Of a stretch of DNA of 64,000 nucleotides, positions 1 through 64,000 are shown piece by piece (positions within the stretch are counted from its first letter, which is position 1; every line of letters begins with the position of its first letter). The translations under genes and the position numbers were made by a program. The notes beneath the pieces are model-generated. The model searched no databases. It was not told where the DNA came from and saw nothing but the letters and a program-made list of their open reading frames with translations. Source of the stretch: Acetobacteraceae bacterium (GTDB lineage Bacteria > Pseudomonadota > Alphaproteobacteria > Acetobacterales > Acetobacteraceae); the NCBI GenBank assembly GCA_965213855.1, contig CBDCAA010000002.1, forward strand, positions 8,401 through 72,400. The letters are read 5' to 3'.

Positions 1-815
1 GACATGCGCCGCCGCCACGTCCGGGTTGTGGGCGAGGTAGTAGGTCGTGTCGAACAACGCGTCCGGGTTCAAGCCCTTCTGCCAGCCAGTCGCGTCGTAG
101 CTCCAGGCGGCCTGTTGCGCCCCGGCTGTGCCGCCCGGGATCAGCGTCGCGCCGAGCTGATGATCGTAGAAGGCCGCGTCGATGAGCGGGTCGGCCGCTG
201 CCGTGCCTCCGGCCAGGAACGTCAGCCGGCCCTCGAATTGGCCGTTCGTCGTGTAATGCAGGAGCGGATCGGTGCCGGCCGCGGCCACGTCGGGATACGC
301 CGCCAGATACTTGCTGTCAGAGAACATCAGGCTCGGGTCGCGCCCCTCACGCCAGCCATACCGTTCGAAATGGAGCAGCGGATCGATACCGGCAGCCCTC
401 ACGTCGGGGTTCTGGGCCAAGTAGTAGCTCGTGTCGAAGAAGGCGCTCGGGTCGCGGCCTTCTACCCACCCATGGGCGAGGTAATGGACGCTGGCGTCCA
501 CCCCGGCCGCGCGCACGTCGGGGTTGGCGGCATCGTAGAACGCCGCATCGACCAGCGGGTCGGGCGCGGTGGCCGGCACCGCGATCGCCGCACGGCCCTC
601 GGCCTGCCCATGCAGGTCGTAGTGGAGCAGCGGGTCGACGCCAGCAGCTTTCACGTCGGGGTTTGCGGCCAGGTAGTCGGCCGTGTCGAAGCTGGCCGAC
701 GGGTTGCGCCCCTCATGCCAGCCATACAGCTCGTAGTGCCGGAGCGGATCCATTCCGGATGCAGCCACGTCGGGATTATGCGCCAGGTAGTAGGACGCAT
801 CGAATAACGGGTCGG
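1..815 (-). repeat. At least 7 tandem diverged ~120-nt (about 40-aa) in-frame coding repeats, consensus D..YYLA.NPDV.AAG.DPL.HY...GW.EGR.PS..F
   Basis: Seen in my translation (DASYYLAHNPDVAASGMDPLRHYELYGWHEGRNPSASF; DTSYYLAQNPDVRAAGIDPLLHFERYGWREGRDPSLMF; DTTYYLAHNPDVAAAHV...). It is mirrored as the periodic HVG..GQVV.RVE pattern of the antisense ORF 4..807. Confidence 0.8.
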
Positions 816-2190
816 CTACGACCTGCGCGGCCGTGATGGTGACGGTAGCGCCGCTGTTCTGCGCGACCCCGCCCGCCGAATCGATGACGGTCACGGTGAA
901 CCCGGCGGTGCCGACCGACTTGGGCGTGAAGGTCACGGCGCGGGCCGCAGCCACGAGGCTCGCGAGTGTCCCGGTGACGGTGAAGGTGCTGCCGGACTGG
1001 TCGACCGTGCCTGCCCCGCGCACGCCGAGCGTGCCCAGCGACGGGTCTAGCAGGGTGATGGCGAGCGTGCCCGTCTGGGCATTCCCGTCGCTGATCGTGA
1101 ACCCGGCGAACGGGCTCACATGCGCGGTCAGCGACACGCCCAGGGCGGTCGACAGCCCGGACAGGGTCGGCGGCGGCGGCGGCGCGACCACGCCCACGCT
1201 GCTCTGTACCGTGTTGGTGAAGACGCCTGCGCTGCTGGTCGCGTCCCCCGCGCTGATCGTGGTTTGCAGCAGCGCGCGGCCGCTCACCGCGCCCTCGGCC
1301 CGTACCACCATGCGGGTCACGATGGTCGTTCCGCCAACGGCACCTTGCGGCAACGTGACGGTGCCGAACGAGATCGAGCCGTCCGCACGCATCACGGGCG
1401 GTCCTGCTTGGAGCGCGGAGCCGACCGAGACGACCCTGCTGGACACCAGTTGCAGGCTGTCCTGTCCAGCCGGCAAGGCCGGGGTGATGGTGAAGTCGGG
1501 CAGCGTCCCGGTCGGCACGGTCACCGTGACGTCGAACGCGACCGTCTGCCCGCTGGCGACGGCCGACGGATCGGTTTCGGCTGTCACCACGGTGCGGGGC
1601 GCGGCCGTCACCAATACGGTCGACGCGGAGGCCGGGTTGGCCGCCGAGAGATCCGGCCCCGAGGGCGACGCCGCATATCCGGTCACGCTCGCGGTCGAGG
1701 ACAACGACGCGAACGGTCCGGCCAGCGCACTGCCGGCATCGAGGCTGAAGGTGATCAGGGCCACGTTCGCGCCGGAACTGGCATCGTAGCCCTGCAAGGG
1801 CGCGTCGATCGTCAGGCCGCTGGCGCCGAACAGATCGCCGCTGGTGGACAGGTCGTTGTTGGCGCCGTCCGTCACGGTCAGGCCGATGCCGCCGCTCGGC
1901 ACGACGAACCCGGCCGGCATCGTGTCCCGGAGCCGGACGTTGAAAGCCGGCGCGCCGGCCGTCATGTTCTGCACGGCGATGACGAAGGTCACGTCGTCCC
2001 CCGGCGAGACGCCGGATAGCGTGTCGTTGAACGGATCGGCCGCCAGACCGCCGCTGCTGACGGTGCCGCCGAACTGGCCGGTGAATGGGCTGAACCCGAA
2101 CGGCCCGCCCGTTCCGCTGAATGTGTCGTTGTCCCCGGACGCGTAGAGGGTGCCGGTCTGCAGGGTGAGCACCGGCAACGTGGCGGGCAT
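1..2190 (-). CDS. Repeat-rich putative surface/secreted protein, N-terminal 730 codons (3' end lies beyond the left window edge)
   Basis: My own translation of the minus frame is open from ATG 2190 (GAGGA 7 nt upstream) to position 1, so there is no in-window stop and the ORF track omits it. Listed ORFs 776..2218(-) and 833..1789(+) are its shadow frames. The product starts MPATLPVLTLQTGTLYASGDNDTF. Two segments resemble DUF11/conserved-repeat domains (GDDVTFVIAVQNMTAGAPAFNVRLRDTMPAGF; SGQTVAFDVTVTVPTGTLPDFTITPALPAG), followed by tandem 40-aa repeats. Spot checks at 871-900 and 1519-1560 confirmed the frame. Confidence 0.7.
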   Translation of the reverse strand, partial: MPATLPVLTLQTGTLYASGDNDTFSGTGGPFGFSPFTGQFGGTVSSGGLAADPFNDTLSGVSPGDDVTFVIAVQNMTAGAPAFNVRLRDTMPAGFVVPSGGIGLTVTDGANNDLSTSGDLFGASGLTIDAPLQGYDASSGANVALITFSLDAGSALAGPFASLSSTASVTGYAASPSGPDLSAANPASASTVLVTAAPRTVVTAETDPSAVASGQTVAFDVTVTVPTGTLPDFTITPALPAGQDSLQLVSSRVVSVGSALQAGPPVMRADGSISFGTVTLPQGAVGGTTIVTRMVVRAEGAVSGRALLQTTISAGDATSSAGVFTNTVQSSVGVVAPPPPPTLSGLSTALGVSLTAHVSPFAGFTISDGNAQTGTLAITLLDPSLGTLGVRGAGTVDQSGSTFTVTGTLASLVAAARAVTFTPKSVGTAGFTVTVIDSAGGVAQNSGATVTITAAQVVADPLFDASYYLAHNPDVAASGMDPLRHYELYGWHEGRNPSASFDTADYLAANPDVKAAGVDPLLHYDLHGQAEGRAAIAVPATAPDPLVDAAFYDAANPDVRAAGVDASVHYLAHGWVEGRDPSAFFDTSYYLAQNPDVRAAGIDPLLHFERYGWREGRDPSLMFSDSKYLAAYPDVAAAGTDPLLHYTTNGQFEGRLTFLAGGTAAADPLIDAAFYDHQLGATLIPGGTAGAQQAAWSYDATGWQKGLNPDALFDTTYYLAHNPDVAAAHV

Positions 2191-2245
2191 CGAACATCCT
2201 CGGATTGCTGTCCTGCAACCCTGGACGAAAATACCTAATGAGCGG

Positions 2246-2668
2246 TTAACGCCGCAGCAGCACGTCCTTGGCCTGGTTCACCCGGGACGCCAGCCAGTCC
2301 GACCCGCCCCCATCCGGATGAACGGCCCGCATCAGGTGCAACCAGGCCTCGCGCACCTCGGCCTCCGTCGCGCCGTCGGTCAGCCCCAATACGGCCAGCG
2401 CCTCGGCCCGGTCCATCGGCCCGCCGCGCGCCGGCCCGCTGAGGCCGCCCTGCCACATGCGCCACGCCAGCGGCGCCAGCAGCACCAACCCCGAAACGGC
2501 CAAGGCGCCGCGCCCCGTCACCAGCAGCAGTGCCGCTACGCCCAGCCCAACAAAGGCCGCGACCACGGCCAGCACCGTCTTGATCGCGCCGACGCTGGCC
2601 CGTGAGAACGCGGACACGCCGCCCGCAACCAGCACGACGAGCAAAAGACCGGCCGCAAGCCCGACCAT
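2246..2668 (-). CDS. Small membrane protein with C-terminal J domain (DnaJ-like co-chaperone)
   Basis: ORF 2246..2785 trimmed to the internal ATG at 2668, because the upstream part overlaps the maeB 3' end in another frame. Hydrophobic N-terminal helices (MVGLAAGLLLVVLVAGG, VVAAFVGLGVAALLLV), then a J domain with an HPD motif (AWLHLMRAVHPDGGGS). Confidence 0.7.
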   Translation of the reverse strand: MVGLAAGLLLVVLVAGGVSAFSRASVGAIKTVLAVVAAFVGLGVAALLLVTGRGALAVSGLVLLAPLAWRMWQGGLSGPARGGPMDRAEALAVLGLTDGATEAEVREAWLHLMRAVHPDGGGSDWLASRVNQAKDVLLRR

Positions 2669-2675
2669 GGCCCGG

Positions 2676-4976
<2,301 letters not shown>

Positions 4977-5075
4977 TCGCGCGTCCCCTCCACTTACGAG
5001 AGGTTTAAGCGCGTCCGTGGCGGAGGGGAACAGGTGTCCCCACCGCCGGCCGGCGACGGGAACTCGCAGATGCGT

Positions 5076-5180
5076 CCCCCTCCCTTGGGAGGGGGTCGGG
5101 GTGACGGTCCTGGCGCACCCGAGCTGAATGGCGGCGCATCGGGTACACCCTCACCCCGGCCCTCTCCCAATGGGAGAGGG
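5076..5180. repeat. Pair of REP-like GC hairpins (CCCCCTCCC-TT-GGGAGGGGG at 5076-5095; CCCTCTCCCA-a-TGGGAGAGGG at 5160-5180) flanked by the inverted GTCGGGGTGA / TCACCCCGGC
   Basis: Read directly. Lies between maeB and the FrhB-family gene, and the second hairpin overlaps that gene's last codons (..SPSPIGRGPG). Related copies at 7313-7340, 9632-9661 and 15299-15318. Confidence 0.6.
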
Positions 5181-6425
5181 AGAAGACGCCTTCTCGGGAT
5201 CGTGCGAGCTTTCTCCTGGCTGCGGCGTCAGCCCGTAGGGCGCCATCAACGCCCAGACATGGGCGGGGACCATCCGCTTCATGCGGCGCGGCTTTTCCCG
5301 GCGCAGGTGCAGGATCGTCTCGGCGGCCTTCATCTCCACGCGCGTGCGGGCGAACTCAAGGCCGCGGGGGCCGATCCGTGGCATCAGCCAGCCGACGACC
5401 GGGCGCAGCCAATCGGGCATTGCGCGGAGCGGCAGGCCGCCGGCCGCCCGGGCGACATTGGCCATGAAGCCGCGCACCGCCCCGGCGCGCTTCCCGCGCG
5501 ATCCCGGCGCCTGCAGCGCAACCTCCTCCCCCAACAGCCCCAGCAGCTCCTCGCCCCGGTCATTGCGGACCAGCAGCCACTGGCCACCCTCGCCAGCCAT
5601 GTAGCCCACGGTGATGTCGGCCAGGACGTTGGTGTAGTCGACGCAGGTGCGGCAGGTGAGCGGGAAGAAGTCGGGCGGCAGCTTCGAGATCGGCAGCTGG
5701 AGGAAGGGGATGGTCTTCACCCGTCCATCGGTGAACCGCAGCTCCACCCGGTAGTCGGCCCGGAACTCCAAATAGGTGATGGTGGCCGGGTCGTCGGCGA
5801 GCAGGGCGAGGAAGTCGTGGAACCGCTCGGTGGTCGTGTTGTCCGAGCAGGGCGTGCCGATCACGTAGAGCCGATCGAACCCCAGCTCGGCCTCCAACGC
5901 CCGCAGCGCATGGACCTGGCAGGGGATGCCCACCACCGCGAGCCGCCGGAAGCCGCGCGCCCGCGCCGGTTCCAGCAGCGCCAGCAGCGGCGCGTAGCCC
6001 ATCCGCATGCCCCGGCACGCCGCGAGGTCGGCTGCGTCGGTCACGAGCACCGGCACTGGCCGCCAGCGGTCGGACGGGTCGGCCACCATGGTCAGCACGG
6101 CGTCGACGGCGCCGGTCTCGAGCAGCCGCTCGGCGATGCGGGTGGTGATCCCGGTCCATTGCGCGCCCGGTGCGGGCGCCCGCAGCTCGGCGCGGAGCAT
6201 GCGGCGGAACGGGCCGAAATGCAGCTCGTCCGGCCGGGCCGGGTCGCGCGCGCGGCCGTGCACCTGGGTTTCGAGGGCGGGGTAGTCGGGCTGGATGAAC
6301 TGGCACGCGGTTGCGCAGCGGCGCGGCTCGGCCATGCGGGACACGCCGCAATCGGTGCACAGGGCGCGGGGGGCGGCGGGCCCGATAACCGGCGTCTCGA
6401 TCGTCACGGTCCGACTGTCACGCAT
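5151..6425 (-). CDS. FrhB/FdhB-family (coenzyme F420 hydrogenase beta-like) flavin/Fe-S oxidoreductase
   Basis: 424-aa ORF. N-terminal Cys cluster (CTDCGVSRMAEPRRCATACQF) and the motifs VVGIPCQVHALR, YVIGTPCSDN and CRTCVDYTN, as in FrhB-family proteins (the family includes BciB/HCAR-type reductases). Substrate cannot be assigned from sequence. Confidence 0.75.
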   Translation of the reverse strand: MRDSRTVTIETPVIGPAAPRALCTDCGVSRMAEPRRCATACQFIQPDYPALETQVHGRARDPARPDELHFGPFRRMLRAELRAPAPGAQWTGITTRIAERLLETGAVDAVLTMVADPSDRWRPVPVLVTDAADLAACRGMRMGYAPLLALLEPARARGFRRLAVVGIPCQVHALRALEAELGFDRLYVIGTPCSDNTTTERFHDFLALLADDPATITYLEFRADYRVELRFTDGRVKTIPFLQLPISKLPPDFFPLTCRTCVDYTNVLADITVGYMAGEGGQWLLVRNDRGEELLGLLGEEVALQAPGSRGKRAGAVRGFMANVARAAGGLPLRAMPDWLRPVVGWLMPRIGPRGLEFARTRVEMKAAETILHLRREKPRRMKRMVPAHVWALMAPYGLTPQPGESSHDPEKASSPSPIGRGPG

Positions 6426-6477
6426 GGACTCCTGTCGCGGGACGAACCATCTACCGTGTCAGGAGAGCGGACAAGAA

Positions 6478-6560
6478 TGCGGTCGAGAAGACTCGAACTT
6501 CCACAGGGTTTCCCCCACAAGCACCTCAAGCTTGCGCGTCTACCATTTCGCCACGACCGC
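6478..6560 (-). tRNA. tRNA-Leu (anticodon GAG)
   Basis: The reverse complement GCGGTCGTGGCGAAATGGTAGACGCGCAAGCTTGAGGTGCTTGTGGGGGAAACCCTGTGGAAGTTCGAGTCTTCTCGACCGCA folds as a cloverleaf. Acceptor GCGGTCG/CGACCGC; anticodon stem CAAGC/GCTTG with loop TTGAGGT; long variable arm; T arm GGAAG-TTCGAGT-CTTCT. CCA is not encoded. Confidence 0.9.
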
Positions 6561-6605
6561 ACCGTGGCCGCAGGGCATACCCTGCGGGAAGCGGCCGTAT
6601 AGCCG

Positions 6606-7277
6606 ATGGATCAGCCGGTATCAATCGCGGACGTTGCCCCGTTGCAGTGGACGATGCAGGACGGGCTGCTCGGCTATGACGACGCGCTCGCTGCCATGCA
6701 GGCCCGGGTCGCTGGCATTCGCGCCGGCACCGCGGCCGAACAAGTCTGGCTGGTGGAGCACCCCGCGCTGTACACCGCCGGCACGTCGGCGCGCGACCAT
6801 GATCTGGTGGCACCCGGCGCCCTGCCGACCCACCGCGCTGGCCGTGGCGGGCAGTGGACCTACCACGGGCCGGGGCAGCGCGTGGCCTACACGATGCTCG
6901 ACCTCTCCCGGCGCCACGGCACGGTGCCGCCGCGTGACGTCCGATGTTTCGTGCACGGGCTGGAGGAGTGGCTGATCCGCGCGCTCGACCGCTTCAACGT
7001 CCGTGGCGAGCGGCGGGCCGGCCGGGTCGGGATCTGGGTGGCGGACCCGGCGACCGGGGCCGAGGCGAAGATCGCCGCCATCGGCGTTCGGGTGACACGC
7101 TGGGTGAGTTGGCACGGCGTGGCGCTGAACGTCGAGCCCACCCTGGCCCACTTCGCCGGCATCGTGCCCTGCGGCATCGCCGAGCATGGCGTGACGAGCC
7201 TGGCCGCGCTGGGCCTGCCGGTGACGATGGCCGATACGGACGTGGCACTCCGGGCGGCTTGGGACGAGGTGTTCTAG
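6606..7277 (+). CDS. lipB: Octanoyltransferase (lipoyl(octanoyl) transferase)
   Basis: 223-aa ORF with LipB hallmarks ([59 protein letters not shown]). Confidence 0.9.
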
Positions 7278-7297
7278 GGGGTTCTATCGAAAAAGAC

Positions 7298-7340
7298 GGG
7301 GCCGACGACCCGACCCCCGGCCCCTCCCCGAAAGGAGAAG
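7298..7340. repeat. REP-like element / bidirectional terminator candidate between convergent lipB and the ABC permease
   Basis: Hairpin GGGGCCG(7298-7304)...CGGCCCC(7318-7324), followed by the family motif ACCCCCGGCCCCTCCCC (7313-7329). No clear U-tract. Confidence 0.4.
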
Positions 7341-7351
7341 TTGAAGCGGGG

Positions 7352-8011
7352 TCATCGGGCGATCCGCCGGTCCAGCCGGGCCTCGAGGCGGCCGGCGCCA
7401 TAGGAGATCGGCCAGCACAGGACGAAGTAAAACAACGCGACCAGCGGATAAACGACCATCGGCTGGAAGGTGACGTTCACCATCAGCTGCCCGGCCCGGG
7501 TCAGCTCGACGAAGCCGACGATGGCGGCCACCGAGGTGTTCTTGATCAGTTGCACCAGGAACCCGACCGTCGGCGGGATCGCGATCCGCGCCGCCTGCGG
7601 CAGGATGACGGTCCGCAGCGTCGCGCGGCGGCGCAGGCCGAGCGCGGTCGCCGCCTCCCACTGCGTGCGTGGGATCGCCTCGATCGTGCCGCGCCAGATG
7701 TCGCCCAGGAACGCCGCCGCGTACAGCGTGAACGCCAGCGCCACCGCCGGCCACGGATCGAGCCGCAGGCCGGTCACGACGGCCAGGCCGTAGAAGGCGA
7801 CGAACAGCTGCATCAGCAACGGCGTCCCCTGCAGCAGGATCGTGAACGCCCACGCCATCGCCCGCACCGGCCTTAGCGGCGACACGCGCGCCAGCGCCAC
7901 CACGAACCCGCCCAAGCCGCCGCCGACGAAGGCGACCAGCGTCAGCAACACCGTCCAGCGCAGCGCCGCCACCAGGAACATCAGCTCATGCGCGCCGAAC
8001 CCGCGGCTCAC
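7352..8011 (-). CDS. Polar amino-acid ABC transporter permease (His/Glu/Gln/Arg/opine family)
   Basis: 219-aa multi-TM ORF with a family-typical N-terminus (ALRWTVLLTLVAFVGGGLGG) and conserved loop (EAATALGLRRRATLRTVILPQA). 4-nt overlap with the upstream permease. Confidence 0.85.
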   Translation of the reverse strand: MSRGFGAHELMFLVAALRWTVLLTLVAFVGGGLGGFVVALARVSPLRPVRAMAWAFTILLQGTPLLMQLFVAFYGLAVVTGLRLDPWPAVALAFTLYAAAFLGDIWRGTIEAIPRTQWEAATALGLRRRATLRTVILPQAARIAIPPTVGFLVQLIKNTSVAAIVGFVELTRAGQLMVNVTFQPMVVYPLVALFYFVLCWPISYGAGRLEARLDRRIAR

Positions 8012-8694
8012 GCGCGCGCGCCCATCGCCGGCCGGCCGCGCACGAACAGCGCCCAGAACCCGGCATCCAGCACCAGCCGCGCCAGCCCGGCCATGGCCAG
8101 GTAGATCCCGGTCGCCGCGAAGTAGAACTCAAAGCTGCGGAACGTGGTCGATTGCAGGCTGTTGACCGCCGACGTCAGCTCCTCGGCCGAGATCGCCGAC
8201 ACGACCGAGGACCCGAGCAGGATCAGGATGAACTGCGACGCCAGGCCCGGGTAGCAGACCCGCAGCGCCGGAAATAGCACGACGTGGCGGAAGATGCGCA
8301 GCGGCCCCAGCCCGAGCGCCCGTGCCGCCTCCGTCTGGCCCGCCGGCACCGCCTCGATCCCCGAGCGCAGGATCTCGGTCGCATAGCCGCCGAAGTTGAG
8401 CGCAAGGCCGATCACCGCCGCCTCGTCGGCGTCCATGTGGATGCCGAGCGACGGCAGCGAGAAATACAGGATGAACAGCTGCACCAGCAGCGGCGTGTTG
8501 CGGATGACCTCGACATAGGCCCGCACGGCGCCCCTGGCCACGCCGAAGCGGGACCCGGCCGCGACGGTGCAGAGCATTGCGGCCGCCAGGCCGAGCACGA
8601 ACGCCGCGGCCGACATCCAGAGCGTCGCCTCGGCACCGTCCAGCAGATTCGGCCAGTTGTCCCGGACGACGCCGAACTGGAAGACGTAGTGCAC
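8008..8694 (-). CDS. Polar amino-acid ABC transporter permease
   Basis: 228-aa multi-TM ORF (LLDGAEATLWMSAAAFVLGL; TEAARALGLGPLRIFRHVVLFPALR). Confidence 0.85.
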   Translation of the reverse strand: MHYVFQFGVVRDNWPNLLDGAEATLWMSAAAFVLGLAAAMLCTVAAGSRFGVARGAVRAYVEVIRNTPLLVQLFILYFSLPSLGIHMDADEAAVIGLALNFGGYATEILRSGIEAVPAGQTEAARALGLGPLRIFRHVVLFPALRVCYPGLASQFILILLGSSVVSAISAEELTSAVNSLQSTTFRSFEFYFAATGIYLAMAGLARLVLDAGFWALFVRGRPAMGARA

Positions 8695-8696
8695 GC

Positions 8697-9515
8697 CTAC
8701 AGCGTCGGCAGCTCCGGCAAGTCGACCTTGGTGTAGCGCTTATAGAGATCGGCCAGCACGCCGTTGCGAGCGTTCAGGAACACCCACGTGTTCACCCACG
8801 CGCGCAGCTCCACATCGGCATGGCGCACGATCGGGCCGTAGAAGGCGCGGGTCACCGTCAGCTTCTTCTCGATGCCGGCGTCCGGGTTGCGCTCGATGAC
8901 GGAGTTCATGGCGAACTCGGTCATCGCCGCCGCGTCCACCTGGCCCGACAGCAGGGCCTGGATCGTGCCGCTGATATCATCGAACCAGACGATGCGGGTG
9001 CCCTTCGGCGCCACCTTCGGGACCGTCGCCTCCTCCAGGGTCGCGCGGGTGATGCCGATGCGCTTGCCGGCCATGTCGTCGAGCTTGGCGATCGCGGTCT
9101 TCTGCGGGCCGAACACGACGATCGTCAGCGCGCCGTTCGGGTTGCAGAACGCGACCGTCTTGGCACGGTCGAAGGTGATCGAGATCGACGACAGGGTGAG
9201 GTCGCAGCGTCCGGCCAACAGCGACGGGATGCGCTGGGTCGAGACGACCTGCTGCAGATCGAGCTCGACCCCGAGGTCCTTCGCGAGCTGGCGGCAGTTC
9301 GCGACCTCGACCCCGTCCGGCTGCCCGTCGGAACCGATGATCCCGAACGGCGGGGAGCTGGTGTCGCACGCGATGCGGATCACCTTCTCCTTCAGGATGC
9401 GATCCAGCGTCGTCGTCCCCGACTGACCGGACGATTGGGCGGCCGCTGGCGGCACGAACGCGGCGAGCGTCAGTCCGGCAAGGCCAGACCCGGCAACCAG
9501 GCCACGGCGGTTCAT
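8697..9515 (-). CDS. Periplasmic amino-acid binding protein (SBP family 3)
   Basis: ORF 8697..9575 trimmed to ATG 9515, giving the signal peptide MNRRGLVAGSGLAGLTLAAFVPPAAAQ. SBP_bac_3-like body. First gene of the SBP-permease-permease operon. Confidence 0.8.
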   Translation of the reverse strand: MNRRGLVAGSGLAGLTLAAFVPPAAAQSSGQSGTTTLDRILKEKVIRIACDTSSPPFGIIGSDGQPDGVEVANCRQLAKDLGVELDLQQVVSTQRIPSLLAGRCDLTLSSISITFDRAKTVAFCNPNGALTIVVFGPQKTAIAKLDDMAGKRIGITRATLEEATVPKVAPKGTRIVWFDDISGTIQALLSGQVDAAAMTEFAMNSVIERNPDAGIEKKLTVTRAFYGPIVRHADVELRAWVNTWVFLNARNGVLADLYKRYTKVDLPELPTL

Positions 9516-9631
9516 GATGGCGCTCTCCCCAATCGTCGTTGCTGCCATAGTTCTGCCGTTGACCCCGGCGCGCAACCCTGGCGGGCCACTTCGCCACAGG
9601 CGCCGCGGGTTCGCGCGCTGCCGCGTCGACC

Positions 9632-9661
9632 CACCCCCGGCCCCTCCCTGCCAGGGAGGGG
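9632..9661. repeat. REP-like hairpin immediately 3' of acyP (terminator candidate)
   Basis: CACCCCCGGCCCCTCCC motif, then the perfect inverted repeat CCCCTCCCTG(9641-9650)-c-CAGGGAGGGG(9652-9661). Confidence 0.55.
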
Positions 9662-9665
9662 AGGA

Positions 9666-9941
9666 TTACAGGCTGGCCCGCGCCTCGAAGCCGGCCAGCT
9701 CCTCCGGTTCGGTCAGGTCTTCATGGATCAACCGCACCGCTGCCCCGGGCGGCCCGCGGCGGCAGGCGCGCAGCAGCTCCTCGACTGCTGCGGCGTCGCC
9801 CTCGACGAGCGCCTCGACCGATCCATCCGACCGGTTGCGTACCCAGCCGGCGACGCCCAGGGGCGCCGCGGCGTGCAGCATCCAGTGCCGGTACCCGACA
9901 CCCTGGACCACGCCCTCGATTCGAAGCCGCTTGGCGATCAT
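9666..9941 (-). CDS. acyP: Acylphosphatase
   Basis: ORF 9666..10034 trimmed to ATG 9941 (ATGA overlap with the upstream gene's stop). MIAKRLRIEGVVQGVGYRHWM...GWVRNRSDGSVEALVEG matches the acylphosphatase signatures. Confidence 0.85.
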   Translation of the reverse strand: MIAKRLRIEGVVQGVGYRHWMLHAAAPLGVAGWVRNRSDGSVEALVEGDAAAVEELLRACRRGPPGAAVRLIHEDLTEPEELAGFEARASL

Positions 9942-10657
9942 GGGGCGGCGGCGAGGCGGAGGAAGCGTTCGGCGAGCGCCACGTCCGCCGCGACCTGATC
10001 TCGGCGACGCGCCGCTTCGGCATCCTCGCCCCATTGCTCGACCTCGAACAGCTCGTCGAGCGACGCCGTCCGGTGCGCGTCCGCCGCGTCGAGCGCCCCG
10101 GCCTGCAGCGCGAGGCCCAGCACGGCGCTGCCAAGGGATGGGATGGCGATGCCCAGCCCAGCCAGGACCATTGGGTCGAAGCCGGCCATGACGGCCTGTA
10201 CCCGGGCCAGCGCCGCCGGGTCCTGCCGGTGGAACATGATGCCCTCGGCCGGTTCGAGCCTTGCGCCATGAGTCCGCTCGAGCCAGTCAAGCCAAGGCTG
10301 CCACGTGCGGGCCTGGCGGATTACCAGCGCGGCAGGCCGGTCGGCCCGGTAGCAGAGCAGGTCGGTTTCGGCGTAGGCGGCCAGTGCGGCCGCGGTGGGC
10401 GCCGGGTCGGGCGCGATGCGCTCCTGCGCGGTGCCGGCAAGGCGTGTGAGCGGGACCTGGTCCATGGTCATCGTGCCGCCCTTGGCGCGCCCCGCTTCCT
10501 GCCACTCCGCCCCGATCGCGGCGGCAAGCATGCGGCCCGGCACGAGCAACGGGGCGCCGCCGGGGACGCGCATGGGCTTGCCGTCCAGCAGGATCTCGAA
10601 GCCGCCCGCCCGCTGCCCGACCACGGCTTCATCCCAGAAGCGCTTGACGGCACTCAC
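9938..10657 (-). CDS. ATP12-family F1-ATPase assembly chaperone
   Basis: ORF 9938..10786 trimmed to GTG 10657 (GTGA overlap with the asmA-family stop). N-terminus VSAVKRFWDEAVV and overall ATP12 likeness. The start is inferred. Confidence 0.75.
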   Translation of the reverse strand: MSAVKRFWDEAVVGQRAGGFEILLDGKPMRVPGGAPLLVPGRMLAAAIGAEWQEAGRAKGGTMTMDQVPLTRLAGTAQERIAPDPAPTAAALAAYAETDLLCYRADRPAALVIRQARTWQPWLDWLERTHGARLEPAEGIMFHRQDPAALARVQAVMAGFDPMVLAGLGIAIPSLGSAVLGLALQAGALDAADAHRTASLDELFEVEQWGEDAEAARRRDQVAADVALAERFLRLAAAP

Positions 10658-12879
10658 CGCGCCCCATCCTGGCGCACCTGCGCGAGCGCCGCCGGGCAGG
10701 GGTCGGCGCTCGCCGCACCGATCGAGATGCCGAAGCGGCCGGGCGCGATCACGCCCTTGTCGGCCTGAGCGTGCGGCGCGCGCCACGGCCCCGACACATG
10801 GACCGGCACCTTGACCGGGAATGGCCCGATCCGCAGCTCCGGCCGCAGATGCAGGTCCATCGTCTCGCCCCCAAGGTCGAGCTGTCCGTCCCCCTCCAGG
10901 CGCAGCTTCGACGCATCCAGCGTCAGCGCCTGCAGCGTGACCTGCCCCGCCGTCGCCTCGGCGCGGACGGCAAGGCAGCGCAGCCGGCTGCGCCCTGCCG
11001 CATCGAGCGACACCCCCGCCCCGCGCAGCGCCGGACCGAACAGCGCCGCCAAGGCCTGGTTGTCGATGTCGCCCTCCGTCAATGCCAGCGCGACGTGTCC
11101 GCCCGCAGAGGCGGCGAGCGCATGCGCCGTCTCGCCCGCCAGCTTGACGTCCACGTCCACGTCCACCTGCCCGGTGATCGCGCCAGGCGCGCCGGCCACG
11201 CCCGCCAGCGCTGCGCCGTCGAGCCCCGCCCCGTGCAGCACGACCGCGACCGTCGGCGGCTGCGCAGCGGCATCGGCCTGCAGATCGGCCCGGATCGGCC
11301 CACCTGGCGCCGTGACCACGGCCGGCCCGACCCGAAGCTGCCCGTCACGCAGCAGCAGCCGCAGATCGTGCACGGCATACGCGGCGCCGCGATAACCGAC
11401 CTGCCCGGCCGACCCGGTCACGTCCACATCGGCCCGGCGCAATGCCGCGAACGGCAACGCATGGTCCGGTATCATGGGCAAGCTGGCCGGCGGGGCCGGT
11501 CCTGGCGCGGACGTTGGGGCCGGTGCGGTTGGCACCGGCGCCGGCGTCGGCGCGACGGTCGACGCGGGCGCCAGTATCGCATCGAGGTCCAACCGCTGCG
11601 ACGTCACCGTGCCCGCCAGCGACGGCCGCGGCGCCGTGCCCACGGCCAGGTCGCCCGCCAGGTCGCCCTCCCGTGCGACGACCCGCAGCCCGCGGAGCAG
11701 CACGCCCGCGCCAGACGGCGCCGGCTGCACCCGCACGTCGAGCGCCGCATCGTGCAGGCCCGGCAGCGCCAATCCCGCCAGGACGCCGCTCCGCTGCAGG
11801 TCGGGCACCTTCACCGCGACGCTCCCCGCCAGCGACGCCGGTGTCAGCGTGCCGTCCACCGTCAGCGACGCCGCGTCGCCCGACAGCGCGCCCTGCACCG
11901 CCCAAGGCGCCGGCCCGAGCTGTGCGACCGTGGCGTCCAGCGTCAGCGGCAGCGCCCGCAACGCGCCCTCCGCCTCGATATGCAGCGGCTGGCCCAAACC
12001 GTCCGACGTCGCGCGCAGCCGGGTCAGGTGCAGGCCGGGCATGACGCTGCCCAGATCGGAGTCGCCCACCAGCAGTTTCAACTCGTCCGCCCCGGCCGCG
12101 CCGACCCGGGCGTGCACCAGCATCTGATGCAGCGGCGGCAACTCCCGGCCGGCCGCCTTGCCCCAGGCAGCCAGGTCCTCGATCCCCGCATCCAACGCCA
12201 TCGCCGACCCCGGCAGGCTGTTCGCATACAGCGACAGGCCGCCGCCTTGCGCACCCAGCAGGAACGTGTCCCCGTCGGCGCCCGCCGGATCCGTGCTGCC
12301 CATGACCTGCAGCGTCACGCCCCCGATCGTGATGGTGCCCGCAACCGGTCCCCCCGATGGCGCCGCCGTCAGCGACGGCACCAGCACCGGCGGTACGCCC
12401 AGCCAGGCGATCCGCCCGTCCACCACCTGCACCGTCCCGATCTCGACCGGGCGCCGCGGCTGCGATGGGCCGGGCGCCGCGCCCGTCGGCGCCGGCGGCC
12501 GCTGCCAGTTGCCCCGGCCTTCCCCGTCCCGCTCCAGCAGCACGTCCAGCCCCTCGACCGTCACCGAAGGGATCTCGACCCGGCCCCGCAGCAGCGGCAG
12601 CAGCGCGATCCGCGCCCCGGCCCGCTCCACGGTCGCGAAGGCCGGCCTGGAGAAGCCGGCGCCGTTGAGCAGCGCCACCTGCCGAATCGCGATCCCCGGG
12701 TGCAGCGACCACGCGACCGTCCCCGGGCCGATCGTCGCGGCATGGCCCGTCGCCCGTTCCAGCGCCGCCACGATCCGGTCGTGCGCCGCCTGCGAGTTCA
12801 GCAGCGCGTTCGCGCCCAGGATCGCCGCCCCCGCCAGCAGGACGAGCACCAGCAGCGCGCCGCCCACCACGCGCGTCAT
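10654..12879 (-). CDS. AsmA-family outer-membrane biogenesis protein
   Basis: Track ORF 10654..13761 trimmed to ATG 12879 (ATGA overlap with the rluC stop). The upstream 293 codons are a shadow frame over rluC. N-terminal anchor MTRVVGGALLVLVLLAGAAILGANALL, then an AsmA-like beta-rich body. Confidence 0.8.
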   Translation of the reverse strand: MTRVVGGALLVLVLLAGAAILGANALLNSQAAHDRIVAALERATGHAATIGPGTVAWSLHPGIAIRQVALLNGAGFSRPAFATVERAGARIALLPLLRGRVEIPSVTVEGLDVLLERDGEGRGNWQRPPAPTGAAPGPSQPRRPVEIGTVQVVDGRIAWLGVPPVLVPSLTAAPSGGPVAGTITIGGVTLQVMGSTDPAGADGDTFLLGAQGGGLSLYANSLPGSAMALDAGIEDLAAWGKAAGRELPPLHQMLVHARVGAAGADELKLLVGDSDLGSVMPGLHLTRLRATSDGLGQPLHIEAEGALRALPLTLDATVAQLGPAPWAVQGALSGDAASLTVDGTLTPASLAGSVAVKVPDLQRSGVLAGLALPGLHDAALDVRVQPAPSGAGVLLRGLRVVAREGDLAGDLAVGTAPRPSLAGTVTSQRLDLDAILAPASTVAPTPAPVPTAPAPTSAPGPAPPASLPMIPDHALPFAALRRADVDVTGSAGQVGYRGAAYAVHDLRLLLRDGQLRVGPAVVTAPGGPIRADLQADAAAQPPTVAVVLHGAGLDGAALAGVAGAPGAITGQVDVDVDVKLAGETAHALAASAGGHVALALTEGDIDNQALAALFGPALRGAGVSLDAAGRSRLRCLAVRAEATAGQVTLQALTLDASKLRLEGDGQLDLGGETMDLHLRPELRIGPFPVKVPVHVSGPWRAPHAQADKGVIAPGRFGISIGAASADPCPAALAQVRQDGAR

Positions 12880-13865
12880 GCGCGCACCGGCTTGGCCGCG
12901 TGCCGCGCCTCGAAGCCCAGCGTCTTGAACGTCTCGCGCATGTGCGGCGGCAGCCCGGCCTCCACCACCAGCCGCCCACCGGCCGGGTGCGGGATGTCCA
13001 GCGCCCGGGCATGCAAATGCAGCTTGTCGCTCAGCCCGTCGACGATGGCGCTGAACGCGCCGTTCTGGTCGGGCTCGTGATACTTGCGGTCGCCGACGAT
13101 CGGCGCACCCAAGGCGACGCAGTGCACCCGGAGCTGGTGCGTGCGGCCGGTTACCGGGTTCAGCTCCAGCCAGGCCAGCTTCTGCCCGGCGTTGTCGACC
13201 GTCGTGTAGTCGGTCACCGCGCGCTGCGCCTCCTCGTCGTCGCGCGTCGCCGGCACGCTGCGCTCGCCGCGGGCGCCGGCGTATTTCAGCAGCGGCAGAT
13301 CGATCCGCCCCTCCACCGGCACTGGCCGCCCGGCGACGACGGCCCAGTAGGTCTTGTGCACGTCGCGCCCGCGGAACGCCGCCGCGAGCTTCGCCGCGAC
13401 ACCGGGCGTCCGCGCCAGCAGCAGCACGCCCGAGGTGTCGCGGTCCAGCCGGTGCACCAGCCGCGGCCGCGGGCCGCCCTCGTCGCGCAGCCCCTCCAGC
13501 ATGCCGTCGAGGTGCTTCGAAATGCCCGGTCCGCCCTGCACCGCCAGCCCGTGCGGCTTGTCCAGCACGAACAGCTGCTCGTCGCGATACAACAGCATCT
13601 GCTCCAATTCGCGCCGCAGCAGCGGGTCCGGTCCCCGCGCCAGCTCGATCTTGGGAGCCGGCCCGCTCGGCATCGGCGGCACGCGCACGGACTGGCCCGG
13701 CGCGAGCCGCAGCCCGGTCTCGACCTTCTTGCCGTCGACGCGGATCTGGCCCAGCCGGCACGCCCTCTGGATCGCCGACTGCTGCACCCCCGGGAAGTGC
13801 CGCCGGAACCAGCGGTCCAGCCGGATGTCGGCCTCGTCGTCGGTGATCGTCCGTGTCTCAACCAC
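12876..13865 (-). CDS. rluC: RluA-family 23S rRNA pseudouridine synthase (RluC-like)
   Basis: 329-aa ORF. S4 domain (RLDRWFRRHFPG...IRVDGKKV) and catalytic motif HRLDRDTSGVLLLAR. GTG start at 13865 overlaps the rarA end by 8 nt. Confidence 0.88.
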   Translation of the reverse strand: MVETRTITDDEADIRLDRWFRRHFPGVQQSAIQRACRLGQIRVDGKKVETGLRLAPGQSVRVPPMPSGPAPKIELARGPDPLLRRELEQMLLYRDEQLFVLDKPHGLAVQGGPGISKHLDGMLEGLRDEGGPRPRLVHRLDRDTSGVLLLARTPGVAAKLAAAFRGRDVHKTYWAVVAGRPVPVEGRIDLPLLKYAGARGERSVPATRDDEEAQRAVTDYTTVDNAGQKLAWLELNPVTGRTHQLRVHCVALGAPIVGDRKYHEPDQNGAFSAIVDGLSDKLHLHARALDIPHPAGGRLVVEAGLPPHMRETFKTLGFEARHAAKPVRA

Positions 13866-15168
13866 GCTTCGTGTCCCTCAGCGCCGCCCAGTGCGCCATC
13901 CGCTTGCCCAGCTCCCGCTCGAAACCGCGGTCCTTCGGCTGGTAGAACTGCATCCGCTCGAGCCCGTCCGGGAGGTAGTCCTGGCCGGAGAAGGCGTCGT
14001 CCGTGTCGTGGTCATAGTCGTAGCCGCTGCCGTAGCCGAGCGTCTTCATCAGCTTGGTGGGCGCGTTAAGGATATGCGCCGGGGGCATCAGGCTGCCGGT
14101 CGACCGCGCCGCCTTGGCGGACTGCTTGGTGGCCATGTAGAGCGCATTGGATTTGGGGGCCGCGCCCAGATAGACGACCGCCTGGGCGATCGCCAGCTCT
14201 CCTTCAGGACTGCCGAGGCGTTCGTAGGCCTCCCACGCGGCCATGGCCTGGGTCAGCGCCGCCGGGTCGGCGAGGCCGATATCCTCGGAGGCGAAGCGGA
14301 CGAGGCGGCGCGCGATGTAGCGCGGGTCCTCGCCGCCCAGGATCATGCGCTGGAACCAGTAGAGCGCCGCATCCGGATCCGATCCGCGCAGCGATTTATG
14401 CAGGGCGGAGATGAGGTTGTAGTGCTCCTCCCGGTCCTTGTCGTACAGCGCCGCCCGCCGCCCGATCGCCAGTGCGAGCCCGGCCGCATCCAGCGCCGGC
14501 CCCTCCGGCATCGCCAGAAGCTGCTCGGCCATGTTCAGCAGATAGCGCCCGTCACCGTCGGCCATGGCGCCGAGTGCCGCGCGCGCCTCGGGCACGACCG
14601 GCAACGGACGGCCGGCTTCGGCCTCGGCACGGGCCAGGATCTGCTCCAGCGCGTCCTCGTCGAGCCGGCGCAGCACCAGCACCTGGCAGCGGGACAGCAG
14701 GGCGCCATTGAGCGCGAAGGACGGGTTCTCCGTCGTGGCGCCGACCAGGACGATGGTGCCGTCCTCGACCACAGGCAGAAAGCCATCCTGCTGCGCGCGA
14801 TTGAACCGATGCACCTCGTCGACGAACAGCAGGGTGCGGCGCCCGCCGGCCCGCAGCCGCGCCGCGTCCTCGAAGATGCGTTTCAGATCCGCGACGCCAG
14901 AGAACACGGCCGATAGCGCCACGAACTCGAGCCCGGCCGCCTCTGCCAGAAGCCGCGCGATGGTCGTCTTGCCGACCCCGGGCGGTCCCCAAAGGATCAA
15001 GGAGGCCAGCGCGCCACGCTCGAGCATTCGCGTCAACGTGCCGGCCGGCCCGAGCAGGTGGGCCTGACCCACGATCTGGTCCAGCGCCGCCGGGCGCAGC
15101 CGCTCCGCCAACGGCCGCGACTCCGGCGACCCGGCAAACAGTTCTGGCGGTCGGGCAGCGCGCGGCAT
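13858..15168 (-). CDS. rarA: Replication-associated recombination protein A (AAA+ ATPase)
   Basis: 436-aa ORF. Walker A (LILWGPPGVGKTT), Walker B (LLFVDEVHRFN) and the MgsA C-terminal domain (ISALHKSLRGSDPDAALYWFQRM). Confidence 0.92.
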   Translation of the reverse strand: MPRAARPPELFAGSPESRPLAERLRPAALDQIVGQAHLLGPAGTLTRMLERGALASLILWGPPGVGKTTIARLLAEAAGLEFVALSAVFSGVADLKRIFEDAARLRAGGRRTLLFVDEVHRFNRAQQDGFLPVVEDGTIVLVGATTENPSFALNGALLSRCQVLVLRRLDEDALEQILARAEAEAGRPLPVVPEARAALGAMADGDGRYLLNMAEQLLAMPEGPALDAAGLALAIGRRAALYDKDREEHYNLISALHKSLRGSDPDAALYWFQRMILGGEDPRYIARRLVRFASEDIGLADPAALTQAMAAWEAYERLGSPEGELAIAQAVVYLGAAPKSNALYMATKQSAKAARSTGSLMPPAHILNAPTKLMKTLGYGSGYDYDHDTDDAFSGQDYLPDGLERMQFYQPKDRGFERELGKRMAHWAALRDTKRG

Positions 15169-15298
15169 GCCTGTTAGATAGGGCGGCGCGGCGGCAAAAG
15201 CACGCCAGGCTGGCGCCTGGACGGCAAACTGCCGATCGTCATGTCTGCGACGGCCGTCGCCACACTGGTCGTCGGGTCGTGAAACGATGCCTTCTGGC

Positions 15299-15318
15299 CT
15301 CCCCTCCAGAATGGGGAG
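15299..15318 (-). terminator. REP-like hairpin 3' of rplQ (end of the alpha operon)
   Basis: CTCCCC(15299-15304)-TCCAGAAT-GGGGAG(15313-15318), 27 nt downstream of the rplQ stop. Same CCCCTCC/GGGGAG flavour as the other REP-like copies. No U-tract. Confidence 0.35.
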
Positions 15319-15344
15319 ACACAGTCGTTGGGCCTGCCGTGACG

Positions 15345-15764
15345 CTACGCGTCGGCGTCGTCGGCGCGCTCCATCACCGGGCCGCTGTCCAGTCCCTTGG
15401 CGGCAACGTCGCGGTCCACCAGTTCGATCACCGCCATCGTCGCCATGTCGCCGTAGCGCAGGCCGGCCTTGAGCACGCGGGCGTAGCCGCCCTGTCGCGC
15501 CTTGTAGCGGTCGGCCAGGGTCGTGAACAGCTTGGCAACGACCGTCTCGTCCTGTAGCTGGCTCATCGCCTGGCGCCGGGCATGCAGGCCGCCCCGCTTG
15601 CCAAGCGTGATCAGCTTTTCGGCAACCGGGCGCAGCTCCTTCGCCTTCGGCAGCGTCGTCGTGATCTGCTCGTGCTTGATCAACGCCTGCGCCATGTTCT
15701 TGAACATGGCCTGGCGATGACTGGCGGTAACGCCGAGCTTCCGGCCGGCAACACCGTGACGCAT
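15345..15764 (-). CDS. rplQ: 50S ribosomal protein L17
   Basis: [24 protein letters not shown]...; last gene of the alpha operon. Confidence 0.97.
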
Positions 15765-15784
15765 GGTCCTACTCCCTTAACGGC

Positions 15785-16804
15785 TCAAAACGGCTCATCG
15801 AGCCGCTTGGCCAGTTCCTCGATATTCTCCGGCGGCCAGCCCGCCACGTTCATCGCCAGCGACAAGCCCATCGCCGACAGCACTTCCTTGATCTCATTCA
15901 AGGATTTACGGCCGAAGTTCGGCGTCCGCAGCATCTCCTGCTCGGTCTTCTGCACCAGGTCGCCGATATAGACGATGTTGTCGTTCTTAAGGCAGTTGGC
16001 GCTCCGCACCGACAGCTCGAGCTCGTCGACCTTGCGCAGCAGGTTGCGGTTGAACGGCAGGTCGTCCTGCGGCTCGTCGGCGCGGGCGAGCTGCGGCTCG
16101 TCGAAATTGATGAACAGCTGCAACTGGTCTTGCAGGATCCGTGCAGCCAACGCCACCGCATCCTCCGGCGTCACCGCGCCGTTCGTTTCCACCTGCAGCA
16201 GCAGCTTGTCGTAGTTCGTCACCTGCCCCACGCGCGTCGGCTCCACGCGGTAGCTGACGCGCTTGACCGGCGAGTAGATCGCGTCGACCGGGATGAGGCC
16301 GATTGGCGCGTCCTCGGGCCGATTGGCGCTCGCGGGCTCGTAGCCCTTGCCCATGTTCACCGTGAACTCCATGCCGAGCTTCACGCCGTCATCGAGCGTG
16401 CAGATCACCAGGTCGGGGTTCATCACGTCGATGTCGTGCCCGGTCTGGATCTGCGCCGCCGTCACCTCGCCGGGGCCGGTCGCCGTCAGGACCATCCGCT
16501 TCGGACCCTCGCCATGCATGCGGAGCGCGAGTTGCTTGATGTTCAGCACGATGTCGGTGACGTCCTCACGGACGCCGGGGATGCTGCTGAACTCGTGCAG
16601 CACGCCGTCGATCTGCACGGCCGTGACGGCGGCACCCTGCAACGACGACAGCAGGACGCGGCGCACGGCGTTGCCGAGCGTCATCCCGAAGCCGCGCTCG
16701 AGCGGTTCGGCCACCACCGTCGCCACGCGGCCCGGGTCGCTCCCGGGCTCGACGTCGAGCTTTTCCGGCTTGATCAGGCTTTGCCAGTTCCTCTGGAGGA
16801 CCAT
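15785..16804 (-). CDS. rpoA: DNA-directed RNA polymerase subunit alpha
   Basis: 339 aa, [19 protein letters not shown]...; canonical position. Confidence 0.98.
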
Positions 16805-16823
16805 GGATCGTCTCCAACAATAC

Positions 16824-16856
16824 GGGACGGCGCCGCGTCCACCGCGGCGCCGTCCC
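16824..16856 (-). promoter_or_regulatory. Perfect 14-bp GC hairpin in the rpsK-rpoA spacer (attenuator / mRNA processing or stability element candidate)
   Basis: GGGACGGCGCCGCG(16824-16837)-tccac-CGCGGCGCCGTCCC(16843-16856). On the mRNA it is followed by GUAUUGUUGGAGACGAUCC-AUG(rpoA). Confidence 0.45.
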
Positions 16857-16888
16857 CCTTACTCAGGGATTAGTCGTGTCCGCCGGCG

Positions 16889-17284
16889 TCAGACGCGGCG
16901 GCGCTTGCGCGGCCGGCAACCGTTATGCGGGATGGGCGTCATGTCGCGGATGGCGGTGATGGCGAAGCCGACCGCCTGCAGGGCCCGCAGCGCGCTCTCG
17001 CGGCCGGAGCCGGGCCCGCTCACCTCGATCTCGAGCGTCTCCATCCCGTGCTCGCGCGCCTTGCGGCCGGCATCCTCGGCCGCGACCTGCGCGGCATAGG
17101 GCGTGCTCTTGCGGCTGCCCTTGAAGCCCTGCATGCCGGACGACGACCAGGCGATCGTGTTGCCCTGCGCGTCCGTGATGGTCACCATCGTGTTGTTGAA
17201 GGTCGCGTTCACGTGCGCGACGCCGGCGATGATGTTCTTGCGCTCCTTGCGGCGGGGGGCGCGGGCGGTGGCGGGCTTCGCCAT
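16889..17284 (-). CDS. rpsK: 30S ribosomal protein S11
   Basis: 131 aa, ...[23 protein letters not shown]... Confidence 0.97.
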
Positions 17285-17352
17285 GGGCAGACTTCCTGAC
17301 AGTTATGGCCGGCGCAGGACGCCGGCCTGGAGGCAAACGCCTCGGCGATGGA

Positions 17353-17730
<378 letters not shown>

Positions 17731-17869
17731 GCTGCTCTCTCCTGGTCGCCCCCGGGCACGCCGCGGTCGGCGTGTGGGCCATGCTGGAACCTCTGCTCGC
17801 CCGATGGCGCTGGAAGCCCGTAAAAACGTCAAACAACCCGGGCCTTGACGGCCAGGGCGAAGGGCGCGG

Positions 17870-17897
17870 ACTATACAAGTGATCGCACCGAAGTCAA
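17870..17897 (-). promoter_or_regulatory. Sigma-70-type promoter candidate for rpsM-rpsK-rpoA-rplQ
   Basis: The minus strand reads TTGACT (17897-17892) - 16 nt - TATAGT (17875-17870) in the adk-rpsM spacer. This would give a leader of about 130 nt before GTG 17730. Confidence 0.5.
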
Positions 17898-17932
17898 CGC
17901 ATTCAGATCACTTTCCCGTTATGAGACGTGCG

Positions 17933-18607
17933 TCAGGCCGGGCTGTGTGTGCTGGCTCGAATGCTGGCCAGCGCCGCCTCGATCTGGTTCGACACGTCGT
18001 CCATCTCTGCCATCCCATCGACGACGATCAGGCGGCCGAGTGCCTCGTAGTGCGGAATGATCGGGGCCGTCTGCGTGTGGTAGACCTCGAGCCGGGTCGC
18101 GACCTTGTCACGCTGGTCGTCGGACCGGCGGACGAACTCATGGCTGCCGCACACGTCGCACGTGCCTTCCACGCGCGGCCGATGGAACTGGTCGTGGTAG
18201 CCGGCGCCGCACTTGCCGCAGGTGAACCGGCCAGCGATCCGGTCCACAAGCAATGCGTCATCGACCCGCAACTCGATGACGGCCTCGATGCGCTTGCCGG
18301 CGCGCGACAGCATCTGGTCCAGCGCTTCGGCCTGGGCGACGTTGCGCGGGAAGCCGTCGAGGATGAAGCCGGCCGAGGCGTCCGGCTGCGTGATGCGCGC
18401 CTGCAGCATATCGACCAGCAACGCGTCGGGCACCAGTTGCCCGGCCTCCATGAGCGCCTTGGCCTTTTGCCCCGTCTCGCTCCCCGCCGCCACTTCGGCG
18501 CGCAGCATCTCGCCCGTCGAGATCTGCGCCATGCCATGACGCTGCTCCAAGCGCTTCGCCTGGGTTCCCTTTCCGGCGCCGGGCGGACCCAGCAATATGA
18601 CGTTCAT
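17933..18607 (-). CDS. adk: Adenylate kinase (zinc-lid type)
   Basis: [20 protein letters not shown]...; lid with CGKCG...CDVCG. Confidence 0.96.
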
Positions 18608-18635
18608 TCCTCATCCCCTTTCGGGCGAGCGTGGC

Positions 18636-19979
18636 TCATGCCCGCCGGCCCTTGACGCGGCCCTTGCGGATCAGGCCTTCGTATTGATGCGCCAGCAGAT
18701 GGGACTGGATTTGCGTGACCGTGTCCATCGTCACCGAGACGATGATCATCAGGCTGGTGCCGCCGAAGTAGAACGGCACGCCATACTTGCTGATCAGGAT
18801 CTCGGGAAGCATGCAGACGATGCAGAGATAGATCGCGCCGACCGTGGTCAGCCGCGACAGGATCGTGTCGAAGTAGTCGGCCGTGTTGCTGCCGGGGCGA
18901 ACGCCGGGGACGAAGCCGCCATACTTCTTCAAGTTGTCCGCCGTCTCCTGCGGGTTGAACACGACGGCGGTGTAGAAGTAGCTGAAGAAGATGATCATGC
19001 CCGCGTAGGCCGCCATATAGAGCGGCTCGCCATGCGCCAGCTTGGCGCCGATCCAGCCCAGCCACGATGTCTGCGTTTGGTTCGAGAAGCCGGCGATCGT
19101 CGCCGGGATCAGCAGGATCGAGCTGGCGAAGATCGGTGGGATGACGCCGGCCGTGTTCACCTTCAGCGGCATGTGGGTCGAGTCGCCGCCGAACATGCGC
19201 TGCCCGACCTGGCGCTTCGGATACTGGATCACCACCCGCCGCTGGGCCCGCTCCATGAACACGACGAAGGCGATGACCGCGACCGCGATGACGATGAACG
19301 CGAGGATGAAGAACGGCGAAAGCTGCCCGATCCGGCCGAGATCCAGCAGGCTCGCCAAGGCATGCGGCAGGTTGGCGACGATGCCGGCGAAGATGATCAG
19401 GCTGGTGCCGTTGCCGACGCCGCGCGCCGTGATCTGCTCGCCGATCCACATCAGGAACATCGTTCCGCCCACCAGCGTGATCACGCACGACAGCCGGAAG
19501 AACAGCCCGGGGTCGATCACCGCCGAGACGTCACCGCTCCGCATGCCCTCCAACCCCGCCGCCATGCCGTAGGACTGCACCAGCGCGATCAGCACCGTGA
19601 TGTAGCGCGTATACTGGTTGAGCTTCTTGCGCCCGCTCTCGCCCTCTTTCTTGAGGGTCTCGAGCGACGGCACCGCAGCAGACATCAGCTGCACGATGAT
19701 GCTGGCGCTGATGTAAGGCATGATGTTCAGCGCGAACACCGTCATCCGCCCGAGCGCGCCGCCGCTGAACATGTCGAACATGCCCAGGATGCCGCCGCCG
19801 TGCTGGCTGAGCATGTCGCCCATCACCTGCGCATCGACGCCAGGCACCGGAATGTACGTGCCGAGCCGGTACACCAAGAGCGCACCGAGGGTGAACCAGA
19901 TCCGCTGCTTCAGCTCCGTCGCCTTCGCGAAGGACCCGAGGCTCATGCTGGACGCGAGCTGTTCGGCCGCCGATGCCAT
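18636..19979 (-). CDS. secY: Preprotein translocase subunit SecY
   Basis: 447-aa multi-TM ORF in the canonical spc-operon position. Confidence 0.97.
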   Translation of the reverse strand: MASAAEQLASSMSLGSFAKATELKQRIWFTLGALLVYRLGTYIPVPGVDAQVMGDMLSQHGGGILGMFDMFSGGALGRMTVFALNIMPYISASIIVQLMSAAVPSLETLKKEGESGRKKLNQYTRYITVLIALVQSYGMAAGLEGMRSGDVSAVIDPGLFFRLSCVITLVGGTMFLMWIGEQITARGVGNGTSLIIFAGIVANLPHALASLLDLGRIGQLSPFFILAFIVIAVAVIAFVVFMERAQRRVVIQYPKRQVGQRMFGGDSTHMPLKVNTAGVIPPIFASSILLIPATIAGFSNQTQTSWLGWIGAKLAHGEPLYMAAYAGMIIFFSYFYTAVVFNPQETADNLKKYGGFVPGVRPGSNTADYFDTILSRLTTVGAIYLCIVCMLPEILISKYGVPFYFGGTSLMIIVSVTMDTVTQIQSHLLAHQYEGLIRKGRVKGRRA

Positions 19980-20092
19980 GGATGGTGTCTCCCAACATGA
20001 GAACGGCGCCCCACCCGACCGGGGTGCGGGCGCCGCGACGCCTTAATTGGTGCCCGGGCGCGTCGATGACAACACGCCGGGGCGCAACCGCC

Positions 20093-20581
20093 TCAAACGG
20101 CCGGCGCGTCCTCGGTGGCGCGCGGCGCCACCGTCGTCGTCACGGTTCCGCCCGCTGCCTGCACCTTCTCGACAGCCGACGCGGATGCACCCGATACCGT
20201 CACCGTGAGCGGCGACGTCACCTCGCCCGTCGCCAGCAGCCGCACGCCGGCGAGCTTGCCGAGCCGCACGAGCCCGGCTGCGGCCAACGTCGCCTCGGTG
20301 ATCTCGGCGCCGATCTTGCCGTCGTTCACCGCCTTCTGGATCGTGCCGAGGTTGATCGGCGCATATTCCTTGCGGAACAGGTTGTGAAACCCGCGCTTCG
20401 GCAGCCGCCGGTAGATCGGCAGCTGGCCGCCCTCGAACCCGTTCAGCGCGACGCCTTCACGCGCCTTCTGGCCCTTGACGCCCTTGCCGGACGTCTTGCC
20501 CTTGCCCGAGCCGATGCCGCGGCCCAGCCGCTTGCTCTTCAGGTGAGCGCCCTCATTGTCGCGGATCTCGTTCAGCTTCAC
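20093..20581 (-). CDS. rplO: 50S ribosomal protein L15
   Basis: GTG start at 20581 (GTGA overlap with rpmD). [30 protein letters not shown]... Confidence 0.96.
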
Positions 20582-20817
20582 TTGTTCGTCTCCCCGAACA
20601 CGGCCGGCACCAGCGCGTCATCCTTCGACGCCGGCGGGTCAGCCACCACGAGGTGCGCCACCCGGCGGATCATGCCGCGCACCGAGGGCGTGTCCTCGAG
20701 CACACGCGTCTTGCGCAGCTTGCCCAGGCCGAGCCCGCTCAAGGTCTGCAGCTGGTCCTTCTTGCGGCCCAGGCCGGACCGGACCTGCGTCACCGTGACC
20801 GTCTTGCGATCAGACAT
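20578..20817 (-). CDS. rpmD: 50S ribosomal protein L30 (with about 18-aa C-terminal tail)
   Basis: [57 protein letters not shown], then [21 protein letters not shown]. Confidence 0.93.
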
Positions 20818-21415
20818 CGGCCGTCTCCCCGGCCTCGACGGCCTCGCGCTTGCCGAGGATGTCGGCCACTTTCTTGCCGCGGCGGGCGGCCACGCTGCGC
20901 GGGCTGCCGCACCGCTGCAGGGCCGCGAAGGTGGCCTTGACCATGTTGTGCGGATTGCGGCTGCCGAGCGACTTGGCCACCACGTCGCCGATGCCCAGCG
21001 TCTCGAACACCGCGCGCATCGGGCCGCCGGCGATGATGCCGGTGCCGGCCGTCGCCGAGCGCAGCACCACGTGCCCGGCGCCGAACACGCCCTCCACGTC
21101 GTGATGGAGCGTGCGGCCTTCCTTCATCGGCACCCGGATCAGTGCGCGCTTGGCCCGCTCGGTCGCCTTGCGGATCGCCTCCGGCACCTCGCGCGCCTTG
21201 CCGGCGCCGTAGCCCACGCGCCCCTTCTGGTCACCAACGACAACGAGCGCCGCGAACGCGAACCGCCGGCCGCCCTTCACCACCTTGGCCACGCGGTTGA
21301 TCGTGACCAGCTTGTCGATCAGCTCGTCGCCGCCGTCATGGTCGCCGCCGCCGCCGCGCCGATCGCGATCGCGTCCGCCGCGGTTGCCGCCGCCGTCCCG
21401 TGCTTCCCGTGCCAT
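20810..21415 (-). CDS. rpsE: 30S ribosomal protein S5 (Arg/Gly-rich N-terminal extension)
   Basis: ...[31 protein letters not shown]... Confidence 0.96.
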
Positions 21416-21426
21416 ATCGATCGCTC

Positions 21427-21789
21427 CTAGAACGCCAGCCCGGCTTCACGGGCGGCGTCGGCCAGCGCCTTGACGCGGCCGTGATACAAATAAGCGCCGC
21501 GGTCGAACACGACCATCGTCACCCCGGCCGCGGTCGCCCGCTCGGCCACCAGCTTGCCGACCGCCGCCGCCGCCGACCGGTCCGCGCCCGTCTTCAGACC
21601 CGTCTTCAGGTCCTTGTCGAGGCTGGATGCCGCGGCCAGCGTGCGGCCTTGCTGGTCATCGATCACCTGCGCGTAGATGTGCTTGCCCGAGCGGAACACC
21701 GACAGGCGCGGACGCCCGGCCGACTTCTGCCGCAACTGGTAGCGCAGGCGCTGCTGCCGGCGCGCCTTCAAATCATATGTCGCGGCCAT
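21427..21789 (-). CDS. rplR: 50S ribosomal protein L18
   Basis: 120 aa, canonical position and sequence. Confidence 0.96.
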
Positions 21790-21790
21790 C

Positions 21791-22324
21791 TTACTTCTTC
21801 TTGCCTTCCTTGCGCCGGATCTGCTCGCCGTCGTACTTCACGCCCTTGCCCTTGTATGGCTCGGGCGGGCGATACGCCCGGATCTCGGCGGCGACCTGCC
21901 CGACAAGCCGCTTGTCGACGCCCGTGATCACGATCGCGGTCGGGCGCGGCGTGGTGATCGTGATGCCTTCCGGCACCGGATAGACGACATCGTGCGAGAA
22001 GCCCAGGTTCACGACCAGGTTCTTGCCCTGCACCGAGGCGCGGAACCCGGTCCCGGTAATCTCGAGCGTCTTGGTGAACCCCTCCGAGACGCCCTTGACC
22101 ATGCTGGCCACCAGCGCCCGCGTCGTGCCCCACATCATCCGGTTCTGCGTCGCGTTGGTGCGCGGCGTCACCGTGATCTTGCCGTCCTCGATCGATGCGT
22201 CGACCAGGTCCGTCAGCGGCAGGCTCAGCATGCCGAGCTTGCCCTTCACCTGGAACACGCGCTCGGCCAGGGTGGCCGTCACCCCCGCCGGAACATCGAC
22301 GGGATACTTGCCTACACGAGACAT
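21791..22324 (-). CDS. rplF: 50S ribosomal protein L6
   Basis: [19 protein letters not shown]... Confidence 0.97.
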
Positions 22325-22338
22325 GTCTGCATCCCTCC

Positions 22339-22737
22339 TTAGAAGACCCGGAACAGCACTTCGCCGCCCACGTTGGCCGCGCGCGCCTCGCCATCGGACA
22401 GAACGCCACGCGGGGTCGACAGGATCGACACGCCGAGCCCGGCATAGACCCGCGGCAGCTCCTTGATCTTCGAATAGACCCGGCGGCCCGGCTTGGACAC
22501 GCGGGTGATCTCCTTGATCACCGGCTCGCCCTCGTTATACTTCAGCTCGATGCGAAGCTGCGCCACCCCAGGCCGCAGCTCCTCGGCCGAGTAGCCCCGG
22601 ATGAAGCCTTCGCGCTTCAACGCCTCGAGCACGTTGGCGCGCAGTTTCGACGCCGGGGCCACGCACATCGCGTGCCGGCTGCGTTGCGCGTTGCGGATGC
22701 GGGTGATCATGTCACCCAGCGGATCGGACATCGACAT
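22339..22737 (-). CDS. rpsH: 30S ribosomal protein S8
   Basis: [18 protein letters not shown]... Confidence 0.97.
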
Positions 22738-22746
22738 CGCGCGCTC

Positions 22747-23052
22747 CTACCAGCTCGCCTTGACGACGCCGGGCAACATCCCGGTGTTCGCCAGCTGCCG
22801 CAGCATGTTCCGCGACAGCTTGAACTTGCGATAGTTGCCGCGCGCCCGCCCGGTCAGGGCACAGCGCAGCTTGATCCGCACCGCCGCCCCGTTGCGCGGC
22901 ATCTCGGCCAGCTTGATCGACGCCTCGAACCGGTCCTCGACCGCCGCCGAGCGGTCCATCACCCGGGCCTTCAGCTCAGCCCGCTTGCCCTTGTCGCGGG
23001 CCGTCATCTTCTCCCGCTTCTCGTTGCGGTTCACCGACGATGTCTTCGCCAT
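22747..23052 (-). CDS. rpsN: 30S ribosomal protein S14 (long, non-zinc type)
   Basis: [16 protein letters not shown]...KASW. Confidence 0.96.
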
Positions 23053-23138
23053 ACCCTGCTACTCCTCGGAACCTGCCGCCTCCAGCCCCTGAGTGGCTGG
23101 CGGCAGACGGTTTTCCAAACGCGTTGAACCCAGAAGCC

Positions 23139-23858
23139 TCAGAGCTTGGCGCCCTCGGGCTGGAACGGAATGTCGAGCGCCTTCAGCAGCGCCTTCGCCT
23201 CGACGTTCGTCTTGGCGGTGGTCACGAAGATGATGTCCATGCCGCGCACGTCCGTCACCTTGTCGTAATCGATCTCCGGGAAGATGATCTGCTCCTTCAG
23301 CCCCATGGCGAAGTTGCCCCGGCCGTCGAAACCCTTGTTGGCCGGGATCCCACGGAAGTCGCGCACCCGCGGCAGCGCAATCGTCACCAGCCGGTCCAGG
23401 AACTCATACATGCGGGCCGAACGCAGCGTGACCTTGCAGCCGATCGGCAGGCCCGCGCGGATCTTGAACCCGGCGATCGCCTTCTTGGCGACGGTCTTCA
23501 CCGGCTTCTGACCGGCGATCAGCATCAACTCGGCAACCGCGGAATCGAGCTTCTTCTGGTCGCCCGCCGCCTCCCCCACACCCATGTTGATGACGATCTT
23601 CTCGAGCTTCGGCACTTCCATCGGGTTGGAGTACTTGAACTCGTCCTGCAGCTTGGCGCGGATCTCGTCGCGGTAGCGCTTCTGCATCCGCGGCGTCTCC
23701 TTCGGCGCCGACGCGACCTTGCCGGCGGCGACGTTCACGCCCTCGGTCTTCTTGCCGCGCGCTTCCTTGGCCGGTACCGCCATGCCGGGGCCGCCCTTGT
23801 TGCCGCCCTTGCCGCCGGCAGGCGCGCCCGCCTTGCCCTTGTTCTTGCTGTCGCTCAT
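23139..23858 (-). CDS. rplE: 50S ribosomal protein L5, apparently with a 57-aa Lys/Gly/Ala-rich N-terminal extension
   Basis: The L5 core starts at [17 protein letters not shown] (ATG 23687, preceded by AAGGAGA). The in-frame upstream 171 nt back to ATG 23858 have coding-like high-GC third positions and leave only 4 nt to the rplX stop. The start is therefore ambiguous. Confidence 0.9.
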
Positions 23859-23862
23859 GTCC

Positions 23863-24183
23863 TCAGCCCTCGATCACGTCGCCGCTGCCCCGGGCGAAAC
23901 GGACCTTCCGCCCATCATCCAGAACCCGGAACCCGACGCGGGTCGGCTTGTCCGTCTTGGGGTCGATCAGCGCCAGGTTCGACAGATGGATCGTCGCCTC
24001 CTGCTCGATGATCCCGCCCGGCTTTCCCATGCCCTGCGCCTTCGTGTGGCGCTTGGCGATGTTGACGCCCTGCACGATCGCCCGGTCGTCCTTCGGCCGC
24101 ACCGCGAGCACTTCGCCCCGCTTGCCCTTGTCGGCGCCCGTGATCACCACGACCCGGTCGCCCTTACGGATGCGCGCGGCCAT
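23863..24183 (-). CDS. rplX: 50S ribosomal protein L24
   Basis: Track ORF trimmed to ATG 24183 (ATGA overlap with the rplN stop). [25 protein letters not shown]... Confidence 0.95.
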
Positions 24184-24551
24184 CACAGCACCTCCGGCGC
24201 AAGCGAGATGATCTTCATAAACTTCTTGCCGCGCAGCTCGCGCACGACCGGGCCGAAGATGCGGGTGCCGATCGGCTCCTGCGACTTGTTGATCAGCACG
24301 GCCGCGTTCTTGTCGAAACGGATCGCCGAGCCGTCCGGCCGCCGCACCGGGAAGCTGGTCCGCACGATCACCGCCTGGTGCACGTCGCCCTTCTTCACCT
24401 TGCCGCGCGGGATCGCTTCCTTGATCGACACGACGATCACGTCGCCGACCGAAGCCGTCTTGCGCTTGCTGCCGCCCAATACCTTGATGCACTGCACGCG
24501 GCGCGCACCGGAGTTGTCGGCGACTTCGAGATTGGACTCGACCTGGATCAT
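24183..24551 (-). CDS. rplN: 50S ribosomal protein L14
   Basis: [27 protein letters not shown]... Confidence 0.98.
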
Positions 24552-24563
24552 TGCCCGCTCTCC

Positions 24564-24965
24564 CTACGCCGACGGCTGCTGCGCTTGCGCGTCGGCCGCC
24601 TGCTCGCGATGTTCGATCACCGCCTCGGCCGCTTCGCGCTGCGCGACGGTCTCCGGCGCCTCAGGCGCCTCGACCATGTGCACCGTGACCCGGTCCGGCC
24701 GCTCGAACCCGACCGGCCGAACCACCGGGTCGGCGTTCCGCTCAACCAGCAGCCACGTCTTGCGCTTGCTGATCGGACGGCACTCCTCGATCCGCACCTG
24801 GTCGCCGACCTTGCAGACGTTCTGCTCGTCATGCGCCGCATAGCTCTTGGACCGCCGGATGAACTTCTTGTACAGCGGATGGATCACGCGGCGCTCGACC
24901 AAGACCGTGATGGTCTTGTCCTGCTTGTCGCTCGTCACTCGCCCCGTCAGGACGCGCCTCGGCAT
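24564..24965 (-). CDS. rpsQ: 30S ribosomal protein S17 with about 55-aa acidic/Ala-rich C-terminal extension
   Basis: The S17 core [26 protein letters not shown]...[15 protein letters not shown] continues in frame to 133 aa. Confidence 0.93.
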
Positions 24966-24977
24966 CGCCCTTCTCCC

Positions 24978-25184
24978 TTATTTCTTCACAGCGGAACGCG
25001 CACGTTCCGACTGGATGGTCTTCACACGCGCGATGTCGCGGCGCACCTTGCGCACGCGGCCCACGCCCTCGGTCTGGCCCGTCGCGGCCTGGAAGCGCAG
25101 GTTGAACTGCTCCTTGCGCAGGTCCAGCAGCATCGCGGCCTGCTCGTCGGCGCTCTTGGCCCGGATGTCGGTCGCCTTGGTCAT
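24978..25184 (-). CDS. rpmC: 50S ribosomal protein L29
   Basis: Track ORF trimmed to ATG 25184. [32 protein letters not shown]... Confidence 0.95.
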
Positions 25185-25186
25185 GG

Positions 25187-25603
25187 TCAACCCTCGCCCA
25201 CGCGGGTGATGAACTTGGTCCGGATCGGCAGCTTGGCCGCGCCCAGCGCCAGCGACTCCTTCGCCAGTTCGGGCGAGACGCCGTCGATCTCGAACATGAT
25301 CCGGCCGGGCTTCACCCGCGCGACCCAGAACTCCGGGCTGCCCTTGCCCGAGCCCATCCGCACCTCGGCCGGCTTCTGCGACACCGGCACGTCCGGGAAT
25401 ATCCGAATCCACACACGCCCGGCACGCTTCATGGAACGTGTGATCGCCCGCCGCGCCGCTTCGATCTGCCGCGCCGTCACCCGCTCGGGCTCGAGCGCCT
25501 TCAGGCCGAACGTGCCGAAATTCAGCGCCGTGCCGCCCTTCGCCAGGCCGTGGATGCGGCCCTTATGAGCCTTGCGGTACTTGGTCCGCTTGGGAGAAAG
25601 CAT
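25187..25603 (-). CDS. rplP: 50S ribosomal protein L16
   Basis: [24 protein letters not shown]... Confidence 0.98.
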
Positions 25604-25615
25604 GTTCCTACGTCC

Positions 25616-26293
25616 TTACCGCTGCGGCGCCTGCTCGGCGGCCCGGCGATCCTGCGCCATCGGGTCCTGCGCCAGGATCTCGCCCTTGAAGATCCACACC
25701 TTCACGCCGCACGTGCCATACGTCGTCTTGGCCGTCGCCACGCCGAAGTCGATGTCCGCCCGAAGCGTATGCAGCGGCACCCGGCCCTCGCGGTACCACT
25801 CGGTCCGCGCGATCTCGGCCCCGCCGAGGCGTCCGCCGCAGTTGATCCGGATGCCCTGCGCGCCCAGCCGCATCGCCGACTGCACCGCCCGCTTCATCGC
25901 GCGGCGGAACGCCACCCGGCGCTCCAGCTGCTGGGCGATGTTCTCGGCCACCAGCGTCGCGTCGATCTCGGGCTTGCGGATCTCGACGATGTTCAGGCTC
26001 ACCTCGGCCTTGGCCATCTTGGCGAGGTCCTTGCGGAGCACCTCGATGTCCTGGCCCTTCTTGCCGATGACCACGCCGGGCCGGGCAGCATAGATCGTCA
26101 CCCGCGGCTTCTTGGCCGGACGCTCGATCACGACGCGCGATACGCCGGCGCCGGAGAGCTTCTTGCGAAGGTGCTCCCGCAGTTTGATGTCGGCCAACAG
26201 CAGCTTGCTGTAGTCGGCGCCGGCATACCAACGGCTGTCCCACGTGCGGTTGATGCCGAGCCGCAGCCCGATCGGATTGACCTTGTGTCCCAT
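25616..26293 (-). CDS. rpsC: 30S ribosomal protein S3
   Basis: [24 protein letters not shown]... Confidence 0.98.
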
Positions 26294-26296
26294 GGC

Positions 26297-26704
26297 TTAC
26301 GCCTTCCCCTCGGACGCGCGCGCATCCGGCATCTGTGCCTGCTCGCTCACCACGATCCGCAAATGGCTGAACCACTTCTCGATCCGCGATGCGCGCCCGC
26401 GGCCGCGCGCCATGAAGCGGCGCATCACGATCGACTTGCCCACCTCGGCCCGGCTGACGACCAGGCGGTCGACGTCGAGCTGGTGGTTGTTCTCGGCGTT
26501 CGCGATCGCGCTCTGCAGCGTCTTCTTCACCTGCACCGCGATGCGCCGCTTGCTGAACGTCAATGTCGCGACGGCCTGCGACGCCGGCTGGTTGCGGATC
26601 AGCCCCGCGACCAGGTTCAGCTTCTGCGGGCTGATGCGGATGTTGCGCAGCACGGCCTCGGCCTGATGGTCGGCGAGCGTGCGCGGATGCTTCGGCTTGC
26701 TCAT
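26297..26704 (-). CDS. rplV: 50S ribosomal protein L22
   Basis: 135 aa, ...[20 protein letters not shown]... Confidence 0.96.
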
Positions 26705-26705
26705 G

Positions 26706-26984
26706 TCAGCCTCGCTTCGCCTTCTTGTCCGAGGTATGCCCGGTGAAGGTCCGCGTCGGCGAGAACTCGCCGAACTTGTGGCCCACCATGTTCTCGTTCA
26801 CCTGCACCGGCAGGAACTTGTGGCCGTTGTAGACGCCGAACGTCAGGCCCACGAACTGCGGTAAAATCGTGCTGCGGCGCGACCAGATCTTGATGATCTC
26901 GTTGCGGCCGGACGCGCGGGCCGCCTCGGCCTTGCCCAGCATGTACCCGTCGACGAACGGGCCCTTCCACGTCGAGCGCGCCAT
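26706..26984 (-). CDS. rpsS: 30S ribosomal protein S19
   Basis: [16 protein letters not shown]... Confidence 0.98.
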
Positions 26985-26985
26985 G

Positions 26986-27819
26986 TCAGTGCTTTCCCTT
27001 CGGACGACGCCGGATGATCAGGCTGTCGGTCCGCTTGTTGACGCGAGTCTTGTAGCCCTTCGTCGGCTTGCCCCAAGGCGTCACCGGATGCCGGCCGCCC
27101 GACGTCCGGCCCTCGCCGCCACCATGCGGATGGTCGACCGGGTTCATCACCACGCCACGGTTATGCGGCCGGCGGCCCAGCCAACGGTTGCGCCCGGCCT
27201 TGCCGAGGCTCTGGTTCTGGTTGTCCGGGTTGCTCACCGCGCCCACGGTCGCCATGCACTCGGCCCGCACGACCCGCAACTCGCCCGATTGCAGCTTGAT
27301 CTGCGCGTAACCGGCGTCCTTGCCGACCAGCTGCGCATAGCAACCCGCCGCGCGCGCCATCTTGCCGCCGCCGCCGATCTTCATCTCCACGTTGTGGATG
27401 ATGGTGCCCACCGGGATCGCACCCATCGGCATCGCGTTGCCGGGCTTGATGTCGACCCGGGCGCCCGCCACCACCTTGTCGCCGGCCTTCAGCCGCTGCG
27501 GTGCCAGGATGTAGCTCAGCTCGCCATCGTCATACTTGATCAGCGCGATGAACGCCGAGCGGTTCGGGTCATACTCGAGCCGTTCCACCGTGGCGGAGAC
27601 GTCGTACTTGCGCCGCTTGAAGTCGACGAAGCGGTAGGACTGCTTGTGCCCGCCGCCGCGGAAGAAGCTCGTGGTGCGGCCATGGTTGTTGCGGCCGCCC
27701 GACTTGTTCTTGCCCTCGGTCAGCGTCTTGACCGGCTTGCCCTTCCACAGCTCGCTGCGGTCGATCAGCACGGTGCCGCGCAGGCTGGCGGTGACCGGGT
27801 TGAATTGCTTGAGTGCCAT
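26986..27819 (-). CDS. rplB: 50S ribosomal protein L2
   Basis: [29 protein letters not shown]... Confidence 0.98.
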
Positions 27820-27831
27820 CTGCCGGGTTCC

Positions 27832-28173
27832 TCAGCTCAAGCCCGTGGACATGTCGATCGACTGTCCCTCGGCCAGCTGCACATACGCCTTCTTCACGTC
27901 CGAGCGGACGCCGGGCCGGCCACGGAAGCGCTTGGTCTTGCCCTTCTGCACCAGCGTGTTCACGCCCAGCACCTTGACGCCGAACAGCCCCTCGACGGCC
28001 GCCTTGATCTCGGTCTTCGTCGCCTCGATCGCAACCCGGAACACGAACTGGTTGCGCTCGCTCACCAGCGTCGCCTTCTCCGTCACGACCGGGGCGCGGA
28101 CGACGTTGAACATCGCTTCCCGCGACATCGTGGCCGCGCGCTTGCGGGCGGCCTGGACCTGACGGACGCTCAT
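27832..28173 (-). CDS. rplW: 50S ribosomal protein L23
   Basis: L23 core [14 protein letters not shown]... ATG 28173 has a GAGGAGA Shine-Dalgarno and an ATGA overlap with rplD. The alternative ATG 28128 lacks a Shine-Dalgarno. Confidence 0.93.
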
Positions 28174-28847
28174 GCCGCGCTCTCCTCAGGGGAACCCGTC
28201 AGGACACCCGGCTCCACGGCGTGGCCCTTCGGCCCGAGGCGCGTCTTCAGGCCCTCGACGCCCGCCGTCGTCACGACCAGAACGTCGTGACGGATAATGT
28301 CGTAGACGTTGGCGCCGACCGTCGGCAGCACGTTGAAACCGACGATGTTCGAACTGGCGCGGAGGAACGCCTCGTCCACCGTGCCGTCGACGAACAGCGC
28401 GCTCTTCCACCCGTGCTGCACCAGCTTGGCGCGCAACTCCTTCGTCTTGCCGGACATACCGGCGACGCTCTCCATCACCACCAGCTTGCCCTCGGCCTGC
28501 TTCTGCGACAGCGCGCTGATCAGCCCGAGGCGGCGGACCTTCTTGGGCAGATCGAACCCATGGTCGCGCACGACCGGGCCATGGACGGCGCCGCCGGTGC
28601 GAAACTGCGGCGCGCGCAGGCTGCCCTGGCGGGCGTTGCCGGTGCCCTTCTGCTTGTAGGGCTTCCGCGTCGTGCCCGAGACCTCGCCCATGCCCTTCAC
28701 CTTGTGGGTGCCGGCCCGGCGCTTCATGAGCTGCCACTGGATCACCCGGGCGATGATGTCGCGCCGCGGCTGGGCCGCGAACAGCTCGTCCGGCAACTCG
28801 ACCGACCCGGCCGAACCCCCGCCCAAGGTTGTGATATCGATCTGCAT
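28170..28847 (-). CDS. rplD: 50S ribosomal protein L4
   Basis: Track ORF trimmed to ATG 28847 ([23 protein letters not shown]), 10 nt after the rplC stop. Confidence 0.95.
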
Positions 28848-28857
28848 CGTCTCGTCC

Positions 28858-29586
28858 TTAAGCCTGGGCCGGTTGTTCAGGCGCTTGCACGGCAGCCGCC
28901 TGGCGCACGGCGGCCGGATATGGCGCATCGGCATGCCGCGCCTTCTTGATCGCGTCCCGCACCAGCACGTAGCCGTTCTTCGCCCCCGGCACCGCGCCGC
29001 GCACCATCAGCAGCCCGCGGGCAACGTCGACCCCGGCCACCTCCAGGTTCAACGTCGTCACCCGCTCCTGCCCCAGGTGCCCGGCCATCTTCTTGTTCTT
29101 GAAGGTCTTGCCCGGATCCTGCCGGTTGCCCGTCGAACCATGGCTCCGATGGCTGACGGAAACGCCGTGCGACGCCTCGAGCCCGCGGAAGTTCCAGCGC
29201 TTCATGCCGCCGGCAAAACCCTTGCCCTTGGTAATGCCGCAAACGTCGATCTTCTGCCCGATGACGAAGTGATCAGCGGTGATCACGGCACCGACCTCGA
29301 CCAGCGCGTCAGGCGCACAACGGAACTCGACCAGCTTGGCCTTCGGCTCGACCTTGACGCGGGCGAAGTGGCCCTTGTTCGGCTGGCTCACGTTCTTCAC
29401 CTTCGCCTTGCCCATGCCGAGCTGCAGCGCCGTGTAGCCGTCCCGCTCCACGGTCCGCGCGTCCACCACCGTGACCTCGTCCAGGTGCAGGACCGTCACC
29501 GGCACGTGCGTCCCGTCGTCCTTGAAGAAGCGGGTCATGCCCAGCTTTCTCGCCACCAGTCCCGTGCGGCCATTCCCGATCGTCAT
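28858..29586 (-). CDS. rplC: 50S ribosomal protein L3
   Basis: ...[27 protein letters not shown]... Confidence 0.97.
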
Positions 29587-29596
29587 GGTCCCGCCC

Positions 29597-29905
29597 CTAC
29601 AGCTTGATCTCGACGTCCACGCCGCTCGCCAGGTCGAGCTTCATGAGCGCGTCGACGGTCTGCGGCGTGGGTTCGACGATGTCGAGCAGCCGGCGATGGG
29701 TCCGGATCTCGAACTGCTCGCGGCTTTTCTTGTCGACGTGCGGCGAGCGGTTCACCGTGAACCGCTCGATGTGCGTCGGCAACGGGATCGGGCCACGGAC
29801 CCGTGCACCCGTCCGCTTCGCCGTGTTCACGATCTCCCGCGTGCTGTTATCCAGCACGCGGTGATCGTACGCCTTCAGGCGGATGCGGATGTTCTGGTTG
29901 TCCAT
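29597..29905 (-). CDS. rpsJ: 30S ribosomal protein S10
   Basis: [19 protein letters not shown]... Confidence 0.98.
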
Positions 29906-29934
29906 AGTACTCGTATCCCGACCCGTCCGCTCGA

Positions 29935-31125
29935 TTACTGGGTGATGCTCGCGACGACGCCGGCGCCCACGGTCCGGCCGCCCTCGCGGATGGCGAAGCG
30001 TAGGCCGTCATCCATGGCGATCGGCGCGATCAGCGTGACGTCCATCGAGACGTTGTCGCCCGGCATCACCATCTCGGTCCCGCTCGGCAGCTCCACCACG
30101 CCCGTCACGTCGGTCGTGCGGAAGTAGAATTGCGGGCGGTAGTTGGTGAAGAACGGCGTATGCCGGCCACCCTCTTCTTTCGTCAGGATATAGGCCTCGG
30201 CCTTGAACTTCGTGTGCGGCGTGATCGTGCCGGGCTTGGCCAGCACCTGGCCACGCTCGACGTCCTCGCGCTTGGTGCCGCGCAGCAGCGCGCCGATATT
30301 GTCGCCGGCCTCGCCGCGGTCGAGCAGCTTACGGAACATCTCGACACCGGTGACGATCGTCTTGACCGTGTTCTTGATGCCGACGATCTCGACCTCGTCG
30401 CCGACGTTGACGATCCCGCGCTCGATCCGGCCCGTCACGACGGTGCCGCGGCCCGAGATGCTGAACACGTCCTCGATCGGCATCAAGAAGGGGCGGTCGG
30501 TCGCGCGCAGCGGCTGCGGGATATACTTGTCGACCTCGGCCATCAGCTTCAGGATCGCCTGCTCGCCCAACTCCGGGTTCTTGTCCTCCAGCGCCATCAG
30601 CGCCGAGCCGTGCACGATCGGGATGTCGTCTCCGGGGAACTGATAGGACGAAAGCAGCTCGCGCACCTCCATCTCCACCAGCTCGAGCAGCTCCGGGTCG
30701 TCGACCATGTCGACCTTGTTGAGGAACACCACCAGCGCGGGGACGCCGACCTGGCGGGCCAGCAGGATGTGCTCGCGGGTCTGCGGCATCGGGCCGTCGG
30801 CGGCCGAGACCACCAGGATCGCGCCGTCCATCTGCGCGGCGCCGGTGATCATGTTCTTCACGTAGTCGGCGTGGCCGGGGCAGTCGACGTGGGCGTAGTG
30901 GCGGTTGGCCGTCTCGTACTCGACGTGCGCCGTCGAGATGGTGATGCCACGGGCCCGCTCCTCGGGCGCCTTGTCGATCTGGTCATAGGCCGTGAACGTC
31001 GCCCCGCCCGACTTGGCCAGGATCTTGGTAATCGCCGCCGTCAGCGACGTCTTGCCATGGTCGACGTGACCGATGGTGCCGATGTTGCAGTGCGGCTTGT
31101 TCCGCTCGAATTTCGCCTTGGCCAT
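29935..31125 (-). CDS. tuf: Elongation factor Tu
   Basis: 396 aa, [32 protein letters not shown]... Confidence 0.99.
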
Positions 31126-31186
31126 CTCGTCTCTCCATCGCCCGCCGTCGGCGGCGCCTGAAAGCCTGGGGTTGAACCTGTGTTAA

Positions 31187-31663
31187 CTACCAGCGGTAAT
31201 GGCTGAAGGCCTTGTTGGCCTCCGCCATCCGATGGGTGTCTTCGCGCTTCTTCACCGCCGAGCCGCGGTTGTTGACCGCATCGTGCAGCTCGTTGGACAG
31301 GCGCTCTTCCATCGTGTGTTCGCCACGCTTGCGGGCGCTGTCGATCAGCCAACGAATCGCTAGCGCCTGCCGCCGCTCGGTGCGGACCTCGACCGGCACC
31401 TGATACGTCGCACCACCAACCCGGCGGGACCGCACCTCGACCGCGGGCTTCACGTTGTCGAGCGCCTCGTGGAACAGCCGGACCGGGTCCGCCTGCGCTC
31501 CGCCGCGCTTCTTCAGCACCTCCAGCGCGCCATAGACGATCGTCTCGGCCGCACTTTTCTTCCCGTCATACATCAGCGCGTTCATGAAGCGCGTGACCAC
31601 CAGGTCCCCGAACTTCGCATCCGGCAGGATCTCGCGCTTGATGGCCTTGCGACGACGACTCAT
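31187..31663 (-). CDS. rpsG: 30S ribosomal protein S7
   Basis: [20 protein letters not shown]...HYRW. Confidence 0.98.
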
Positions 31664-31675
31664 CGAACCCTCTCC

Positions 31676-32047
31676 CTACTTCGGCCGCTTGGCGCCGTAC
31701 AGCGACCGGCGCTGACGACGCTTCGGCAGGCCCTGCGTGTCGAGCACGCCGCGCAGGATGTGGTAACGCACGCCCGGCAAGTCCTTCACGCGCCCCCCGC
31801 GGATCAGCACGACGCTGTGCTCCTGCAGGTTGTGACCCTCGCCCGGGATGTAGCTCACCACCTCGTAGCCGTTGGTGAGCCGCACCTTCGCGACCTTCCG
31901 CAAAGCCGAGTTCGGCTTCTTCGGCGTCGTCGTGTAGACGCGCGTGCAGACGCCGCGCTTCTGCGGGCAGCCCTCGAGGGCCGGCACCTTGTTGCGCTTC
32001 GGCGCGGGCTCCCGCCCATTGGCAATCAACTGGTTGATGGTCGGCAT
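31676..32047 (-). CDS. rpsL: 30S ribosomal protein S12
   Basis: Track ORF trimmed to ATG 32047 ([14 protein letters not shown]...). Confidence 0.97.
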
Positions 32048-32552
32048 ACTGCCTCTTCCGCTCAAAATCCCGTTCGCCTCGCCCAAAGCCGAGCCCGCCG
32101 TCGATCACAGAAACGCCCCGCAGCCCGGGCCGAGACCCGTCCGCGAAGCCAGTGGGGCATGTGACCTGAGCCGATCCCGAAGGATCGGCGGCGCCACGCG
32201 CTCATCTGTGAGCAACGACCGGCCCGAACGCTCCGGGTCCGCCGAGGGACGGATGCCTACGCCCGACCGGAGGCGGCGTCAAGCGTTCAGTCGCCGCCAA
32301 ACCGCCCGAATGCCTGACCTGCGATGGCAGCCGAGGCTTGCGGGAGACGGCCGTGTCCCGTCTGTGACGACATAGCCGTCCTTGCTGACCCCGCACACAC
32401 GCGCTGGCCTGGATGGCACCCCGAGCATGCTGAGAGCCGTGGGCGATGGCCGTCCCGAACGCGGCCGCCGCTCGGTCACGGGCGCACGATCCCACGCGCG
32501 AGATATGCACTCGCACGTGACCCGCGGGTCACGACAGCCATCGCGCTCCAGG

Positions 32553-32612
32553 CCTTGAAACTTGCCGGATGGGCAAGACCGCGGGCGGCAGCACGTTCGC
32601 ACTGCCACCCGC
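32553..32612 (-). terminator. Two hairpins just 3' of rpoC (weak intrinsic terminator candidate)
   Basis: On the mRNA: GCGGGUGGCAG-loop-CUGCCGCCCGC (32612-32581), then CUUGCC-CAUCC-GGCAAG (32577-32561) followed by UUUCAAGG. Only a short U run. Confidence 0.35.
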
Positions 32613-32629
32613 GCCTTGCCGTGGGGGCT

Positions 32630-36778
<4,149 letters not shown>

Positions 36779-36848
36779 GCGTCGAACCTTTCAGCAAAAG
36801 GGTGCGGCCGGCATGTGCGCCGGCCGCAATCGTCAATCAGCCGCCCGC

Positions 36849-41027
<4,179 letters not shown>

Positions 41028-41162
41028 TCCTTGACCCAGAGTTGCACCGCACCGCCCGAGCCGGTCCGGCCGTCTTTTGCTTGGCCGCCAAACCCCCGGC
41101 CGCCGGGGTCGTCGACGGCGTCGATCAGCGGTGAGGCTGACCGGCCGTTTGGAAACGAGTCG

Positions 41163-41194
41163 GCGGGCGGCAACCGACCCTGGTTCCCGCCCGC
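41163..41194 (-). terminator. Hairpin in the rplL-rpoB spacer (attenuator candidate)
   Basis: GCGGGCGG(41163-41170)/CCGCCCGC(41187-41194) 8-bp stem with a 16-nt loop. On the mRNA it is followed by CGACUCGUUUCC. Partial terminators are known at this junction in other bacteria. Confidence 0.3.
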
Positions 41195-41240
41195 TCCTTC
41201 GCTCTGTGGCCCGGCGGAATCGCCCACCGGGTGAATGGTG

Positions 41241-41618
41241 CTACTTGACGTCGACAGTCGCGCCCTGATCCTCAAGCTGCTTCTTCAGCTTCGCTGCCTC
41301 GTCCTTGTTCACGCCTTCCTTCACCGTCTTCGGCGCGCCCTCGACGAGGTCCTTGGCTTCCTTCAGCCCAAGACCCGTGATCGTCCGCACTTCCTTAATC
41401 ACGTTGATCTTCTTCTCGCCAACCGTGGCCAGGATCACCGTGAACTCCGTCTGCTCCTCGACGGGTGCGGCCGGCGCTGCCGGGCCGCTCGGCCCCGCCA
41501 CCGCGACCGGCGCCGCGGCAGACACGCCCCACTTCTCCTCGAGCATCTTCGACAGCTCAGCCGCTTCCAGAACCGTCAGCGTGCTTAGCTCTTCAACCAG
41601 TCGTGCCAAATCGGCCAT
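41241..41618 (-). CDS. rplL: 50S ribosomal protein L7/L12
   Basis: [32 protein letters not shown]... Confidence 0.98.
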
Positions 41619-41706
41619 GTTCAGTCTTCCTTATCTATAGTCCTGAGTGGTTCCGAACAAGGTCACAGTCCATGACCTTGTCGTCGGCGATCGCAGAGCG
41701 GCCCGG

Positions 41707-42261
41707 TCAGGCCGCTTCGGCCTCGCCGTCCTGCATCCCGTCCTGCTGCGTCTCGTCCTTCTTGGCATAGGCCCCAAAGACCCGAGCGAGTTGTCCGGCC
41801 GGTGCAGCGAGCACGCCCGCAATCCGCGTGGCGGGGGTTTGGATCATCCCCACCAGCGATGCGCGAAGCGTGTCGAGCGACGGCAGATCGGCAAGCGCCT
41901 TGATTCCATCCGCATCGAGCGTCTGTTGTCCAAGGGCGCCGCCGAGCACGACGAACTTCTCGTTGGTCTTGGCGTAGTCCACGGCCGCCTTGGCCACCGC
42001 CACCGGATCCAGCGACCACGCAAGCGCGGTCGGACCCTTCAGCAATGGCTTGATGCCGTCGAACCGGGTCCCATCCAGGGCGAGGACGGCCAGACGGTTC
42101 TTCGCGACCTTGTAGGTCGAACCCGATGCCCGCATCCGGCGACGCAGGTCCGAAACCTGGGCGACCGTCATCCCGTTATTCTGGGTGACGACGACCATGT
42201 TCGTCTCTGCGAAGACCTGACCGAGCACGGATACGAACTCGCGCTTCTCCGTACGGTCCAA
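41707..42261 (-). CDS. rplJ: 50S ribosomal protein L10
   Basis: Track ORF trimmed to TTG 42261 (GGAG 7 nt upstream), giving (M)[24 protein letters not shown]... The start is inferred. Confidence 0.9.
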
Positions 42262-42583
42262 ATCCCGACTCCTGCTGGCCCTGGTGCGTTTGGACCGCAC
42301 CCGGGCCGGGTTACCCCGGCGCCGCCCCATGGCGACGCCGCCGCCTGTCCGGGGCCTGCCGCGCACGGATGCACGGAGGACCCTATAGCCGGAACCGCTC
42401 AGGCCTGCCGGCGCCGCCGTAGCACCGCCGGAAACCCTTCGCTTCCCCGTCTCCACGCGCGGACCCTGCGATCCTTTACTGCCCACCGATGGGCGACGTG
42501 TGGTCTTGGACAGGTTCGGGACGGTGCGAGCACCGCCCCTGCGCACTGGCCTCCCTCAGGAGGATGGCCAGCGAATCTCGTTC
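42262..42583 (-). promoter_or_regulatory. 322-nt rplA-rplJ spacer: probable structured L10 leader (autoregulatory L10-L12 binding region)
   Basis: Long GC-rich untranslated spacer in the position where L10 leaders occur. Includes a hairpin at 42546-42571. I did not verify the fold. Confidence 0.3.
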
Positions 42584-43282
42584 TCAGGCCGCCGCAGCCA
42601 ACGTCGCCAAGTCCAGCTTGACGCCCGGACCCATCGTGGAACTCAGCGCCGCCTTTTGCAGATACACGCCCTTGGCGCCGGTCGGCTTGGCCTTCTGGAT
42701 CGCGTCGACGAAGGCGCGGACGTTCTCGGCCAGCTTCGCATCGTCGAAGCTCGCCTTGCCGATGCCGGCATGCACGATCCCCGCCTTCTCGGCCCGGAAC
42801 TCCACCTGGCCGCTCTTGGCCGCCGTGACCGCGCCCTTCACATCCATCGTCACCGTTCCCAGCTTCGGGTTCGGCATCAGGCCCCGCGGCCCCAGGATCT
42901 TTCCCAGCCGCCCCACCAGCGCCATCATGTCCGGCGTCGCGATGCAGCGGTCGAACCCGAACTCCCCGGCCTGGCACTTCTCGGCCAAGTCCTCGGCACC
43001 CACGATGTCCGCCCCGGCCGCGCGGGCCTCATCCGCCTTTGCGCCGCGTGCGAACACGCCCACCCGCAGCGTCTTGCCCGTGCCGTTCGGCAGGCTCAGC
43101 AGCCCGCGCACCATCTGGTCGGCGTGCCGCGGGTCGATGCCAAGGTTCATGCTCAGCTCGACCGTCTCGTCGAACTTGGCGCGCGCATTGGCCCGCACCA
43201 TCGCGATCGCCTCCTCCAGCGGATACGCCTTCGCGCGGTCGAACGTCGCGTAGCCGGCCTTCAGGCGCTTGTCGTGTGCCAT
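42584..43282 (-). CDS. rplA: 50S ribosomal protein L1
   Basis: 232 aa, [26 protein letters not shown]... Confidence 0.98.
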
Positions 43283-43286
43283 CGGA

Positions 43287-43721
43287 TCAGCCCTCCACCA
43301 CGGTCAGGCCCATCGACCGCGCACTGCCCAGCAGCATCCGCACGGCCGCATCGCTGTCGTTCGCGTTCATGTCCTTCATCTTCGTCTCGGCGATCTCGCG
43401 AAGTTGGGCCATCGTCACCCGCCCCACCGCCGCACCCTTGCCCGGCGTTGTGGTGCCCTTCGTGATCCCGGCCGCCTTCTTCAGGAAATACGTGTTCGGC
43501 GGCGTCTTCATCACAAACGTGAAAGACCGGTCGCCAAAGGCGGTGATCACCACCGGCGTCGGCGTGCCCGGCTCCATGCCCTGCGTCGCCGCGTTGAATT
43601 CCTTACAGAACTGCATGATGTTCAGGCCGCGCTGGCCCAGCGCCGGGCCGACCGGCGGCGACGGGTTCGCCTTGCCCGCGGGGATTTGCAGCTTGATGTA
43701 GCCGACGATCTTCTTGGCCAA
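43287..43721 (-). CDS. rplK: 50S ribosomal protein L11
   Basis: [43 protein letters not shown]... Confidence 0.98.
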
Positions 43722-43948
43722 GAGCCTGCACCTTCATGGTCGCAGGACCGCGGTTCATAGCGGGCGCGCCTGCCGTTCGGCAGCACGAACCCTCCCGCGT
43801 TCCAGAGTGAGGGCGGGCGTATAGCGGACAGGGCGGCGATCGTCCAGCCCTATCTGGCGGCGCCGGCCGGGGCGGCACGCGCCCCTGGCCTTCCGTGCAT
43901 GCGCGCCTATAAACGGAGCACACCACGTGATGGCAAGGACCTCCACCC

Positions 43949-44212
43949 ATGGCGCTCAAGCCCGGCATCTCTCCCGGACCGACCCCCCGCTTCAATGAGA
44001 CCGCGATCGCCATCGGCGCGTCGTTCGTCATCGCCCTCGTGCTGGCGACGCTCATGACCGGCAACCCGTTCCGCGCCATGCGCCTGGCCTATACCGACTA
44101 CAGCAATACTCCCGCCGCCGGGGCGCCGAAGGCGTCGACCACGCGTGCGCCAGAGACAGCGACTCCGCCGGCCAACAAGCCATCGGCCACGGACACCAAA
44201 ACCAACGGTTGA
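43949..44212 (+). CDS. Hypothetical small single-pass membrane protein with Pro/Thr/Ala-rich tail
   Basis: 87-aa ORF with high-GC third positions. One hydrophobic helix (AIAIGASFVIALVLATLM). No recognisable family. Confidence 0.45.
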   Translation: MALKPGISPGPTPRFNETAIAIGASFVIALVLATLMTGNPFRAMRLAYTDYSNTPAAGAPKASTTRAPETATPPANKPSATDTKTNG

Positions 44213-44301
44213 GGCAGGGCCGGCAGTGGAAAGGATTTCTTAAGCTCTATCGGCGAGCATGGCGCGAAGCGGCAGCGGCCGCATCGTCATGAGGTCGATA
44301 G

Positions 44302-46416
44302 ATGCAGAGCCTGCCCCGGTTCCGCCTGCCCGGATTGCGTGGAGACGACCGGGCCGTGCTGAAGGCCGTCCATGGCTCCCAGGCCGTTATCGGGTTCACG
44401 GCAGGGGGCGACATCCTCGGCGCGAACGCCAACTTCCTCGCGACTGTCGGCTACACGGCCGCTGAGCTTCGCGGCCGGCATCACAGCCTGTTCGTGGACC
44501 CGGCCGAACGGTCCAGCCCTGCCTACCAGGCGTTCTGGACGGCGCTCGCCGCCGGCCAGGTGATCCGGTCCGATTTCCGGCGCGTGGCCAAGGGTGGGCG
44601 CGAGATTTGGCTGCACGGCAGCTACAACCCGGTTCGCACCCGCACGGGCCGGGTCGCCAGGGTGGTGACGTTCGCCACCGACGTGACCGAGCAAGTGCTG
44701 CAACGGGCCGACGCCGCCGGCCAGGTCGCTGCCATCGGCAAGTCTAACGCGGTGGTCGAGTTCGCGCTCGACGGCACGATCCTGACGGCGAACGACACCT
44801 TCCTGCATGCACTGGGCTACAGCCTGCCCGAAGTCGTCGGCCGGCCGCACGCGATCTTCATCGAGCCGGCCATGCGTGAGAGCGCCGAATATCGCGCCTT
44901 CTGGGCCGCGCTGAGCCAGGGCGCGTTCCAATCGGGCCAGTTCAAACGCATCCGCAAGGACGGCCGGCCCGTCTGGATCGAGGCGACCTACAACCCGATC
45001 CTCGACGCCGCCGGGCGGGTGTTCAAGGTCGTGAAGTTCGCGACCGACGTCACGGCCGCGCGCTTGCGTAACGCGGACGTCTCGGCCCAGGTGGCGGCGA
45101 TCAACCGGTCGCAGGGCAGCGTCGAGTTCGACCTCGATGGCACGATCCGCACCGCCAACACCCTCTTCCTCGACGCACTCGGCTACACCCTCGATGAGGT
45201 CAAGGGCCGGCGCCACGCCATGTTCCTCGAGCCCGGCGAAGCCGAGAGTGCGGACTACCGCGCGTTCTGGGCCGGGCTGAACCAGGGCCAGTTCCAGGCC
45301 GGGCAGTATCGCCGCTTCGGCAAGGCCGGCCGGGTCGTCTGGATCCAGGCAACTTACAACCCCGTCCTCGACCTCGACGGCAAGCCGTTCAAGGTCGTGA
45401 AGTTCGCCAGCGACGTGACCGAGGCCGTCCGGCAGCGCGACCGGCTGAGCCTGCTCTCGCTCGTGGCCGACGGCACCGACAACAGCGTCGTGATCACATC
45501 GCCGGACGGGCTCATCGAATACGTCAACCCGGGCTTCACGCGGCTGACCGGCTTCTCGATGGCCGAAGCGATCGGCAAGACCCCCGGCAGCCTGTTGCAA
45601 GGCCCGGGCACCGACCCAAACACCGTGGCCGCCATCCGGGAGAACCTGCGCAAGCGGAACCCCTTTTACGAGGAGATCCTGAACTACTCGAAAACTCGGG
45701 AACCCTACTGGATCTCGCTCTCGATCAACCCGATCCTCCGCGCCGATGGCACGCTGGAGCGCTTCATTTCGGTGCAGACGAACATTACCCAGGTCAAGAT
45801 GGATTCCGGGTCGCGGATCGACGCGATCGAACGGTCTAACGTCGTGCTGGAGTGGGATGACCGGAACCGGCTCGTCCGCTTGAACAAGGCTGCCATGGAC
45901 GGTCTGGGCGTCGCCACGCTCGACGCCGCCCAGCGTCTGCCGAGCCTGGCCTACGATGCGCTGTTTCCACCGGGTCAGCAGGAGGCGCTGCGGCGCGGCG
46001 AGACGCTCACCCGGGACATGGCGGTCATGGGCACCACGGCGGCACCGCTTTTCCTTGCCGCAACCGTCCAGCCGCTGCGCCACATCCACGGCGCGCTGCG
46101 CCGAACCGTCCTCTATGCCATCGACGTCTCGGCGAAGCGTGAGGCCGTGCGGCAGACGGAACAGATCATGAGCACCGTGCTCGACCAGATCAACGAGATT
46201 GCCCGAACCATCTCGGGCGTGTCCGGACAGACCAACCTGCTCGCCCTGAACGCGACGATCGAGGCGGCGCGCGCAGGTGACGCCGGCCGGGGCTTCGCGA
46301 TCGTCGCCTCCGAAGTCAAAGCGCTCGCGCAGCGCTCCTCCGGCCTCTCCACCGAGATCGCCGGCCTGGTCCGGGACACACAGAAACAGATCGAACAGCT
46401 GGCTTCGACGATCTAG
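44302..46416 (+). CDS. Soluble multi-PAS methyl-accepting chemotaxis-like protein with a very short signalling hairpin
   Basis: 704 aa with no TM segment. Three tandem ~120-aa PAS repeats (..F..ALGY...E..GR.H..F.....S..Y..FW..L..G.....F.R..K.G...W....YNP..), two further PAS-like regions, and a C-terminal MCP tip ([37 protein letters not shown]). GAGG Shine-Dalgarno 7 nt upstream. Confidence 0.85.
44350..45440 (+). repeat. Three tandem diverged ~366-nt coding repeats (PAS modules) inside the chemoreceptor gene
   Basis: Collinear repeats in the protein, each ending ...[12 protein letters not shown] / ...[12 protein letters not shown] / ...[12 protein letters not shown]. Confidence 0.75.
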
Positions 46417-46455
46417 CCGCACGGCCCGCACCACGGCAGATCGTTACAACTCTGT

Positions 46456-46483
46456 TTGCATCTCCGGCCCGATACCCTATAAG
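46456..46483 (+). promoter_or_regulatory. Sigma-70-like promoter candidate for the OmpA-like gene
   Basis: TTGCAT (46456-46461) - 16 nt - TATAAG (46478-46483), about 28 nt upstream of GTG 46511. Confidence 0.3.
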
Positions 46484-46510
46484 GCCGCATCATCCTGCGG
46501 GAGAACGCCT

Positions 46511-47110
46511 GTGAAGCACCTTGTCCTCGCGGCCGCCACCATCCTCCTCGCGCCCGCGGCATTCGCCCAAGGCTCGCCATCGGTCGACGACCTCATCCGC
46601 GACCTGAAGCCCCACGCAGACCAGCGCACCCGCGGCATCCACGCGATCGCCCCGGCCATGCCGGACGCTCCGGCAACGCCGACCTCCATGCGCTACCCGA
46701 ACCGAGCACGCCCGTCCGCCCCCCCGCAGACCGCGGTGCCGGCCCCGGCCGTGAGCGACCTCGCCTCCACCAGCATGCAGGTCCAGTTCGAGAACGGGTC
46801 GGACCGCCTCACCCCGGCCGCGACGCGCGAGCTGGACAAGCTCGGCCGCGCTTTGTCGAACGCGGAGCTGTCAAGCTACCGCTTCCGTATCGAGGGCCAC
46901 ACCGACGCCGTCGGCAGCCGGGACATGAACCAGATGCTCTCCGAGCGTCGCGCGACGGCCGTGGTCGACTACGTCACCACCCATTATGGCGTGGACCGCT
47001 CGCGGTTGACGGCCATCGGCATGGGCTTCAATCAGATGGCGATACCGACCGCGGAGGGCATTGCCGAGCCCCGCAACCGCCGGGTGCAGATCGTCAACGT
47101 CGGCGCCTGA
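46511..47110 (+). CDS. OmpA-family peptidoglycan-binding protein
   Basis: Track ORF 46277..47110 trimmed to GTG 46511 (GGGAGA Shine-Dalgarno), giving the signal peptide (M)KHLVLAAATILLAPAAFAQ. OmpA_C-like domain (VQFENGSDRLTPAATRELDKLGRAL...RFRIEGHTDAVGSRDMNQMLSERRATAV). Confidence 0.8.
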   Translation: MKHLVLAAATILLAPAAFAQGSPSVDDLIRDLKPHADQRTRGIHAIAPAMPDAPATPTSMRYPNRARPSAPPQTAVPAPAVSDLASTSMQVQFENGSDRLTPAATRELDKLGRALSNAELSSYRFRIEGHTDAVGSRDMNQMLSERRATAVVDYVTTHYGVDRSRLTAIGMGFNQMAIPTAEGIAEPRNRRVQIVNVGA

Positions 47111-47113
47111 CCC

Positions 47114-50100
47114 TCAGAGCGCTGCGGGCCCACGGACCGAGCCGGCGACAGGCGTGCCGGCCTTCGGCGCCGCCGCCTGGCCGACCAGCGCAAACGGCGC
47201 CCAGAAGAACGGGTGGCTGAACTCCGCCGGAAGCCCGTTGCCGGCCCGCTCCAGCATCACGCCCTGCGCCTGCTGCAGCGCCGCCGCGACACCCAGCCCC
47301 GGGTCCGCCCGCATCCGTCGCAGCGTGTCGGCGACGATGAACGTCGCCGCACTGTCGCTCACCTCCCAATGCGTGATCAGCAGCGCCCGCGCGCCGCCGA
47401 AGAAGAAACTGCGCGCCAGCGTCGATAGGCTCTCGCCCCCGCCAAGCGTGCCATTCGGCCCGCCCGAGTTGCACGCCGACAGGATGACCAAGTCCGCATC
47501 GAGTTTGATCTGCGCCAGGTCCGACGCCGTCAGCAGCGCGCCCGACGCGTCCGCCGCCCCCGCCGGCGCGCTCGCCACCAGCGCCGGCTCGTTCTGGCAG
47601 CGCAGCTCCGACGGCAGGATCGCGTGCGTCGCGAAATGCAGCACCCGGTAGTCCGACAGCGCGCGGGTCTCGACCGCCCGTGCCGTGAACGCGCTTCCCA
47701 GCAGCTCGTCGCCCGCCGAGCCGCCCAGCAGCTCCCGCGCCTTGCTCAGCTCGACCGTCGCGGACGGCAGCGGCGGCAGATGCGCCAGCAGCGTCGCGCT
47801 GTCGCCGCAATTTGCCGGGAATGTCCGCCGCGCCTGGGCCAGCGTCACGGGGTGAAAGTCGCCGAACCCGAACCACGGCCGGCTCGCCCGCGACCCGCCG
47901 CTCACCTTGCGCAGCGCCGTGAAGTTGGCCGCCGACGGCACGTGCCCGATCGCCATCCGCCGTGCGAGCCACGGCGCCGCGCCCAGCCGCGCGGGATCGC
48001 CATGCCCGGTCAGCATCACGCCGAACGGCAGCGAGAGCAGGCTTCCGGACGGCGCGACCGTCAGCGCCGTCACCCCGTCCAGCTTCGGCGCGACGTCGCC
48101 GAACACGTCGTCGAACAACGCCTCGGCCGCCTGCGTGTCGAACGCCGGCAAGGTCGGCTCCATCGCGCTCCGGACCCGCAGCACCAGCGGGTCGATCGCC
48201 CGCGCCCCGCCATGGAGGCGCCCGACCGATACCGCACCGTCGCGCAGCAGGAACACGTAGCCGGCCTCATCGGACAGCGTGATCGCTACGAACGCCTCCC
48301 CGGGCCGCAGCGTCGCCAGCACGGTGTCGGCCGACACCGCCTGCTGGATCAGCTGGTCATAGTTCGGCGCCGCTTCCTGCAGCCGCGACTCCTGCGTCGC
48401 CAGGCCGGCGCGCGCCTCCCCCTCCTCCTGGTCCAGCGCCGTCCGCGCCGCGGCCGTGACCGGTGCGCCCGAATCCAGCAGGTCCTGCCGCCTCCGGAGC
48501 ACCCCGGCCACCCGAGCCGCCGCATCCTGCTGCTCCCGGATCGCTTCGCCCAGCTTGGGATTGGCGCTGCTCCCGGCCAGCCGGGCAGAAGCCTGCTGGA
48601 TCTGCTGGCTCGTCGTGCTCCCCTGCACAAGCTGGGAGGCCAGGAACATCTCCCGCCGCAATGCCTCCGCCCGCGCCGGGTCCCGCGTCTCGGCGGCAGC
48701 CCCCGCGAACGAATCGAGGCACCCGCTCATCGGGCCCGGCTGGAATGCGCTCTTGATCTCCTGCAGGATCGCCATGGCATTCCGGCAAACAGGGACCGCC
48801 GCCTCCGCCTGCCCGGCCCGCACCAGCTCGCGCGCCTGCAACAGCAGCACGAGCGCCTGCGGGCGAGACGACGGATAGGCGCGCAAGAACGACCGGCTGC
48901 TGTTCTCGAATGCCGACAGCGCGACCGGCTCGTTGCCTGCCTGCGACGCGCTCACCCCTTCGGCCCGGTCCAGCCGCGCCGTCAGTTCCGGCCGCCCGAG
49001 CCCGGCATCCTGCGCCACGGTCGCCGCCAAATGAAGCATCGCCTCGCTCTCGTCACGCCGCCCCATGCCGCGCAGCACGACGCCCTGATAGCGCCGCGCC
49101 TCGACCAGCCCCGCAACCGCGGCCCGAAGCTGGCGCTCCAGCGGCGTTGCCGTCGCGGCCTCCAGGCTCGCCTCGATACTGTCCCGCGATCGCGGCGGCG
49201 GCCGCAGCGCATCGGCTGGCAGCACCGCCAAATACCCGGCATCGGCCCGCCGCAACAACGCCAGCGCCGCCTCGTCATGGTGCTGGTTGAACTCGTGTAG
49301 GCCCTCGTAGTGCAGCAAGCGCGGCCGCAACGTCACATCGCCCTGCTGCTGCGCCGCCAGCCGCTCGGCGCGCTTGAACAGCGCCTCCGCCTCGAGGAAC
49401 CGCCCCTGATTGGACAGTTGCAGCGCCAGGTGCATCGCGGGGTCAGCCACGTTCGGGTTGTCACGCCCGAACGCCTTCTCCTCCAGCGCGAGCGCCGCGC
49501 CATAGGCGCTCTCCGCCGCGGCCGGATTATCGGCCAGGTTCGCGCGCGCGCCCTGCTGCATCAGCGCGTCGTACTCCCGCACGTCGCCGGTCGCCCGCGC
49601 GGCCGTACCCCGCCGCTCCGCCTGCAGCGCCTGCAGCGCGGTGTTGGTGATCACCGTCCCGCGGGCCCGCCCGGATAGGATCGCGATCGAACGCCCGACC
49701 ACCGGCTCGGCCGACGTCACGCCATCGGCCAGCCACGCCTGCCCGCCGGACAATGCCACCAGCGCCAAATGCGGCCACCCGCCCGCCTTGCCCGTGCACA
49801 CCATCCGCATCGCCGGCATGCCGTCCAGCGTCATCGGCTGCGGCGCCGGACACAGGTAGTTGGCATCCAGCCCGGTGCGCCAGGGCCCGGCCGTGGCCAG
49901 GGCGCCCAGCGTCGCCTCCGTCGCCGCCCCGCCGGCCCGCACCCGCGCGCTCGGCTGCTGCCATGTCCCGCAATAGACCCGCGCCCCGGCCGTCCGCCCC
50001 GCCGCCTGCACGCACGCCTCGCCGACCTGGTTGCTTCCCAGCTCGACCGAGTCGGGCGACGCGCCACCTGCCGCGCCGGACACATACGCCTCAGGCGGCG

Positions 50101-50155
50101 GCGCCGTGCACCCCGCCAGCAGCAGCGCCCCGACCAGGCAGGCGCGCATTGTCAT
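47114..50155 (-). CDS. Exported TPR-like/CHAT-domain (caspase-fold protease) lipoprotein
   Basis: 1013 aa. Lipobox MTMRACLVGALLLAG|C (Cys16). Cys-containing N-terminal domain, long helical repeat region, and a C-terminal CHAT domain with both dyad contexts (YRVLHFATHA, nt about 47625-47645; DLVILSACNSGG, nt about 47463-47489). Its ATG 50155 overlaps the tpsA TGA (ATGA). Confidence 0.85.
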   Translation of the reverse strand: MTMRACLVGALLLAGCTAPPPEAYVSGAAGGASPDSVELGSNQVGEACVQAAGRTAGARVYCGTWQQPSARVRAGGAATEATLGALATAGPWRTGLDANYLCPAPQPMTLDGMPAMRMVCTGKAGGWPHLALVALSGGQAWLADGVTSAEPVVGRSIAILSGRARGTVITNTALQALQAERRGTAARATGDVREYDALMQQGARANLADNPAAAESAYGAALALEEKAFGRDNPNVADPAMHLALQLSNQGRFLEAEALFKRAERLAAQQQGDVTLRPRLLHYEGLHEFNQHHDEAALALLRRADAGYLAVLPADALRPPPRSRDSIEASLEAATATPLERQLRAAVAGLVEARRYQGVVLRGMGRRDESEAMLHLAATVAQDAGLGRPELTARLDRAEGVSASQAGNEPVALSAFENSSRSFLRAYPSSRPQALVLLLQARELVRAGQAEAAVPVCRNAMAILQEIKSAFQPGPMSGCLDSFAGAAAETRDPARAEALRREMFLASQLVQGSTTSQQIQQASARLAGSSANPKLGEAIREQQDAAARVAGVLRRRQDLLDSGAPVTAAARTALDQEEGEARAGLATQESRLQEAAPNYDQLIQQAVSADTVLATLRPGEAFVAITLSDEAGYVFLLRDGAVSVGRLHGGARAIDPLVLRVRSAMEPTLPAFDTQAAEALFDDVFGDVAPKLDGVTALTVAPSGSLLSLPFGVMLTGHGDPARLGAAPWLARRMAIGHVPSAANFTALRKVSGGSRASRPWFGFGDFHPVTLAQARRTFPANCGDSATLLAHLPPLPSATVELSKARELLGGSAGDELLGSAFTARAVETRALSDYRVLHFATHAILPSELRCQNEPALVASAPAGAADASGALLTASDLAQIKLDADLVILSACNSGGPNGTLGGGESLSTLARSFFFGGARALLITHWEVSDSAATFIVADTLRRMRADPGLGVAAALQQAQGVMLERAGNGLPAEFSHPFFWAPFALVGQAAAPKAGTPVAGSVRGPAAL

Positions 50156-53100
50156 AGCCCCTGCTCCGTGATGTTCGGGACCAGCAGCGCGCCGTCATCC
50201 TCCTGCTCGCGGAAGAACCCGAGGCTCAGCTCCTTCAACGGATTGCCGATCGGCAACGCCTGGGGCCGCAGCACGACGCAGTTTACGCTCGCCAGCGCGC
50301 AGGAGTTGATCTCGTAACGCGGGTTCGGGGCCGGCGACACGGCCGAAAGCCCTGCAGCGCCGGTCCCCGACTGGCCCGCCACCGTCCCGCTTAGCCGGAT
50401 CCCCCCCGCGCCCGGCCCGGTGCCGGTGTAGAGCGCGAACAGGTTCCGCACCGTGATCTGGCCCGAGGCCGACCCGGCGCCAACATCCACGATCAGGTTC
50501 CCGGCCGGCACGAAGAGGTTGCCCAGCACGATCTGCCCGGCCCCGCTCGTCAGGTCGATCCGCACCGTCGCATTCGCATAGCCGGCCAGCGGCCTGATCG
50601 ACGCCGTCGGCGATTGCACCAGGCTTGACGTCGCTTCGAAGTAACCGCCCGGCGCGCCACTCCCGGCTGTCGGCAACGCCGCCGCCTTCACCCCGCTCGG
50701 CTGCACCACCCCGCCCAGGCTCAACGCGCCGCCCGGCAGCGCGATGCCGTCCGCGATCACCGTCAGCAGCGGCGTCGCGACCGTCCCGCCCAGCGTCGCC
50801 GATCGTGCCGGTGCCGCAGCCGGGCCGGATAGCGTCAGCGACCCGCCCGCATTGCTGGTGCTGCCCGCCGCCAACACGACGTCGCCGGCTGCGCGAAGCG
50901 CGATCGTGCCGGCCGCATCCAGCGACCCGGTGCTCGACAACGTGCTCACGCCCGCATCGAGCCCGATCGTCGCCGCCCTCACGCGCCCGCCAACCGAGAT
51001 GCCGTTGGCCGTGACCGACGCCGCCCCACTGGCCGTCACGGTCCCACCCAGCGTCGCGCCCCCGCCGGACACGGACGTGATCCTCCCTCCGGCCAAGGTC
51101 CCGCTCGGTCCGACCGTCAGGCTCGACCCGGTCGACACCTGCAGCGCCGGCGCGCTCACGGTGCCCTCCACGTCCACCGCCGCCGCCGTGATGCCGACCT
51201 GCGTGCCTCCCGTCAGCGTACCCGTCACCAGCGTCGTTCCGGGCCCCGCCGTGGCCGTCAGCACGCCCGCGGCCTGCACCACGCCGCTGATGGTCGTCGC
51301 GGCGCCCGACGCCAAGCTGACGCTCTGCCCGCTTGCGGCGCCCGCGATGGCCAGCGCGCCGTCAGTCGTCACCCGCAACGCCCCGCCCGCCGCTACCCCG
51401 TTCTGGACCGTCAAACCGCGGGTGTCGCTCAGCGCCACCGCGCCGGGCGCGCCGATCGGCCCGGCCTGGTCGAACCCGCCAGCAACGGAGAGGTCCTGCC
51501 CGGCCGACCCGGTCACCGTCCGTGCCGAGGCCCCGCTCACCAACACGCCCTGCCCGGCCGACACGCTCAGCGTCGCCGGCGTCGCGACTCCGGTGCCGCT
51601 CAGGCCGGCCGCAGCCGTCAGCGTCACCGCGCTGCCGGCCTGCAGGTTGCTGAACGACAGCTCCCCTGCCGCTTGCCCCTCCGGATCCGAAGGCGTGCGC
51701 GTGCCGGCCTGGGCCGAAAGCGTCAGCGCGCCCGCGGCGCTATCGTTCGTGGCCACCAGGTTGCGGCTGTCGTTCAGCGCGAGGTCGCCGGTTCTCGTGT
51801 TGAACTGGCCGAGCGTCGCAATCTGGTTGCCCTGCTGCGCCGTCGCCCCCGTCGTCGCCGTCCCAAGTGTCGCCGCCGTGGCCGAACCCGTCAGGACATC
51901 CGCCACGATCGCGCCGCCGCCGGCCTCGCTGATCGCGCCGGACGCCACGACCGTCACCGCGCTGCCCGCCAGCGTCCCGGTGATGGCGATCTGCCCGTTG
52001 GCGCCGGACGTGGTGATCGTCAACGGGCCGCCCGAAACCGCTGCCGTGGTCGCATCCAGCGGATCGCCCGCCGGCCCCGCCCGGACGATCCCTGCCAGCG
52101 TCAGCCCGGCCGCCTGCTGCGTCACCCCGGCGGCACTCACTTGCGCCGTCGGCAGGTCTGCCAGGACCAGGCTCAGCCGCGCCTGGTAGTCGGACACGGT
52201 GAACAGATTGTTCGCTGCCCCCCCGAAGCTCGCGTGCCCCCCCGCCGCCGCGGCGCCGAGCGTGTAGGTCGGTCGCCCATTCGCATCCGTGCCGCTGGCC
52301 GAATACCCGGCGCTCCCCGTCAGGGTCAGCCCGGTCAGCGCACCGCTCGCCGTCGTGTCCCCGGCCGAGTGGAGCTCGATCGTGTCGGCGCCGATGCTGC
52401 CGACCGCCAGCGTGCCGCCATCGAGCCGCACGACCGACGGGCGATAAGCGCCCACCACAGCCGTGTTCGAGGCGGTCGCGGCGGGCGCGTTCAGGTCGCA
52501 GCCCGGGCAGTGCAACGCCAGGTTCAACCCCCCGGCCGCCACCCTTGCGTCCCCGGCGAGCACCGCCGGCGCGAACTGCACGGCATACCCCAACTCGGTC
52601 ACTTGGACCTGGTTCGCCGACAGGGTCCCGCCCAGCCCCGCCCCGCCGCCCGATACGCCGGCCCCGGCCAGGAAGATCGTCCCGACGCCCGCGCCGGACC
52701 CGGCCTCGATCGTGCCGCCGGACTGTCCGACCTGCCCGCCGGCTGTGATGCGGACGGCGCTGCCCGAGGCGATGAGCCCCGCGCTCTGCAGGAAGTCCCC
52801 ACCGGTCGCGATGCCGAGCACGGACCCTGCGGTCAGCACCGCGCTGCTCGCCAGGCTGCCGGACGCGCTCACGCCCAGCGTGTTCCCCGCCGTCAACACC
52901 CCGCTCAGCGTGCCGCCGGTCGCCGTGATCGTCAGGTCGTTGCTCGCGTAGACGTCTCCTCCGCCAAACGCGATCGGCACCGGCGTGTTGCCGGCCGCCG
53001 TCGTCGCCAGCCGGTTCGCATGCAACTGCCCGCCCGTCACCGTCGCGCCACCCGCGATCGCCACGGTGTTGCCGAAGACCTGGCCCCCGGACAGCGTCAG

Positions 53101-56100
53101 CCCGCCGCCGAGCGTGACCAGCGGCGCGTCGACCGTGCCCGCCGTGACCGTCGATCCCAGCGCCGCCTGGATCGCGACCTGGCTCTGCGCGCCGACGGTG
53201 CCGCCGGCCACCGTCACGGCCGGGCCAGCCCCATCGGCCGTCAGCACCACGTTGCCCGACGCGATGACCGGCACAATGCAGGCCCCGATCGCCCCCGTGA
53301 TCGTCACGGTGATCGCGTTCGCCGTGATGCTGGTGTTGTCGCTCGTGACGTTGCCCGTGACCGACAGGGGCGACGCGCCGCTCGGGCCATGGGCCTGCAA
53401 CGTGAACGCGCCCTGCGCCGAGATGACGCCGTTGGCCGGCCCGGTGCCGACCGTGAAGTCGCCCAACGCGGCTACGCCGTTCGTCGTCGCCGCGGCTTCC
53501 AGGAGGCTGACGTCGTAGCGGGTGGCGCTGGTGTCGACGGTCTGCGCGCGGCCCTGCAGGGTCCCGGCCGTGATCGTGCTGCCCGGCCCGCCTGCACCGT
53601 TGAGCGTGATCGCGGCCTGCCCGGCGCTGCCGTCGCGCGCGACCAGCGTCACTGTCTGTGCCCCGGCATTAAGCGCTGCCGCGACGCCGGCATCGCCGAT
53701 CGCGATCGTGCCACCGACCCGGCCCGCACCCTGCACGGTGCCGACGCTGAGCAGGCCGAGCGCGCCGGCGCCGGCCGACACGGTCCCGTGCACCACCAGC
53801 CCGCCTTGGCCGCTATTGGCGTCCGGCGTGTCGGCGATCGCCAGCGCGGCGCCGGCTGCAAACCCGTTGAGGACATCGAAATGGTTTGCGGGCGCCGCGC
53901 CCGGCGCGCTCGCAAGCGTCAGCGGGCCGAAGCTGCCATCGGCGAGGCGGCCCACCAGCCGAACCTCGCCACCTGCCTGTCCCGTCAGGGTTCCGGTCAC
54001 GGCCGGGTTCGCCCCGCCCGCCTGCCGCCCGATCGACAGTCCCGCGGCCGTGTTCTCGGTGATGTCGCCCGTCGCATACAGGCCCAGCGTCGCCGCGAGG
54101 TTCGTGAGCCCGAGCGGTGCATTCAATGCCAAGCTACCCGCCGCATGGGTCAACGTTCCGTCCAGGCTGCCCAGCAGCAGGCTCTGCCGCCCGCCACTGC
54201 CGACGTTCGCCGCCCCGCCGATCGTGCTGATTAGGCCGAGTTGCGACGACACCAGCGAACCCGCACCGGTCTGCGCCGCATCCACGCTCATCGCCAGCCC
54301 GGCCGTCAGCGGCGCGATCGCCACCCGTCCATCCAGCGCCTCCACCCGCGGCGTGGCGCCGAGGATGTTCAGCCGGTCCGTCTGCAGGCTGATCTGGTTG
54401 AACAGCACATCCGTCGCCGCCAGGGCCGAGGGGGCCGGCGCCGGGCTCGGTCCGACCGGCCGGGCGTTGGTGGCGAACGCACCCCCTTGCACCAGCCCGA
54501 ACCGCAGGCTCCCGCTGTGCGCGACGCCGTCGACGGTGATGGCCGGCGCAGTGAGCGCGATGGTGCTCGCCCCCATGCTGGTCGCGGTCTGGGCGCCGCC
54601 GGCCGCCACCAGGTCCACCACGGTCAACGTCCCCCCGGTGGTCAGCGTGACGCTGCCGCCCGCATAATACGGCCCGAGTTGGGCGACGCTGTTGCCCGCG
54701 TTGCCGAGCACGACCGACCCCGCCGTGGCCGGCGCATTCCAGGTCGGCAGCGCGTTCGCGGCGGGGGTGAAGCCATATCCGGCCGTCCCCAGAAGCGTCC
54801 CCGCCGTCACGATGCCCGACGCGGTCTGGGTGGTGTCGCCCACCGAATGCAGCTCGATCACGTCGGCAGCGATCGTCCCGAGCACCAGGCTGTTGCCATC
54901 CACCCGCAGCGTCGCCGGCCGGCCCGTCCCCGGCGTCGCCACCAGCGGATAGGTCGCGGACGCGACGTTCGCGTCGCAGCCCGGGCAATGCAGCGTGATC
55001 GGCTGCAGCGGCCCGACGGCGACGGTCGCCGTCCCCAGCAGCGCGGGCGGCGCGAACGTCAGCGCGACGTTCGGTTCCGACACCTGGATCGTCCCCGCCG
55101 ACAGGACCCCCTGCAGCAACGCCGTGCTGGCGGGCCCGGTGCCAAGCAGCGTGACCGTGCCCGACCCCGCCGCTCCCGACCCGGCCTCGATCGTGCCGGC
55201 CGTCTGCGTCACGTTGCCGCTCGTGCTGATCGTGACGGCCGCGGTCGCCGCGATCGTTCCGGCCGCCTGCGTGAAATCCCCGGCCGTCATTACCGTCAGG
55301 CTCCCGCCCGCCGCCAGCGCCACCAGGCTGGCCGGCGTGCTGCCGAGCGTGAGCGGGCCGGCGGAGTTGATCGTCAGGTTGCCACCGCTCGCGATCGTCC
55401 CGTCCAACGTCGGCGTGCCGACCGTCACGGTAAGAGCGTTGTCGGCATAGACGTCGCCCGAGCCCTGCACGGTCACGGCACCCGGATTCAGAGCATGCGC
55501 CCGCAGGCTGCCACCGCTGACCGTCGTGCCGCCCGCGACCGTGACAGTGCTGCCCAGCACCTGGCCGCCGGCGACCAGCAGCCCGCCGGTGGTGACCCCG
55601 ACCGTCGGCCCGTTCAGCAACCCCGAGATGGTGGTGAGCCCGCTCGACGCCAGCACGACACCGCTCTGCGCCCCGACCGTTCCGCCGATGGCCAGCAGCC
55701 CCGTGTTGTTCAGCGTCACCGTGCCGCCGATGCCGCCCACGGCGCAGGCGCCGATGCCGCCGCTGACCGTCATCGCGTTGGCGGTGATCGTGATCGTCTT
55801 GGCCGCGACCAGCCCCGTGACCCCCAACGACGGGCCCCCCGATCGCACCGTGAAGCCGCCCTGCGCGGACAGTAGCCCGCTCGGCAGCGTCGTGCCGACC
55901 GAGACGTTGCCCAGCGCGGCGACCGCGTTCGACGCGTTCCCGAGCACGACGTCATACGCGGTCGCTGCCGTGTCCGCCGTCGAGGCCCGGGCCGCGAGCG
56001 TGCCGGCGGCGAGGGTGCTCGCGGCCGTCTGCGTGATCGCCGCCGCCGTCGAAACGCCATCGCGCGCGGCCAGCGTCACCGTCTGGTTCGCAGCACTCAC

Positions 56101-59100
56101 CGTCGCCGCGGCCGTCGCCGACCCCAGCGCGATCGTCCCGCCCTGCCGCACCCCGCCCAGCACGGCGCCCACGCTCAGCAGCCCGAGGTCGCCAGCTCCC
56201 GGCGCGATCGTGCCCGTGACGGCCAGCCCACCAAGGCCGGCGCCGGCCACCGCACCGTCCGCGACGCTCAGGCCGTTGGCGGAGAAACCCGCCAGCACGT
56301 CGAAATGATTCGTCGGGACGATCGTGTCGGCGTTGGCCAGGGTCAAGGCGCCGTTGCCGCCCGTCAGCGTCACCGCCCCGGCCGCCTGCCCGGTCAGCGT
56401 GCCCACGATCCTCGGCGCCGCGCCCACGGCCGGGCGCCCGATCGTTAAGCCGCCCGGCGCCGTCTCGTTGATCGCGCCGCTGGAATACAAACCAAGCGTG
56501 CCGGCGACGTTCACAAGGGTCATCGGCGCATTCACCGTCAGGCTCGACGGCGCCCCCGGGAGCGTCCCGTCGAGGCTGCCCAGCCGGAGCGTCTGGGGTC
56601 CCCCGAAGCCGATGCTTGATGCGGTGCCCAGCGTGTTCACCAGCGCGAGCTGCGGCGCGACCACCCATGTCCCGGCCGAGGCCGCTCCATCGACCGAGAC
56701 CGCCGCCCCGGCGGTGAACGGCGCGATCGCGACCACCCCGCCCGCCGCGTTCACCACCGGGGCGGCGCCCGACAGCGTCAGGTGGTCGGTCGCGAGGCCC
56801 ACGGTGCCATAGGCCGTGGCGGTCGCCGCAATCGTCGGCAGCGCGAAGATGCCGGCATTGGCCGGGCGCAGGGCCGTGCTGAACGCGCCGTTCGTCACCG
56901 TCCCGAGCGCGACGAAGCCGGACGCGCCAAGGCCGTCCACCGTCAGCGTCGGCGCCTGCAGGGTGACCGTCTGGTTCGCCCCGGCCACGACCTTGTCCAC
57001 CACCGTCATCGCGGTGTTCGAGGCGACCGACAGGATGCCGCCCGCATAATAGGGGCCGAGCCTGGCGATGCTGTTGGGCGCGATCAGCCCCGCGCCGCCC
57101 GCGCCGGCCGGCGTGTTCCAGGTCGGCAGCGCGAAGGGCTGGATCGTCACCGCATAACCGGCCGTCCCCAAAAGCGTCGCGGCCGTGAACGGCGCGGTCT
57201 GGGTCGTCGAACCGGTCGAATGCAGCTCGAGCGTGCCGGCCGTGAAATTCGACGTGAGGTTCAGCGTGCCGGAGTCTACCCGCACCGCCGCCGCCACCGG
57301 GCCGGCAATTAGGCCGCCGGCGGTCACGCCGATGCCGGGCGACAGGCCATCGCAGGACGGGCAGTGCAGCGTGACGGCCGCGGCCGGCGCGGTCTGGGTG
57401 AACCCGCCCGCCAGGGCGGTGGGACCGAAGCTGACGGCCGCGAATGGCTCGATCACCTGGATGGTCGGCCCAACGAGCGTCCCGCCCAGCGTTACGGCGC
57501 CGGAGCCGACCGAATACAGCGTCACGCCCGCCTGGCTTGCCAGCGTTCCGCCCGACTGCGTGATCGTGCCGCTCGCCGGCACCCCGCCACCGCCGCCGAT
57601 CGCCAGCGACCCGCCGCTCACGATCTGCCCGCCGGTCTGGATGAAGCCGCCCTGTAGAGTGAAGCTGATGTTGCCCGGCGCGAACACGTCCGCACCCGTG
57701 CTGAACACCGGCGTGGCCGACGGCTCCGTCACGCTGACCGACGGCGCGCTGATCACCGACCCCGCCGCGAACCCCGTCGAGACGAGCGACAGCGCGGCCG
57801 GCGAATAGACCGAGCCGCCGGTGAACGAGTAGGTGCCGCCGAGCCCGCCGGTCAGCACCAGCGTCCCGCCGCTCTGCATCACGTTGCCGCCGATGCTGAC
57901 GAGGTTCGCCGCAACCGAACCGCCCGTGAGCGTCAGGCCGTTGTTGATCTGCAGCGTGGCCGTCGTGGACGCCGGGTTGCCCGCCTCCAGGAACCCGGCG
58001 GTCACCGTCGTCCCGGTCGCCCCGTTCACGACCGTCTTGTTCTCGCCGCCCACCACGCCGGCGATCGTCACGTGGCCGGTCGCGTTCAGCGTCACCAGCC
58101 CGGCCGTCACGGGATCGATCGCGCAGGCGCCAACGTTGCCGTTGATCACCAGGTCCGTGGTCGACAGCGTCACGTTGCGCGCCGTCGCGGTATGGCCGGC
58201 CAGCTGCGTCAGCGGCTGGGTGTCGGCGAGCGCCAGGTTGCCCTGCTTGACGGTGAAGTCGCTCAGGTTGCCGATCCCGTTGCCGATGCCGTTCAGGATG
58301 GCGTCGCGGCCGGTCGTGACCGCCGCGTTGGCGTCGCCGACCGTCCCGGTCAGCGTGCCCGCCGTGATCGTCCCGGCGACGGATTGCGTCAGCCCCAGCA
58401 CGCTCGACAGGCTCAGCGTGTTGGCGCCGACGTTCACCGGCCCGGCGAGGTTCAGCGCGCCGGTGACGTCGAAGGTCGCATGTCCGGTCGCGGACGCTGC
58501 GGCGATGCTGGTGAACGTGTTCGCCTTGTCCAGCGTGGTCGGCCCCGCCGTGCTGGTCGTGTCCACGAACCCGGCGTTGATCGTGCCCGTCGATTCCGTG
58601 ATTGTCGCGGCGTTCAGCGTCAGCTTGTTCGCGCTGCCGACGTCCACCGCGCCGGCGATGTCGAGCGCACCCGTGGTGGTGATCGCGCTGTTGCCGGTTC
58701 CGCTGGTCAGGCCGGTGGCCGCGGTCCCGAGTGCGCCGATTGCGTTGCCCGGGTTGTTCAGCGTAATCGACCCGCTCGCGCTGCCGACGAGTTGCCCGGC
58801 GCCCACCGGCGCCGTGGAAGCCTGGTTGACGCTGCCGGTCGTGCGCAATTCGAGCGTGCCGGCGATGCTGAACGGCGACGCGAACGTGATCGCGGTCGCC
58901 GCCGCACCATCGGCGGGCGTCGTGACCCCGTCCGACAAGCTGGCCTGGCCGATCCGCACGCGGGGCGCCGCAAGGGTCGCCGTCGGGTCGATGACCGTCG
59001 TGTTGCCGATCGTCAGCGCTGCGCCGTTCGTCGTCGCCAGGTCGATCCGCTGCCCCGCCGTGACCAAGACGCCCGGCCCGACACCGGCCGTGTTGCCGCT

Positions 59101-60990
59101 GATGCTGACCACGCCGCCCGCCGACGCCGCCGAGACGTTGGCGTTCACGAACACGCTCGCGCCCGCCGCCGTGCCGTTCGATGCGAGGAACACGCTCCCG
59201 TTCGTTGACGTGACCGCGCCGCCGACGCTCAGCACCCCATTCGTGGTCACGCCGCTGATTCCGGCACTCGCCGCGCTGGCCGTCAGCACCACGTTGCCCG
59301 ACGCGGTGATGCTCGTCGGCAGCGCGGCCGTCGCGCTCACCGTCAGGTTGTTGCCCGCCTGCAGCACCAGGTTCTGCAGCACCGGCGTCGGCTGTGCGAG
59401 CCCGCCGGTCAGGTTGATCGTGACGCCGGCGGTGACCGTGACGTTGCCGGTCGCCTGGATCGTCACGTTGCCCGCGAAGCCGCTGATCGTCCCGTCGGAG
59501 ATCGTGTAGCTCGACCCGGTGCCCTGGCCGGCGGGAACGGTGCCGGTGCCGGTGCTGCCGTCGTCGCTCGCGCTTCCCGCCGCCCCGTGCACGATCGTCA
59601 CGCTGTCCGGGTCCAACAGGATGTTCCCCGGCGTCCCATGCGGCGCCGCCGTGCTGATCGTGCCCGTCAGTGAATAGTTCGACCGGCCTGACACTTCCAC
59701 GCTGCCGCCATTGCCGCCCCGGGCGCCACCCTTGGCCGACAGCCCGCCCGCCATCGCCGTCCGCTCGGTCGCCAGGATCGCGACGTTGCCGCCGCTGCCC
59801 GTGCCTCGCCCGTCCGCAGAGATCCGCGCCCCCGCCGCCAGGTCGACCGCCCGCGCTGCGCCGTCCGGCACGCCGCCGCCTTGCGCCCGCGCCCGCGCCA
59901 ACGTCGTGCCGACCGCGACCGTGCCGCCGCCGCCCTGCCCGCTCGCCGAGATCCGCGCGCCCGCCTTCACCGCGACCGTGTCGCTCGCCACCAGGGTCAC
60001 GGCGCCGCCACCTGCCCCGGGCGCCCGCCCGTCGGCATGGATCGCGCCCTCGATGCTGATCGTGCCGCCGACCGCCGACACCACGATCGACCCGGCATGG
60101 CCGCCCACCGTGTCCGCCTGCAGCCGCCCGCCGGCGCTGACCAGATTCTGCACGATCCCGTCGGCCGCCTTGGCCGTCAGCACGATCGTCCCGCCATCGG
60201 CCATGATCGTCCCGGTGTTCGTCACCAGCGCCGTCCCGCCCCCAGGGGTGTGGCGCACCTCCTTCGTCACGTCGACGCTCATCAGCCCGTCGCCATACAG
60301 GTCGACGGTGTGCGCCTCCGCCCCGGCGAGCACGACGTGGCCCATCTTGGCGCGGATCACCCCGGAATTGGCCACCTGCGGCGCCACCAGCGCGGCCAGC
60401 CCGGTTCCTGCGACGCTGATCTCGCCCGCATTGCTGATCCGCGCGTCGGCGTGGCCCGGGCGGTCGAACAGCATCTTGCCGGCCATGAAGTTCTGCGTGC
60501 TGATCCCGGCCGCGGACACGATCAGCGTCTGCGCGTTCACCTGGCTGCCCTGGTAGAACACCACCCCGCTCGGGTTCGTGATCACCACCTGGCCGTTGGC
60601 CTGGATCCGTCCCGCGATCTGCGACGGGTCCGGCCCGGTCACCCGGTTCAGCACGATGGCACTCGCACTGGGCTGCAGATACTGCACCGTGTGCCCGCTG
60701 CCGATGTCGTAGCTGCGCCAGTCGATCGCCGCCCGCTGGCTCGATTGCGCCACCGTGGTCTGGGCCGTGGACTGGCTGATGCTCGCGGCACCCCCCACCA
60801 CGGCGCCCCCTATCGGCCGCGCGCCCGGCGCCGGCTGCGCCGCCACCGGGAAGGCCAGCAGCAGCACCGTCGTCGCCTGCAGCGCGGTGGACGCCAGCAG
60901 CGCCGGACGCGGGCGCCGGCGCAGCCCGGCCACGCGCGCCGCCTGCCCCGTCCGCCGCGCCCGCCGCCGTGCCGCCCGGTCCTGTGTCAT
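50152..60990 (-). CDS. Giant two-partner-secretion exoprotein (TpsA; filamentous-haemagglutinin-family N-terminal domain plus about 3000 aa of beta-strand repeats)
   Basis: Track ORF 50152..61506 trimmed to ATG 60990 (the upstream 172 codons overlap tpsB in another frame), giving 3612 aa. Basic extended signal peptide (MTQDRAARRRARRTG...LLLAFPVAAQ). TPS domain (IDWRSYDIGSGHTVQYLQPSASAIVLNRVTGPDPSQIAGRIQANGQVVITNPSGVVF). GGNGGSVEVSG...GNILLDPDSVTI motif. The remainder is G/T/A/V-rich. Confidence 0.9.
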   Translation of the reverse strand: MTQDRAARRRARRTGQAARVAGLRRRPRPALLASTALQATTVLLLAFPVAAQPAPGARPIGGAVVGGAASISQSTAQTTVAQSSQRAAIDWRSYDIGSGHTVQYLQPSASAIVLNRVTGPDPSQIAGRIQANGQVVITNPSGVVFYQGSQVNAQTLIVSAAGISTQNFMAGKMLFDRPGHADARISNAGEISVAGTGLAALVAPQVANSGVIRAKMGHVVLAGAEAHTVDLYGDGLMSVDVTKEVRHTPGGGTALVTNTGTIMADGGTIVLTAKAADGIVQNLVSAGGRLQADTVGGHAGSIVVSAVGGTISIEGAIHADGRAPGAGGGAVTLVASDTVAVKAGARISASGQGGGGTVAVGTTLARARAQGGGVPDGAARAVDLAAGARISADGRGTGSGGNVAILATERTAMAGGLSAKGGARGGNGGSVEVSGRSNYSLTGTISTAAPHGTPGNILLDPDSVTIVHGAAGSASDDGSTGTGTVPAGQGTGSSYTISDGTISGFAGNVTIQATGNVTVTAGVTINLTGGLAQPTPVLQNLVLQAGNNLTVSATAALPTSITASGNVVLTASAASAGISGVTTNGVLSVGGAVTSTNGSVFLASNGTAAGASVFVNANVSAASAGGVVSISGNTAGVGPGVLVTAGQRIDLATTNGAALTIGNTTVIDPTATLAAPRVRIGQASLSDGVTTPADGAAATAITFASPFSIAGTLELRTTGSVNQASTAPVGAGQLVGSASGSITLNNPGNAIGALGTAATGLTSGTGNSAITTTGALDIAGAVDVGSANKLTLNAATITESTGTINAGFVDTTSTAGPTTLDKANTFTSIAAASATGHATFDVTGALNLAGPVNVGANTLSLSSVLGLTQSVAGTITAGTLTGTVGDANAAVTTGRDAILNGIGNGIGNLSDFTVKQGNLALADTQPLTQLAGHTATARNVTLSTTDLVINGNVGACAIDPVTAGLVTLNATGHVTIAGVVGGENKTVVNGATGTTVTAGFLEAGNPASTTATLQINNGLTLTGGSVAANLVSIGGNVMQSGGTLVLTGGLGGTYSFTGGSVYSPAALSLVSTGFAAGSVISAPSVSVTEPSATPVFSTGADVFAPGNISFTLQGGFIQTGGQIVSGGSLAIGGGGGVPASGTITQSGGTLASQAGVTLYSVGSGAVTLGGTLVGPTIQVIEPFAAVSFGPTALAGGFTQTAPAAAVTLHCPSCDGLSPGIGVTAGGLIAGPVAAAVRVDSGTLNLTSNFTAGTLELHSTGSTTQTAPFTAATLLGTAGYAVTIQPFALPTWNTPAGAGGAGLIAPNSIARLGPYYAGGILSVASNTAMTVVDKVVAGANQTVTLQAPTLTVDGLGASGFVALGTVTNGAFSTALRPANAGIFALPTIAATATAYGTVGLATDHLTLSGAAPVVNAAGGVVAIAPFTAGAAVSVDGAASAGTWVVAPQLALVNTLGTASSIGFGGPQTLRLGSLDGTLPGAPSSLTVNAPMTLVNVAGTLGLYSSGAINETAPGGLTIGRPAVGAAPRIVGTLTGQAAGAVTLTGGNGALTLANADTIVPTNHFDVLAGFSANGLSVADGAVAGAGLGGLAVTGTIAPGAGDLGLLSVGAVLGGVRQGGTIALGSATAAATVSAANQTVTLAARDGVSTAAAITQTAASTLAAGTLAARASTADTAATAYDVVLGNASNAVAALGNVSVGTTLPSGLLSAQGGFTVRSGGPSLGVTGLVAAKTITITANAMTVSGGIGACAVGGIGGTVTLNNTGLLAIGGTVGAQSGVVLASSGLTTISGLLNGPTVGVTTGGLLVAGGQVLGSTVTVAGGTTVSGGSLRAHALNPGAVTVQGSGDVYADNALTVTVGTPTLDGTIASGGNLTINSAGPLTLGSTPASLVALAAGGSLTVMTAGDFTQAAGTIAATAAVTISTSGNVTQTAGTIEAGSGAAGSGTVTLLGTGPASTALLQGVLSAGTIQVSEPNVALTFAPPALLGTATVAVGPLQPITLHCPGCDANVASATYPLVATPGTGRPATLRVDGNSLVLGTIAADVIELHSVGDTTQTASGIVTAGTLLGTAGYGFTPAANALPTWNAPATAGSVVLGNAGNSVAQLGPYYAGGSVTLTTGGTLTVVDLVAAGGAQTATSMGASTIALTAPAITVDGVAHSGSLRFGLVQGGAFATNARPVGPSPAPAPSALAATDVLFNQISLQTDRLNILGATPRVEALDGRVAIAPLTAGLAMSVDAAQTGAGSLVSSQLGLISTIGGAANVGSGGRQSLLLGSLDGTLTHAAGSLALNAPLGLTNLAATLGLYATGDITENTAAGLSIGRQAGGANPAVTGTLTGQAGGEVRLVGRLADGSFGPLTLASAPGAAPANHFDVLNGFAAGAALAIADTPDANSGQGGLVVHGTVSAGAGALGLLSVGTVQGAGRVGGTIAIGDAGVAAALNAGAQTVTLVARDGSAGQAAITLNGAGGPGSTITAGTLQGRAQTVDTSATRYDVSLLEAAATTNGVAALGDFTVGTGPANGVISAQGAFTLQAHGPSGASPLSVTGNVTSDNTSITANAITVTITGAIGACIVPVIASGNVVLTADGAGPAVTVAGGTVGAQSQVAIQAALGSTVTAGTVDAPLVTLGGGLTLSGGQVFGNTVAIAGGATVTGGQLHANRLATTAAGNTPVPIAFGGGDVYASNDLTITATGGTLSGVLTAGNTLGVSASGSLASSAVLTAGSVLGIATGGDFLQSAGLIASGSAVRITAGGQVGQSGGTIEAGSGAGVGTIFLAGAGVSGGGAGLGGTLSANQVQVTELGYAVQFAPAVLAGDARVAAGGLNLALHCPGCDLNAPAATASNTAVVGAYRPSVVRLDGGTLAVGSIGADTIELHSAGDTTASGALTGLTLTGSAGYSASGTDANGRPTYTLGAAAAGGHASFGGAANNLFTVSDYQARLSLVLADLPTAQVSAAGVTQQAAGLTLAGIVRAGPAGDPLDATTAAVSGGPLTITTSGANGQIAITGTLAGSAVTVVASGAISEAGGGAIVADVLTGSATAATLGTATTGATAQQGNQIATLGQFNTRTGDLALNDSRNLVATNDSAAGALTLSAQAGTRTPSDPEGQAAGELSFSNLQAGSAVTLTAAAGLSGTGVATPATLSVSAGQGVLVSGASARTVTGSAGQDLSVAGGFDQAGPIGAPGAVALSDTRGLTVQNGVAAGGALRVTTDGALAIAGAASGQSVSLASGAATTISGVVQAAGVLTATAGPGTTLVTGTLTGGTQVGITAAAVDVEGTVSAPALQVSTGSSLTVGPSGTLAGGRITSVSGGGATLGGTVTASGAASVTANGISVGGRVRAATIGLDAGVSTLSSTGSLDAAGTIALRAAGDVVLAAGSTSNAGGSLTLSGPAAAPARSATLGGTVATPLLTVIADGIALPGGALSLGGVVQPSGVKAAALPTAGSGAPGGYFEATSSLVQSPTASIRPLAGYANATVRIDLTSGAGQIVLGNLFVPAGNLIVDVGAGSASGQITVRNLFALYTGTGPGAGGIRLSGTVAGQSGTGAAGLSAVSPAPNPRYEINSCALASVNCVVLRPQALPIGNPLKELSLGFFREQEDDGALLVPNITEQGL
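52250..58330 (-). repeat. Three diverged tandem mega-repeats (about 2.4-2.5 kb, 790-825 aa each) inside tpsA; boundaries approximate
   Basis: Landmark pairs recur with constant spacing. G-A-C codons at 58123, 55744 and 53278. H-C-P-x-C-D at 57352-57363, 54976-54987 and 52498-52509. Collinear motifs in copies 1 and 2 (ELHS.G.TTQTA, LPTWN.PA, LGPYYAGG, LGLY..G.I.E, GTLTGQA.G, NHFDVL.GF, QTVTL.ARDG). Confidence 0.75.
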
Positions 60991-61052
60991 GCTCGAACCC
61001 ACCCCAAACCATCCGTCCGCCACGGCTCGTCCGCGTTCAGAACGATACCGTA

Positions 61053-62837
61053 TCAGAAACGCGTGAGCACGCGCCAGTAGGCCGCTTGCGCCCGCAGCGC
61101 CAACACCCCCTGGTTCGAGGGACCCTCCGGGTTCCGCGTCACCCGCCCTACCCCCTCGACCTCGAACGCGACGTTCGGCCCCAACTGCGCCCGAACGCCG
61201 CCGCCGAACGAGCGCAGCCGCCGGTTCGGGTCGGCACGCTGGTTCTCCCAGGTCTCGCCCCAGTCGTGGAACAGGTAGAATTGCGGGCTGACGGTCCCGC
61301 TCACCCCGAACGCATCGACGTTGAAGCTCGTGTTCAACTGCAGCTCGACGGACGCGGTCAGCGCGTTGTCCCCCGTCACCTCGCCCGCGTAGTAGCCGCG
61401 GTTGTAGCGGATGCCGCCCAGGAAGAACTTCTCCGACGGCGGCAGCACGCTGTTGCTCACCTGCCCGGCTACCAGCCCGAACAGCACCACCGAACCGTCC
61501 GTCCACGGGTGGAATAGCGTCTGGCTGCGCGTCAGCTCGGCGTTGAACTTGAAGAAATCCGTCTTTTCTCCGGCGCGCCCGGCCTGCGGGTCGCCGTTCT
61601 GCGTCGCCCCCAGCCCCGACACTCCTTGCGACAGCCGGAACGACGCGTTGTTAATCCCGGTCCGGTCGTCGCCGAACACCACGTCCTGCAGCGCGTAGTC
61701 CGCGCCGGCGCGCAACACGCGCAGGCTGTCGAAGCTCGCCCGCACCGCCGTCGCCGCGCCGGCCGCGTTGGGCGGCCCGCTATCCGTGCGGATGTCGCTC
61801 TCGAGCGCATCGAGCGTGCCCACCGCGATCAGCGTCTGCTGCCGGCTGCGGATGATCGGATAGCTCGCCTGCGCCCCGAACACACGGGTCCGCCCGTCAT
61901 AGCCCAGCACGCGCAGGTTGCCCGACGGCTCGGTCCCCCCCTCGCCGGCATAGATCCGCACCTTGACGCCCGAGCTGCCGACGAAGAACTCGCTTGCCGC
62001 CTGCCCGAACGTCTGCGTGTTGTTGAAGCTGTGCAGGATGCTCAGCTCCGTCCGCTCGCCGAACTGCGTGAAGCTGTTGAACCCGGCGATCGCCAGCAAC
62101 TGCTCCGGCCCGGTCTGCCGGAACGCCCGGTTGTCGGCCGTCAGCAGCCCGTCCACCGCCTTGCGGCTGACCTGCGCGACCAGCGTCACCGCCGCCGGGT
62201 CATCGCCAGGCCGCAGCACGGAGCGCAGCGTGACGCCGGGAACGTCGTTGGCCAGCAGCAGGTAGCGCTCCAGCGTCGCGATCCGGATCGGCCGCTCCTC
62301 GGTCAGCCGGTTCAGGAAGCGCAGCACCTGCGTGCCGGCCGGCCCGATGTCGCCGTCCAGCTTGACGTCGGCGATATAGCCCTCGACCACGGTGAACCGC
62401 AGGTGCCCGCCCGCGTCCAGCGCCGACGACACCGTCGTGAGCAGGTAGCCATCCCCCCGGTAGCGCGCCAGCAGCGCCTGCCGCGCCTGCTCGACGCGCG
62501 ACAGCGGGACCGCCGCGCCGGTCAGCCCCGCGGTCGCTGCAGCCAGCTCGCCCGGCGGATACACGCTGGCCCCGGTCACGCTCACGCTGCCGATCCGCGC
62601 CGTCTGGCCCGGCGCGAACGACGCCGCGGGCGGCGGCGCCGGCTGTTGCAGCCCGGGCGCGGTCGTCGGCGGGCTGGGCTGCCGGTCGCGATCGATCGGC
62701 GAGCCCTGCGGAACGAGCACGGCCGGCAGCAGCCCACCGCCCTGACCGGGCAGAATGACCTGGGCAGACGCTGTCGAGGACAGCAGCAAGGCGGCTGGGA
62801 ATAGTATTGGCGCAGACCACGGGAGAAATTTCAACAT
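61053..62837 (-). CDS. TpsB outer-membrane transporter (ShlB/FhaC/HecB family, POTRA + beta-barrel)
   Basis: 594 aa. Signal peptide MLKFLPWSAPILFPAALLLSSTASAQ, Pro-rich linker, POTRA-like region (IGSVSVTGASVYPPGEL...RFTVVEGYIADVKLDG), barrel ending ...AYWRVLTRF (terminal aromatic). 62 nt upstream of tpsA. Confidence 0.88.
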   Translation of the reverse strand: MLKFLPWSAPILFPAALLLSSTASAQVILPGQGGGLLPAVLVPQGSPIDRDRQPSPPTTAPGLQQPAPPPAASFAPGQTARIGSVSVTGASVYPPGELAAATAGLTGAAVPLSRVEQARQALLARYRGDGYLLTTVSSALDAGGHLRFTVVEGYIADVKLDGDIGPAGTQVLRFLNRLTEERPIRIATLERYLLLANDVPGVTLRSVLRPGDDPAAVTLVAQVSRKAVDGLLTADNRAFRQTGPEQLLAIAGFNSFTQFGERTELSILHSFNNTQTFGQAASEFFVGSSGVKVRIYAGEGGTEPSGNLRVLGYDGRTRVFGAQASYPIIRSRQQTLIAVGTLDALESDIRTDSGPPNAAGAATAVRASFDSLRVLRAGADYALQDVVFGDDRTGINNASFRLSQGVSGLGATQNGDPQAGRAGEKTDFFKFNAELTRSQTLFHPWTDGSVVLFGLVAGQVSNSVLPPSEKFFLGGIRYNRGYYAGEVTGDNALTASVELQLNTSFNVDAFGVSGTVSPQFYLFHDWGETWENQRADPNRRLRSFGGGVRAQLGPNVAFEVEGVGRVTRNPEGPSNQGVLALRAQAAYWRVLTRF

Positions 62838-63088
62838 GGCGCCTTAACTGTCACTTGACCGGAACGTATTGGACCCTGGCCGGCCTCGTCAACTAGCGCA
62901 ACGATCTTTCGGCCACGGCGCTGCCCTGCGGCCACACCCGGCCGGATCGGCCCGGATCGCCCCGCCGATCGGGCTGTTCAGGGCGAAGTCGGCAGCATAG
63001 TGTAACGGTCGACGAACAAGGACCGGAAGGCGGCGATGGCCCACCAAGACGCGCAGGGCTGGGCAAGACCGGCCGGAGGCGGGGCCGG

Positions 63089-64000
63089 TTGATCGACAAG
63101 CTCGGCAAATACCAGATCCGCGGCGTGCTCGGCCGCGGCGCCATGGGCACGGTGTACGAGGCGTGGGACCCGCAGATCGCGCGCCGCGTCGCGATCAAGA
63201 CCGTCCGCCTGCCCGATAGCGCCGACAGCGAGGAGCGCGAGCTGCTCGGCCGCTTCCAGCAGGAGGCGCAGGCCGCGGGGCGCCTGCACCATCCCAATAT
63301 CGTCGGCGTGTTCGACTACGCCGAGACCGACGAGCTTGCCTACATCGTCATGGAGTTCGTCGCCGGCCGCACCCTGAAGGCCAATCTCGAGGAGGGCCGC
63401 ACGATCGAGCTGGCCGAAGCCGGGCGCCTCATGGATGGCCTGCTCACCGGCCTCGCCTACAGCCACGGCCACGACGTCATCCACCGCGACATCAAGCCCG
63501 CCAACATCATCGTCACCGCCGACGGGACGGTGAAGATCGCTGACTTCGGCATCGCCCGCATCGGCGGCAGCGGCATGACCGTCGCCGGGTCCATCATGGG
63601 CACGCCGGCCTACATGTCGCCCGAGCAGTTCAAGGGAACCACCGTCGACGGCCGCTCGGACATCTATTCGGCCGGTGTCGTGCTGTTCCTGCTGCTCACC
63701 GGCCGCCGCCCCTTTGACGGCAGCATGGCGACCATCATGCAGGCGGTGCTGAACGACGCGGCGCCCCCGCTTGCAACCCTGTCGCCCACGCTGCCGCCCG
63801 GCCTGCAGTCCGTCGTCACGCGCGCGATGGCCCGCGCACCGGACGACCGCTTTCAGGACGCGGAAACGTTCCGCCAAGCCCTGCGCGCCGCCCTGAGTGG
63901 CGCGCTTGGCGGCACCCTGGGCGGCACCCTGGGCGGCACCCTGGGCGGCGATCTGGGCGGCGACTTGGGCGGCGACCGACCCATCCCGGCCATCGGCTCG
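63089..64000 (+). CDS. Hanks-type Ser/Thr protein kinase, N-terminal 304 codons (runs off the right window edge)
   Basis: My own translation: (TTG 63089, GGAGG 9 nt upstream) LIDKLGKYQIRGVLGRGAMGTVYEAWDPQIARRVAIKTV...VIHRDIKPANIIV...KIADFGIAR...GTPAYMSPEQ. All core kinase motifs are present. There is no in-window stop, so it is absent from the ORF track; listed ORF 62978..63877(-) is its shadow. The start codon is inferred. Confidence 0.85.
   Translation, partial: MIDKLGKYQIRGVLGRGAMGTVYEAWDPQIARRVAIKTVRLPDSADSEERELLGRFQQEAQAAGRLHHPNIVGVFDYAETDELAYIVMEFVAGRTLKANLEEGRTIELAEAGRLMDGLLTGLAYSHGHDVIHRDIKPANIIVTADGTVKIADFGIARIGGSGMTVAGSIMGTPAYMSPEQFKGTTVDGRSDIYSAGVVLFLLLTGRRPFDGSMATIMQAVLNDAAPPLATLSPTLPPGLQSVVTRAMARAPDDRFQDAETFRQALRAALSGALGGTLGGTLGGTLGGDLGGDLGGDRPIPAIGS
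63905..63976 (+). repeat. Six tandem 12-nt in-frame repeats (LGGT x3, LGGD x3) in the kinase linker
   Basis: cttggcggcacc ctgggcggcacc ctgggcggcacc ctgggcggcgat ctgggcggcgac ttgggcggcgac, read directly. Confidence 0.9.

Follow-up and report, generated by a model that had tools for sequence, protein, structure and literature searches.

The Bordetella FhaB/FhaC pair is a two-partner secretion (TPS) system which secretes a giant beta-helical exoprotein with a conserved extreme C-terminus. The proteases acting on FhaB are serine proteases, DegP (HtrA family), CtpA (tail-specific) and SphB1 (a subtilisin autotransporter), and are encoded away from fhaB. In HMW1ABC, EtpBAC and CdiBCAI, as in BcpAIOB, the TpsB/TpsA pair shares the operon with a dedicated accessory protein, which is in the first three the product of a third gene (HMW1C, EtpC and CdiC, respectively). 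The TPS accessory proteins known to us are glycosyltransferases, acyltransferases, immunity proteins and small lipoproteins, none is a caspase-fold protease, and we know of none of these four loci being joined to a receptor kinase. In the NlpI-Prc pair of E. coli and the LbcA-CtpA pair of P. aeruginosa, a TPR lipoprotein of the outer membrane presents substrates to a tail-recognising periplasmic protease; adaptor and serine protease are separate, and the substrates are cell-wall hydrolases. Csx29, a cytoplasmic TPR-CHAT protease of type III-E CRISPR (Craspase), activated by RNA-bound Cas7-11, is dedicated to the cleavage of one partner encoded nearby, Csx30, and one group of Csx30 proteins carries DUF4384 as C-terminal domain. 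The periplasmic C-terminal part of FhaB is reported to be removed by regulated proteolysis, and its extreme C-terminus to govern processing (PMC8263021, PMC4542190). The original prediction on the locus described here took canonical TPS systems to be two-component, and the best-studied TPR-CHAT protein to be cytoplasmic. A third, accessory gene has precedents at TPS loci, among them that for BcpO, which can be a periplasmic lipoprotein required for BcpA function (PMC5422565). Similarly, an extracytoplasmic CHAT protein is not unprecedented in itself, because the structure of DdvA, a periplasmic TPR-CHAT anti-sigma factor of Myxococcus xanthus, has been solved (PDB 8rot/8rw5; PMC11506125).

In the 64,000-nt stretch of Acetobacteraceae DNA analysed in this work (the window), a tpsB-tpsA pair is followed by a gene for a TPR-CHAT protein. 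In contrast to the Bordetella proteases, this putative cysteine protease of clan CD, a predicted lipoprotein, is encoded right after tpsA, with a stop/start overlap. In contrast to NlpI-Prc and LbcA-CtpA, TPR region and cysteine protease are fused in one protein, genetically linked to a secretion substrate. The tpsB-tpsA-CHAT trio is a conserved, tightly joined unit, not a chance neighbourhood, and no description of a partnership between TPS and a caspase-like lipoprotein was found in the literature searched. The features of the locus are as follows.

61053..62837 (-): tpsB, 594-aa TpsB transporter of the Omp85 family (ORF, translation, Pfam)
60991..61052 (-): tpsB-tpsA spacer, 62 nt (sequence)
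50152..60990 (-): tpsA, 3612-aa exoprotein (ORF, Pfam TPS, NCBIfam adhes_NPXG)
60040..60798 (-): TPS secretion domain of TpsA, residues 65-317 (PF05860, E=6.4e-30, profile positions 11-250 of 252)
51748..58869 (-): three tandem repeats of TpsA of ~800 aa, residues ~708-3081 (pairwise BLAST)
50155..50334 (-): conserved C-terminal module, last 60 aa of TpsA (alignment of 31 tails)
50152..50155 (-): ATGA stop/start overlap of tpsA and the CHAT gene (alternative start ATG 50149)
47114..50155 (-): TPR-CHAT lipoprotein gene, 1013 aa (ORF, Pfam, orthologue alignments, AF2 model)
50108..50155 (-): predicted lipoprotein signal peptide, lipobox LLAG-C, Cys16 (translation, conservation)
49646..50053 (-): N-terminal alpha/beta domain, residues ~35-170 (AF2 model, invariant columns)
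48356..49642 (-): TPR-like alpha-solenoid, residues ~172-600 (AF2 helices 172-595, profile matches)
47177..48328 (-): CHAT domain, clan CD, caspase-fold, residues ~610-993 (Pfam, conservation, AF2, Foldseek)
63089..64000 (+): receptor Ser/Thr kinase gene, divergent from tpsB, start TTG 63089; kinase domain only within the window
46514..47110 (+): periplasmic OmpA-family (peptidoglycan-binding) protein (Pfam OmpA, E=1.2e-18; translation)

ORFs, translations and the junction sequence (...CTATGACAATG...) agree with the predicted layout of three minus-strand genes, and the ATG of the CHAT gene (50155-50153) overlaps the TGA of tpsA (50154-50152). The second ATG (50149) may be the true start, since Met3 is nearly invariant in the alignments; the junction would then read TGA-ca-ATG, with a 2-nt spacer and no overlap. 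Translational coupling is compatible with either start, 50155 or 50149. The GC3 of the CHAT gene and tpsB (0.91-0.92) fits coding sequence in a genome of ~70% GC. The two partners are as predicted, according to Pfam profile matches. TpsB has a signal peptide (MLKFLPWSAPILFPAALLLSSTASA, cleavage expected before Q), followed by a POTRA_2 domain (E=1.4e-7) and a barrel of the ShlB/FhaC type (ShlB, E=8e-13; Omp85, E=1.6e-8). TpsA, rich in Ala (17.5%), Gly (16.8%) and Thr (12.4%), starts with a long basic N-region and a hydrophobic stretch resembling a signal peptide, and matches adhes_NPXG (E=1.8e-21) in addition to the TPS domain. Its tandem repeats are 29-42% identical in pairwise BLAST over ~800 aa, and each hosts one HCP[GS]CD motif (Cys at 1210/1213, 2002/2005 and 2828/2831).

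The CHAT protein is a predicted lipoprotein, as judged by the lipobox motif and its conservation. Full-length orthologues exceed 200, and Cys16 is invariant in alignments of both 20 and 106 of them; the Niveispirillum homologue bears a lipobox (LLSAC) as well. Besides Cys16 and the catalytic dyad, eight further Cys are invariant across the 106 sequences. Four invariant Cys (48, 62, 102 and 120) lie in the N-terminal alpha/beta domain, a family-specific module that an exhaustive HMMER search identified in 236 clusters, always at the N-terminus of proteins of ~1000 aa. Export of a lipid-anchored protein, as predicted, is strongly suggested by the lipobox Cys, the eight other Cys and the similarity to periplasmic DdvA; the protein plausibly faces the periplasm rather than the cell surface. 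The reading of the helical region as TPR-like is supported by matches to kinesin-light-chain (KLC) TPR profiles (E=1e-19) and by the solenoid of the AF2 model, but the TPR_12 match (21 bits) is below the Pfam cutoff of 30. The CHAT domain matches PF12770 over residues 676-993 (E=1.7e-43, profile positions 3-289 of 289). Both catalytic contexts, HFATHA and LSACNSG, are present, as foreseen. His844 (47624-47626) and Cys895 (47471-47473) are invariant in the 20 and in the 106 orthologues, and are located in the AF2 model (pLDDT 88.7) at the ends of adjacent beta-strands (836-846 and 889-895). The invariance of dyad and motifs argues for catalysis, and the protein is probably an active protease.

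Foldseek matches of the AF2 model include DdvA, separase and Csx29, the best being DdvA (E=2.6e-11 to 7.8e-11). The window protein shares with DdvA TPR solenoid, CHAT domain and His/Cys dyad, a probable periplasmic location, and the proposed conversion of an envelope cue into a proteolytic signal. DdvA differs in its TM-helix anchor and in a cytoplasmic zinc anti-sigma domain, the target of which is an ECF sigma factor. A CBASS/CRISPR island is under the control of DdvA, whose active site is missing three helices. By comparison, the window protein is a putative lipoprotein with another N-terminal domain; it lacks a sigma factor partner and is linked to a TPS system instead. Architecture and fold are shared with Csx29 too, and the dedication of Csx29 to one partner is reminiscent of the CHAT protein, if TpsA is its substrate. 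No CRISPR-type context surrounds the locus, and PADLOC gave no defence match for the CHAT protein.

Conservation was assessed at 72 non-redundant related loci with upstream DNA (Acetobacteraceae/Rhodospirillales). Lack of synteny between CHAT and TPS genes had been set beforehand as a refutation of the prediction; a giant ORF ends just 5' of the CHAT gene in 72/72 loci. The median distance from the stop of the long ORF to the lipobox Cys codon is 61.5 nt, and 58 of the 72 loci have a start codon within -4 to +5 nt of the end of the TpsA reading frame. TpsA and TpsB homologies were confirmed wherever the 10-kb flank was long enough, with TpsB homologues 5' of tpsA. Niveispirillum (31% identity) and the metagenome contigs L087 and L088 host the trio as well, the CHAT proteins of these outliers being 31-35% identical; both contigs feature 4-nt overlaps and Pfam TPS and ShlB matches. 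The sample consists of related Alphaproteobacteria, one order-level lineage plus a few outliers, and shared ancestry inflates the counts. A trio that has survived local rearrangements and divergence to ~31% identity points to selection. No TPS genes were found beside stand-alone TPR-CHAT proteins of another type in Rhizobium and Bradyrhizobium.

According to tail alignments, the extreme C-terminus is the most conserved portion of TpsA. The module includes YEINSCALASVNC, a loop of the N-x-C-x6-C type, IGNPL, the acidic patch EQEDDG and the terminal ALLVPNITEQGL-COOH. CHAT-linked TpsAs have the consensus DDxD-LLPN[VI]S-x-x-D[YF]-COOH, and end in the pattern P-x-[IVL]-x3-[DE]-[YFWL]-COOH, in 62/72 loci, Pro(-8) and Asp(-2) being invariant among the 62. 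The last two residues set the window TpsA apart from the consensus (QGL vs xDY); its closest relative has the same variant (...PNVSDQGL*), and PN[IV][ST][ED]QGL-COOH is the form found in this clade. Some of the 10 tails which do not fit the motif are probably from frameshifted MAG assemblies. The Cys loop occurs in 45 of the 72 loci, and is retained even in the Sphingobium variant. Niveispirillum features the related F-P-N-L-x-x-x-W-COOH. The motif is absent in the two TpsAs with the closest TPS domains and no CHAT neighbour, a control of two sequences only. The tail is a candidate for recognition by the CHAT lipoprotein; alternatively, its partner could be TpsB, the OmpA-like protein, or a PDZ protease such as DegP or CtpA.

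Signalling and envelope genes had been noticed at the flanks of the locus. Kinase and OmpA-like genes are conserved members of the neighbourhood, not incidental ones, but the PAS chemoreceptor is not conserved in related loci. Kinase orthologues bear a TM helix and, on the periplasmic side, a DUF4384 domain; the C-terminal domain, conserved in 42 loci, matches DUF4384 with 32.7 bits (cutoff 27) in the L061 kinase. In 47-48 of the 72 loci (about two thirds) the kinase gene is found directly 3' of the CHAT gene, a few nt away, and it still adjoins the module where rearrangement has occurred, as in the window and in L018. In 24/72 loci no kinase lies 3' of the CHAT gene, the 5' side being assessable in a minority of these. 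A CHASE2-cyclase takes the place of the kinase in variant loci with CHAT and TpsB genes. The OmpA-like gene converges on the CHAT stop codon, from which it is separated by 3 nt, and homologues are located nearby in 33 related loci. T6SS genes, none of which is present in the window, adjoin the module in 16-18 loci. A partnership of TPS and CHAT lipoprotein, usually with a membrane receptor kinase, has been kept in many soil and water bacteria.

We favour, with a probability of about 45%, a model in which the CHAT lipoprotein is a clan-CD protease which faces the periplasm, is devoted to the retained TpsA C-terminus, and is probably coupled to transmembrane signalling. TpsB would export the giant beta-helical TpsA, and the lipid-anchored TPR-CHAT cysteine protease would be translated in step with it. 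Like the FhaB prodomain and CdiA, for which this has been shown, TpsA would keep its C-terminal end in the periplasm during or after export. TPR solenoid and N-domain would capture the free conserved tail, and the His844/Cys895 dyad would cut near it, controlling retention vs release, or maturation, of TpsA. If so, the concealed inner end of the giant protein may be cut or sensed by the lipoprotein. The event would probably be read also as a transmembrane signal by the bitopic DUF4384 Ser/Thr kinase, a step proposed because in most relatives the operon runs on into this gene. That TpsA is the substrate, that it is cut near the tail, and that the kinase is coupled to the event are inferences. 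Reading a caspase-type cleavage site into the acidic patch is speculative, since the residue preceding the cut is Arg for separase, and Met or Leu for Csx29.

The main substrate might rather be the periplasmic part of the kinase (Pro/Ala linker and DUF4384), with TpsA acting as an extracellular sensor filament, and its tail in the periplasm serving as an activator of the protease or as a securin-like inhibitor. Cleavage would switch the kinase, or the CHASE2 cyclase, and elicit a cytoplasmic response, possibly T6SS firing. The tight association of kinase and CHAT genes, also after rearrangement, and the conserved kinase C-terminal domain fit such outside-in signalling, as do the pairing of CHAT and TpsB with the cyclase and the loci flanked by T6SS genes. 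DdvA has been proposed to signal by periplasmic CHAT autoproteolysis (PMC11506125). Csx29 cuts within the DUF4384 domain that one Csx30 group shares with the kinase ectodomain, but the parallel comes by analogy from a system of the cytoplasm. Moreover, a third of the loci lack a kinase 3' of the CHAT gene, the ectodomain of the window kinase is beyond the window edge, DUF4384 being known from orthologues, and T6SS adjacency is a minority trait. We hold this scenario unlikely, though worth considering.

Distinctly less probable is a scaffold, chaperone or anchor, which would hold the C-terminus of TpsA on the inner side of the outer membrane and keep the filament cell-attached, perhaps tied to peptidoglycan by the OmpA-like protein, proteolysis being absent or limited to turnover. 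Free C-terminal tails are commonly bound by TPR solenoids, and the tail is the best conserved part of TpsA; the vicinity of the peptidoglycan-binding protein is equally in tune with anchoring. As a sub-variant, attachment could be of the transpeptidase type, as performed by the clan CD enzymes PorU and GPI8, but no acceptor molecule is in evidence. The CHAT site of DdvA is described as incomplete or inactive at rest (PMC11506125), yet the invariance of dyad and surrounding motifs in the 106 sequences speaks for catalysis. Returning to the favoured model, a protease devoted to the TpsA tail, its last rival is mere co-location, in which a general envelope protease, or a conflict/defence protein, just shares the operon with TPS genes. 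CHAT proteins are frequent in conflict systems, and the synteny stems mostly from a single order-level lineage. Such a reading is very improbable in view of the synteny in 72/72 loci, with stop/start junctions of a few nt, the persistence of the trio at 31% identity and the lack of PADLOC defence matches for the CHAT protein; the family-specific N-domain never occurs in other architectures, and the TpsA tail co-varies with the CHAT gene.

By its genes the locus qualifies as a true two-partner secretion (TPS) system, and its third protein as a genuine member of the CHAT family. Three minus-strand ORFs occupy the positions originally predicted, and Pfam profiles for CHAT, TPS, ShlB and POTRA_2 all matched the proteins in which they were expected. 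The module and its neighbours are arranged as follows.

44302-46416, plus strand: PAS-MCP chemoreceptor, soluble-looking; four PAS domains plus one MCP signalling domain
~46514-47110, plus strand: OmpA-family periplasmic protein; its stop lies 3 nt from the stop of the convergent CHAT gene
47114-50155, minus strand: TPR-CHAT lipoprotein gene, 1013 aa; full-length CHAT match, E=1.7e-43 (Pfam)
50152-60990, minus strand: tpsA, 3612 aa; TPS domain at residues 65-317, E=6.4e-30 (Pfam), and adhes_NPXG (NCBIfam)
61053-62837, minus strand: tpsB, with signal peptide, POTRA_2 (E=1.4e-7), ShlB (E=8e-13) and Omp85 (E=1.6e-8) matches (Pfam)
63089-64000, plus strand: Ser/Thr kinase gene, starting at TTG 63089 with GGAGG 9 nt upstream and continuing past the window end

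As in type Vb systems, TpsB combines an Omp85-family barrel with a ShlB-type POTRA (Pfam), and the TPS domain of TpsA is preceded by a hydrophobic signal-like segment (Pfam and reading of the translation). The 62-nt spacer between tpsB and tpsA and the ATGA junction between tpsA and the CHAT gene are found in the sequence; the junction reads CTATGACAATG, the TGA at 50154-50152 being overlapped by the ATG at 50155-50153. A second ATG at 50149, 2 nt past the tpsA stop, is an equally good CHAT start, since Met3 is nearly invariant in orthologue alignments.

More than 200 full-length orthologues of the CHAT protein (47-65% identity) have been identified, and all the matches with a taxon name come from Acetobacteraceae or from related Rhodospirillales (Roseomonas and Falsiroseomonas among them). 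A locus scan using one genome per species yielded 80 loci, and added Acidocella, Acidisphaera, Belnapia, Humitalea and Acetobacter. In related loci searched by tblastn with the window TpsA and TpsB, the C-terminus of TpsA ends directly before the CHAT gene, and TpsB is located further upstream wherever the 10-kb flank extends far enough. The seeming exceptions to TpsA linkage also hold a giant ORF, missed because too divergent for tblastn. A long ORF precedes the CHAT gene in all 72 non-redundant loci with upstream DNA; the median distance from its end to the lipobox Cys codon is 61.5 nt. In 58 of the 72, a plausible CHAT start falls within -4 to +5 nt of the stop codon of tpsA. The trio resides also in Niveispirillum cyanobacteriorum (Azospirillaceae), on a replicon listed as plasmid, where the CHAT protein is 31% identical and carries the lipobox LLSAC, and in two metagenome contigs, where TPS and ShlB/POTRA_2 were matched by Pfam and tpsA shares 4 nt with the CHAT gene. 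The conserved CHAT-TPS adjacency on which the original prediction hinged is borne out in all these sets of loci. TPR-CHAT proteins of another type, encoded by Rhizobium and Bradyrhizobium plasmids, stand alone, with no TPS neighbours. The N-terminal domain specific to the family is rare, as it was found in 236 clusters among 1.84 billion representatives; within these clusters it is always N-terminal, and full-length matches measure ~1000 aa. The module is conserved and well defined, and on the comparisons made so far it is mostly confined to environmental Alphaproteobacteria.

The translated CHAT gene contains the predicted lipobox (LLAG/C) and the two catalytic contexts, HFATHA and LSACNSG. 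The segment MTMRACLVGALLLAG followed by Cys fits the pattern [LVI][ASTVI][GAS]C, and a lipobox is present in distant orthologues too. The lipobox residue Cys16, His844, Cys895, and the cysteines at positions 48, 62, 102, 120, 457, 479, 783 and 853 are invariant in 106 aligned sequences. The conserved Cys set suggests the presence of disulfides, and therefore an extracytoplasmic location of the protein. An AlphaFold2 model (pLDDT 88.7, pTM 0.83) consists of a Cys-rich alpha/beta N-domain (residues 35-170), a TPR-like solenoid (172-600) and the CHAT domain (610-993). His844 and Cys895 are placed in the model at the C-terminal ends of adjacent strands (836-846 and 889-895), and the catalytic assignment stands: the CHAT lipoprotein is the predicted bearer of a clan CD active-site dyad. 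The TPR region falls below the Pfam cutoff, but matched kinesin-light-chain TPRs in a profile search, in agreement with the model. Foldseek, in keeping with a caspase-hemoglobinase fold, matched DdvA, separase and Csx29 with probability 1.00, and ranked the periplasmic TPR-CHAT of DdvA best among PDB structures, ahead of the other two. These links came from fold comparison only; the CHAT domain alone had no match in a sequence search of PDB, and TPR proteins were the only matches of the full-length profile. A reading of the module as a defence system was rejected, as neither the CHAT protein nor TpsB was matched by PADLOC, and the matches of the kinase and the OmpA-like protein are generic family matches.

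TpsA is rich in Ala, Gly and Thr. Three tandem repeats of ~800 aa, sharing 29-42% identity, are encoded at 51748-58869 (minus strand), each carrying one HCP[GS]CD (CxxC) motif and one more Cys ~254 residues upstream. The centre of the protein is poorly conserved between species, and the last ~60 residues are kept. These include, in order, an N-x-C-x6-C loop, the motif P-x-x-N-P-[LI], an acidic patch and an extreme C-terminal tail, the consensus of which is D-D-x-D-[LV]-L-L-P-N-[VI]-[SA]-[DE]-x-D-[YF]-COOH. The tail motif fits 62 of the 72 loci, within which Pro(-8) and Asp(-2) are invariant; the Cys loop is kept in 45/72. The window and its closest relative have a clade-variant tail ending ...PN[IV][ST][ED]QGL, rather than the ...PN[VI][SA][DE]xD[YF] of the family. 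The variant, encoded at 50155-50190 (minus strand) of the window and at ~9950-9997 of L089 (L-numbers denote comparison loci in other genomes), has neither Asp(-2) nor an aromatic last residue. TpsA ends ...FPNLGRVW in Niveispirillum, and the TpsA-like protein of a Sphingobium variant retains the Cys loop. The TpsAs of Azospirillum argentinense and Methylosinus, which have the most similar TPS domains and no CHAT neighbour, have neither tail nor Cys loop. With two proteins this is a small control, and it points in the right direction for a putative link between tail and CHAT protein. Searching for homologues of the 522 C-terminal residues of TpsA gave only 4 matches, because of the low complexity of the sequence, and could not serve to count tails more widely.

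Of the flanking genes singled out in the original prediction, kinase and OmpA-like protein recur in other genomes, and the PAS chemoreceptor does not. In 47-48 of the 72 loci the CHAT gene is followed immediately by a kinase orthologue in the same orientation; the divergent arrangement of the window is found in one other locus (L018). In full-length orthologues a single TM helix and a linker rich in Pro and Ala join the kinase domain to a periplasmic domain that matches DUF4384 (the Acidocella aquatica orthologue scores 32.7 bits, the cutoff being 27; the ectodomain of the window kinase lies beyond the window end). This DUF4384-type C-terminal domain is conserved in 42 loci. The OmpA-like protein has homologues in 33 related loci, where its gene often separates the kinase gene from a T6SS cluster. 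In 31 loci, though not in the window, the kinase and OmpA-like genes flank one for a ~335-aa protein, which has a TM-like segment at its N-terminus and matches no Pfam family (for example at L061 14887-15894, minus strand). A T6SS cluster (TssG, TssF, TssE, ImpE, TssC) follows the OmpA-like gene in 16-18 related loci (L061 14887-22884, L046, L056, L072 and others). No T6SS homologue was found in the 64-kb window, and a role as T6SS accessory was dropped for the window locus, being a lead from related loci only. The PAS-MCP gene has no counterpart in related loci, and is therefore probably unrelated to the module.

A second type of locus combines a CHAT protein with TpsB, a CHASE2-adenylate/guanylate cyclase and a conserved protein of 236-237 aa that matches no Pfam family. 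It is found in one metagenome contig and in Sphingobium, where a TpsA-like protein is encoded as well (L082 12951-26856 and L086 8050-17084). The two copies of the 236-237-aa protein are alike (E=3e-14), and were discarded as relatives of the kinase ectodomain, having no resemblance to DUF4384. In both kinase and CHASE2-cyclase loci the TPS/CHAT pair therefore adjoins a transmembrane signalling enzyme with a periplasmic sensor domain, which suggests that CHAT/TPS pairs have been repeatedly wired to such enzymes. A link of the module to signalling is plausible. A SapC-family gene is found near the CHASE2 variant locus L086 (6383-7120), and another directly after the giant CHAT-less TpsA of Azospirillum argentinense (L090 35086-35811).

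In TPS systems, as illustrated by the FhaB prodomain and the secretion arrest of CdiA, the C-terminus of TpsA resides in the periplasm during export, and free C-terminal tails are often bound by TPR solenoids. The C-terminus of TpsA would lie, during export, in the compartment which the lipoprotein should face. The lipoprotein may capture the conserved tail and then cut nearby, and the cut would control release, retention or maturation of TpsA. Tail capture followed by nearby cleavage is the best-supported model, to which we assign a probability of about 0.45; the mechanistic readings of the module have so far a computational basis throughout. The main alternative, which we consider rather unlikely, is that the protease acts on the kinase ectodomain, TpsA serving as sensor or regulator. 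One Csx30 group has DUF4384 as its C-terminal domain, and Csx29, a TPR-CHAT protein, cuts Csx30 within its C-terminal domain (10.1101/2022.08.17.504292), which argues for such a target. The invariance of the His/Cys dyad makes a non-catalytic anchoring role of the lipoprotein quite improbable, and the universal tight junction between tpsA and the CHAT gene leaves very little room for the notion that TPS and CHAT genes are merely co-located.

In a more far-reaching scenario, the module would work as a surface-to-cytoplasm proteolytic signalling device, a periplasmic counterpart of the Craspase/separase logic. The TpsA filament would sense outside contact or strain, its periplasmic tail would gate the TPR-CHAT lipoprotein, and the protease would cleave the DUF4384 ectodomain or linker of the kinase, or act on the CHASE2 cyclase in variant loci, switching a phosphorylation response which in some species may control the adjacent T6SS. 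The whole chain is a speculation that we consider unlikely.

The locus was also compared with Craspase and DdvA. Craspase features Cas7-11/gRAMP, Csx30/Csx31/RpoE, a CRISPR array and a cytoplasmic location, all missing at the window locus, where the CHAT protein has a lipobox, no PADLOC match, and TPS, kinase and OmpA genes as neighbours. DdvA, a Myxococcus anti-sigma factor proposed to signal by CHAT-mediated cleavage, is periplasmic (PMC11506125), and a periplasmic TPR-CHAT is therefore not unprecedented. However, DdvA-type proteins are marked by a cytoplasmic zinc anti-sigma domain, a TM helix and an ECF sigma partner, whereas the window protein starts with a lipoprotein signal and a Cys-rich alpha/beta domain, and next to the module no sigma factor gene was seen, either in the window or in those related loci that were inspected. 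Since the defining partners are absent, the CHAT lipoprotein locus belongs to neither type. In the PpkA-type T6SS pathway a receptor Ser/Thr kinase resides inside the T6SS cluster along with Fha and PppA; here, T6SS genes flank the module in some related loci, and not in the window.

Among secretion routes, two-partner secretion is considered the simplest. Accessory genes are known from some TPS loci, and the holding, maturation and release of giant TpsA proteins have been studied in detail mainly for Bordetella FhaB, which is processed by serine proteases unrelated to CHAT. No paper linking CHAT to TPS, filamentous hemagglutinin, TpsA/TpsB or polymorphic toxins was found in the searchable literature, subscription-only papers excluded, and the main TPS review mentions neither CHAT nor caspase. 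A dedicated caspase-fold protease and a conserved tail on its presumed substrate would make a defined pair, with a testable substrate motif, and would widen the range of clan-CD/CHAT proteases to envelope biogenesis or signalling. The recurrent association with a DUF4384 receptor kinase, and the occurrence of DUF4384 in a Csx29 substrate, hint at a general CHAT-DUF4384 partnership, and the kinase may represent a bacterial route coupling a surface filament to intracellular signalling.

The module resides in the core chromosome and not in an obvious island, as housekeeping genes fill positions 1-43721 of the window, even though GC climbs to 0.71-0.74 over the module. These include rpoB/rpoC (32630-41027) and, presumably, ribosomal-protein genes and an EF-Tu gene, assigned by position and size. 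An AsmA-family protein (10654-13761), MgsA, an ABC transporter and a malic enzyme-PTA fusion are encoded in the same region. Long ORFs overlap tpsA in other frames on both strands (57833-59509 plus, 55952-61012 minus, and others), some with GC3 of 0.95; they were taken as spurious, as expected for an Ala/Gly-rich gene at 73% GC. In one related locus (L074 16986-20375, minus strand), genes a few kb from the module encode another Ser/Thr kinase, a Tll0287-like/HAMP protein and a Peptidase_C14 (caspase) protein that also carries a peptidoglycan-binding domain.

Follow-up and report, generated by a model that had tools for sequence, protein, structure and literature searches.

A predicted TPR-CHAT lipoprotein encoded next to a two-partner secretion pair in Acetobacteraceae, a candidate envelope protease of TpsA

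Introduction

CHAT proteases are known from the cytoplasm, where separase and craspase act; a single periplasmic sensor, DdvA, was added to them in 2024. We know of no substrate for any extracytoplasmic CHAT protease. In type Vb secretion, the TpsA protein leaves the periplasm with its C-terminus last, and in Bordetella the prodomain of FhaB is processed by periplasmic and surface proteases (SphB1, DegP and CtpA).

DdvA from Myxococcus xanthus (PDB 8ROT/8RW5) is a periplasmic TPR-CHAT anti-sigma factor (PMC11506125). It is a single-pass protein whose cytoplasmic zinc anti-sigma domain binds an ECF sigma factor, and it regulates both CBASS and CRISPR (PMC11506125). The paper describing it was the only one that our literature search on periplasmic TPR-CHAT proteins returned. 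On the secretion side, the periplasmic Cys protease LapG cuts the TpsA adhesin CdrA off the Pseudomonas aeruginosa cell (PMC4694147).

Here we analyze a locus in a genome of the Acetobacteraceae, contained in a window of 64,000 nucleotides (the whole stretch of DNA that was analyzed), in which the gene order is tpsB-tpsA-CHAT (Table 1). The linkage of a TPR-CHAT lipoprotein to a two-partner secretion (TPS) pair is the unusual and, as far as our search of the literature goes, undescribed part of this locus, as we found no paper that pairs a CHAT domain with two-partner secretion, with hemagglutinin, or with filamentous hemagglutinin and lipoprotein together. The original prediction, made from the DNA letters, had instead placed the unusual point in the envelope residence of a CHAT protein. 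The export signals indeed prove to be conserved, but a periplasmic TPR-CHAT protein, DdvA, has already been published (PMC11506125), and since it is also the best structural match of the protein described here, an envelope CHAT protein is not unprecedented.

Table 1. Features of the tpsB-tpsA-CHAT locus and its neighbours, in window coordinates.
Feature	Position	Strand	Evidence
OmpA-like peptidoglycan-binding protein, convergent, signal peptide	46511..47110	+	Pfam OmpA 6.4e-19
TPR-CHAT lipoprotein gene (predicted)	47114..50155	-	ORF and translation, 1013 aa from ATG 50155
CHAT caspase-fold domain, residues 616-993	47177..48310	-	Pfam and Foldseek; invariant C783, C853
Predicted CHAT catalytic dyad, His844 and Cys895	His844 codon 47624-47626; Cys895 codon 47471-47473	-	
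TPR-like helical superhelix, residues 172-615, invariant C457 and C479	48311..49642	-	AF2 model, DSSP, profile
Family-specific N-terminal alpha/beta domain, residues 33-171, invariant C48, C62, C102, C120	49643..50059	-	AF2
Flexible tether, residues 17-32, conserved xPPPxxY	50060..50107	-	AF2 and motif conservation
Signal peptide with lipobox L-A-G-C16	50108..50155	-	PS51257-type pattern; Cys codon 50108-50110
TpsA C-terminal module: YxxNxC-x7-C loop, NPL motif, acidic tail	50155..50379	-	Alignment of 45 TpsA tails
tpsA, giant two-partner-secreted beta-helix protein, ~3612 aa	50152..60990	-	Pfam TPS domain E 6.8e-30, translation
tpsB, Omp85-type transporter	61053..62837	-	Pfam ShlB 8.3e-13 (barrel), POTRA_2 1.4e-7
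Receptor Ser/Thr kinase, divergent from tpsB	63089..64000, past the window to about 65290	+	Pfam Pkinase 1.5e-50

Results

Export and lipidation of the CHAT protein

The CHAT protein has more than 1200 homologues, the best 120 of which are nearly all full length. Every relative whose database name we saw is called 'CHAT domain-containing protein', and a search of NCBIfam with the CHAT protein returned no family. The features quoted in the original prediction (the lipobox, four Cys, a TPR-like stretch and the CHAT motifs) were all located in the open reading frame where it had put them.

The N-terminus of the protein (residues 1-20, MTMRACLVGALLLAGCTAPP) was examined with a PROSITE PS51257-type rule run as a regular expression, which asks for [LVI][ASTVI][GAS]C preceded by six residues free of D/E/R/K, the Cys at 15-35 and a K/R in the first seven residues, and it conforms to this rule with LAGC, Cys16 and Arg4. 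Translation probably begins at Met3 (ATG 50149): the distance from the tpsA stop is then 2 nt, the value seen most often among homologues, and the protein opens with the usual MR... sequence. The lipobox is unaffected by this choice. Its Cys moves to position 14, where many homologues also have it; this falls slightly short of the PROSITE range but is typical of real lipoproteins. Across 118 aligned homologues (50-65% identity) the lipobox Cys is invariant without exception, with mostly L/V/M at -3 and G/A/S at -1, and this conservation goes far beyond chance. Both the lipobox and an xPPPxxY motif after its Cys are conserved in 73 of 82 related loci, and pLDDT is below 50 over residues 12-32 of the AF2 model, which contain the tether. 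Of 20 alphaproteobacterial relatives examined, 15 had a callable N-terminus, and all 15 carry a Sec signal peptide with either a lipobox or a type I site.

The conserved signal peptide and lipobox, the disordered tether and eight invariant non-catalytic Cys that fit an oxidising compartment (see below) together argue that the CHAT protein is almost certainly exported and lipidated; on these sequence comparisons export itself comes close to being demonstrated, and the lipoprotein would most plausibly face the periplasm. The original prediction of an exported lipoprotein is thereby borne out, as is its reliance on the upstream start, residues 17-107 being conserved at the protein level, which makes an internal start untenable. 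The residue at +2 is Thr in this protein and varies in the family (A40, Q27, E21, D12, T9, S4, N3 and V2 across the 118 homologues), so the sorting rule gives no answer as to inner or outer membrane, the latter being the probable site in the original prediction; the Asp rule itself comes from E. coli and is not known to have been validated for Alphaproteobacteria.

Domain architecture and conserved residues

The CHAT protein, whose AF2 model reaches a pLDDT of 85.8 and a pTM of 0.84, has neither a TM helix nor an anti-sigma domain. Its N-terminal domain, which the original prediction had described as an extra Cys-containing domain, proves to be family-specific. An AF2 model of this domain built from 70 sequences reached a pLDDT of 92.6, and the domain matches no Pfam family. 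Its top Foldseek matches, which include PsbP, LpqN, DcrB, MTC28 and EagT6, are weak and all PsbP/Mog1/DcrB/LpqN-like (E 4e-3 to 0.1, TM 0.3-0.48). A profile search recovered 379 clusters at 50% identity, in which the domain is always the N-terminus of ~1000-aa proteins or fragments thereof. We rejected the idea of a widely shared module, because the profile matches are restricted to the CHAT architecture and the short ones are fragments.

The four Cys predicted for this domain are C48 (GEACVQ), C62 (VYCGTW), C102 (YLCPAP) and C120 (MVCTGK), and they are invariant, together with H844 and C895, in 89 sequences. Four more invariant Cys had been overlooked: the helical part contains C457 and C479, the CHAT domain C783 and C853. 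Overall, every Cys but Cys6 is invariant in 89-118 full-length homologues (the lipid Cys, the eight non-catalytic Cys and Cys895), which amounts to ten of ten Cys outside the signal peptide, compared with about 12% of columns that are invariant overall. This pattern suggests an oxidising, extracytoplasmic location. Pairing the Cys solely by neighbouring secondary-structure elements gives the putative disulfides C48-C62, C102-C120, C457-C479 and C783-C853.

The superhelix of ~445 aa is all-helical over residues 172-615, with about 22 helices assigned by DSSP on the model. The stretch highlighted as TPR-like in the original prediction (residues 214-264) overlaps a single, sub-threshold Pfam TPR_12 match at residues 207-267 (21.2 bits against a cut-off of 30.1). 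The TPR-like periodicity proposed for this region was substantiated at the level of the family profile, which matches kinesin light chain TPRs with an E of 1e-19, and by Foldseek, in which the superhelix matches LGN, KLC and consensus TPR proteins; profile, Foldseek and all-helical model thus agree on a TPR-repeat superhelix.

At the C-terminal end, Pfam CHAT (PF12770) matches residues 676-993 over profile positions 3-289 of 289, with an E of 1.7e-43 and a score of 149.6 bits, the cut-off being 24. The top Foldseek matches are DdvA (8rw5/8rot), craspase (8d9g/7y8t) and separase (9hma/7nj1), with E-values of 2e-11 to 1.5e-8, and the AF2 model has the fold of these three proteins. Searched by sequence against PDB chains, the CHAT half found no match even at E 10, and the whole-family profile found TPR proteins only. 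The original prediction had named an intact His/Cys dyad in the motifs VLHFATHA (residues 838-845, with H844) and LVILSACNSGG (residues 889-899, with C895), which conform to the H.A.H[GA] and LSAC.[ST] patterns of the CHAT dyad. Both residues are invariant in 89-118 homologues, and an LSAC[ND][TS] motif is retained in distant relatives of ~30% identity. It had also looked to remote-homology searches to recover CHAT and to an alignment of the dyad with characterised structures; the first came from Pfam and Foldseek, while for the second no residue-level structural alignment was obtained. From sequence and model, this caspase-fold domain is predicted to be catalytically competent through His844 and Cys895.

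Linkage to the two-partner secretion pair

The upstream genes form a type Vb pair, in which TpsB combines POTRA with a ShlB barrel, TpsA carries a TPS domain and the two genes are adjacent on the same strand. Depending on the start, the CHAT gene begins 2 nt after the tpsA stop or overlaps it; at 32 of 51 loci, tpsA and CHAT lie 1-3 nt apart. By strict tblastn, a TpsA tail lies directly upstream of CHAT in 60 of 70 loci; for nine of the other ten, TpsA was recognised by other evidence, and none was found at locus L078. The source genome encodes one CHAT protein and one TPS-domain protein, which is TpsA. Among 201 sampled genomes of Acetobacteraceae, 75 (~37%) are CHAT-positive and 71 of these 75 are also TPS-positive, the four CHAT-positive, TPS-negative genomes being fragmented assemblies. 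Neither CHAT nor TPS was found in the two same-genus genomes sampled. The association extends to other alphaproteobacterial families, where TPS genes flank CHAT relatives of 27-38% identity, and the operon occurs in cultured strains of Acidocella, Acetobacter and Roseomonas. Since the CHAT protein lacks a TPS domain, we rejected the possibility that it is a second TpsB substrate.

Pfam has no match to the last 449 aa of TpsA, which include the conserved C-terminal module listed in Table 1, with its C-x7-C at 50278-50301. In most relatives the tail reads ...D.D.LLPN[IV]S..D[YF]-COOH; the window's TpsA ends in ...LLVPNITEQGL-COOH and thus deviates, with its ...EQGL, from the D[YF]-COOH consensus. 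The original prediction had proposed that the TPR part could bind the repetitive exoprotein, and the C-terminal module is a more specific candidate for TPR binding than the repetitive body.

Neighbouring genes

The kinase divergent from tpsB has 733 aa. Its hydropathy indicates a single TM helix (357-377) and a periplasmic C-domain of ~220 aa, which contains Cys; the C-terminal part of the kinase has no Pfam match. At 39 of 69 related loci, the gene immediately after CHAT encodes a homologous kinase, and the divergent arrangement of the window recurs at loci L021 and L022. The OmpA-like gene has a probable GTG start at 46511 and a signal-like N-terminus, and about 28 related loci again have a convergent homologue following the kinase. 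At 17 of 51 loci, T6SS genes are found no more than 10 kb downstream, with tssM after the kinase in the source genome and tssBC directly after the CHAT gene at L001. CHASE2-cyclase genes adjoin distant CHAT relatives at L090, L092 and L096 (three of ten distant loci, all Alphaproteobacteria), and a literature search on CHAT with CHASE2 found nothing relevant.

Discussion

Proposed mechanism

The domain architecture, the conserved export and lipobox signals, the invariant dyad and Cys set and the strict gene linkage with tight tpsA coupling are established features of this family. Our best explanation for them, to which we give an even chance of being right as a whole, is a periplasmic lipoprotein protease dedicated to the upstream TPS pair and processing the C-terminus of TpsA. 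The dedicated role is argued from the near-constant tpsA linkage, the tight gap, the single CHAT and TPS proteins of the source genome and the conserved TpsA C-terminal module. The protein would be Sec-exported, processed by Lgt and LspA and suspended in the periplasm from a membrane by a disordered tether of ~16 residues, from which the disulfide-stabilised N-domain, the TPR-like superhelix and the CHAT domain would follow outward in this order. A disulfide-bonded C-x7-C loop would hold back the C-terminus of TpsA at the periplasmic face of TpsB, the TPR superhelix would dock the conserved TpsA tail and the CHAT domain would then cut, so that the filament is matured or released. TpsA is thus a putative substrate with a putative cleavage site, and the adjoining receptor Ser/Thr kinase would probably control or read out the cleavage.

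Some observations count against the maturation model. The sole characterised periplasmic TPR-CHAT protein, DdvA, is a resting sensor without demonstrated proteolysis; the recurring kinase or CHASE2 cyclase and T6SS neighbours fit signalling at least as well; and the window's TpsA tail is off consensus.

Alternative explanations

The best-placed alternative, though on balance an unlikely one, is that the CHAT lipoprotein is a signalling protease, which would report to the inner membrane whether the filament is in contact, being pulled or damaged. By cleaving or binding the kinase, or in other lineages a CHASE2 cyclase, at its periplasmic domain, it would switch the neighbouring T6SS or another output. 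The recurrence of the kinase, its single TM helix and Cys-containing periplasmic domain, and the CHASE2-cyclase and T6SS genes at the loci given above all favour such a route, and DdvA shows that a periplasmic TPR-CHAT protein can be a signal-sensing module (PMC11506125). However, about 40% of loci have no kinase in their flanks and roughly two thirds no T6SS genes, whereas TpsA is missing from practically none; the kinase and OmpA-like genes could belong to a T6SS cluster rather than to the TPS-CHAT operon, and the cleavage is putative. It is conceivable, if doubtful, that the TpsA filament, the CHAT lipoprotein and the kinase (CHASE2 cyclases elsewhere) form one surface-to-cytoplasm device, in which a filament event would expose or withdraw the tail, the CHAT lipoprotein would cut, the kinase would be switched and T6SS would be armed. 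Such a device would amount to a proteolytic contact sensor based on two-partner secretion.

Decidedly improbable in our judgement is a non-proteolytic partner, which would grip TpsB or the C-terminal end of TpsA in the periplasm as a chaperone, plug or anchor and leave it uncut. TPR arrays are binding modules, the tight stoichiometric gene coupling would also suit a structural partner, and DdvA keeps its dyad yet has a resting geometry, with dyad mutants lacking a phenotype under the conditions tested (PMC11506125). This reading is hard to square with the invariance of His844, Cys895 and their motifs and with the survival of the Cys motif at ~30% identity. Pseudo-enzymes usually lose their catalytic residues.

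We think it very unlikely that the protein is a general or defence protease of the envelope (serving quality control or, in the manner of DdvA, the sensing of phages or competitors) whose place after tpsA reflects hitch-hiking: DdvA is the closest solved structure and the module is accessory and patchy in its distribution, but PADLOC gave no matches, the CHAT protein has none of the anti-sigma or membrane-spanning parts of DdvA, and the tpsA linkage with its 1-3 nt gap is near-universal and extends to other families. A cytoplasmic CHAT protein with a miscalled start and an artefactual 'lipobox' is barely credible, having in its favour that most studied CHAT proteins (craspase and separase) are cytoplasmic and nothing beyond, while residues 1-170 are conserved at the protein level, the lipobox Cys and the four N-domain Cys are invariant and the first internal Met, M108, falls within a confidently folded domain; an internal start was therefore rejected.

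Significance

If the maturation model is true, this family would bring a new class of protease to type Vb secretion, acting where the secreted protein is matured or released. TpsA, encoded 2 nt upstream and carrying a conserved C-terminal module, is a ready candidate substrate, and cultured strains make the system tractable. The family is large, with more than 1200 clusters of full-length relatives, and extends across Alphaproteobacteria, and its kinase, cyclase and T6SS neighbours may reveal a bacterial route by which surface events are reported to the cytoplasm.

Comparison with known systems

The TPR-CHAT protein of craspase (Csx29) and separase share with the protein described here the TPR-plus-CHAT architecture and the dyad (Foldseek E 7e-10 to 1e-7). 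They differ in being cytoplasmic or nuclear, in what activates them (Cas7-11 with bound RNA, or the loss of securin), and in having no signal peptide, conserved Cys pairs or link to secretion. An identity as a type III-E craspase (Csx29) was rejected, since the protein is exported, has a TPS context and lies in a locus with no CRISPR or defence model match by PADLOC.

DdvA is closer in setting, as it is likewise an extracytoplasmic TPR-CHAT protein of ~900-1000 residues with a canonical dyad close to the C-terminus (H862/C907 in DdvA, H844/C895 here). It is the best Foldseek match of the CHAT protein (E 2e-11), at an identity of ~14% and a low global TM-score of 0.23-0.27. In contrast to DdvA, the protein here is a predicted lipoprotein with no cytoplasmic part and a different N-domain, and it is wired to a TPS pair. 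A DdvA-type transmembrane anti-sigma factor was rejected on the basis of the lipoprotein signal peptide, the lack of a cytoplasmic domain and the neighbouring tpsA and OmpA-like genes.

The FhaB/FhaC system of Bordetella offers a parallel from the secretion side, in that a giant TpsA loses its periplasmic C-terminal region to envelope proteases, of which SphB1 is a lipoprotein. Those enzymes are serine proteases encoded outside the fhaBC operon, however, with SphB1 a surface autotransporter, and FhaB has a long prodomain in place of the short C-x7-C and acidic tail module found here.

LapG is a small transglutaminase-like (BTLCP) enzyme, neither caspase-fold nor a lipoprotein, and is encoded apart from cdrAB; its control runs through c-di-GMP via LapD, whereas a Ser/Thr kinase would take this part in the system proposed here, where cleavage is putative. 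The likeness to LapG-LapD/CdrAB is nevertheless one of principle, a periplasmic Cys protease freeing a TPS filament at its periplasmic C-terminal end under the control of a membrane signalling protein (PMC4694147).

A conserved lipoprotein signal at the start of the CHAT protein

The original prediction described the CHAT protein as a lipoprotein with an additional Cys-containing N-terminal domain, a TPR-like region and an intact His/Cys dyad, and every string it quoted is found at the place given in the 1013-aa translation. The N-terminus consists of Arg4, a hydrophobic core without charge and L-A-G-C16, and matches a PROSITE PS51257-type rule run as a regular expression. The lipobox Cys is kept in all 118 of 118 aligned homologues, with mostly L, V or M at position -3 and G, A or S at position -1, while in 73 of 82 loci, drawn from one-genome-per-species collections, a conserved xPPPxxY motif comes after it (most remaining loci are truncated or frameshifted). 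The fit to the pattern, the invariant Cys and the motif behind it together make it almost certain that this signal is real. The +2 residue after the lipid Cys is Thr in the window's protein and varies across the family (A40, Q27, E21, D12, T9, S4, N3, V2; n=118), and thus favours neither the inner nor the outer membrane.

The ATG of the CHAT gene at 50155 overlaps, as ATGA, the TGA that ends tpsA, the giant ORF before it, and a second in-frame ATG (Met3) is present at 50149, 2 nt past the tpsA stop. Sequence comparison makes Met3 the likelier start, because most homologues begin with MR... and the spacing between tpsA stop and CHAT start in related loci is most often 2 nt; the signal peptide is identical from either start. 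A better start below the lipobox was also considered and is excluded, because the first internal Met, M108, lies inside a conserved, confidently folded domain. On the other side of the gene, the stop of a convergent OmpA-like gene lies 3 nt from the CHAT stop. Its start is probably the GTG at 46511, with GGGAG upstream and a signal peptide, rather than the longest-ORF start at 46277. A convergent OmpA-like gene also recurs in related loci.

Features of the CHAT protein, its locus and related loci (window positions unless residues or a locus are named; L004 is the window's own locus continued beyond its right end, other L numbers are related or distant loci, and G426 is a sampled genome)
Feature	Position	Strand	Remark
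CHAT protein ORF	47114-50155	-	longest ORF; 1013 aa
OmpA-like gene	46511-47110	+	convergent
TpsA C-terminal module	50155-50379	-	equivalent tpsA ends in L001-L083
Receptor Ser/Thr kinase	63089-64000, on to about 65290 (L004:1490-3691)	+	
tssM (T6SS)	L004:5371-8640	-	beyond kinase, just past the window's right end
tssB, tssC, tssE, tssF, tssG	L001:13132-20934		border TPS-CHAT module
CHASE2 cyclase instead of Ser/Thr kinase	L090:5680-7623, L092:6277-8274, L096:11876-13855		other alphaproteobacterial families; beside exported TPR-CHAT relative
Family members without four-Cys N-domain	L069:3605-6170, G426:C22:197361-199832		lipobox runs straight into TPR region
Disordered segment	residues 12-32		AlphaFold2 model
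Alpha/beta domain (N-domain)	residues 33-171		AlphaFold2 model
About 22 helices	residues 172-615		AlphaFold2 model
CHAT domain	residues 616-993		AlphaFold2 model
Lipid Cys	C16		invariant (89 sequences)
N-domain Cys	C48, C62, C102, C120		invariant (89 sequences)
Cys in two adjacent helices	C457, C479		invariant (89 sequences)
CHAT domain Cys	C783, C853		invariant (89 sequences)
Catalytic Cys	C895		invariant (89 sequences)

Domain architecture and invariant cysteines

The Pfam CHAT domain is matched at full length (residues 676-993; E 1.7e-43, 149.6 bits against a cut-off of 24), and a single TPR_12 repeat is detected below threshold at residues 207-267. Searches of the protein against NCBIfam and PADLOC matched no model, as did a Pfam search of the N-domain. 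An AlphaFold2 model built on an 89-sequence alignment (pLDDT 85.8, pTM 0.84) divides the protein into the four segments listed in the table, the first of which, being disordered, would suit a lipoprotein tether. When this model was compared with the PDB using Foldseek, the top match was the periplasmic anti-sigma factor DdvA (8rw5, 8rot; E 2e-11), followed by craspase TPR-CHAT and separase, and then by TPR proteins.

Modelled separately, the N-domain reaches a pLDDT of 92.6. Its structural matches are weak (E 4e-3 and above, TM 0.3-0.48) but all have the PsbP/Mog1 fold, which we assign tentatively to the N-domain model; several, DcrB and LpqN among them, are envelope lipoproteins themselves. 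When 1.84 billion representative proteins were searched with an N-domain profile, 379 clusters were retrieved. The domain is specific to the TPR-CHAT architecture, because the match always falls at about residues 30-190 of proteins of about 1000 aa, or in their fragments. At least two family members lack it and it is therefore dispensable for the core architecture.

More than 1200 relatives were returned by a word-index search. Almost every one of the best 120 spans the full length (about 1000-1040 aa), with 50-65% identity; those with a named source all come from Acetobacteraceae, and database names, where given, are "CHAT domain-containing" or "CHAT domain-containing tetratricopeptide repeat" protein. 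Across 89 sequences with a mean column identity of 63%, ten Cys never vary; the protein's only other Cys is Cys6, which belongs to the signal peptide. An even number of invariant non-catalytic Cys is seen in disulfide-bonded periplasmic proteins, and the CHAT protein has eight. Independently of the lipobox, this set may be read as a second sign that the protein is extracytoplasmic, and the eight may pair as disulfides.

The CHAT gene is linked to two-partner secretion

Upstream of the CHAT gene, on the same strand, are tpsB, encoding a transporter with a ShlB barrel and POTRA_2, and tpsA, whose product of about 3612 aa has a TPS domain. The window's CHAT protein and TpsA are the only CHAT and the only TPS-domain protein in the genome. 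In 60 of the 70 related loci that could be tested, strict tblastn places a TpsA C-terminus directly 5' of the CHAT gene; in 9 of the 10 remaining loci TpsA was seen by other evidence, and in L078 none was detected. In 32 of 51 loci, 1-3 nt separate the tpsA stop from the CHAT start.

Of 201 family genomes sampled, 75 encode the CHAT protein and 71 of these also have a TPS domain, the other four being fragmented assemblies; TPS without CHAT occurs in 28. Cultured carriers of the operon include Acidocella facilis ATCC 35904 and Acidocella aquatica NBRC 112502. In two complete genomes sampled from the same genus, no CHAT protein and no TPS-domain protein was found, which marks the module as accessory. 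In the window's genome the module (about 44300-64000), next to rplK-rpoBC, looks like an accessory island.

Within the class, CHAT relatives at E <= 1e-20 are present in 42 of 301 genomes. Both export and the link to two-partner secretion predate the lipid anchor and reach more widely than it does, since among 20 loci examined from those 42 genomes, tpsA and/or tpsB lie beside the CHAT gene in 10, and all 15 CHAT proteins with a callable N-terminus have a Sec signal peptide (lipobox or type I).

A candidate substrate element in TpsA and a possible signalling role

The last 300 residues of the TpsA partners of the CHAT gene are poorly conserved (26-45% identity), yet these partners have in common a C-terminal module, without a Pfam family in our search, that combines [YF]R[FLI]N.C-x7-C with an NPL motif and an acidic tail. 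The tail has the form ...D.D.LLPN[IV]S..D[YF]-COOH, mostly ending in D[YF]-COOH; the window's TpsA ends ...LLVPNITEQGL. A protein secreted by the type Vb route leaves the periplasm with its C-terminus last. We therefore regard this module as a candidate substrate element of the CHAT protein, by analogy with P. aeruginosa, in which the periplasmic Cys protease LapG acts at the C-terminus of the TpsA adhesin CdrA and removes it from the cell (PMC4694147). On this model, the C-x7-C loop would retain TpsA, the tail would dock into the TPR superhelix and the CHAT domain would then cut.

A serious rival to simple TpsA maturation is that the CHAT protein has a signalling role, a reading kept in play by its neighbours. 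A receptor Ser/Thr kinase divergent from tpsB (733 aa, with a single TM helix at 357-377) has an unassigned periplasmic domain of about 220 aa that contains Cys, and carries (LGGT)3(LGGD)3 repeats. In 39 of 69 related loci a homologous kinase comes directly 3' of the CHAT gene, whereas it is divergent from tpsB in the window's locus and two others (L021 and L022), so the block has been rearranged. Among 51 related loci, 17 have T6SS genes no more than 10 kb downstream, and a CHASE2 adenylate/guanylate cyclase adjoins the CHAT gene in 3 of 10 distant loci.

Comparison with known systems

The observations behind the original prediction are thus confirmed and its interpretation is only partly supported. 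Its emphasis on an envelope CHAT protein as the unusual point is weakened, because a periplasmic TPR-CHAT protein of separase/craspase type, DdvA, has been published (PMC11506125); the dyad is H862/C907 in DdvA and H844/C895, also invariant, in the CHAT protein. Our literature search found no paper that links CHAT to two-partner secretion, to haemagglutinin or to lipoprotein. We class the module, from its sequence, as a type Vb system with a putative dedicated caspase-fold lipoprotein. That envelope proteases process TpsA proteins is familiar from the FhaB proteases. Such processing is likewise already known for LapG with CdrA (PMC4694147).
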